Below, piece by piece: positions 1 through 64,000 of a stretch of DNA of 64,000 nucleotides. The notes beneath the pieces are model-generated. The model had not been told where the DNA came from and did no database searches. It was given only the letters and a program-made list of their open reading frames with translations. Source of the DNA: Macrostomum lignano (taxonomy: Eukaryota); contig NIVC01000266.1 in assembly GCA_002269645.1 (NCBI GenBank), positions 212,818 through 276,817 of the forward strand, in the 5' to 3' direction. Position numbers and translations under genes: made by a program. Every line of letters starts with the position of its first letter. Within the stretch, counting starts at the first letter, position 1.

Positions 1-380
1 CCGTCCATAGCGACGCGTCGGCCGTTCAGGGACTAGCGGAATGGGCGCCCGCGCCTTCCCGCTGTGTCCCCTCCGGGACAGCCCTGCAGCTAAGTCAAGT
101 AAGTCCAGGGGGACCTCCCTAGGCGGCGCCAACTCTCCGTCCATAGCGACGCGTCGGCCGTTCAGAGACTAGCGGAATGGGCGCCCGCGCCTTCCCGCTG
201 TGTCCCCTCCGGGACAGCCCTGCAGTTAAGTCAAGTAAGTCAAGGGGGACCTCCCTGGGCGGCGCCAACTCTCCGTCCATAGCGACGCGTCGGCCGTTCA
301 GAGACTAGCGGAATGGGCGCCCGCGCCTTCCCGCTGTGTCCCCTCCGGGACAGCCCTGCAGTTAAGTCAAGTAAGTCAAG
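1..380 (+). mobile_element. Three head-to-tail copies (136-bp period) of the 3' end of the RNase H-containing LINE found at 53875-54824
   Basis: The units match 54686-54824 almost base for base (GGGGGACCTCCCT...CCGTCCATAGCGACGCG...CTGCAG(C/T)TAAGTCAAGTAAGTC). CCGTCCATAG starts at 1, 137 and 273. Confidence 0.9.
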
Positions 381-1451
381 ACTATAATCTTACAACTGTC
401 TACCTGCCTGTCTGTCAGCTTACTAAGATACGAGTAATTTATTCGTTTTTTGATCAGCGAAGCTCACTCTTGGCAGTATATACCTTCCTACTACCCATAT
501 CGCGTCATTTTATTGGGTTTATAGTTTATAGCTTCGATCTTATATACGAGTGTAAGATGTGCCATGTCTGATGGTACGAGTAGCTAATAAATTTGAATGT
601 ATAACAAAAACAAGAGCTAATTATAATTCTAATTCAACGATACTTTTGTCGTAAACATAAAATCTCAGTTTTAATTTCTTCTTAAGCAGTTTTTTTAACT
701 ATACTGTTCGTAGTGTGCAACAACAGTTCGAAAATTATTTGAAGTTAGATTTGCAAAGCATTGAATTGTTGAATGCTGGAAAATCGTTTCAAGTTATGAA
801 GATTTATTTTATTATTTTACTATTAGGGTACACATTACTTCTTGATGTCTCCCTGCATGTCGGTATTTTTTATTATATGCATCAGGAATACACAAGCTTA
901 TCCAAAATTTGTTTTTCTACCAAAAAGACTTTGAAATCGATCAAATATCAAAACTACAAGGAAAAGCAATTCTGCAACAATTAAAACGATCGAATAGGCA
1001 GGTCGCAGCATGTCGTATTAAATCGTTCGTTGGTTAGTGACTAGAGAAACGCGAAAGATTGAAGTTGGTAACTCGAAACAGTGCAGTCACGGCATACATT
1101 GAAGTGCATTGAATTCATTAGTAGTGCTAAAATCATGTAAGGCGGGCAATTTGTTAATCCAAATATATTGTTATTGATTAAATATGGTGGCTAATTTGTG
1201 ACGGATCGTCTTTCCTAGAAAATTCTATCGCTTGGCTTGAACTCGAACCAACTCGTCTGGCATCTGCCTACTCGTGAAGACTCCCGGGAGACCAAATTAC
1301 TATGCTATGCTAGTCTGGGTCTGTTTGAGTTCGCACTATCACTTAATACGAAGTACCGATGCAGTATTGCCTATCCCTGTCTGTATTCTTTGATGTAGAT
1401 CTTGATTTTGTTTCGCCCCCTATCAACCTGCTCACATTTACTCCAATCTGC

Positions 1452-1725
1452 TCACAAAGCTACACAGCCGCCCTTCTCTTTAAACGGATTCTCAGTCTGC
1501 TTGGTGAAACCGTTGATCAGCATGTCATCGGCAGAGCGATCCTCGCAGTACTTGATCAGCTCCGCCACTGTCTGCGACACTGACAGGCGGTTCAGGCCGG
1601 CCTCCACCCGCAGCTGTTCCACCATGCAGCGCTGCACCGCCAGAGCGTCAGCCAGTTTGCTCACTGAAATCGGTAAATTAGGTTTGGAATCCTAGCAGTT
1701 GTGGCGTCTTCATCCGCAACTTACT
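1452..1725 (-). CDS. GNG: G-protein gamma subunit (paralog 1), join(1725, 1663..1452), 70 aa
   Basis: Translates to MSKLADALAVQRCMVEQLRVEAGLNRLSVSQTVAELIKYC...NPFKEKGGCVAL, a GGL domain with the NPF motif and a C-terminal CaaX. The ATG is completed by a 61-nt GTAAGT...TTTCAG intron (1724-1664). Confidence 0.93.
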
Positions 1726-1764
1726 GTTCCACCTGTAGTGTCTCGTCTGTTTGCTGTCACGCAG

Positions 1765-2140
1765 ACCCAATTGACACTCAGAAACTGCTGCAGTCCGAGA
1801 CCCAATTGACCCTCAGAAACTGCTGCAGTCCGAGACCCAATTGACCCTCAGAAACTGCTGCAGTCCGAGACCCAATTGACCCTTAGAAACTGCTGCAGTC
1901 CGAGACCCAATTGACCCTCAGAAACTGCTGCAGTCCGAGACCCAATTGACCCTCAGAAACTGCTGCAGTCCGAGACCCAATTGACCCTCAGAAACTGCTG
2001 CAGTCCGAGACCCAATTGACCCTCAGAAACTGCTGCAGTCTGAAACCCAATTGATCCTCAGAAACTGCTGCAGTCCGAGACCCAATTGACCCTCAGTAAC
2101 TGCTGCAGTCCGAGACCCAATTGACCCTCAGTAACTGCTG
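1765..2140. repeat. 35-bp minisatellite (GACCCAATTGACCCTCAGAAACTGCTGCAGTCCGA), about 11 copies
   Basis: Direct reading of tandem units. Confidence 0.95.
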
Positions 2141-3654
2141 TACTCCGCAAAGTTATGAACCTCGTTCCTTTTTGCAGCTCTGTGCATAACTAAAATCAGC
2201 AATGACGCTTTCAACGCTTGCGAGTAAAAACAATTTTTCTTGAGAGAACTTGACGGATCCTTACTTTTCTAAAGGTAGAGAAGACGGTCTCACGGAATGC
2301 TGAGCACAGGAGAGAAGAACACTTTTTTTGCTTAGGAAAACCTTCACGCTGCGTTTCCTGCTGTGAGCGACGCTGTCTGCATTGAACTTGAATTGAAGCC
2401 GCCGAGAGATGGCCTCTTTGTATAGGATCTGTACCAATCCTCTGGAGTGGCTGCTGCCTAATTCTCAAAAGCGCAGCTCCCATTGGTCGATGGCCTCCCC
2501 CTTGACTGCAACCGTGGCTGTAATCCCCCCTGCAGCCCATGGGATATGAACTATGCTATAGACCAGGCATGCAATTGTCGTGCAGACTGCAACAGCTGCT
2601 TTTTACTGGTGGCGTTGAAGACACGCACGCCCCCGTCCTCCCTGCCTGCCTGTCTTCTGGTACTGCGTTCCCTCCTCCCCAGCTACTCCCTGAAATTGGA
2701 AATTCTGCCTTGGGTTGCCTGCGCCCCTTATTCTTCTTCTATTGCTTCTTCCAGCGCTCCTGTATTCTCCATACTCGTATTATTATTCCCCTTCGCCAAG
2801 CCAGCAACCGTAGGAATAGCGTAGCAGCAAGTCAAGTCCCACACAGGCCATATTCAACTGTCAACTAACTGAAACGGTGTATCTTTCATTTTCCCTTCTC
2901 TCCGTTCACACGAACTCCCATTCCCCTCTTTATGGACGGGCGCGGTGCGGAGGCAGAAATGACCAGGCCTTCCAATTTGCAATTCGAGATGGCGGGTGGT
3001 GGCGCAAAGTGCAAATTTGTGGAGCTTTCGGGGTGTGGAAAATTTACATTAGCTATTGCTGCTCCCGGGGCTGGGCTTGGCAGATATGCGTTTTTTAGGG
3101 CCACCCGTCATGGCCTATGCAGCGTCATGCAGCGCTTTCATCCCGGCAAAAGCGAACCCTGAATGCATGGGCTTTATATGCACCCCGGTTTCAGCCTTTC
3201 ATAACTCCGCTCGATTTCCGCCCTGCCAGAGGTTTTTGTTCGTCCGAATTTTCTAATTGGCATGGCCAACCATGGAAACTATTTTGCAATAGTAAAATAT
3301 ATTTTACGTTGTGGTCTCATTCTTCATTAATGAGCGTAGCAAATATCGCAAAAATGACCAGTCAATGAAACGGTAGTCTTAGCTCGTACGAAATTGCTCA
3401 CTTTGAACTCAATAATATTATTGTTTAAGAAGGTTCGAGACGATGTGGCACTGAGTTCGTATACGCATCGGCCTCTGAGGCTCTGGATCCTGCGGGGTCT
3501 ATGTGGGCAGCTGATCTCCCACTTGGAAAAATAGCTCCACTGGGAGTACCGCGTGTAGAGTAATTTAAGATAACTTTTGAATTATTTGGTTTTTACTTAA
3601 ACCTTAATTGGAATTGTTAAGAAACAACAGTGAGTGGCGTAGGGCCCACATGAG

Positions 3655-4006
3655 TGTTACATGTACTCGTAAGACTTAAATTTAGGCCTAGGGAGTTAAG
3701 TGCAGATAAGAAAAGGAGCGGTAGAGTGCGCGACTGAAGAAAGAGACGAGATTGAATAGCCAATCAGAAGGCAGTGAGGGAAAGAGATAAGAGAAGGAGG
3801 GTGGAGTGCGCGACTGAGGAGAGGCGAGATTGAATAGCCAATCAGAAGGCAGTGAGGGAAAGAGATAGCTCGTAAGAGAAGGAGGGTGCAGTGCGCGACT
3901 GAAGAAAGAGGCGAGATTGAATAGCCAATCAGAAGGCAGTGAGTGAGAGAGAGAGAAGAATAACAAGACTGGACTGGACTGAACTGAGAGGGAGAGAAAA
4001 CAGAGT

Positions 4007-4082
<76 letters not shown>

Positions 4083-4158
4083 GAGGGCTGAAGAGATGAC
4101 TAAGAAAGTCACGACACCGCGTATGACGTATATGACACGCGCCAATCACATGGTTACA
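3655..4158. mobile_element. LTR-like interspersed repeat remnant with tandem CCAAT-box units and (GA)n at 4008-4080
   Basis: Begins TGTTAC and ends GTTACA, and contains repeated AGCCAATCAG boxes. A diverged second copy lies at about 29620-29850 (shared GGGCCC, TGCAGATAA, GGAGTGCG, CCAATCAGAA, AATAACAAGA, GATGACTA(A/G)GAAAGTC). No TSD found. Confidence 0.45.
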
Positions 4159-4794
4159 GTATCCAATATACTAAAAATGGTCTGTCTGTGTCTATCTATC
4201 TATCTATCTATCTATCTATGTGATCGATTAGAGAAAAAATGGCTGGACAGATTTTGTTCGAACTTGCACTGTTCGATCAGAAATTTTCCCGTGACTGTAC
4301 ATGCATCGTGGCTAAGAAATTGCTCGATGCTAAAGGCATTAAATATTCGAAAAACATGCTTTTTTGCAAAGGTCAAGCAAACTTTTCGACTTGAAATGCA
4401 TTGTAAGAATGCTAGAGAAAAAACTGACTGGTTGAATTCTGATTCTGAAATAGATTGCATCATAACTAAATTGTAACTCCGACTTGAATTGGAAATGCAG
4501 TGTGAAAGCGTAGCACCAGACTTGATTTAAATTGCGTAACCATATTGTTAACTGATACCGACTGACTGAAAAACTGATTATGTCATAACTGCTTTGTGTG
4601 ATTTACTCTATGCTTGGATTTAAAAGTGTTAAATTATATAAGTGCAAAAGTTGATGTTATCAAAACGATGAGAGCTAGCCTAGAGGTGAACAAACTGAAC
4701 TGCTAAATGCAGCGACGATGGTTTGAATTTTCATAGAGTATAATTTTTTAATTAAATCTTTTCAACGTCAGAAAAACTAAAAGACTTTTTAAAA

Positions 4795-7120
4795 AGAAGC
4801 GTCATGTAAACAATCATAGAAGTGTCATGTAAAAAATTATAGAAGCGTCATATAAAAATCATAGAAGCGTCATTTAAAAAATCATAGAAGCGTCATGTAA
4901 AAAATCATAGAAGCGTCATGTAAAAATCATAGAAGCGCAATGTAAAAAATCATAGAAGCGTCATGTAAACAATCATAGAAGCGTCATGTAAAAAATCATA
5001 GAAGCGTCATGTAAACAATCATAGAAGCGTCATGTAAACAATCATAGAAGCGTCATGTAAAAAATCATAGAAGCGTCATGTAAACAATCATAGAAGCGTC
5101 ATGTAAACAATCATAGAAGCGTCATGTAAACAATCATAGAAGCGTCATGTAAACAATCATAGAAGCGTCATGTAAACAATCATAGAAGCGTCATGTAAAC
5201 AATCATAGAAGCGTCATGTAAACAATCATAGAAGCGTCATGTAAAAAATCGTAGCAGCGTCATGAAAAAATCATAGAAGCGTCATTTAAAAAATCATAGA
5301 AGCGTCATGTAAACAATCATAGAAGCGCCATGTAAACAATCATAGAAGCGTCATGTAAACAATCATAGAAGCGTCATGTAAACAATCATAGAAGCGTCAT
5401 GTAAACAATCATAGAAGCGTCATGTAAACAATCATAGAAACGTCATGTAAAAAATCGTAGCAGCGTCATGAAAAAATCATAGAAGCGTCATTTAAAAAAT
5501 CATAGAAGCGTCATGTAAACAATCATAGAAGCGCCATGTAAACAATCATAGAAGCGTCATTTAAAAAATCATAGAAGCGTCATGTAAACAATCATAGAAG
5601 CGTCATGTAAACAATCATAGAAGCGTCATGTAAACAATCATAGAAGCGTCATGTAAACAATCATAGAAGCGTCATGTAAAAAATCATAGAAGCGTCATGT
5701 AAACAATCATAGAAGCGTCATGTAAAAATCATAGAAGCGCCATGTAAAAAATCATAGAAGCGTCATTTAAAAAATCATAGAAGCGTCATGTAAACAATCA
5801 TAGAAGCGCCATGTAAACAATCATAGAAGCGTCATTTAAAAAATCATAGAAGCGTCATGTAAACAATCATAGAAGCGTCATGTAAAAAATCATAGAAGCG
5901 TCATGTAAACAATCATAGAAGCGTCATGTAAACAATCATAGAAGCGTCATGTAAACAATCATAGAAGCGTCATGTAAACAATCATAGAAGCGTCATGTAA
6001 ACAATCATAGAAGCGCCATGTAAAAAATCATAGAAGCGTCATGTAAACAATCATAGAAGCGTCATGAAAAAATCATAGAAGCGTCATTTAAAAAATCATA
6101 GAAGCGTCATGTAAACAATCATAGAAGCGCCATGTAAACAATCATAGAAGCGTCATTTAAAAAAATCATAGAAGCGTCATGTAAACAATCATAGAAGCGT
6201 CATGTAAACAATCATAGAAGCGTCATGTAAACAATCATAGAAGCGTCATGTAAACAATCATAGAAACGTCATGTAAAAAATCGTAGCAGCGTCATGAAAA
6301 AATCATAGAAGCGTCATTTAAAAAATCATAGAAGCGTCATGTAAAAATCATAGAAGCGCCATGTAAACAATCATAGAAGCGTCATTTAAAAAATCATAGA
6401 AGCGTCATGTAAAAAATCATAGAAGCGTCATGTAAACAATCATAGAAGCGTCATGTAAACAATCATAGAAGCGTCATGTAAACAATCATAGAAGCGTCAT
6501 GTAAAAAATCATAGAAGCGTCATGTAAACAATCATAGAAGCGTCATGTAAAAATCATAGAAGCGCCATGTAAAAAATCATAGAAGCGTCATGTAAACAAT
6601 CATAGAAGCGTCATGTAAACAATCATAGAAGCGCCATGTAAACAATCATAGAAGCGTCATTTAAAAAATCATAGAAGCGTCATGTAAACAATCATAGAAG
6701 CGTCATGTAAAAAATCATAGAAGCGTCATGTAAACAATCATAGAAGCGTCATGTAAACAATCATAGAAGCGTCATGTAAACAATCATAGAAGCGTCATGT
6801 AAACAATCATAGAAGCGTCATGTAAACAATCATAGAAGCGTCATGTAAACAATCATAGAAGCGTCATGTAAAAAATCATAGAAGCGTCATGTAAACAATC
6901 ATAGAAGCGTCATGTGAAAAATCATCGAAGCGTCATCTTAAAAATCGTAGAAGCGTCATGTAAGAAATCATAGAAGCGTCATGTAAAAATCATAGAAGCG
7001 TCATGAAAAAATCATAGAAGCCTCATTTAAAAAGTAATGAAAGTGTCATTTAAAATATTAAGAAGCATCATGGTAGAATAAAAGAAGCGTCATGTCAGAC
7101 ATGAAGGGTGTCATGTAAAA
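4795..7120. repeat. 23-bp satellite (CATAGAAGCGTCATGTAAA(C/A)AAT), about 100 copies, inside the Helitron-like element
   Basis: Direct reading; period 23 bp. Confidence 0.97.
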
Positions 7121-7466
7121 ATTAAATGAAGCTATAATGCTGTGCTGGGGAGAATTACTGAGACGTCAAGGCTCTCAGAGAATAACTGAGATTACGGGGG
7201 GGGGGGGTTTCTGAGATGTCAAAGCAAAAGTCAGAGGCTACTTCAAAGTTCATGTACTTTACTCAATTTTTTATTGCATTCTTTGTTGGCTCGCCACGGG
7301 GGGGCGCTGATAAAAAAAGCGTAATGTAAAAAATAAAAGAAGCTTCATGTCGAACTTAAGAGATTCATTTGGGAATCCCTACGATGTCGAGGCTTGCAGG
7401 GAATCGCTATAATGCTGTAGTAGTGCTATAATGACTCTCAGAGAGAATTACTGAAATTTCAATGCT

Positions 7467-7527
7467 TTAGGGTTAGGTTAGGGTTAGGGTTAGGGTAGGG
7501 TTAGGGTTAGGCTAGGGTTAGGGTTAG
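7467..7527 (+). repeat. Interstitial telomeric repeat (TTAGGG)n, about 10 partly degenerate units
   Basis: TTAGGGTTAGGTTAGGGTTAGGGTTAGGGTAGGGTTAGGGTTAGGCTAGGGTTAGGGTTAG. Confidence 0.9.
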
Positions 7528-8214
7528 AAGGTTGACAGATATTTTTAGATTTCCAAGGCTTATTGGGGGCATTGCTGAGATGTCAATGGGGGAAGTTGAT
7601 ATGTTAAAGCTTGTGGGGGGGGAGTTATTGACATGTCAAGGCTTACAAGGTTTGACAGGAGATTTTTTAAGATTTCAAGGAAATATGTAGCTTATTAAAA
7701 AACGTGTATTGCATTTCTTTGGCTCCCCAACGGGGGGGCGTAGATTGCTAGTAATAAAAATATAATTAAAATCTACGAAGTGCACAGGCAATAATATATA
7801 ACTTTTAAGCTGCAAATCTTATCGATTTATATGATTATATTTACAGTCATAGCATCCGGCAGGATCTCAGCTGCAAGCACCTGATCGCGGTGTAATTTAT
7901 GGCGCCCGCAGCCCTTTTTATTACCATTTATTTTTATCAAAGCCCGGCGCCGCCGCTTTGCTTGCTTCGGCTCAGAGTCAGCCGGAGGCGTCATAAATTA
8001 ACTCAAAAAATGGTTGCGAGTGGCTTTGAGATTGAGTGGGAAATTGCACTTATACGACCTACTGTGGTTGAATGGGCGGCGCGGGCTCATGACCGCAGGA
8101 CTGATGCGGTTCTTCATACAAATATTAGTGCTTCTGGCTGCCGAATGGAGGGAAGCTGAGTGCCAGGGAAGGCAGTGGAGTGACAATTTAGAAAGTAGAG
8201 TGCGATGGATGAGA

Positions 8215-8545
8215 CGGAGTGCCAGATGAGACAGTGGAGTGCCAGATGAGACAATGGAGTGCCAGATGAGACAGTGGAGTGCCAGATGAGACAATGGAGT
8301 GCCAGATGAGACAGTGGAGTGCCAGATGAGACAATGGAGTGCCAGATGAGACAGTGGAGTGCCAGATGAGATAATAGAGTGCCAGATGAGACAGTGGAGT
8401 GCCAGATGAGACAATGGAGTGCCAGATGAGGCAGTGGAGTGCCAGATGAGACAGTGGAGTGCCAGATGAGACAGTGGAATGCCAGATGTGACAATGGAGT
8501 GCCAGACGAGACAGTGGAATGCCAGATGTGACAATGGAGTGCTAG
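8215..8545. repeat. 20-bp minisatellite (GAGTGCCAGATGAGACA(G/A)TG)
   Basis: Direct reading. Confidence 0.95.
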
Positions 8546-9019
8546 ATGGTGATAATAGCTGGTGAAATGTTTAATTCAATTTCAACAAAACTTGTGAAAA
8601 ACTACGCGCAATCATACATTCCTGATGCACTTATATTTTCGTAGTATCTGTTTGACGTAAAAATATCAAACAAGGTGATCGCAGGTGTGATAGCTACTAG
8701 AAGGCGGGGGTCATGCTCTATTTAAATGAAGAACAGTGTCCAGCACATAGGGTTCCTTGTGTCATTGCGGTAAGCATATACATGTACGGGTGGACAGTTA
8801 TGGTGAGACAAGCTTTAACAATGCGTACACCTTGAATTACCGTGTTGGAACTGGCCGTAGCATGAAAAAGGGAGATTTGGGAAATGCGGCTACAAGCAAA
8901 GCAAGCCGAAGGTTCTCGCAGATTGATAAATAATTTAGTATCTTGGGCATGGCAGACAGCTCACACAACATTCCAATTGATATAGCCTTCACAACTGGCA
9001 CAGACTCCAATCGACACAA

Positions 9020-9460
9020 ACTGACACAGACCCCAATTGACAGCCTTCACAACTGGCATAAATTCCAATTGACAGCCTTCACAACTGGCATAAATTCCAA
9101 TTGACAGCCTTCACAACTGGCATAAATTCCAATTGACAGCCTTCACAACTGGCATAAATTCCATTGACAGCCTTCACAACTGGCATAAATTCCATTGACA
9201 GCCTTCACAACTGGCATAAATTCCAATTGACAGCCTTCACAACTGGCATAAATTCCAATTGACAGCCTTCACAACTGGCATAAATTTCAATTGACAGCCT
9301 TCACAACTGGCATAAATTTCAATTGACAGCCTTCACAACTGACACAGACTCCAATTGACAGCCTTCACAACTGACACAGACTCCAATTGACAGCCTTCAC
9401 AACTGACACAGACTCCAATTTACAGCCTTCACAACTGACACAGACTCCAATTTACAGCCT
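9020..9460. repeat. 32-bp minisatellite downstream of the G-gamma-2 stop codon
   Basis: CCAATTGACAGCCTTCACAACTGGCATAAATT units. Confidence 0.95.
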
Positions 9461-9501
9461 CCCGCTGACAGCCCCTTCCTGTTTCTGCCAGCAGTCCCAG
9501 A

Positions 9502-9702
9502 TCAAAGCAGGGAGCAGCCGCCGCTCTCCTGGAACGGGTTGTCCTTCTTGGCAGCGAACCCGGTGACCAGGCAGTCGCCTTCCTTCTCCTTCTCCACGAA
9601 TTGCAGCATCTCGCGAACGCACTCGGACACCGGCTTTCGCTCCAGGGCGGCCTCTTGACGCAGCTGCTCAACCATCTTCTTCTGTTGAGAGATGGCCGCC
9701 AT
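9502..9702 (-). CDS. GNG: G-protein gamma subunit (paralog 2), 66 aa
   Basis: Translates to MAAISQQKKMVEQLRQEAALERKPVSECVREMLQFV...NPFQESGGCSLL, a GGL domain with CaaX. The ATG is directly preceded by the acceptor CCCCCAG; a candidate upstream GTAAGT donor is at 10501. Confidence 0.95.
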   Translation of the reverse strand: MAAISQQKKMVEQLRQEAALERKPVSECVREMLQFVEKEKEGDCLVTGFAAKKDNPFQESGGCSLL

Positions 9703-9759
9703 CTGGGGGAGTGCGGAGCAGATACATGTACATTTTGGACATTACATGATACATGCTAG

Positions 9760-10080
9760 ACATTGTAGACACCTGTTGAACATTACAGATACCTGTTTGA
9801 CATTACAGACACCTGCTGGACATTACAGACACCTGTTTGACATTACAGATACCTGTTGGACATTACAGATACCTGTTGGACATTGCAGGATGCCTGATGA
9901 AGAGTACAGACACTAATTTGACATTACAGATACCTGTTGAACATTACAGATACATTTTTGATATTACAGATGCATTTTTGACATTACAGATACCTGTTTG
10001 ACAATAAAGATGCCTGTTTGACATTAAATATACCTGTTAGACATTGCAGACACCTGTTAGACATTACAAATACCTGATGT
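9760..10080. repeat. 20-bp degenerate minisatellite (GACATTACAGATACCTGTTT) in the G-gamma-2 leader intron
   Basis: Direct reading. Confidence 0.9.
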
Positions 10081-11129
10081 AAATTGCCGATACCCTGTAG
10101 ATATTTCCATTCGCCCGTTTAATACATAAGGGTCTTCAATTGAACATCAGAACAGTCGGTTGCACAGAGATGTTCTAAAACTTTAGGAGAGCGGCCGCCC
10201 TGCTGCAGGCCAAGTCCGGGATGAAATGTCACGCTCCCCGTGGCTTATCAGGCCAGCGCTAAAGCGGGGGGGGGGCACCAGCCGCATGTGGCAGAGCAAA
10301 GAAGTGCTTTGGATTATTTTTGTTCAGCTAAAACCAACTTTGCGCAGTGTGTATGTTTGTATTCAAGCCGCGACACTAAGTCAACACAGCACTTCAGACA
10401 GTCGTGGCTGCAGGAGGGTTCAACTGTCCCCATATTGGAAAAGGAACCCTATTTTAAAATATTGCAGCCCCGGGTCCATGAACAGCGAGCACAGCACTTA
10501 CAGCTGACTACAGGTGACTGCTTCTGGGTTTCTTGCGTCTCACGCTGCCGGTGCAGGTGCAATTCTTGCGCGGAGCTTTCGGTCCCGCTGCCTGCCTGCT
10601 TGGAGCTACAGTTCTGTCTTTATGAGGCTTTGGCGCAGTCAGTGCAACCTTGATTGCCGCAACAGCGCACGAGACAAGCTTAGGGAAGGCATCAAGGATG
10701 TCTCTCTCCCTCTCCTCCCTCTCCCTCCTCTGTACCCTCCCTGCGCCGCAAGCCGTCGCAAACAAGGCGATTCCGAGTGTTCGGAGGTCGGATCAATACG
10801 AATGCGCGGTGCCTGGCTGAAAGCAGACACTAAAAAGGCCATGAGGAACTTCGGTTGCGGGCGCTGCAGAGGCTGCGCATTCAAGGGGTGGGTAGTCCGC
10901 TGCCAGGTGCTCTGCACTCTTCAGTAACTTGCTGTACGCTCTCTGCCGCCTGCCTTCTGCAGGTGTGGTGGTGGAATTTTCACGAATTTAAAACAAGAAA
11001 TGCATCTGACAAGAAATTCAGATACATGAATCCGGCCGTAGAGCTAATGTGGTATCACAATGGCGTCATTTCAAGGTTTTCGATCCTACTGACAAGCAAA
11101 CGCCTTCCTCTGACACCACAGAACATCTG

Positions 11130-11645
11130 ACACCCCATAGCATCTGACACCACAGCCTCCACTGACACTCTATAGCCTCCACTGACGCTCCACAGCCTCC
11201 ACTGACGCTCCACAGCCTCCACACAGCCTCCAATGACGCTCCACAGCCTCCACTGACGCTCCACAGCCTCCACACAGCCTCCAATGACACTCCACATCCT
11301 CCACTGACACTCCACAGCCTCCACTGACGCTCCACAGCCTCCACAGACGCTCCACACCCCGCAATGACGCTCCACAGCCTCCAATGACGCTCCACATCCT
11401 CCACTGACGCTCCACAGCCTCCACTGACGCTCCACAGCTTCCACTGACGCTCCACAGCCTCCACAGCCTCCAATGATGCTCCATAGCCTCCACTGACGCT
11501 CCACAGCCTCCACAGCCTCCAATGACGCTCCATAGCCTCCAATGACACTCCACATCCTCCACTGACACTCCACAGCCTCCACTGACGCTCCACAGCCTCC
11601 ACAGACGCTCCACACCCCGCAATGACGTTCCACAGCTTCCACTGG
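11130..11645. repeat. Compound minisatellite (CTCCACAGCCTCCACTGACG and 9-bp subunits)
   Basis: Direct reading. Confidence 0.9.
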
Positions 11646-12319
11646 CACTCAGAAAGTGGCGGTTCCAAATTCGAAATCCGCAGTATTAAAACGACTTTTA
11701 TCTCTTTTGTCAGTTGTGTATGGCGCACTGATACTCTTTATGCACTACTTGCAACAGGCTTGTTGGGAAATTTACTTATTACCGCTGAATGACGTGACTA
11801 GAACATTCTGACCAGTCAGTAAGGCTGGATTTGTACTTTAAAACCAGGAGTTTCAGCAACATTTTGAGCAACACTGTGGTAGCCGGGACCAAAGTCGAAG
11901 TTTCTTGCGTCCTTGAGACCAGAAATCCGTGCAATGCAGCTGCCGTCGGCCCGTCACTGTCTCTCTTCCTCTCTACTTTCTGTCTCCCAAGGCGGGCGAA
12001 GTCTTGAAGGCATAATTGGATTCCCAGAGCCTTGGGGGGAGGAGAGCAGAGATAGGTATCACTGGATGCGGAGCGCTCTCTGGATTGTACATTGATATTC
12101 TGGCTCGTCTGTGCTCACTGCCCGACTGAGTTGCCAGTTCCTGCATGCTGCCATTCGCCCAGAGTGAAAAAATCCCCGGAAATTTTCCCACTCTGCCGAC
12201 TGTTTTTGGCCTATAAACCGTGGGGGGGGAAATTTTTACCTTTATACTTTTCACCGAAAATCAATAATAGCGCTAATGGGAGTTCTCGTGGTGGCACCGA
12301 GAGGGTCTTCATGGTGGTG

Positions 12320-12890
12320 CCGATGGGGGTCCTCATATTGGCGCAGAGGGGGTCCTCATATTGGCGCAGAGAGGGTCCTCATATTGGTGCAGAGAGGGTC
12401 CTCATATTGGCGCAGAGAGGGTCCTCATATTGGCGCAGAGAGGGTCCTCATATTGGCGCAGAGAGGGTCCTCATATTGGCGCAGAGAGGGTCCTCATATT
12501 GGCGCAGAGAGGGTCCTCATATTGGCGCAGAGAGGGTCCTCATATTGGCGCAGAGAGGGTCCTCATATTGGCGCAGAGAGGGTCCTCATATTGGCGCAGA
12601 GAGGGTCCTCATATTGGCGCAGAGAGGGTCCTCATATTGGTGCAGAGAGGGTCCTCATATTGGTGCAGAGAGGGTCCTCATATTGGTGCAGAGAGGGTCC
12701 TCATATTGGCGCAGAGAGGGTCCTCATATTGGTGCAGAGAGGGTCCTCATATTGGCGCAGAGAGGGTCCTCATATTGGCGCAGAGAGGGTCCTCATATTG
12801 GCGCAGAGAGGGTCCTCATGTTGGCGCAGAGAGGGTCCTCATATTGGCGCAGAGAGGGTCCTCATATTGGCGCAGAGAGGGTCCTCATGG
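12320..12890. repeat. 23-bp minisatellite (GAGAGGGTCCTCATATTGGCGCA)
   Basis: Direct reading. Confidence 0.96.
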
Positions 12891-13629
12891 CACCAAAGCT
12901 GGCCAGCTGGAAGAGGCCAAAACTAAAACCAACATTGCATTGATTTCTCCACAACTTCTAAAGTTCTGACCGTCTTTTTCTGCCTTCGATAGCATCAATT
13001 TTCCTGTTCTGCAATCGCTATGTAGAACACCTGCCTGTCTCAAATTATGATTAGGAGAAGCCAAGACAGCAACAATGAGCAGCAGCTGCCCTTAAGACAG
13101 CGCCTTTGGCGGCAGGACGGCAGAGAGACCAGTAAAGCCGAAGTCTCGTTGCATGGAAATCGGCCCTAATGAGAACTCAACACCTCCTTCTGGCCGCAGC
13201 GGGTTGCTGGGAGGCGAGAGGAGGGCGGGGCGTCGCTGGCAGGCCTTACCAACCCCAGCCGAGCGGGGATTCCGCCGGATCCGTCAGGACGCAGGAATCG
13301 CAGCGAGATTTGTCAAGGCTCGAGCGTTTACGCGTCGAGGAACTGACGCGCTGTCATGCATAAATCATGCCAGCCGGGGCCTCTCCAGCCCCCTTCAGGC
13401 CGGCTCGAGCTGGCTCTGACTGGCTGTTTACTCTGCAGCCACGGTTCTGATCTGCTGAAAGCAGGATGGCTGCCCCCTGTGCAGCGGGCGGAGCCAACAG
13501 TTTCTGTCTGTCTGACGTTTTTTTTCATTTTAAAGCGCCGCTGAAACATGTCTTGCGCACGGAACGATAACTTTATAAGTTTTATAAATTTGTTCAATCA
13601 TTTTTTAACGTACAACTGCGAAAAAAATT

Positions 13630-14120
13630 CCCAGAATCTCACTTCCCAGAATCTCACACTCTCCAGAATCTCACACTCTCCAAAATCTCACTGTCCAAAA
13701 TCTCACTCCCCCAAATCTCACTCCAAAGAATCTCACTCCCCAAGATCTCACTCCTCAGAGAATCTCACTCCCCAGAATCTCACTTTTCAATCTCACTCTC
13801 CAAAATCTCACTCCCCCAAATCTCACTCCAAAGAATCTCACTCCCCAGAATCTCACTCCCCAGAATCTCACTCCCCAGAATCCCACTCCCCAGAATCCCA
13901 CTCCCCAAAATCTCACTCTCCAAAATCTCACTCCCCAGAATCTCACTCCCAAGAATCTCACTCCCAAGAATCTCACTCCCCAGAATCTCACTCCCCAGAA
14001 TCTCACTCCCCAGAATCTCACTCTCCAGAATCTCACTCCCAGAAAATCTCACTCCCAGAGAATCTCACTTCCCAGAGAATCTCACTTCTCAGAGAATCTC
14101 ACTACACTGAGAATCTCACA
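13630..14120. repeat. 15-bp minisatellite (AGAATCTCACTCCCC)
   Basis: Direct reading. Confidence 0.93.
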
Positions 14121-15061
14121 GAATCTCGCAGCCATTCTCTCTATAAAAAGCCCCATATTGAAATAGAGTTTCCTAAAGAAACTTTCACTGTTGAAAAGAT
14201 ATTGCAGTAAAAGTGCATGCTAGGCCAATAAATCATGGTGAGACAGCCTCATAAACAATGAGTTCAGTTTATCTAGAAAGTGGCGCAGTTTAGGTGTCAC
14301 TTCGTCATATCACTTAAATATTTTATTTCAGTGTGGCAAACAGACTCAAAGCAGAAGGAAACCAGACACTGAGGCAGAAGCTCTGGGAGGCGAGCGATTT
14401 GGACTTAATACCGCGACCGCAGCCCGCAAGCCTCGTGCACGGGTTTTGCCGCCCTCAGTGCGAGAGAGGGGACGGGGCAAAAACTGCTGCTGCTGTTGCT
14501 ACTAGAAGAACGGGCAGCTCCCGGCAGTCTAGGGTGTCAAAGCCCTCTCTATTTTGGCCAATACGTGCCTTCCTGCCTCTGAAGTGGGGGGGGGGAGAGA
14601 AGGGATAGAGGGGGGAGAGAAGGATAGTGGAAGGGGGCAGTCCTGGCTGGGATCGCATGCCCCCCCCTTCCCACCGACTCACAGCTGAAGCCCTGGGAGG
14701 GGGCTGCCAGGCAATTGGAGAAGATTGCAGCGTCAATGATTGGCCCACAGCGCGCCCTCTCCCTCGCTGCTCCCCCCCCCTATCCTCCTTATCATCTGGC
14801 GTCCCAGCTTGGCAGTGGAGCGAAGCAACTTCGCAATTCCCTCCTGGACCAGACAGCAGCAGAGCCTCTCAGCCTATCAACCCAGCCAGCTTCGGTGCCT
14901 GACAGTAAGGGAGTGGCCAAGTTCTTCAGCGTCAACTTGGACCGCAGGGCCGCACAGGCCGATGCCACGGATCGAGGGCGCGGCGGCCGCAGCTCTTCAG
15001 TGCCAGCGTTGACCCGGGCCGCAGCCGGAATGCCCTGGGCGGATCAGCGGACTGGATTACT

Positions 15062-15077
15062 ATGCCACTAGCTGCAG
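15062..15077 (+). CDS. NETO: Candidate alternative first coding exon of the NETO-like gene (MPLAA-)
   Basis: ATG CCA CTA GCT GCA G|GTGAGG is a phase-1 donor compatible with the 16709 acceptor. Confidence 0.35.
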
Positions 15078-16311
15078 GTGAGGACCGCTAATCCTGCCCT
15101 GACCACAAGACCGGGATCCTGATCCCCTTATTGAGCTATTCGTCTTCTGTTCCCCTCTTGTCCGACTTTGCCCGCCTCCCCGCGAAATCCCAATTGGAAC
15201 TTCAGCCGCCGCTAAAATCGATAATCCATATTTCTCCTCTTATTCCCTTGGGCAGTGGTGAGCACGGGGAGCCACACCACATACTCAGAAGCTGAGCTCT
15301 TTGGCCTCCTGCATCGACCCGGTGAACTCTCAGAGCCCAGGCCAGGTGCGAATATCGGGAATTCTGACCGCTCCCCACTCTCTGGCTTAGACAGTCGGGC
15401 CATCCCGCCAGTCTCATAACAGTCGGTGAAACCAGAAAAGTACACCGAGCACCAAGGACGGCACTGGAAAGTTTGTAATCATCTGCTCCCCGGGCTAGCA
15501 GCCTCTCCCGCTGATGCAGCTGCAGCTTCGCGTGGAACGAATCCGAGGAGAGCGAGCTCTCTCTTCAGGAGCCGGGAGAGGACAGGAATCTGATTTACAA
15601 TTTCACATTTCTTCTGATCAGGTCCCCCGCCTCCCGCCCCCGCCAGCCCCGATCCCCTTCCCGTTTGCCGTGAAAGCTGGCGTTGCACGGGGATATTAGA
15701 TGGGGGAGGAGAGAAGACGAGGAGGCTGCCGAGTAAAAAAGGCGGGAGACAGAAAAACAGCTCAGAGAAGCGGCGGTCCGGCAGGTCCGCCTCGCCCTCG
15801 CGGAGCAGATAGAGAGGAGAGAGAGAGAGAGAGAGAGCAGCGCCCCTCTGACACGGACGGGAGGGCGAGAAATCCTGACAGAGGAAGGCGCTGGCACGGG
15901 CATATCCGGGGGTTGAGACGGTGGCAACAGTGGCAGAAAAAAGGGGAGCAGGCGGGGAAATTTCCCCTTCCTTCCAGTCGGCCGGGCAGCCCCATCAAGA
16001 TTTCCGCCCAGCTTCACTAATGTCAATCAGCGCTGGGTCCCAGAGCCCCACTGAGCTGCCGGGAAATCCACTGCTCAATTGCAAAACCAGTGCATTCGCT
16101 TCCATCCGCACTGGCCTTCAGAGTCAGCGAGGCTGGCTTTAAAGTACAAACCGTTGCCTCCTTGTTGGCAAAGGAAGGCAATTTTGATTCGACCTTGGTT
16201 TTGGCGCTGTTCTCATTAGCTTGCTAAGGTCGCTTTGCCAGAAGCTGAAAGACTGCAACGAGGAAATTTGTTAGCTTAGAGGATAAGAAGCTAGAGTTTC
16301 AGATGACTATA

Positions 16312-16526
16312 GGATGAGATGCCAAGAGGATGAGATGCCAAGAGGATGAGAAGCCAAGAGGATGAGATGCCAAGAGGATGAGATGCCAAGAGGATGAGAT
16401 GCCAAGAGGATGAGAAGCCAAGAGGATGAGATGCCAAGAGGATGAGATGCCAAGAGGATGAGATGCCAAGAGGATGAGATGCCAAGAGGATGAGATGCCA
16501 AGAGGATGAGATGCCAAGAGGATGAG

Positions 16527-16536
<10 letters not shown>
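16312..16536 (+). repeat. 16-bp tandem array (GGATGAGATGCCAAGA), about 14 copies; the last unit carries a candidate NETO start codon
   Basis: Direct reading. The last unit reads ATG CCA AGA GAC G|GTAAGC. Confidence 0.93.
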
Positions 16537-35470
<18,934 letters not shown>

Positions 35471-36644
35471 TGTCTGCCTCTGTCTCAGTCTCTCTTCTGA
35501 CTTCAGCGAACAGAAACTAATGCTTCCAAAGTTCACGCGCAGACCTCTCCTCTCGTTGCAATAGATTTGTTGCAGCGTCTGAAACCGCTTCATCGCCCAG
35601 ACTCCCATGTTGGAAAAGTAGGAAAATCTTACACAATTATCGCAAAGTCAGGGCAACCCCGTTTGACCCCCCCCCCTCTCGTTTCAGTCAGTCACTCACG
35701 CGTGAAAACGGTTGCTTTTGTTAGGAACAAAGAGAATTCAATGCTTGACACGGGGGTGGCTTTGCAGGCTTTCATACGTCTGTCAAACTTTGTGGTTCGT
35801 TCATTTTTCATTGTTTTATTTGCCCGTCTGTCTCTGTTGAAGTATCCCATGCGCATTGCAAAGCCACCTGACCCTCTTGCCACTTGACACAGTGTGACCG
35901 ATAATTTCACTCTTGTTGACTTGGAAAATCCAGCCGCTCAAACGAATGGCTGCTACCCACATCTCTGAGCACTTTGTTGCTATCTAGCTGCTGCTGTATT
36001 GAGGAATTTTCTAAGAAAACACTGAGTAGGCCTTGGTGCAACTAACTGACCAAAGAACTGAGCGCTGGCTAGTTTCAGCTCATACTAGTAGTTGTCATAA
36101 ATCACAGAGCACTTGTCTCCCCCCATGTCCACCCCTATCTGTCGGTCTCTGCATGCTATTAAACTAAGCTCGTCTGAACTCATAAACAGTACGCAATGGA
36201 GCTGCTTGTTCTTGTGGCCTTAATGCAAGCTGGCATATGTATTGTTAGCTACAAACAGCAGCAGTGTTTTATATTAAAAATGCAGGTTTCCATGCGCCCG
36301 AAGACCCAACCAGCTTGGATAGTAGTATATTTAGAATTTGTTTCTCCGTGAAATACTGAGTAATCATTGCTGTTAACCCCCCGAGTTTATCTGATTAAAA
36401 CAAAACAAAACTTGCTTGATGACTTGACAGTAAAATTTTCTTAATTGTTAATCATCTAAACTTTGACAATTTGCTCCGATTTTACCATGTCAGTAAGGGC
36501 TGCGCCTGACTAGCTAATGCCTAATAAATTGATGACAGACCTGTCCAGTGCAGAGAGAATGAAATACCTCGTACTATTATAGTTTTTTATTGATTTTTTA
36601 ACTGAAACTTTCGAATTGTCGAAAGGTCAGTGCCGTGTAGGTTG

Positions 36645-37022
36645 CTAGCAGGTGACACCCGAAACTGAAGCCAAGGACTATTGCTAACAGGTGACACCCA
36701 CAATTGAAGCCAAGGACTATTGCTAACAGGTGACACCCACAACTGAAGCCAAGGACTATTGCTAACAGGTGACACCCACAACTGAAGCCAAGGACTATTG
36801 CTAACAGGTGACACCCACAACTGAAGCCAAGGACTATTGCTAACAGGTGACACCCACAACTGAAGCCAAGGACTATTGCTAACAGGTGACACCCACAACT
36901 GAAGCCAAGGACTATTGCTAACAGGTGACACCCACAACTGAAACCAAGGACTATTGCTAACAGGCGACACCCACAACTGAAGCCAAGGACTATTGCTAAC
37001 AGGCGACACCCACAACTGAAGC
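36645..37022. repeat. 39-bp minisatellite (GAAGCCAAGGACTATTGCTAACAGGTGACACCCACAACT)
   Basis: Direct reading. Confidence 0.95.
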
Positions 37023-38114
37023 CGATGCATTTTCAAGCAAAAGTACCTTTTCGAATTCGTAAGCAGCCACATTAATTTGGGGCTTCTGTGCAAGAAAGTT
37101 GGCCGGGAGGGGGGGGGGGAGGCTGTTGCGCGATTCAAACCCATGAGGACCAACCCCCAAGGCACAGAATGTACATGCCTGCGATTAGAAAGTCAGGGCC
37201 TGTGTACATCCTGTGTGCGCGAGTGTCTGAGTGCGTGCCTGCGTATGTGTTCAGTAGCCAGCGGAATGAGCAGGAGTTCCTGCCTCAACACTGGTTGTGA
37301 GACCGATGTCAGGAAGGCCACAGCTCTTGGGTAGTTAATTTGTTCTGTTTCTAAAATCAAGTCTCTTCTAGAAGAAAACTGCAGAAGAAGAAACTGCATC
37401 TCACTCTACCGAATGAACTTTAGAATTAAAAACGGCGAGAGTTCCCAAGGAAAATTAAATACGTTTTTAGAACTGTCTCCAAAAAACCAGCAACAAGTGG
37501 AACTTTGAGCATTTCCTGAAGGTTTCTGGCCCGCTTCTCCGGGCAATTGGGAACTGGGAAATTCGCACAGCCACTTGTCCCCGCGTGCCCTCCTCCCCCA
37601 TCATGTTTATTGCGGTTTATTTTCGCAAAAAGGTGAAGACAGGTGCAGCTGAAATATGGGGCTTAGCAAAGAGGTTGGTAGAGGGCGCGTTTGTCATGTC
37701 AATCAGCAAGGCTTTGACTCACTGCTGCCACCTACAGGTGATGCGTGTACTTCTCTTGTTTTCTTATTTGACCGGGGAGGGCCGGCCGGGAAATTCCTTG
37801 TCTGACGCGAGGCACTTGATAAGCCTGCCTCTCGCATCCCAGAGGCCGGTGGTTTATTCTGTAAACAAGGCAAAGCTCTGCTTTGGCTTCGAGCGCATCA
37901 ACAGACAGCAGGTGTGAAACTGCCTGCTTCTCCAGACGCAGCCTCCGAAGCTTCATCGATTGAACACGCATCATCAGACAGACTGAAAATCAACTTTTTT
38001 GATTCCCATATTGGAAGCGCTTCGCTAATATTGAGTAGATAAACTTGTTCTGCTACTTGCAGTAAAGTAAGCAGCATTCTTATAGATCAAAGCTATTATA
38101 ATTATGGAACTAAC

Positions 38115-38117
38115 TTC

Positions 38118-38153
<36 letters not shown>

Positions 38154-38685
38154 TTGGTATTGTTGTTGTTGCTGTTGTTGGTATTGTTGTTGTTGCTGTT
38201 GTTAGTATTGTTGTTGTTGTTGCTGTTGTTAGGATTATTGTTGTTGTTGTTGTTGCTGTGTGTGTGTGTCCTCGGCCCGGAACCATCAGGCGATCCACTG
38301 CGGGTGGGCCGCCCTTAGGAACCTCACCACCATGTTCTCCTTCCTGAGGTCTTCCAACTCCGTCAAACCACCGTCTGTTGTTGCTGTTGTTGGTATTTTT
38401 GTTGTTGCTGTGGTTAGTATTGTTGTTATTGTTGTTGTTATTATTGTTGTTGATGTAATTATTATTGTTGTTGTTGTTGTTGCTGCTGCTGCAGTTATTG
38501 TCGTGTTGTTGTTGTTGTCGTTGTTGTTTTTGTTGTTGTTGTTGTTGTTGTTGTCGTTATTGTTATTGTTGTTGTTACTATTATTGCTGTTGTTGTTGCT
38601 ACTGCTGCTGCTGTTATTGTCGTTGCTGTTATTGTTATTGTTTTTATTGTTATTGTTATTGTTGATGTTGTTATTATTGTTCTGG
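38115..38685. repeat. (TTG)n/(CAA)n microsatellite split by a unique insert
   Basis: Direct reading. Confidence 0.93.
38255..38385 (-). mobile_element. 5'-truncated non-LTR retrotransposon 3' end inside the (CAA)n tract
   Basis: Minus strand encodes GGLTELEDLRKENMVVRFLRAAHPQWIA*, resembling an I-group ORF2 terminus, followed by a short UTR and (CA)n(CAA)n. Confidence 0.5.
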
Positions 38686-39061
38686 CGAGAGCGGTGAGAG
38701 GCTGAGAAGAGAGTCCGCCTTGCCAGCACCGAAGACCTCGGCTGGTCAGCGGTCGTGCAGAGTCTTCATGTGGATTCGATGGATCTTCGATTCGATCGAT
38801 TAAATCTTGAGGTTCGGCCAGGCCACGTGAGCAGGACAGCAGGATGCGAGCTTATTCTATAATTAACTCGATTCATTTATTTCTAAGTCTGTGGTCAAAC
38901 AGTAGGCGGCCATCAAAACACATTATAGACTCACTTTCCCGCCTCTGTCAGTCTATTAATATCGAGAAACCCAGCTTAATAAGTACACTAGTTTTCAAAT
39001 TCTACTCAAATATCTGTAATCACCAAGCAAAGCGAAATAGTTTGCTTGACTTTTGTCTTCA

Positions 39062-40589
39062 ATGAAAAACGAGCGGGTGGAGAGCGGCCAATACATTGTG
39101 TTCCTGGTGCTGGTCGCCCTGTACGCGGCTTGGATTCTGTACATCGCATTGTCCTTTCTAAGCTGGCTGTACTGCACCAACGACTACATTGCCCAGCTGG
39201 ACAGGGTTGTTGAGCTGCATATCGAGTCAAGTAAGTCGCAGATATCTCTGATGATTGGCGGTCAGTTGACGCGGCTGCTGACGGATCAGCCGGCATTGGA
39301 CCCTGCGATTGGTGCAGAGATGGTCCGGCTGAGCAGCGGCTCCGACCCGAGCGAGCAGAGCAAACGGCGCGTCAGGAAACGACGAAAGGGTCCAAGTGAA
39401 AGGGTGAGTGGAGATTGGAGGCTGGGGATTGATCTAGAGGATTAATCTAGAGTCTTAGGTTTCTGGATTGATTCGAGGTGTTGCAGTGAGAATTGAAGTT
39501 CTGAAGTTTGACTTGAGTTGAGTTGAACTCTGGATTGTGACCTGAGGTCTGGATTGTGACCTGAGGTCTGGATTGTGACCTGGGGTCTGGATTGTGACCT
39601 GTGGTCTGGATTGTGACCTGAGGTCTGGATTGTGACCTGAGGTCTGGATTGTGACCTGGGGTCTGGATTGTGACCTAAAGTCTGGATTGTACCCTGTGGT
39701 CTGGATTGTGACCTGAGGTCTGGATTGTGACCTGGGGTCTGGATTGTGAACTGAAGTCTGGATTGTGACCTGAGGTCTGGATTGTGACCTGAGATCTGGA
39801 TTGTGACCTGAGGTCTGGATTGTGACCTGAAGTCTGGATTGTGACCTGAAGTCTGGATTGTACCCTGTGGTCTGGATTGTGACCTGAAGTCTGGATTTTC
39901 ACCTGGGGTCTGGATTGTGACCTGAAGTCTGGATTTTGACCTGTGGTCTGGATTGTGACCTGAGGTCTGGATTGTGACCTGAAGTCTGGATTGTGACCTG
40001 AGGTCTGGATTGTGACCTGAAGTCTGGATTGTGACCTGAGGTCTGGATTGTGACCTGAGGTCTGGATTGTGACTTTGAGAGCGACAGAATCTGGAGGAAG
40101 AGTTGCAGTGGAGGTTCGAAGGCCGGGTGAGGTTTGTTGTTACAAAATTTCTTGCTTCAGTGAAACAGAACCACCGAGTCGCGGTCCGTCTCCTTGCAGA
40201 CGGCGGCTTCAACCGTGGGAGACGAGCAGCAGCTGCAGCAGCCCCTCCCAAGGCCGACCAGCGCCTCTTTTCGGCAGAAAATGCAGCAAATCGAAATGGA
40301 AAGAATCAGCAACTTGTTCGACCTGAGCCAGCCGGTTGGCTCGCTGGATGACAGCTGCTTGAAGGCGACGGTCGCCCAAGAGAGCGAAAAACCACCACCA
40401 CCGCTGCCGCCGCCGCCGCCACCACCACCGCCGCCGCCGCCGCCTCCAGCACCAACCAGCTCGTCACGCTTTGATGCAGGAGTTGAAGCTGAACTCGATG
40501 ACGAAGACGATAAGGAGGACGACAGAGGTCAGACGCGGACGCAAAGACTGTTGTCTAGCAGTGAATCGAACGCTGGCGACAAGGCATAG
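39062..40589 (+). CDS. Uncharacterised single-pass membrane protein, join(39062..39403,40200..40589), about 243 aa
   Basis: N-terminal hydrophobic segment YIVFLVLVALYAAWILYIALSFLSWLYC, basic RRVRKRRK, AGG|GTGAGT donor and TTGCAG| acceptor both in phase 0, poly-Pro and acidic tail. Confidence 0.6.
39530..40075. repeat. 19-bp intronic minisatellite (TCTGGATTGTGACCTGAGG)
   Basis: Direct reading. Confidence 0.95.
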
Positions 40590-42159
40590 CGGAACAGAAA
40601 CCACCGTTTACGCTTTTTCTCATCTAATAACAGTGTGGTAGTTTGTACTTTTGCCACGTTTTTTACTATTGTATAATACGCGCGAAAATATTATAATGAT
40701 TGAAGTGATTGATTATGATAATTAGATAACTGATCAATGCACTATAATGCGTTTGTGTACATTCAGATTCAGATTACATGATTATGAAAATTAGCTCGCA
40801 AATACATTGTAGGAAGCGTTGCATACATAGTGGCAGAAGTTGAAAACAATCGAAATTAAAGGAAATCTGGCTGAAGCAACTTGTGTTAGGGAGCATCGTC
40901 GCTTTAACCTGAACATGTGTCACACTTTGCTAATAGGATATTCTAGCTTCAAATAGGGATCTACAAATCGAATGTCAGCTTATCAAAGGAAGTTCAGACA
41001 AGTCTATACAGTCATACGAAAGTGTGACTCGTTTAGGTTAAGAACCGGTCCGTCGCACCATGCGGACGTCCAACTCGTCACACGGATTGCAACAGTTAAT
41101 TTACACGGATGTCCAACTCGTAATTTGAACGCAGGGCATGTCAAGCAGACTCCGCATAATCCGCACGCGCTTCATCGATTCCTTTGCGCGCAATTTCGTC
41201 CACCTCCAGTAGTTGATGCTGACGTCCAACAGCCAGGCTGAGCAGTGTGCGCTTTGGCGGCTTCGATGCGACTGGTTGTTGAGGTGGCGTCTTCGGCTGC
41301 GGCGGCGGCGTAGTCGGGGGCGGAGGTTGCGGCGGCTGCGGCTCCCGATGATTCAGCAGCACAGGAGCGGAGGCGTGGCGCTGAAAACTGGCCGCCGGGT
41401 TGCAGTCGCAGGTGCCGTAGCTCGGTGGAAAAACTGGACCCGACAGCAGCGCGTCTCCGGATCCGTCAGCGAGTCCCACTCTCCAGACAGACATCCGCGT
41501 CTCAGTTCGGATGACAGAGCAGCAGAACAACTAAAATTATCGAGAAAATTGCCCTAATCCATGACAATGTTTATACGGCGCATGTGAATTCACTGTTGGT
41601 CAGACCTGCTGACAACTGCCATGCGGATTAGCTAGGTGCGCCAAAGTTTTAGTTTGTTTCTGTAGCTCGCGCTCCCCCTCCCTACTTCTCTCTTACTGCG
41701 CCAGCTTTGCTCCAACTAAGAGCAGAGTTCCAATGTTTAACAGCTGTTGCACGCACTCCTGGGCAGGGTTTAGGCATTGAATCGGTGTGTGGGGACAGTG
41801 AGCTCACGACAGTTGTGCACACAAAAGGGCCCAGTTGCATTGCGGATGCAAGTGCGCCACGTGCGACAGAGTTAGAAGCGATTGTAATTTTCTCGACACC
41901 CTTGCACTCGTAGGCATTTGCAGTTCAGCTGACGCACGCAGTGGCTCACGGCATGTCCACCGTCCATATTTAGACTTGGTTGACTTTTACTCCCTTAGTA
42001 GCTGACAGTACGTTCCAATGCTACCATTTAATATAAATAATGTCAATGGAATCCAGACAGTTCACATACCAGTTAAGAGGCCTTAAGCTCCTTTCCAATT
42101 TTTTAATAATTGGAAGAGAGGGGTACTAGCTACATGTATCTACATGTATGGGATTCTTT

Positions 42160-42510
42160 CTATCCAGGAATGCTTGCTATTTAGGGATGCCTGCTATCTG
42201 CAGGATACTTGCTATCTGGGGGATGCTTGCTGTCTGGGGGGATGCTTGCTTGTCTGGGGGGATGCTTGCTGTCTGGTGGGATGCTTGCTATCTGGGGGGG
42301 TGCTTGCTATCTGGTGGGATGCTTGCTATCTGGGGGGGGATGCTTGCTATCTGCAGGATGCTTGCTATCTGCAGGATGCTTGCTATCTGGTGGGATGCTT
42401 GCTATCTGGGGGGGGGGTGCTTGCTATCTGCAGGATGCTTGCTATCTGCAGGATGCTTGCTATCTGGGGGGGGGGGGATGCTTGCTATCTGGGTAGATTC
42501 TTGCTGTCTT
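42160..42510. repeat. GATGCTTGCTATCT(G)n minisatellite with variable G-tracts
   Basis: Direct reading. Confidence 0.9.
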
Positions 42511-43776
42511 GGGGATGTTTTCTATTTAGGAATATGTTATGTCTGTTATCTTTTTGAAAGCTTTATTTCGTTGTCTTTTTGTTACTTTTGGAAAAAGGAT
42601 ATTCATAGCAAACATCTTTGTCCATGATAATTTTACTCGAATAAGGTGATTTATAAAACTGAAGAAGGAATTGGTTCTTAACAAAATGTGCTTTGGATGG
42701 ATTTGCATGAACTATTTTTGCTCCTTGCTTATTGGGCGCCCGAAGGGGACACTAGATTGCTAGTTTTAATAACTCCAAATGTTATTGGAAGCTTTATTAA
42801 GAGGATTTTCGGACAGATCAAAAGTACTCATAGATCAAAATGTGTCAATCTTTTGTTGATCATTCGAGAAGTCTCATAGAGAAAACTGTAACTCTCTATA
42901 ATGCTGTCAGCACACGTACAAGCAACCAACATACTTAAAGTACCAGTCTGTTTAAAATTTATTTTTTCTAATTTGTAACAAGAATGAGCAACTCCATTAT
43001 CGCAGTGCAAGGACGATTGAATAAGGAATGCAGATGTGCCATCCACTTAAATCAATTTTTGAGTATTTTTTAAAAGTATCATTGACTCTCGTTGGTTATG
43101 TCAATGTCAATGTAATAACAATGTAATAACCCATTGACATTTCACCATTGACAATTGACCTGCATTTCTTACAATTACTACACCTGGCACTGCGGTTATC
43201 TAAACAGACATTGAGTAAACTATTTAACTACTAATTTGATTTAAAAAATCGCGGCAAAACATTCAACAAATCGTTAGTTTTTCATGAACTTGTTTCACTC
43301 ATTCACGCCTCTCCTCGCGCTTCCGGCGTTCCAGTTCCGCCCAGGCAGCGGCGATGCGCGCTGGGTGAACAATTGGCTGCTGCCGCTGTTCGTCGTCCTG
43401 ATTGATCAGGATCCCCATCAGTTCGTCCGAGTCTAGGAAAAACACTGCCTTCCGTTGCGCGATCCCTGGTGGAGCTAATGTAATGTGCTAATATTGAGTT
43501 TCGATGGGAATACACTTTCTGTTGACCCATCCTGCTTCAAGTTAATGCAAGTCTTTAATTATTAAACTATTATTAGAAAAAATATTTCTGCAAAGTTTAT
43601 TGGACAAAAAACGGAAGAATTTCTCACCATTGTTCATGCTCATAAAAAGAGCAAACTTTGCCACCCAGTACTCCAGTGATGCAAGTCTCAATCTATCTTT
43701 CATTGGAAGCTGTTGAGCTTCAGTTGGCTGCTTCATCAGTAAGAGAACGATAGGATCCACCCAAAAGATGATGGTC

Positions 43777-46700
43777 TCAATACAGTCTTCCATTTGCACT
43801 GAAATTTTCATTTTTAAGTTCCATTTTAACCATCGGGCTTAGGTTTTTGTGAAACTCATGCAAACATCCATTGACGAGAGACTTACCGCTCTCTCCTTCC
43901 TCGCTACCGGCGATGTAGTCGAAGTGCACGGACAGGTACTGATCACGCGGTGCTTGCTCACCTTCCGGCTCGTCCACGGCATATCGCTTCCGCTCCACTT
44001 TGGCGCAGTCTTCACACGGCAAAAGTGGCAGCTCCTGAGATGCTGTGGCAGCCGGATGCTGCGCTGGCTCTTCTTGTGCGGCCGCCTCCGCCAGCTCGCG
44101 AGGGTCTCGGGCGTCAAAGACTTGCCTCATCGCGGCGGGTAGTCCTCCGAGCCCCTCCAGACTCACGGAGCGCGACAGCCCGTACTGGCTGACACTGAGT
44201 CCAGACGGGCCAACGCCAAACGCCCAACAGCGAACTCTACGGGCTGTCGCCTTGGCCTCGAAACTTGCCACGGCAGATGGAGAGAAGCTGCCGAGCCCGG
44301 CGTCAGTGAAGACAAGCACGTGCCGCTGGCCCGATGGGTCTCGTAGCAGCAGCTGCAGCAAAGCCGTTAGCGCAGGCCCATCCGCACTTGCCGCCTGATT
44401 CGGATCAGGGGCCTCGCAGTTTGTCACCGAGCCAAGCAGTCGCGCCTTGTCTGCTGGGCTCCAGCCGACGCCAGCCGTCTTTACGACACTTACTGACTGC
44501 GAGAACGTCACGCAGCATGTGGAGACATGCTGGTGGTCCAGAGCCTCTGCTAGCGATACCAGGCTGTGGAGCAGCATTGGACGCGACGATACAGTGCTAG
44601 ATGTGAGGGAGACAGCTATGCCTACAGCAATCCTGCGCTCTGTGACTCTGTGCCTTTGTAGCCAGATTTTGTTGCTAGTGCCATTTGTCATGAACCAGTT
44701 CATCAGGCCCCTGATGCTCAGCTTCTTGCCTCTGTTTGCCAGATGGTATCGCATCCGCGAGTGCTGGTTGGAAACTTGAATACTGCTAATAATCCGGTTG
44801 GTGCATGGGTCCACTTTTGCCGCTAATTTCTTCCACATTTCATCCGCTGCATGGATTCCGGTGACATCGCTGAGTTCAGTTAGGTATCGCCGCATTTCGG
44901 GCATACTCAGGTTCGCTACTTCACCGGACAGATTTTCGTATTCGTGATATTGCGTCGTTATCTGTTCTTTGTTTAGCCCAAGGTCGTAGCCTTTATTTTC
45001 GCACTCGAGCCACTCTTCCAAAACATCCTGCCGGGGCTCGGGCACGAACTGACCGCATGGGTCTGGCTGGCTTTGCACTACTTGGGCATTAGCAGCATTG
45101 GTAATAAAGGAAAGTTCTTCAGTCTCGGGGGCAGCAACGAAAGGGTTTTCTGGTCCGCTCCTTTCAATTCTTCCGTATTTCAGACACCAGTCCTCTTCAA
45201 TCCACAAGGCGGAGTAAATTTCACCCGAAAACTGTTGCAGAGAATCCTGGAACAGCTGGGAGCCAAAGCCTCTGTGCTGATCCGTGATTAAAATCACCCA
45301 CTGGCAGTCCAATATTTTCGAATCAGTTGCTAGGAGTTCGTCTGAATGACAATGCAGTTTGTGAAACACCTTGCGACAGGTGTGCGGCATCCAGGGGGTG
45401 TTAAAGTCTTTGATCGTTGCCGGTACGTTTGCCAGGGACATGAAGCCTTCGTTGCTGATTTGAACGCTTTTGTCCCCAGTGAGAACGATTTGAACTTTGC
45501 AGTTGTGCATTTCGGAATGTCTTACAACTCTGAATACAGCACGAGTGAGTTCATTTTCTTTTCGGCCATTGTTTTGCTTTTTCCACAGGGAGCATTTTGT
45601 ATCGATTAAAATGGTACCCCTCGTTTCCTTTTTAAGATTTGCATCTTTATGAACTCTTGTTTCCTTACTAACGGTGCTGAAGGAAGTCAAATGCTGGACT
45701 TGAAACCAATTCGAGGGATCCGCTGTGAAGATAGAAGATTCCTGAGGTGGACGCTGGGCTGGTCTTCTGTAAGAGCGTCGCGAGTGAATTGGAACGTGTG
45801 GGTGAGAGATCTCCACAAAAGTACCTGCTGTACTGGCTTCGTTATCTGAGTCGTCTATTCCAGCACTGAACTCTTGCATCCCAACCTCCAGCTCCGCGTC
45901 AACGTTCGATCGCGGACTAAATTTCATAACCCGACCGGTTGCTATTTCTGTCGATATATCTCCGCCAACAGCACCTTCCACTATGCTGGCATCTGACAGA
46001 TGACCAAGGTGGCCCCTTAAAGGATCAAAACTGCTATCAGCTGCATCGCTTTCTTCAAAATTGGTTGCTGTCGTAGAGGCAGCACTGGGTCCTTCTGCAG
46101 CTGATGCTGGGTTTCCCTCTTTTTCTATCTTTTGTGCATGCTCTGACATGAAAGTAGAATCTGGCTTGCCCTCAGCCGTTTCTTCCGGGAACGAATCAGT
46201 CGGTATTGGCGCTTTTAGAGCTGCACCAAATGCTTCTGACTTGGCTGTTTCTTCCTGTGCAGAGGCTCCTTTACTCGCTTCTGTTGGTTTTGTTTCTTCA
46301 GTTGATTTTTCATCAGGTTCTGTCGCAGCTTCAGATTCTTCTGCATTCGGAGGTTTCATTTCGCTTTGATCTGTTTCCCTGCTTTCTTTTCTTTCTTTAT
46401 CATTGATATCGCTCGTTTGGTTTGTATCACTCGGTGACTTACTTTCGGTATTCTGACCAGCTTGCTTTTCTTTTTCTGTCGGTTCCGAATCGTTTGGTGC
46501 GAAAGTTTCCTCTTCAGTCTGTAGCTGGTCAGTTTCTGATTCTTCTTGCGAATCTTTAGCGGATTCCACATCGCGAGAGGTTTCGTTCTTGTTCGTTTTC
46601 TCAGAATACGACCCCACTTCTCCTTCCTGTTCTCTTTGCTCGGAACGGGATTCTGCTGCCCCGGCTTCTTCTACTGACTGACTCTGTTCATCACTAGTTT

Positions 46701-49653
46701 CCAATGGATCACTATTTGGACTGGATTCAACACATGAAGAGTCACTGTCCTTATGCTCTAAGAGCTCCTCCGCAGAAGACTCATCCTTGGGTGCCGTCCC
46801 GCCAGACTCGCTTCTTTCAGTCCCCGAGCCCGAAGGATCCGCAGACTCTGTCTGGCCAGACCCGCTTTCATTGGTTCCTGAGCCGGAAGGATCTGTAGAC
46901 TCTGTCTGTCCAGACCCGCTCTCATTGGTTCCCGAGCCCAGAGGATCTGCAGACTCTGTCTGGCCAGACCCGCTCTCATTGGTTCCTGAGCCGGAAGGAT
47001 CTGTAGACTCTGTCTGTCCAGACCCGCTCTTATTGGTTCCCGAGCCCAGAGGATCTGCAGACTCTGTCTGGCCAGACCCATAGCCACCAGTCGAGGAGTC
47101 TTTTGCCTCCGACTGGCCCATGATTTGCTCGTCGGTCCCCATTGAAGGCGGAGGACTTTCAGTCAGACCGCTCTTCTCTGCATCAGCAATGGCCTCCTTG
47201 GCATTCTGAACTTTGTCCATCCACTTTTTGATTTCTTCTCCTCGCGGTCCAGCCAGGTCACTTTCAGTGGGCTGAGGATCTGAGCCTCCGCCTTCATCCA
47301 GCGAAAATCTATCAGCGTAGCTGTTAGCGATCGCCGACTTTAGCTCCTTTCTTAAATCCTCTTCCTTCGTAGTGGAGCTGAGAGCAAATCTGAATGCGCC
47401 GCTTGCATCTTTGTTGTTGATATTTGCACTATAGGACACAACTGTAGCTGCTTCTGTCCCATCCTCTTTTCCTCCAGAAATCACCAGTTTTTTCATCGGA
47501 TTTTTCTCACGACTGTCCAACTCGGTCTCGTTCTCGATTTCCTTCTCGTAGGCATCAATGCCGCAAATTGCCGACTGAACAAAGTCCACCCCTTTTATAA
47601 TCGCGTGTGTTGCGGCACGAGCAAGCTGCAGAAGTACCTGGCAAAATTGGTAAAAAAGCCACTTGATTCCCGAGTTTGATTCGACCTTTTCCCTCATCTT
47701 CTTGATGCTGTCATCCATCTTTTGCTCCAATTTCTTGAGAAGTTTTCGAACGCTACTGATTATTTCTTTGATTAATTTCTTTATACTGAACGTGCTGTTC
47801 AGTCGGATGTCCCAGTCAAGAAATCTCCGCTGGTTCTCTCGTTCACCAAAGTTTAGCATTACTTCGACGGAAATAATTTTGAAGAAAGTGACCTTAAACC
47901 GCGCGTAGAAGCACTTTTTGGCGGTGTCTGTCTCTATCTTGGCAGCTACTTCGATAATAAAAAATATGCTCACTTTGACGTCCATCAGGAATTTTAGTCC
48001 CGTTGCTTTGCTCACAACCAAGTGCAGCTTTGGCCCCGCCTTGCCGTCGGTGCTGCTCACCTCAAGCAGGTCGAGCAATTTTAAGGGCTCTACGAGCTCA
48101 CCTCCGAACTCAATCTTCTTATCTTCGCCATGAAAGGTAAAGCCTCCCCATAGTTTAGCGTTCATTCCGAGCCAGTTGATGGCCGCATCGAATTTGACGC
48201 ACGGTCCGATCTCATATCTTTCCGTTAAGCCTTCCGGGTTGCCTCCGCCTACGTCTTCCGGTGTTCTGACAGCTTTTTCAGTCATTTGCTGCTGACCGTC
48301 AGGAAAACTATGGACGAGGAATTTTATTGACTCCATATTTTCATTGGCGGCGAGATAAAGAAAGAATAAATGGTTGAAGCCCGGCAGCAAGAAGTCAACG
48401 TTGTTCGCCAAGACTTCATCAACGCCAAGAAGCTTTAGAAGATTGGAAAACCGCAGGGTCTGCTCCTCGTCTTTTTGAAATCGGAAGTAAGCCCCTACAG
48501 GAACGACACGAGTAGGTGTAACCAAATCTTCTTTTCTTGTCATGAATCTAATGCGAAACTCAATGTCGCTCTCGAACAACTTCATGGCAGCTGCTACTTC
48601 AAAGCTTAATGCGTCTGGCGGAACGGAAATCGAGAGCTGCATCGAAGCGGAGATCAGTGTTAAAAACTTTAGACCAAAGGGCGTTGGCCAGGCCAAGTCA
48701 TCTTCGCCGGTTATTTTCAGAGTACCTGAAATTTCTCGCTTTTTGCCACTGCTTTCGATGCTAAGCCTGCCTGAAAACTCAGCTTTGTGTTTGGCGTTTC
48801 CTAAGAATTCGGTGGGAAGATTTATATTCATCTTGGCATCCAAGAAAAGCTTGGTTATTCCTTGAGTCTTCTTTAATAACTTGCCATCTGCATCAGTCTG
48901 CTTTGATGACTCTTTAGCTGCTTTAATGTGCACGAGTCCCAAGGAGAAGCAGAGCGACACGCAACCAAACAGTTCCACCGAGCCGCACTCGATGTCCAAA
49001 CTAAAGCCGCTGCTCACAACGCTAAGACAGCCAGAAAAGGTTTTTCCCGTCAAGCTTAGAAAGTCGTACAGCCAATTCTGCGGCATGGTCGCCTTGAATG
49101 ACAAGACTGCAAATGGTGTTTGTTTAGTTTTCTTCACGCATTCAGTCACGAAAGTTGAATCGTAGTTCATTAATTGCTTCATTTTATCAGATGCCTCGCT
49201 CAGCCTTTCACTGCAAATCTGTTCATTCGCTTTTTTAGAGCGCAGAAGCAGCACGAGCTGTAAGTTGTTGAACACTGGGATAAGCTCGATTGATTCGACC
49301 ACTTCAAGACCGTGCCAGATTTCGCTGAGTTTCCCTTCGTATACTACGCACACTAAGTAGAAGAATTCTTTTTTCGGGAATCCACCCGTCATTCCAACCT
49401 GAAACCCTTGTGGATTTCTGCAGGCAATCGCAAACTTCTTTTCCTTTAAGTAAACTTTCACCGCGGCTCCACTTTCTTTCAGGTTGACCTCCCCAATCCG
49501 AGCAAGGGCGCTGCTGAAGCAGCTGTCCAAGGAATCCTGGTCGACAATGCTGCTGGCTTGCAGCTTGCCGTCGGATTCACCGGCATCTGCCGTGAGCTTC
49601 GGCTGAGACTTCTTCTGAAGTGTCAGCACACCGTTCGGCAGATCCAGCACCAT
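43777..49653 (-). CDS. MDN1: C-terminal ORF segment (1958 aa): beta-rich region, helical segment, D/E/S-rich region, vWA-like domain, midasin-type vWA
   Basis: Long open frame. vWA strands RIAVGIAVSLTSS...HVLVFTDAG...CWAFGVG. Continues by a +1 homopolymer frameshift into 43542-43811 and a last exon ending near 43300. Confidence 0.85.
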   Translation of the reverse strand: MVLDLPNGVLTLQKKSQPKLTADAGESDGKLQASSIVDQDSLDSCFSSALARIGEVNLKESGAAVKVYLKEKKFAIACRNPQGFQVGMTGGFPKKEFFYLVCVVYEGKLSEIWHGLEVVESIELIPVFNNLQLVLLLRSKKANEQICSERLSEASDKMKQLMNYDSTFVTECVKKTKQTPFAVLSFKATMPQNWLYDFLSLTGKTFSGCLSVVSSGFSLDIECGSVELFGCVSLCFSLGLVHIKAAKESSKQTDADGKLLKKTQGITKLFLDAKMNINLPTEFLGNAKHKAEFSGRLSIESSGKKREISGTLKITGEDDLAWPTPFGLKFLTLISASMQLSISVPPDALSFEVAAAMKLFESDIEFRIRFMTRKEDLVTPTRVVPVGAYFRFQKDEEQTLRFSNLLKLLGVDEVLANNVDFLLPGFNHLFFLYLAANENMESIKFLVHSFPDGQQQMTEKAVRTPEDVGGGNPEGLTERYEIGPCVKFDAAINWLGMNAKLWGGFTFHGEDKKIEFGGELVEPLKLLDLLEVSSTDGKAGPKLHLVVSKATGLKFLMDVKVSIFFIIEVAAKIETDTAKKCFYARFKVTFFKIISVEVMLNFGERENQRRFLDWDIRLNSTFSIKKLIKEIISSVRKLLKKLEQKMDDSIKKMREKVESNSGIKWLFYQFCQVLLQLARAATHAIIKGVDFVQSAICGIDAYEKEIENETELDSREKNPMKKLVISGGKEDGTEAATVVSYSANINNKDASGAFRFALSSTTKEEDLRKELKSAIANSYADRFSLDEGGGSDPQPTESDLAGPRGEEIKKWMDKVQNAKEAIADAEKSGLTESPPPSMGTDEQIMGQSEAKDSSTGGYGSGQTESADPLGSGTNKSGSGQTESTDPSGSGTNESGSGQTESADPLGSGTNESGSGQTESTDPSGSGTNESGSGQTESADPSGSGTERSESGGTAPKDESSAEELLEHKDSDSSCVESSPNSDPLETSDEQSQSVEEAGAAESRSEQREQEGEVGSYSEKTNKNETSRDVESAKDSQEESETDQLQTEEETFAPNDSEPTEKEKQAGQNTESKSPSDTNQTSDINDKERKESRETDQSEMKPPNAEESEAATEPDEKSTEETKPTEASKGASAQEETAKSEAFGAALKAPIPTDSFPEETAEGKPDSTFMSEHAQKIEKEGNPASAAEGPSAASTTATNFEESDAADSSFDPLRGHLGHLSDASIVEGAVGGDISTEIATGRVMKFSPRSNVDAELEVGMQEFSAGIDDSDNEASTAGTFVEISHPHVPIHSRRSYRRPAQRPPQESSIFTADPSNWFQVQHLTSFSTVSKETRVHKDANLKKETRGTILIDTKCSLWKKQNNGRKENELTRAVFRVVRHSEMHNCKVQIVLTGDKSVQISNEGFMSLANVPATIKDFNTPWMPHTCRKVFHKLHCHSDELLATDSKILDCQWVILITDQHRGFGSQLFQDSLQQFSGEIYSALWIEEDWCLKYGRIERSGPENPFVAAPETEELSFITNAANAQVVQSQPDPCGQFVPEPRQDVLEEWLECENKGYDLGLNKEQITTQYHEYENLSGEVANLSMPEMRRYLTELSDVTGIHAADEMWKKLAAKVDPCTNRIISSIQVSNQHSRMRYHLANRGKKLSIRGLMNWFMTNGTSNKIWLQRHRVTERRIAVGIAVSLTSSTVSSRPMLLHSLVSLAEALDHQHVSTCCVTFSQSVSVVKTAGVGWSPADKARLLGSVTNCEAPDPNQAASADGPALTALLQLLLRDPSGQRHVLVFTDAGLGSFSPSAVASFEAKATARRVRCWAFGVGPSGLSVSQYGLSRSVSLEGLGGLPAAMRQVFDARDPRELAEAAAQEEPAQHPAATASQELPLLPCEDCAKVERKRYAVDEPEGEQAPRDQYLSVHFDYIAGSEEGESGKSLVNGCLHEFHKNLSPMVKMELKNENFSANGRLY

Positions 49654-52600
49654 GCCAAGCCGCAGCTTAAACAGGTCAAACAGGCAGAACAGCTTTCCTT
49701 TCCCGAATCGCCGTCCGCAGGCGCCTTGAACGCACCGAGCTCCTCCTCGCTCTGTGGCGTCTGATTAGCTTCATTGGTATTCTTTGCTCTTTCGAGCTTC
49801 AACTTTGCTCCAAGGCAAATAATTTTAAAAGGTTTTATCTGGCCCGTAGTCTCACCAATCACTTCTAATTCGAAAGAATTCAGTGTTCTGTCGGGCTGAA
49901 TCTTGGCTTCAAAATGTAAGAGCTTGAATGTCAGATCAATTTTTTTACTTAGAGATTTAACTTGCTCCTCGAGTTTGAATTTCTCGGCAACAATTGCAGC
50001 CAAATCTCCCAGGCTAAAGTCGATCTTTTGTCGAGGAACAACTATGGTCCATGGTTGCTTTATCTCCAGGGGTAGCTCGACCTTGCAGTCTACGATTCGC
50101 AGGTGCTTCACTTCAGGTCTTCCAAGACAAAATGCGAAGTTCAGAGTCGCAAGCTTGAAACTGCTGTCAAACTTTTTATCGCTGCCCTCTTCGCCATTCG
50201 CAGACGCGCCAGCTATTTCTTGCTGTTTCTTTTCAACTCGAATCTTCAAGTCCTCGAGTCGGAGTAAGGTGCAGTTTGGAATTAGGCAAAGCCGCTGCAG
50301 TCCGAGCACAAGTACCCAAACATCGGGTTCCACCGCCTTCGTCCAGCTGAAATGAACTCCAACATCCGTAAGTATGAGGCCAAAGTCTGGCAGACTTGTC
50401 TTTAGCACACGGCCAAACAGCTCGTTCAGTTTGATGTCTTCCGGAAGCCTTGCAGTGCTGCCGGTTCCGTCAAAAGATTCCGGCAATTCCAACAGCCAGC
50501 ACTGGCGACCTTTTTCAGCCGGTCTGTGGAATTTCAGTTTGAGCCTACCCAGTCTAAAATCAGCCAGGGTCAGGTCAGCTGTCAGCTTGAAGTCAGACGT
50601 CGCTGAGTTGGAGTAAGTCCACAAGAAATCGATTTCAACAGATCCCAGCTTCAGTAGACTTGTGAAAGGCAATCTCAGCTCCTTGATTTTTGCCTCAAGT
50701 GTCAGTTTATGAGTCTGACTCGCGGCGGCTTTGCTTTCTTTACCAGACTCTCCAGCTTCTGATGACCCGGTTTTGATGGAACGGCTTTCTTGGCTGCTCT
50801 TCGATGCTCCAAGCTCTGTCCTGTTCTCGTACCTCACTCTGAGCTTCTCAAATTTCACGAACTTAAGAAGTGGGACGTCAACTAGACTTGAGTTGATCTT
50901 CAGCAGTTCAGCAAAGGGTTTCATTAGTTCCACCAGAGTAAATTGGGCTTCAATATGAGCATTCAATGTGAACTGCATTGAGTCCTTGTCTCTTTTAACT
51001 TCTGACACGTAATCTAGGATGGGCAGAGTAAGGAATTGGATTTTTCCTTTAAGCGAGACCTGAAAGTGCCTGTCCTGATCGAAACTGGTTACTTTCATGC
51101 TGAATTCCGAATCTGTGAGCTCAATCTTCATCAGGCCTTTCTTCAATTTAATCAAGTCAATTGTCATCGCCAGCTCGCAGGTTTTCTCTTTGAAGTCTAA
51201 ATAGCCACTGACGAGCTTGTCAAGATTGGTTCTGACCAGCACTTCTGGTATTGCCTCGGCTGACACTTCGAAATTCTTAGACACAAACGTTTGAAGACTG
51301 AAAGTTCCTGTACCATTTTGACGCGGCAAGACCTTCAACTCGTTGCTGGATGTCAAAACAAATCTCGAGCCATTGTCTTCACATTTTAGTAGAAGCTGAC
51401 AATCAAGAATGTCGAATACGGCATAGAAAGTGCACTTCGTTGGGCTTTCAGTTCTTATCTGCACACAGAAGGCTTTGCCTGCTAAGAGCTTTGAGACTCT
51501 GAATGAGTAGCTCTTGGTCAGAGTTTCTAGTAAGAATCTCTTTAAGCTGTTGTCGAAATTCCACTCGATATCAACAGCTGTTTCGGTAAACTGCATTACT
51601 GATGGAACACCGTAGTTGGACAGGTCAACACCCCGCCCCATGCATTCTGCCAGCAGGGACACTACGTCAGTACTTGAGTAGTGCGTTTTCAGATCGCACT
51701 GACTGACTGCCCAATGCTGGTCGTTGATGGGGTAGGAGGCGGACAGAGTTGGAGTTTTCAGCTTCGCGCAGTTTCCCAGCTCCAGAACCATTGACAGACT
51801 TGGATAGCGGAGCATTTCGTCAATGAGGGTGTGCACCTCTCCTCTGCTGGTGCTCAGCTCTATTTCTGTAAGAGTCAACATAGGGCTGAGGCTGACGGGC
51901 TTCATATTAAGCATCATTTCTAATTCTTTTGGCTTCGTCCAATCGTTCCACTCCATCGAGTAGTTGCATTTTTCAACCATGACTCCTCTAGTGGCTTCAT
52001 TCTCTCGCGACAGCCGGCTCGCTACAAGTACAGAAAGGTCGAACGGCTCAATAGATTTGTCATCGGTTTGTAGCTTCCAACAAGTTCTTTTTTCTGCATT
52101 CCTATCCGCTGTCTGACACTGCAACTTGTTCTCATGCTCACACAGTAGAATGCTGAAGTGTCCTAAGTTCTGTCCGTGCAGAATGAGATCTCCCTCAATC
52201 AGGCTGCCGCACCATTTCTGATGCGCGGCCTTCCTTCCATGGTTCCGCAACACCATGCTGACTGACCGCAGCACAAGCTGGCTATCAACCTCGGAGTGAA
52301 TGTCAGAAGAAGCTTTTGCTGTTAACTTTAGTTTCCATTTTGATATGTCAATGCGAATTTCCACTCCGCTGATTGGCACATTCGGGAACGGCTGCTGCAC
52401 CTCCAAGTTCATGTCCTTCATTAGCTTGAGCAAGAGGCTTCCTCCATCATCTTTCGCCTGACTGGAAGAACAAAGCGTTAGTTGCAGCTGCTTGGACTTA
52501 CCGGCCCCTGTTTCTTGTGCTCGTGTTATTTTTAAATCAAACTCGATGCCTAAAAGCGACAGCAGATCCATCTTTCCTTTTATGCGCACGACCATGTCCG

Positions 52601-53153
52601 ACGGCTCCTTGCCCTCGATGACCAGCTGGGCCTCGTAAAACTGCATACTCGCTGTGTATTGATTCTGCATCTCGAATTTGGAGATTTGCGCTTCCATGCT
52701 GACTTGGCCTGATGAGTCAACCCGAAAGCTCTCCACACGATTGATCTGAGACTTTTCTGACAAGCCTGCCACCTCCTCGTCGGAGGCTTTGAAGATTTGC
52801 TTGATAAACATACGAAGATTAACTTTTTTCGTTTCCGCTATCTTCGATTGAAACTGAAGTTCGGCGATAATATCCGATGAAACTCTCGCGAGCTTGATGC
52901 CGAACATGCTCAAAACTCCCTTCACCTTGCACTTCCAATGCCCACTCGACTCGTGAAGATGCAGCTCTACTTCCCCTATGCTGAAAGGAAAATTTCGATT
53001 AGGTAGTTCGAGCGCTCGGTTTTCTGGCGCACTTATTATGACTCGCGCATCAGACTGCTGCTCTTTGATTTCCATGCTTTGTACCGATAAAGTCAAGACC
53101 TGCTTAGCAGAAAACCAACTTATGAAGGCCAGCGACTCAGGGACCTCTTCCAA
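49623..53153 (-). CDS. Central ORF segment (1176 aa): beta-strand-rich linker
   Basis: Long open frame with alternating hydrophobic/polar pattern; joined to its neighbours by single-base frameshifts near 49690 and 53170. Confidence 0.85.
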   Translation of the reverse strand: MEEVPESLAFISWFSAKQVLTLSVQSMEIKEQQSDARVIISAPENRALELPNRNFPFSIGEVELHLHESSGHWKCKVKGVLSMFGIKLARVSSDIIAELQFQSKIAETKKVNLRMFIKQIFKASDEEVAGLSEKSQINRVESFRVDSSGQVSMEAQISKFEMQNQYTASMQFYEAQLVIEGKEPSDMVVRIKGKMDLLSLLGIEFDLKITRAQETGAGKSKQLQLTLCSSSQAKDDGGSLLLKLMKDMNLEVQQPFPNVPISGVEIRIDISKWKLKLTAKASSDIHSEVDSQLVLRSVSMVLRNHGRKAAHQKWCGSLIEGDLILHGQNLGHFSILLCEHENKLQCQTADRNAEKRTCWKLQTDDKSIEPFDLSVLVASRLSRENEATRGVMVEKCNYSMEWNDWTKPKELEMMLNMKPVSLSPMLTLTEIELSTSRGEVHTLIDEMLRYPSLSMVLELGNCAKLKTPTLSASYPINDQHWAVSQCDLKTHYSSTDVVSLLAECMGRGVDLSNYGVPSVMQFTETAVDIEWNFDNSLKRFLLETLTKSYSFRVSKLLAGKAFCVQIRTESPTKCTFYAVFDILDCQLLLKCEDNGSRFVLTSSNELKVLPRQNGTGTFSLQTFVSKNFEVSAEAIPEVLVRTNLDKLVSGYLDFKEKTCELAMTIDLIKLKKGLMKIELTDSEFSMKVTSFDQDRHFQVSLKGKIQFLTLPILDYVSEVKRDKDSMQFTLNAHIEAQFTLVELMKPFAELLKINSSLVDVPLLKFVKFEKLRVRYENRTELGASKSSQESRSIKTGSSEAGESGKESKAAASQTHKLTLEAKIKELRLPFTSLLKLGSVEIDFLWTYSNSATSDFKLTADLTLADFRLGRLKLKFHRPAEKGRQCWLLELPESFDGTGSTARLPEDIKLNELFGRVLKTSLPDFGLILTDVGVHFSWTKAVEPDVWVLVLGLQRLCLIPNCTLLRLEDLKIRVEKKQQEIAGASANGEEGSDKKFDSSFKLATLNFAFCLGRPEVKHLRIVDCKVELPLEIKQPWTIVVPRQKIDFSLGDLAAIVAEKFKLEEQVKSLSKKIDLTFKLLHFEAKIQPDRTLNSFELEVIGETTGQIKPFKIICLGAKLKLERAKNTNEANQTPQSEEELGAFKAPADGDSGKESCSACLTCLSCGLAWCWICRTVC

Positions 53154-53874
53154 GCAAAAAGAGATTATGCTGAATTATCTTTGTGCTGCACTCAGCCTCA
53201 AAAGGGTCGATTTTTAGCAGCGTTTGCGACATGTCGATTGTTCCTTTAAAAGTACTTTTCTTTTTTGATTCCTTAACCTGCATCTTGCCCGTTAGTAAAA
53301 CAGTTTTCGTGTGTTGAATTTCCAGTTGAACGTCTTCGAAACTGAACAACTTGAAAGCCGGCCATCCATAATTGATTTTTTCATCGAAAGTCAGCTTAAA
53401 GAAGTTCGAGTCTTCAACCGCAGCAATCATAATTCTGTTGCATATTTCTTTTGCTCTTTCGTTCCAATATGGAATTTTGGTGGGCAGAAAATTTCTGAAA
53501 ATAAAAACATCGCTCGGTTTCAAGAGTTTGATTTGAAAGAAATCATCTCCCGAGGAGTTGGACTGAAGGCTGAGGTCGACCTCGTTTCCTTTTCTTGTAT
53601 CTCCTGAGCTAAGCACAGCTTTTAGTTTGGCAGAGAAAACTCGCCTCTCCATATCAATAGAGAGTTTTCCGTGCAGATCCGACATCTTTACTTGGATTCC
53701 AAGAAACCGATGGCAGTCAGCTGACTCTACAGCAAAACTGATATTTGCGAAGTCTTTTGAGCCACGGAGTAACAGTTTGTACCGCTGAGCTACCAATTGA
53801 AACTCATTGGTTTTGCTGCTTCCAATTTTGAATCTGGTATTGTGATAACACTCGCTTATTGCTCTAGTTAAATC
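53137..53874 (-). CDS. Linker ORF segment immediately downstream of the LINE insertion
   Basis: In frame with 54825-55229 once 53875-54824 is removed (…EKEQT|DLTRAISEC…). Confidence 0.8.
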   Translation of the reverse strand, partial: DLTRAISECYHNTRFKIGSSKTNEFQLVAQRYKLLLRGSKDFANISFAVESADCHRFLGIQVKMSDLHGKLSIDMERRVFSAKLKAVLSSGDTRKGNEVDLSLQSNSSGDDFFQIKLLKPSDVFIFRNFLPTKIPYWNERAKEICNRIMIAAVEDSNFFKLTFDEKINYGWPAFKLFSFEDVQLEIQHTKTVLLTGKMQVKESKKKSTFKGTIDMSQTLLKIDPFEAECSTKIIQHNLFLLGRGP

Positions 53875-54824
53875 CAATGGAGAGTTTACTACTTCTGTTT
53901 GCTACTTCTGGGTCAACTCCAGTGTTTTCCAAAATGAAGTTCTGGCCATCAGCTCCTGCACTGCAGAGCTTCTCGCCACTGGCGTTACTGGTAAGAACAT
54001 CATTTTCCATTCGGACAGCCAAGCTGCCTTGCACGCCATCAGTGGCTGCAGCACCAACTCTGCTACAGTCCTTGACTGTATCAAACTCCTCAATGTGTTG
54101 GGTTCCGCCAACAAAATTACCCTTAAGTGGGTTCCGGGGCATGTGGGGATCCGAGGAAATGAGTTGGCTGACACCCTTGCAAAAGTTGGTGCCTCCGGCT
54201 CCTCTCTCGGCCCCGAACCTCTTGTCCCGATCCCTGGCTGTGTCATCGACTCGCGCATCAAAGCGTGGATCAGGACTCAGCACCGCTCGACTTGGGCGAA
54301 CCGCACGAACTGCAGGCAATCCAGAGGCGCTGTCCCTCAGCCCTCTCACCAGCTCCGGAAGCTCCTCTTGCGCCTCTCGCGCAGAGACATCCGGGCTGCC
54401 ACCATGACCCTCTCTGGTCACGGCTGCTTCTCCAGGCACCAGTACCTGCAGGGCAACGCCACCAACGCCACCTGTAGTTTCTGCAACTCAGGTGACGAAA
54501 CCGCTGAGCATTTCGTCAGCATCTGTCCCGCCTTCACGCGGGCCAGACTCACTTACCTCGGGCCACACACATCTATTACTGAAGCGTGCAAACCCGAAAA
54601 CTTTAATCAGCTCATGCGCTACCTTCGGGCCACCCGCAGGGCTGAACTCTCCTTTCCAGAGAGCACCATAGCTGCTGGCGACACTGGGGGACCTCCCTGG
54701 GCGGCGCCAACCCTCCGTCCATAGCGACGCGTCGGCCGTTCAGGGACTAGCGGAATGGGCGCCCGCGCCTTCCCGCTGTGTCCCCTCCGGGACAGCCCTG
54801 CAGCTAAGTCAAGTAAGTCAAGTC
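53875..54824 (+). mobile_element. 5'-truncated non-LTR retrotransposon (RNase H plus C-terminal CCHC; I/LOA-like), 950 bp, antisense inside the giant gene
   Basis: Open frame 53876-54724 with VFQNEVLAI, HSDSQAAL, WVPGHVGIRGNELADTLAK (RNase H) and CSFC...ETAEHFVSIC. The 3' UTR ends in a TAAGTCAAGTAAGTCAAGTC tail. Confidence 0.93.
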
Positions 54825-55639
54825 TGTTTGCTCTTTTTCATTGCTAGAAAGATGAACTGGAATGTTTCCCTCCGCAAAGAGACCAATTCTAGCCTTGAAT
54901 TCCCACATCGGCTTTCCTTTCTTTACTGTCATACTGAAGTTGCTGTCCGCGAAGTAAACATTTGCACTTTCACCGCTACCGTCTTTCAGCTGGTACTCTA
55001 TGAGCTCGGGATCCGAGATAGCAGTAGTTCTGCAGAGGAACTGGTTGAACTTCAATGATTTCACTACACTTGGCCATCGAAATGTCTCAAAATTTTGTAG
55101 GAACAGCATTCTCCAAGCCAACACTTCCTTGTTCCAAATGAATATTAACAACAATGTTAGACCCACCGTATGAGCAGCAGAATTCCCAACTGAAATTAAG
55201 TGCTTCCTTTTCATTACTGGTAAGGTCACCGACTACTTTCCACAGGAAGTCTCCAGCCTTATTGTTGCAAAGCAAGTGCCGACACTTCAGTTCACTCTCG
55301 AATGGCAAAAGTATGTTGGTAATAGCAGGCTGAAAGTGTTCGGAGTGGGACAGCTTCACTTTTGCATGAGCCTCTGGATCCCTCTGCAGTCGGCTGATGG
55401 CACAGCCCATGCTGCTGGTTACGCTCTGGATTTCATCGCCTACAAATTGGACAAGAGCTCTCTCTGCAGACTTCGACTTGCATTTCATTAAGACGATAAT
55501 ATCCATTAGCTTTCTGTCATGAATTGCCTCAACTTTTTGAACGGATTTTAAATTGAATCTGGGCGAGAGAATTCGTCCAGACATGTAGTACTCCTCTTTG
55601 TACTTCAACGACTTCGACATCATTTCGCCCACCTGACAT

Positions 55640-58600
55640 CTCAGCGTCTCATCAAAAATGTCTTCCATGAGACTCGACGCATCAAGCAGCATTCCATTTT
55701 CAATAAAAATAAAATGTGTCTCAGATCTCTTGCGGTCACTTGCTCCCTTTTTGCCTTTTCTGACGTTTTAAAATTGTTGATGAGACGTCGAACGATGGAA
55801 GCAATTTCGTTGTTGCATAGAGTTCCATCTCTTAGCGGCGCGAACAGGTCAGGAAAGCAGTCCGTTTGCGGATCCAACTTGGGACAGAAAATCTCAATGC
55901 AGCGGTTGCGGAAAGATTCAGACAGCTGAAAGCTGCTACTTCTACCGATTGTTGCTGTGCAGATGAGAGCAAATCCAGGTTTCGGATCGATTCCGCCCTT
56001 CGGTCCGTCAGTGAGAGCCACTTCATGGACGTACAATCGCTGGCCCGACTCGCCAATGGAATTGAGCCTCTCGATCACCTCTGGTCTCGCCGTGGTCAAC
56101 ATTGTCCAGCAGGATCCAGTTACCATTCTTCATCGACTTTTACTAGAGGCCCGTCAACAAACTGAAAGCTGTTTTTGGAGCACTGCCTGACCGGGGAGAG
56201 AAGCCGCCAATGAGGTCGCAGACGTCAGTATCAGCATGAACCGCAACAGTGACCAGCTGCTTGCTGCACCGCCGAGCCAGCTCCGCACTGCGCTGCTCTT
56301 TCCGGAAACTGGAGGTCCTAGTAGAAGTAAGATTTTTACCACTTCCAATCGATTGTTGCAGGAGACGCACGAGTCTGTCGGACGCGTCGCAAGGATTCAG
56401 CCTCTGACTTGAGTGTAAGAAGTCCCCGCGGCTGGTAAAAGCTCTCTTAGCTGTTTCTTCTGGAGACTCGCAAACAGCTAGTTTGCTTATCAGCTCCATG
56501 GGTTTCGGAACTACTGGAAGAACTACATTCGCAGTATACAATACCAAGAGCTTCTTTCACAGTGTTATGCGCGTTCAACAAGCCGACAACCTTTCTACAT
56601 CTCTAAGTTGAATTTACGATCAAAGTGGCCAGACGGCATGCGTGATCTTTACAGCTAGCAACCATTTGCAGTGAAATGAAGCCACTGCTTTCAGTATTCG
56701 GACCAAATTCATTTCGAAACTTTTCGATTATTTCTTGCGTCTCTTTCTCTCCGATGACGTCCACGCTTACTCCGTTTAGCAGCTTTGACAGAGCTGGCGG
56801 GAGCTCCTGGCGTCCTCCGCCAGAACTTGCCGGGTTCATCGCGCACACAAACTGCAGCTGCAATGCGACATGTTATAGAGAACAGAGTTTTACAGATTAC
56901 ACCTTGACTAAACTTTCTGTATACAACTAGGAAACCCTAATGATGAATAACTCAATTTTCTATAATTCAACAGCGTTGTGTCAATTGCTTCTTACCTTTT
57001 TCAGGGAATATTCCTTAGAGTTCACAACCATCTTGTGCCTTTAGGATGCTTCATGATCCCTAAAATAATTTCAGAGAACACTGGCAATCAAGCAAATGAC
57101 ATAAAACGATAAAATGTACTTCTATTAAAAGCGATTTGTTCTGCTTACCAATAATTGTGCTCAGACATTGCTGGGAGCCAAATTAATTTCGTCGAATAAA
57201 ATAAACGGCTCCTTGATATTCATCGGGACTTTTCGGTTTTCTGCCCGCCATTCGAGCAGAGTCGGCCACTGCTGCCTGCTCCAGAATTGCACCCTCTCTG
57301 AATTGAAACGTCATTTTGGTAGCTTTAGTTCCCGAATTCGAGTGCGCCGTTGGAACAAATGACCCAAATAGGTCTTCTTGAGAAAGATCACTAGAGCAGG
57401 AAATTCTGATGAACTTCTTTTGAGAACCGATTCTGCAAAATATCCTCTGATTTGGGTCTTGCCAACTCCCGGAGGTCCAACGAGGTTGACCACTGATTCA
57501 GTGTAATGAGCAATTAGCAAGTGGCTAAGTACTTCTTTTGCCCGCCGGGTTACTGTCAGATTCTGACTCACTCTTTTGAAACTCCTGTTCTGAGAATAGC
57601 GATGCTTCAGACAGAATTTCGTTTGGACTGTCACTTTGTGGAAATTCCTGCTTCAGGGCGAGACTAAAAGGTGATTTGCAACATTTTGGAGGAATTTTTG
57701 CAAATGATGCCATGTTGACTAGGCTCTTCACACTCAGAATTCCATTTGAGAGTTTCAAGGCTTCGCTAAGGCCACGGTCGATGTCTTCCGACAAAGAGGA
57801 AGGGATTGACGATTCTCTGCTCAGGATATCCCGAAAGAAGACTCAGCCTCGCTGCTCTGCTCACATCTGTCAGCTGAGGATCTCGCACATGAATCACTGT
57901 GTACCGCGACCTCATTGAGGGCGAGATGTCTTTGTCCGTTGGCAAAGAGATTGTGGCTATTAGTTTAAAGTTCACGCTCAAAGCGATCGGAGCATCAAAC
58001 TGATGAGGATGAGTAAAGCTGGGCTCTAACTCGGTCACGCTGTTGAGGCACTCAATAACTGCCTGATCAGCAAGGTTAATGTCTCTCAGGAAGGCAATTC
58101 CACCGAAGCGAATATTTCTCATGATTCCCCTCTCACAGAAAGGAAAAATCTGAGATCCGATGAGCAAAGGGACAAGTTTTGCAATGTTTCATGCGCGAAC
58201 GCTGCATCAGAGAGGAGGCATTGCTGAGGACAGCCGATAAAATCAGCTGAGTGCTGCTTCAGTATGTCGCAAAACTGACTTGACTTGCAGCTCTTCCATC
58301 TCTCTACTGCAGGTGATTGCTTGAATGGGGCTGGTAGTTCGTTTGTAAGTCGATTTCTAAGCTTGGAGCAAGTGCTTTCGAAGTACGATGTGCATTTACT
58401 GAAGCTCTTTGCCTTGCTCGGATACCGCGTCATCAGCAACTGTGCAGCTGGATTGGCGCAAGTCTCTTCGAAGGACTCCGCTGAGTGCGGCTCGATCCCG
58501 CCAAACAGATCTCGGGTCTCGGTTAGATCCGACATATACAAAGTAGTCAGTCTGCAAAGCTCAGGAGCACCAAAGTCTACGATTTGAGTCAGGTGGCGCA

Positions 58601-61513
58601 CCATCGTTGCTTTAAAATTCGTCCGGCCTTCGAGCACCACGGGCTCAGCGAAGTGGAGCGCCAGTGCAAGCTTGCAAAGGCTCAGCTGTTCGCTCCTTAT
58701 CATGGGCTGCGGAAGGCTTTTTCTGCAGCGCTTTCAGCTTCACAGACACAGTTGCCGACACAGCTGCATCTCGAAAGAAAATTTCAAAGAGCCAATCGTT
58801 TTCGACGCATCAATTTGCAGTCCAAAACTGCTGCTTGAGGTGGAAATAGGTCCATCAAAACGGCAACGTGTAGCTTCACCTTTTCCAGCCAATTTTCTGC
58901 GCTCAAATCTTCCGTAATGGTGAGTCGTCTCACAAGCTTTAAAAGAGTTCTCAAGGTTGTTGAGTTTTCGATTGGTTGTGGTGACCCTGCAAATATTTAA
59001 CAAGCTCTTGGATTCGAGTTTCTCATCTCCGAGCTTGATAGCTCGCTACTAAAGAGATTTTTTGCCACATTTTTCATGAATGACCTTGCTCCGTGTATAG
59101 TCCTGATAGACTTTTATTTCGCTGCTGGGTTTGTTCTGCTTCATCGAGTCTGCAACAAACATGCTACTTTTCCGTAGAGGATGTCGACGATCTCATCGCG
59201 AGTGTAATCTGGTACCGAGTACTTCACCAGTCTGGCCAGCACAGGTTCTGGAAGGCACTGTCTTCCAACATATTCTGTCGGATTTTGCGTACCACAAGGC
59301 AAACTCCGGGTGAACATCAAGCCATTGTTGTCGAATCGAGCAACGAAATTTGCTGCCACCGCTCAGAAGAGGCGTCAGATAGCTCGTGACTTCGGGCGAT
59401 GCCAAATTAAGCTCGTCCGCAATAAATATGCTTCCTTCTCTCATGGCCTTGCTCAGCGGCCCTTCTTTGAACTTGGCCTTCGTCCATCAGGCAGATAGCA
59501 GCCCATTAGGTCAGTAACAACTGTGTCCTTGTTGAACAGAAATATAACTGGCCTGGCCGCATAGCCTAAATGATTGCTCACTAGCTTTACAAGCGATGTT
59601 TTGCCTACTCCGGAGTGCCCTTCCAGCAGCACGGAATCTTCATTCTGAGGAGAACCATTTAAACAGGCCAGCCAGTTTCTGTCGAGACTCCCAAAGAGTG
59701 TACACTGGACTGTCAAGAATAACATTCTGTGTCCATTCGTGTTTGCATTCTACGGACGACTCAAGCACTAATTCTGCAATGCTTTTAACTACTTGAAACC
59801 AGTCATAAAGAGAATAATTTTTGCCATCTAAAGCGATAGGCTTCTTGGCCAAGTAAGGTTTCCGTTTACGAATTGGGCTATCTTCCCGGATCGAGGCGTA
59901 AATCAGTTTACATTTTATCGTCGAATCTTGTTCGCGCATCGGCAAGTGACGGAACATCAAGTCCAGAATTCTTCGAGCATTGTTTCTGCTCATTCGATTC
60001 GCGATAAAGGATTCGACATCCGAGCTCAATATGTTTTCCGGCACGTCAAATATGACGAAGCGACTGAGGAACGACTGGGCCAACTCGAATAGTTCGTTCT
60101 GACGCTGCTGACTGAATGTGGCGAGCACAAAGAAGCTTGGATCAACCGGCACCATCTTGCCGTCAATTAGATAGCGGCGCTCTGGCCCTGTCTCCAATAG
60201 TGCGTTCAGAGACTCCAAGACTGCCTTTTCTACCAAGTTAATCGACCTTGAGTACCAGGCATTTTCCCTCTTGATAGCTTCGAGCTACTGCGTCCGTCAA
60301 CCCATTGGAATGCGGCTCCTGAATCCTAAAATGAAACATCAAAAATGATTTCAAAGATAAAAAGATAAGGTACTCGTACATGAGTTTTCGAGAGCTACGG
60401 TAAATAAAAAGTACAAAAGCTCACCTGGGGCTGAAACTGTCCCACCAGATCGTCAGTTGATGTTTCAGAATGGCAATAGTATTCCTCAAGTTCGATGTTT
60501 CTCTTCTTTGCCCAAATCCAAATGGCGGTGAATTTTCCGAGAAGCTTTCCCCGACCAGCATGCCGGGGCCTCTTCGTGTCATGACAGAGATCAAGATACT
60601 CCATAGTGTCGCTGTAGGTGCTGAGTACTGCCACTTCGCCAATTCTCAGGTCGGATAGATTTTGGGACACCTGCTTGGGTCCGAATTCCAATTTGCAAAC
60701 TTTCTTGAACAAGCGTATGAGTTTCTTCAGCTTGCGAAGCAGTATTTTCGCTGTGCCGAGAAAAAAGACACATGAGCCGGTTTTGTCACTTCCTCGGGCT
60801 TAGAATTGATAATAATGTCTTGAGCATGCAGCAAATCTCGAAGAGTAACATGCAGTTTATCTTTGAACTTCCTGTAGATTGAAATCAGTTTATCGGCCAT
60901 TTGAGTATTGCCGTCTGAGCATCTGCCTTTTAATATTTTTTTTCGACATCATCATCAGGCAGCTTTGAAAAAGTTAAGCGGACAAAGTGTGGCTCATAAG
61001 AGACTTTGAGAAACGAAGACTGTCGAATCCAAAAACAACGACATTCGAATTTTGACAAAGGAAAAGGCGAAAAGTTCGGGTGGCGTCGGTAGCACAGACA
61101 TCCATTCTCCGCATCTGACTGGCCGGCGATGAGGCTGTCCCGAATTTGCAGCATCCCTGTGTCCAGAACGTCCTCCAAAACCCGCAAAACAGCGTCACTC
61201 GCCAGATTGGCCTCGTCAACAGAAGCCAATAGCCGTCCCTGACTGCTCGGGTAAAGATGCCTGGCTCGAACCGGAACTGCGATCCGGATCCCGAACCAGC
61301 GAATCGAACACTCCCGAGTAGGTCTGCCGCGCTGGTGTGTGGTGACAGGGTAAATCGCAGCAGCGGGCGCCGGAGATGGCAGCGCCAATACCGAACTGAG
61401 AACGTCTTTCCTGTGGCTGGTTCGCCTTCAATAAAGACGGGCATGTTGGAGTTGATCAGCAGTAATAGGCGCTCAACATTTTCTTTGGTCCGGTCAGTAA
61501 ATACGAAGTTCAT
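55640..61513 (-). CDS. MDN1: Six tandem midasin-type AAA+ modules (fragmented)
   Basis: AAA1 about 61513-60950; AAA2 about 60700-59950 (QFQPQ|DSGAAFQWVDG, LESLNALLE); AAA3 about 59700-59150; AAA4 about 58680-57880 (degenerate EGRTNFK, RDINL); AAA5 about 57520-56700; AAA6 about 56350-55850. Confidence 0.85.
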
Positions 61514-63199
61514 TGTTTCGTGCTCTCAACCGCTTGTTTCATGCTTTCTGAAATTTCCGATGGAACACTTCTAGACTTTGTCTTGGCAGTCTTATTCGCA
61601 AGTGATCGTCGAAGAGCTCCTCAACTTCTAGCTCTCTATTTTCGTGGATACTCAGAAAGAGCTCCTGTACAAAATAATTTTCTTGAGGTAGCTTTCCTTG
61701 GAGTTTCAAATGCTTCGTAAGCTTCTCGTGGCTGAACTCAGACATCAGAGTATCCATGTACTTTTTGTCACTCCTTTTCCCTGCTTTGATGAATGGCAGA
61801 AATCTGTTTTTGTCTTTATTTGCTTTAGTTTGTTGTTGCTTTTTCGCAGTCGGCTGTGTAATACCAACAGGTGTGGGTAGCGGTCGACTAGACCTCACGC
61901 TCCACCTATTGCTTTTGCTTTTCTTAGCCACCTGCTGCTCCAGAAACAGTCACCTTTTGATCCACTGAGCCTATGATAATGTCAAGACATCGCGCGTCCA
62001 ACACCTCATCTGGCAAAGCGACCTCATCGGAATCTTGCTTTAACTTCCGGATCTGAATCACTGACTCTTCGGATGGGTTCACCAAATAGTAGGCGTTCTC
62101 GAGAGGATCCGTGGCCAGCCTTATTGGAGCATCGAGTGCTGCTTCACCGGCCTGAGTGACGTCCCAGTCAACAGACAGAGCAATCACATCGGTTTCGCGG
62201 TTAAGCTGTCGACAATACAGCCCTCGGCTTTGAAAATGCATCGATTCGGTCACTCTGGTGACCAAGCGGGCGGTGCATAACTTCCAAACCCGCTGATGCA
62301 GAACGACCATGCGAAGGAGAAGCTCATCATTCAAGTTAACAAAAGACAGCGCCTTTAACATCCGATCGACAATAGATGGTTGGAGTTTGTTCTTTCAGGC
62401 GGTACTAGATAGAATTGCATTCGGTTCGAACTGTCCTTAGCAAATATTGTGCGCGAAATCGGAATTCTCTGAAACCTGATAGTGAAGCACCGATCTCAGG
62501 CTCAACTTGTGCTCTAATCGAAGGTCATGCTGGTCGAAACCAGCTTGATTGTTCTTGTAAACCCTGATTCCAGCCCAGGTGGTGAATCAGAGTGCTTTCG
62601 GTTACTACAGCAAAAACATCGGTGCTAAGCCACACTAGCTTTAGCGCTTTCTCAGCCTGCAACGAGTGCACAGCAACGGGAGACCATGGTGAGCTCGAGG
62701 CAAAGTCGAATACTAGTACTCGATCGGCAGAGTTTCTTCGAACCACAACCGCAAGCCTCGAAGTCGTATCGTTCGGTACGGTGTGAACAATGGCGTCATT
62801 GCCACACTCGGGTATGACGAATCGGCGAAGCGTGTAAGATTCCGGGTCAAAGACAGTCGTGCTAGTTCACTTCAGAGCCCTTCAGTCCCAGAATATCCGG
62901 TAAACTGTACGAACTGTGGATAACGGCCGAAGTCTTCGTGAAGAACACATCGTGCAGTTTATAGTTCTTGTCAGGACCCGTACCACGTCAAGTCTGAAGG
63001 GGAAGTTATCCCCTTCCATGCCTGAGAGCTGGGGAATAAAAGGAGCATTTTCGGGCGTTTCGCTTCTTGCTGCGCAATTTACGATCAAAATTCTATCAAA
63101 TCAGAAATTCAGTCAATGCAGCGAAACTGTGGAAATGTTAAGAGCCTTATTATCCGAAACTAGAGCTAGTTAATTAATTGATGGGTAAGCAGCAAGATG

Positions 63200-64000
63200 A
63201 CTTCACTTCATCCCAGGTCACTGCACCCCATCCCAGGTCACTGCACCCTATTCCAGATCACTGCACTCCATTCCAGATCACTGCACCCCATCCCAGGTCA
63301 CTGCACCCCATTCCAGATCACTGCACCCCATCCCAGGTCACTGCACCCCATCCCAGGTCACTGCACCCCATTCCAGATCACTGCACTCCATTCCAGGTCA
63401 CTGCACTCCATTCCAGGTCACTGCACCCCATCCCAGATCACTGCACCCCATTCCAGGTCACTGCACCCCATCCCAGGTCACTGCACCCCATCCCAGATCA
63501 CTGCACCCCACCCAGGTCACTGCACCCCATCCCAGATCACTGCACCCCATTCCAGGTCACTGCACCCCATCCCAGGTCACTGCCACCCCATCCCAGGTCA
63601 CTACACCCCATCCCAGGTCACTGCACCCCATCCCAGATCACTGCACCCCATTCCAGGTCACTGCACCCCCATCCCAGGGTCACTGCCACCCCATCCCAGG
63701 TCACTGCACCCCATCCCAGATCACTGCACCCCATTTCCAGGTCACTGCACCCCATTCCAGGTCACTGCACCCCATCCCAGGTCACTGCACCCGATCCCAG
63801 GTCACTGCACCCCATCCCAGGTCACTGCACCCCATTCCCAGGTCACTGCACCCCATCCCAGGTCACTGCACCCCATCCCAGGTCACTGCACCCCATTCCA
63901 TCACTGCACCCCATTCCAGGTCACTGCACCCCATCCAGGTCACTGCACCCCATCCAGTCACTGCACCCGATCCCAGGTCACTGCACCCCATCCCAGGTCA
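63200..64000. repeat. 20-bp minisatellite (CCCCATCCCAGGTCACTGCA) with scattered indels
   Basis: Direct reading. Confidence 0.96.

What the first reader, a model, noticed from the sequence alone, without database searches (positions are those of the whole stretch)
43300..63100. Giant midasin-derived AAA+ machine with a non-canonical architecture
Seen: six midasin-type AAA modules, an acidic region and a midasin-type C-terminus. However, these are preceded by about 500 aa of beta-rich (propeller-like) sequence and connected by about 2400 aa of beta-strand-patterned linker. Established: Rea1/MDN1 has an alpha-helical linker and a single MIDAS that pulls UBL-domain factors (Rsa4/NLE1, Ytm1/WDR12) off pre-60S particles. 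Inference: this is not the housekeeping midasin but a neofunctionalised paralog, possibly a giant AAA-vWA remodelling or defence protein, conceptually like RNF213 or bacterial MoxR-vWA systems. This is the strongest candidate here for an undescribed system.
Basis: partly seen in the sequence, partly recalled or inferred. Interest (0 to 1): 0.85.

Follow-up and report, generated by a model that had tools for sequence, protein, structure and literature searches.

The report
Midasin-like giant ATPase, distinct paralog family
The region encodes a roughly 6,000-residue flatworm (Macrostomum lignano) protein that is laid out like the ribosome-assembly motor midasin but belongs to a separate, old and unstudied sister family with a beta-strand-rich arm. 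In this window the copy is broken by sequencing-type frameshifts and a retrotransposon insertion.

Summary
One minus-strand gene runs from 63019 to 43777. It encodes a ~500-aa N-terminal domain, six AAA_5 modules, ~2,000 aa of beta-amphipathic sequence, a 502-aa acidic tract (net charge -76) and a C-terminal domain that matches a midasin MIDAS profile. The organism is Macrostomum lignano (gene Mlig003175); database fragments match at about 99% identity.

It is not a canonical MDN1. It groups with a small "clade A" (Owenia, Paramecium, Paulinella, metagenome eukaryotes) through ring-wide alignments (310-1095 bits), against 85-230 bits to canonical midasins. Canonical midasins score 730-1920 bits among themselves. 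Clade A keeps Walker motifs in AAA1/3/5, not AAA2-5. Its MIDAS DxSxS motif reads S-L-T-S-S here. Only ~90 post-ring residues align to the midasin linker profile.

Caveats:
- The window's 5' half carries about 57 one- or two-base frameshifts but few substitutions, so these look technical.
- A 919-nt retroelement fragment with a 10-nt target-site duplication interrupts an exon of this copy.
- The ORF2/ORF3 junction near 49.7 kb is unresolved.
- A separate MDN1 in this genome, any defence role, and the fold of the beta region could not be tested.

The parts
43777..63019 (-). Whole gene (M. lignano Mlig003175 copy). The conceptual product is about 5,990 aa after frame repair.
   Evidence: P0001 matches 63019..57150 with 1893 of 1920 residues identical. 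P0187 matches 58101..49626 with 2424 of 2441 identical. An unbroken ORF runs 49653..43777.
61523..63019 (-). N-terminal domain (residues 1-497), beta-leaning and possibly a clathrin-terminal-domain-like propeller.
   Evidence: Conserved with P0034 (E 1.7e-47) and P0035 (E 1.1e-12). A profile of the three sequences hits only clathrin heavy-chain N-terminal propellers in the PDB, at E 0.26-0.9. No Pfam match.
60640..61522 (-). AAA1. Walker A GEPATGKT and Walker B LLLDEANLA are both intact.
   Evidence: Matches nodes 234-525 (AAA1) of the canonical midasin profile at 90 bits.
59685..60639 (-). AAA2, degenerate: Walker A GESFSGKF, Walker B position VLRSINL. Contains intron 60326-60424.
58741..59684 (-). 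AAA3. Walker A GHSGVGKT and Walker B FIADELNLA are both intact.
   Evidence: Pfam AAA_5 best stretch 1091-1226.
57588..58740 (-). AAA4, degenerate: GRTNFKAT and FLRDINLA, with 179 residues between the two motifs (65-93 in the other five modules).
56434..57587 (-). AAA5. Walker A GPPGVGKT and Walker B ILFDEINLA are both intact. Contains introns 57060-57148 and 56858-56995.
   Evidence: position-specific match to canonical profile nodes 1736-2092.
55651..56433 (-). AAA6. Walker A GPPVSGKS is intact; Walker B reads ILLDNV, so the glutamate is missing.
   Evidence: match to canonical profile nodes 2185-2447.
48258..55185 (-). Beta-amphipathic 'linker' (residues ~2500-4500), interrupted in this copy by the retroelement.
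   Evidence: Hydrophobic-moment analysis with controls. Strand-rich but low-confidence AF2 model. No similarity to the canonical linker. Continuous with the ring in NCBI PAA46920.1.
53904..54822 (+). 5'-truncated non-LTR retrotransposon fragment (RNase H plus C-terminal part), antisense to the gene and inserted in an exon.
   Evidence: RNase_H at 8.2e-07. Sequence and flanks read directly. Absent from the paralog proteins P0071 and P0187, which read straight through.
54823..54832 (-). Target-site duplication, copy 1 (agcaaacaga).
   Evidence: Read directly.
53894..53903 (-). Target-site duplication, copy 2 (agcaaacaga). The reading frame continues across it: ...SSNEKEQT|EVVNSPLDL...
53172..53172 (-). 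Single-base frameshift relative to PAA46920.1 (junction 1).
49587..49735 (-). Junction 2. ORF2 stops at 49625-49623 and ORF3 continues in the -1 frame. Candidates are a 1-nt indel in gggaaaggaaag, a 149-nt GT-AG intron, or a real stop. The in-phase heptamer G_GGA_AAG lies at 49704-49698.
45805..47310 (-). Acidic, Ser/Gly/Thr-rich low-complexity tether (502 aa, net charge -76) with a 54-nt tandem repeat at 46801-47079.
44056..44895 (-). MIDAS-like vWA domain. It carries the midasin-type motif GKKLSIRGLMNWF...NKIWLQR. The DxSxS position reads S-L-T-S-S. A 'VLVFTDAG' stretch follows.

Best explanation
The locus is one copy of the Macrostomum lignano gene Mlig003175. Its ~6,000-residue product belongs to a distinct and anciently diverged sister family of midasin, called clade A here.

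Shown:
- The domain order is the same as in midasin: N-terminal domain, six fused AAA_5 modules, a very long middle region, an acidic disordered tract, and a C-terminal MIDAS-type vWA domain.
- AAA1, AAA5 and AAA6 (with the ~90 residues that follow it) match the corresponding positions of a canonical midasin profile.
- The family keeps Walker A and B motifs in AAA1, AAA3 and AAA5. AAA2 and AAA4 are degenerate. AAA6 keeps Walker A only.
- The middle ~2,000 residues have beta-type rather than helical amphipathic periodicity and do not align to the midasin linker.
- The MIDAS DxSxS motif has lost its aspartate.

Inferred mechanism, by homology with Rea1/Mdn1 and MoxR-vWA pairs:
- The single-chain ring hydrolyses ATP, mainly at the three intact sites.
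- It moves the long arm relative to the ring.
- It thereby pulls on a ligand held by the tethered vWA-like domain, which may dock back on the ring.
- The N-terminal beta-rich domain supplies the attachment to the target.
- The substrate is unknown. It need not be a pre-60S factor, and binding is probably not by classical metal-dependent MIDAS chemistry.

State of this copy: the many frame breaks in the 5' half of the window are assembly-type indel errors. In addition, an exon of this copy carries a genuine retrotransposon insertion, so the copy is probably not translated full-length. Paralogous copies g2 and g3 are uninterrupted at that site.
For: Identity of the gene:
- P0001/P0002 (UniProt A0A1I8I014, A0A1I8JC40) match at 1893/1920 aa.
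- P0071 is PAA48319.1 (BOX15_Mlig003175g2) and P0187 is PAA46920.1 (g3). P0187 is 99.1% identical over 2417 aa with no gaps and spans AAA4 to the end of ORF2.

Separate family:
- The exhaustive search gives P0034 799 bits, Owenia P0035 784, Paulinella 457, Paramecium 415 and JGI P0038 398. A plateau of canonical midasins follows at 265-320 bits.
- The top-HSP matrix has three blocks: clade A 310-1095 bits with HSPs of 1250-2100 aa, canonical midasins 730-1920 bits, and 85-230 bits between them.
- Module-by-module tblastn matches in the same order run along the metagenome contigs L001 and L002.
- The Walker pattern is conserved across clade A, whereas Rea1 has catalytic motifs in AAA2-5 (PMC11603028).

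Common origin with midasin:
- PDB midasin hits.
- Position-specific profile hits for AAA1, AAA5 and AAA6 plus the residues after it.
- MIDAS profile hit that includes the GK+L..(D/N)KIWL.R motif.
- The acidic tract.

Beta-type linker.

Technical indels:
- About 57 frameshifts against about 14 substitutions.
- Shift sites are enriched at homopolymers, 62% against 41% background.

Insertion: a 10-nt target-site duplication with the frame continuing across it, and read-through in P0071 and P0187.
Against: - No experimental or expression data were available.
- The fold of the beta region, of the N-terminal domain and of the C-terminal domain is not established. AF2 without alignments gave pLDDT 31-35 and Foldseek gave nothing.
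- The MIDAS match is modest (26-32 bits). It was found only in a targeted search and was not reported by the full-length midasin profile at domain E <= 0.01.
- A canonical MDN1 in M. lignano was not demonstrated.
- ORF2 ends with a stop in both the window and PAA46920.1, so a single polypeptide is not proven.
- No protein record covers ORF3.
- It is unexplained why the indel-rich sequence ends exactly at the retroelement.
Confidence: 0.75

Rival explanations
1. It is simply the M. lignano ortholog of MDN1/Rea1, evolving very fast, and it still works in pre-60S maturation.
For: It has the same domain order and a MIDAS-type C-terminus. There are position-specific profile matches for AAA1, AAA5 and AAA6. 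UniProt auto-names the Owenia relative 'Midasin'. No second midasin of M. lignano was seen here.
Against: Clade A includes a ciliate, a rhizarian amoeba and an annelid. Its members are much closer to each other than to any canonical midasin. Canonical midasins from an anaeramoebid to birds stay at 730-1920 bits and 38-49% identity. The catalytic-site pattern differs. The lid families are missing. The linker is not alignable.
Confidence: 0.07
2. The locus in the window is a dead, decaying pseudogene copy, and the frameshifts are real mutations.
For: About 57 frameshifts lie in 7.9 kb and a retroelement sits in an exon. M. lignano carries about three paralogous copies of most loci (PMC10733133), so one copy could decay.
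Against: The indel-to-substitution ratio is about 57:14. Neutral decay would give far more substitutions than indels (my own expectation, not computed here). The 10 kb downstream has at most two breaks and an unbroken 5.9-kb ORF. Shift sites are enriched at homopolymers.
Confidence: 0.1
3. There are two products: a ~4,040-aa protein (ring plus beta region) ending at the ORF2 stop, and a separate 1,958-aa protein (beta region, acidic tract, MIDAS-like domain) from ORF3. This would resemble bacterial MoxR/vWA pairs.
For: The same stop is present in the window and in PAA46920.1. ORF3 begins with an ATG that overlaps the end of ORF2. In the metagenome relative L003, the 4,033-aa ring ORF also ends at a similar length, and a lectin plus MIDAS-like ORF follows it.
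Against: The -1 frame is already open and protein-like about 40 codons upstream of the ATG. The break lies in a gggaaaggaaag run of the kind that attracts indel errors. A GT-AG intron of 149 nt is also possible. In L003 the gap looks like a poly-A frameshift plus an intron within one gene.
Confidence: 0.18
4. It is an assembly chimera: an AAA-ring gene joined at a repeat to an unrelated beta-rich/acidic gene.
For: Sequence quality changes abruptly at the retroelement.
Against: A 10-nt target-site duplication flanks the element and the reading frame continues across it. Two independent NCBI proteins read through the site without the element.
Confidence: 0.02

Closest known systems
Midasin (MDN1 / Rea1 / Mdn1)
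   Same: - Single-chain ring of six AAA_5 modules. The spacing between Walker A and Walker B is 179 residues in AAA4, against 65-93 in the other five modules.
- Long middle region, then an acidic disordered tract, then a C-terminal MIDAS-type vWA domain with the GK+L...DKIWL+R motif.
- AAA1, AAA5 and AAA6 match the corresponding profile positions.
   Different: - 23-28% ring identity, against 38-49% among canonical midasins.
- Intact Walker motifs in AAA1/3/5, not AAA2-5.
- No midasin lid Pfam families.
- Middle region with beta-type periodicity that does not align to the ~1700-aa Rea1 linker.
- DxSxS reads S-L-T-S-S.
- Different, larger N-terminal domain.
(PMC11603028)
Clade A relatives: Owenia fusiformis CAH1795989.1, Paramecium tetraurelia XP_001437854.1, Paulinella micropora g75808, JGI 'MoxR-like ATPase' P0038, contigs L001/L002/L003
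   Same: - Ring-wide colinear similarity (28-40% identity).
- The same conserved Walker pattern.
- N-terminal domain shared with P0034 and Owenia.
- Beta-type post-ring regions in Paramecium and P0038.
- MIDAS-like domain in Paulinella, L002 and L003.

   Different: - The post-ring regions are not alignable with one another.
- N-terminal modules differ: WD40 and pentapeptide repeats in L002.
- L003 has a legume-lectin domain next to the MIDAS-like domain.
- None of these proteins is characterised.
MoxR-vWA chaperone pairs (RavA-ViaA, CbbQ/NorQ and the like)
   Same: The AAA_5/MoxR-clade ATPase works with a vWA partner. NorQ, CbbQ and CobS are the next-best PDB hits. Degenerate vWA metal sites are known in some of these systems (PMC7159879).
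   Different: Those are homo-hexamers of small subunits with the vWA on a separate protein. Here six modules, and probably the vWA domain too, are fused in one giant eukaryotic chain.
Bridge-like lipid-transfer proteins (VPS13/ATG2/BLTP, TamB/AsmA)
   Same: Only the look of the sequence: about 2,000 aa of alternating hydrophobic and polar beta-strand pattern.
   Different: There are no Pfam matches to any such family, no structural match and no significant internal repeats. This resemblance is a lead from my own knowledge, not a tested result.

Membership tests
Canonical midasin (MDN1/Rea1 orthologs) | Six concatenated AAA_5 modules in one chain | tested here: met
Canonical midasin (MDN1/Rea1 orthologs) | Groups with MDN1 orthologs by ring similarity (canonical members are 38-49% identical and score 730-1920 bits with each other) | tested here: not met
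   23-28% identity and 104-191 bits to canonical members. It falls in a separate block with clade A. A rooted tree was not built.
Canonical midasin (MDN1/Rea1 orthologs) | All catalytic motifs present in AAA2-AAA5 (PMC11603028) | tested here: not met
   Walker A and B are intact only in AAA1, AAA3 and AAA5. AAA2 and AAA4 are degenerate. This pattern is conserved in clade A.
Canonical midasin (MDN1/Rea1 orthologs) | Midasin-specific AAA lid families (PF17865, PF17867, PF21108) | tested here: not met
   Absent from P0001. Listed for the canonical fragments.
Canonical midasin (MDN1/Rea1 orthologs) | Rea1-type linker of ~1700 aa (stem, middle and top subdomains), alignable among orthologs | tested here: not met
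   The full-length canonical profile aligns control P0075 at 1361 bits over the linker and C-terminus. For this protein it aligns only to node 2447, about 90 aa past the ring. The periodicity is beta-type. The fold itself is not determined.
Canonical midasin (MDN1/Rea1 orthologs) | D/E-rich flexible region before the C-terminal domain | tested here: met
   502 aa, 22.7% D/E, net charge -76.
Canonical midasin (MDN1/Rea1 orthologs) | C-terminal MIDAS domain | tested here: met
   Canonical MIDAS profile hit at 26-32 bits, E 1.8e-8 in a targeted search. Positional phmmer hits in more than 40 midasins. Not detected by Pfam, NCBIfam or PDB phmmer.
Canonical midasin (MDN1/Rea1 orthologs) | Intact DxSxS metal-binding motif | tested here: not met
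   The aligned residues are S-L-T-S-S. The motif is also variable in clade A: D-L-S-F in Paulinella and D-P-G-V-F in L002.
Canonical midasin (MDN1/Rea1 orthologs) | Binds the UBL domains of Rsa4/Ytm1 and acts on pre-60S particles | not testable with these tools
   Needs biochemistry or genetics.
Clade A midasin-like proteins (defined here) | Ring-wide colinear alignment to the other members, with scores above the canonical-midasin plateau | tested here: met
Clade A midasin-like proteins (defined here) | Conserved Walker pattern: AAA1/3/5 intact; AAA2 GxxxxGK[FLAV]; AAA4 G.T.FK[AS]; AAA6 LLDN | tested here: met
RNF213-like AAA/E3 giants | E3 (RING/RZ) module attached to a dynein-like AAA core | tested here: not met
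   No such Pfam family was found in any part scanned.
Bridge-like lipid-transfer (RBG) proteins | Chorein_N/VPS13/ATG2-type families or a beta-groove fold | tested here: inconclusive
   No Pfam hits. The AF2 model is too poor (pLDDT 31). Foldseek found nothing at E <= 0.001.

The most novel reading that the evidence does not exclude
Clade A may be a third, functionally independent lineage of single-chain AAA_5 ring mechanoenzymes, beside dynein and midasin. In it the helical lever would have been replaced by a ~2,000-residue amphipathic beta-sheet arm, possibly a groove or surface that binds membrane, lipid or a polymer. An N-terminal clathrin-like propeller would recruit it to its target, and a metal-independent vWA-like hook would be pulled by three alternating active sites. 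It would act outside ribosome biogenesis. The family would have been lost from most model organisms, which would explain why it has gone unnoticed.
Probability: 0.3. Interest if true: 0.8.

Novelty: new variant of a known kind. Interest (0 to 1): 0.55.

Why it matters
To my knowledge, midasin, dynein and RNF213 are the well-studied proteins that fuse six AAA+ modules in one chain. A separate, old family with midasin's overall plan but a different active-site arrangement, a non-helical arm and a degenerate ligand hook offers a natural comparison. It bears on how such rings turn ATP hydrolysis into pulling force, and it points to an unknown cellular substrate.

The family occurs in at least one experimentally tractable animal (M. 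lignano, where transgenesis is established; my own knowledge, not checked here) and in Paramecium, so the question can be tested.

The analysis also turned up a further group, clade B (rotifers, a labyrinthulid), so the diversity of midasin-like giants is wider than the single MDN1 of textbooks.

On the practical side, the window shows how unpolished long-read sequence and a transposon insertion can make an intact gene look broken.

Tried and rejected
- **Ab initio exon chaining.** A codon-usage and GT-AG model skipped most AAA exons because the frames are broken by indels, not introns. It was replaced by protein-guided chaining.
- **Word-indexed homolog searches.** Searches with the 1,176-aa linker ORF and with the ORF2/ORF3 junction region found nothing. 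The first result was misleading, because PAA46920.1 is hidden behind a shorter cluster representative.
- **C-terminal domain by standard libraries.** Pfam, NCBIfam and PDB phmmer found nothing. Only a purpose-built midasin MIDAS profile detected the domain.
- **Structure prediction.** AlphaFold2 without alignments gave pLDDT 35 for the C-terminal 607 aa and 31 for 1,133 aa of linker. Neither model can be used to identify a fold. Foldseek on the linker model gave no match at E <= 0.001.
- **Internal repeats in the linker.** Only matches at E >= 0.03 in a tiny database, so no repeats were established.
- **Programmed -1 frameshifting at G_GGA_AAG (49704-49698).** The heptamer is in phase, but by my own estimate (not computed) an in-phase slippery heptamer would arise by chance in about 10-20% of overlaps of this length. 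The downstream RNA is no more stable than shuffled sequence (z = -0.69). Not supported.
- **Module-by-module Smith-Waterman scoring against one canonical midasin.** It gave no diagonal. The profile search was more informative.
- **Clathrin-like N-terminal propeller.** Only sub-threshold PDB hits and no Pfam hit. Kept as a lead.
- **Literature.** Searches for Macrostomum plus midasin or MDN1, and for midasin paralogs, found no description of this family.
- **Second midasin in the same species.** Species names for 30 representatives did not reveal a canonical midasin from M. lignano, Owenia or Paramecium, so the 'second midasin in the same genome' test stays open.

Full report
**What is in the sequence**

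The region holds one very long gene on the minus strand.
- Raw ORF listing shows two huge open frames, 53153..49623 (1,176 aa) and 49653..43777 (1,958 aa). Upstream of these is a patchwork of 40-250-aa ORFs in all three minus-strand frames.
- In the patchwork, AAA+ motifs sit in different frames with no room for introns. For example, GEPATGKT...GYWLLL is in one frame and VDEANLASDAVLRVLEDVLD is in the next, on contiguous DNA.
- A hand-repaired AAA1 matches solved midasin structures at 5e-67.

**Organism and gene**

- A search with the repaired ring returned two Macrostomum lignano UniProt proteins: A0A1I8I014 (P0001, 1,920 aa) and A0A1I8JC40.
- Chaining exact matches of P0001 along the window gives 1,893 of 1,920 identical residues from 63019 to 57150. 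This needs 42 changes of frame by one or two bases and only one real intron, 60326-60424.
- Two NCBI proteins of the Mlig_3_7 annotation extend this. PAA48319.1 (BOX15_Mlig003175g2, P0071) covers AAA4 to residue 2678. PAA46920.1 (g3, P0187, 2,441 aa) covers AAA4 through the whole of ORF2 at 99.1% identity without gaps.
- Against P0187 the window needs 20 more frame corrections between 57855 and 55072, two short introns (57060-57148 and 56858-56995), a 929-nt insertion, and one frameshift at 53172. From there to 49626 it needs nothing.

**Nature of the frame breaks**

- About 57 frameshifts occur in 7.9 kb, alongside about 14 amino-acid substitutions.
- 62% of the shift sites lie at homopolymers of three or more bases, against 41% background.
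- The 10 kb downstream has at most two breaks.
- Indels greatly outnumber substitutions. From general knowledge, neutral decay would produce many more substitutions than indels, so this is the signature of unpolished long-read consensus, not of evolutionary decay.
- M. lignano is a neopolyploid with about three near-identical copies of most loci, and 93% of short-read pairs map to more than one place (PMC10733133). That plausibly hampers polishing.
- It is unexplained why the error-rich stretch ends exactly at the transposon.

**The insertion**

- Between 54822 and 53904 lies a GC-rich, 5'-truncated non-LTR retroelement fragment on the plus strand (RNase_H, 8.2e-07).
- It is flanked by a 10-nt direct repeat, agcaaacaga, at 54823-54832 and 53894-53903.
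- With the element removed, the frame reads ...SSNEKEQT|EVVNSPLDL.... P0071 and P0187 have exactly this sequence.
- This proves that the ring and the beta-rich part belong to one ORF, and it rules out a chimeric join. It also shows that this particular copy is interrupted inside an exon.

**Junction 2**

- ORF2 ends with a stop at 49625-49623, and the same stop is present in PAA46920.1.
- ORF3 continues in the -1 frame, which is already open and protein-like about 40 codons upstream of its ATG.
- Four readings are possible:
  1. a one-base error in gggaaaggaaag;
  2. a 149-nt GT-AG intron, 49735-49587;
  3. a true stop giving two polypeptides;
  4. -1 ribosomal frameshifting at the in-phase G_GGA_AAG. 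The downstream RNA gives no support for this last reading (z = -0.69).
- In the metagenome relative L003 the ring ORF (4,033 aa) also ends at a comparable length. An ORF with a lectin domain and a MIDAS-like domain follows it after what looks like a poly-A frameshift plus an intron.
- I treat a single product as most likely, but this is not shown.

**Anatomy of the conceptual ~5,990-aa protein**

| Region | Residues | Notes |
|---|---|---|
| N-terminal domain | 1-497 | Homologous to P0034 and Owenia P0035 |
| AAA ring | ~498-2345 | Six AAA_5 modules |
| Beta-amphipathic region | ~2500-4500 | Does not align to the midasin linker |
| Acidic tract | 4816-5317 | 22.7% D/E, net charge -76 |
| MIDAS-like domain | ~5621-5900 | DxSxS position degenerate |

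- Walker motifs:

| Module | Walker A | Walker B | Status |
|---|---|---|---|
| AAA1 | GEPATGKT | LLLDEANLA | intact |
| AAA2 | GESFSGKF | VLRSINL | degenerate |
| AAA3 | GHSGVGKT | FIADELNLA | intact |
| AAA4 | GRTNFKAT | FLRDINLA | degenerate |
| AAA5 | GPPGVGKT | ILFDEINLA | intact |
| AAA6 | GPPVSGKS | ILLDNV | Walker A only |

- The beta claim rests on hydrophobic-moment periodicity. The 170-degree moment exceeds the 100-degree moment in 56-73% of windows there. The figure is 47% for shuffled sequence, 28-46% in the ring and 30-48% in the linkers of eight canonical midasins.
- A low-confidence AF2 model of 1,133 linker residues has 27 strands and 14 helices.
- For the N-terminal domain, a profile of the three sequences finds only clathrin heavy-chain N-terminal propellers in the PDB, at the matching position but at E 0.26-0.9. 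Pfam finds nothing. This is a lead only.

**The C-terminus**

- Standard libraries see nothing.
- The exhaustive search supplied full-length midasins, from which I built a profile of the last 340 residues of 30 canonical proteins.
- That profile hits residues 5621-5773 at 26-32 bits. The match includes the stretch RGKKLSIRGLMNWFMTNGTSNKIWLQRHRVTERRIAVGIAVSLTSS against the consensus GkRlnmkkiipyiAsqfkkDKiWlrRtkpskReYqiliaiDdsksm.
- phmmer of the C-terminus hits the same C-terminal position in more than 40 midasins.
- The DxSxS position reads S-L-T-S-S, so the first aspartate is lost. Clade A relatives vary at this position as well.

**Family placement**

- An exhaustive HMMER search with 1,200 ring residues found 4,841 proteins. 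At the top are P0034 (Logan, 799 bits), Owenia fusiformis CAH1795989.1 (784), Paulinella micropora (457), Paramecium tetraurelia XP_001437854.1 (415) and a JGI 'MoxR-like ATPase' (398). A plateau of canonical midasins follows at 265-320 bits. A Plectus fragment is 47% identical.
- A top-HSP matrix shows three blocks:
  - clade A: 310-1095 bits, with HSPs of 1,250-2,100 aa;
  - clade B (Hondaea, two rotifers, one transcriptome): 340-837 bits;
  - canonical midasins from Anaeramoeba to birds: 730-1,920 bits;
  - between blocks: 85-230 bits.
- Two metagenome contigs, L001 and L002, give module-by-module tblastn matches in the same order along the ring. L002 has WD40 and pentapeptide repeats at its N-terminus.
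- The Walker pattern above is conserved across clade A. In Rea1, AAA2-AAA5 carry the catalytic motifs (PMC11603028).
- P0001 lacks the midasin lid Pfam families that the canonical fragments carry.
- A 5,074-node profile of 27 full-length canonical midasins matches this protein position-specifically at AAA1 (90 bits), AAA5 (53 bits) and AAA6 plus ~90 following residues (66 bits). It matches nothing further along the linker. A control midasin aligns over the linker and C-terminus at 1,361 bits, and the Paramecium clade A protein aligns to node 2982.
- The simplest reading is a whole-gene paralog of midasin that split early in eukaryotes, survived patchily, and replaced or remodelled its middle region.

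**Mechanism (inferred)**

- By homology with Rea1/Mdn1 and MoxR-vWA pairs (PMC11603028; PMC7159879), the ring should convert ATP hydrolysis into movement of the arm. Here hydrolysis would be mainly at AAA1/3/5.
- That movement would put tension on a ligand held by the vWA-like domain, which is tethered through the acidic tract.
- The N-terminal beta-rich domain is the likely target-recognition module.
- The degenerate metal site argues for a binding mode different from Rea1's Mg2+-mediated UBL capture.
- The substrate, the cellular location and any defence role are unknown. Nothing here supports or excludes defence.

**What could not be done**

- I could not search the M. lignano genome for a canonical MDN1. 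The paralog verdict therefore rests on the similarity structure across species.
- No deep alignment could be built for the linker, the N-terminus or ORF3, so no reliable fold is available.
- Literature searches found no description of this family.

**Verdict**

The copy in the window is technically and physically disrupted. This is a new variant of a known kind and of moderate interest.

Noticed in passing
window 63019-55072 versus 53901-43777: The density of one- and two-base frameshifts drops from about 1 per 140 nt to at most 2 in 10 kb. The change falls exactly at the retroelement insertion, which suggests two stretches of very different consensus quality within one assembled contig.
   Followed up: partly
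proteins P0039, P0040, P0045, P0124 (Hondaea fermentalgiana, a transcriptome, Brachionus calyciflorus, Adineta ricciae): These form a second non-canonical group of midasin-like giants (clade B). Their mutual scores are 340-837 bits, against 85-230 bits to clade A and to canonical midasin. The canonical profile aligns to them from AAA4 to about 400 aa into the linker.
   Followed up: no
L003:13397-16849: Directly downstream of a 4,033-aa clade A ring ORF lies an ORF with a legume-type lectin domain and a MIDAS-like domain (E 6.5e-18 to the clade A profile). A poly-A run and an intron-like gap separate the two ORFs.
   Followed up: partly
window 49704-49698: A canonical-looking slippery heptamer, G_GGA_AAG, lies in phase with ORF2 at the point where ORF3 continues in the -1 frame. 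The downstream RNA is no more stable than shuffled sequence.
   Followed up: yes
window 1-43000 and 63209-64000: Most of the rest of the window is minisatellite arrays, for example 17.0-18.9 kb, 19.8-23.2 kb, 24.0-26.9 kb and 27.4-28.3 kb. A 20-nt repeat of 39.6 copies starts about 190 nt upstream of the gene's start codon.
   Followed up: no
window 34334-35470 (+): A 378-aa ORF with one hydrophobic, transmembrane-like stretch and poly-Q and proline-rich tracts. It has no Pfam family.
   Followed up: partly
window 46801-47079: A 54-nt (18-aa) tandem repeat of 5.2 copies encodes GSGQTES(A/T)DP(L/S)GSGTNES units inside the acidic tract. It is likely to vary in length between copies.
   Followed up: no
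tool behaviour: The word-indexed protein search reported no homolog for the 1,176-aa ORF, although a 99% identical NCBI protein (PAA46920.1) is in the collection. That protein sits in a 90%-identity cluster whose representative (PAA48319.1) is shorter and does not cover the region.
   Followed up: yes
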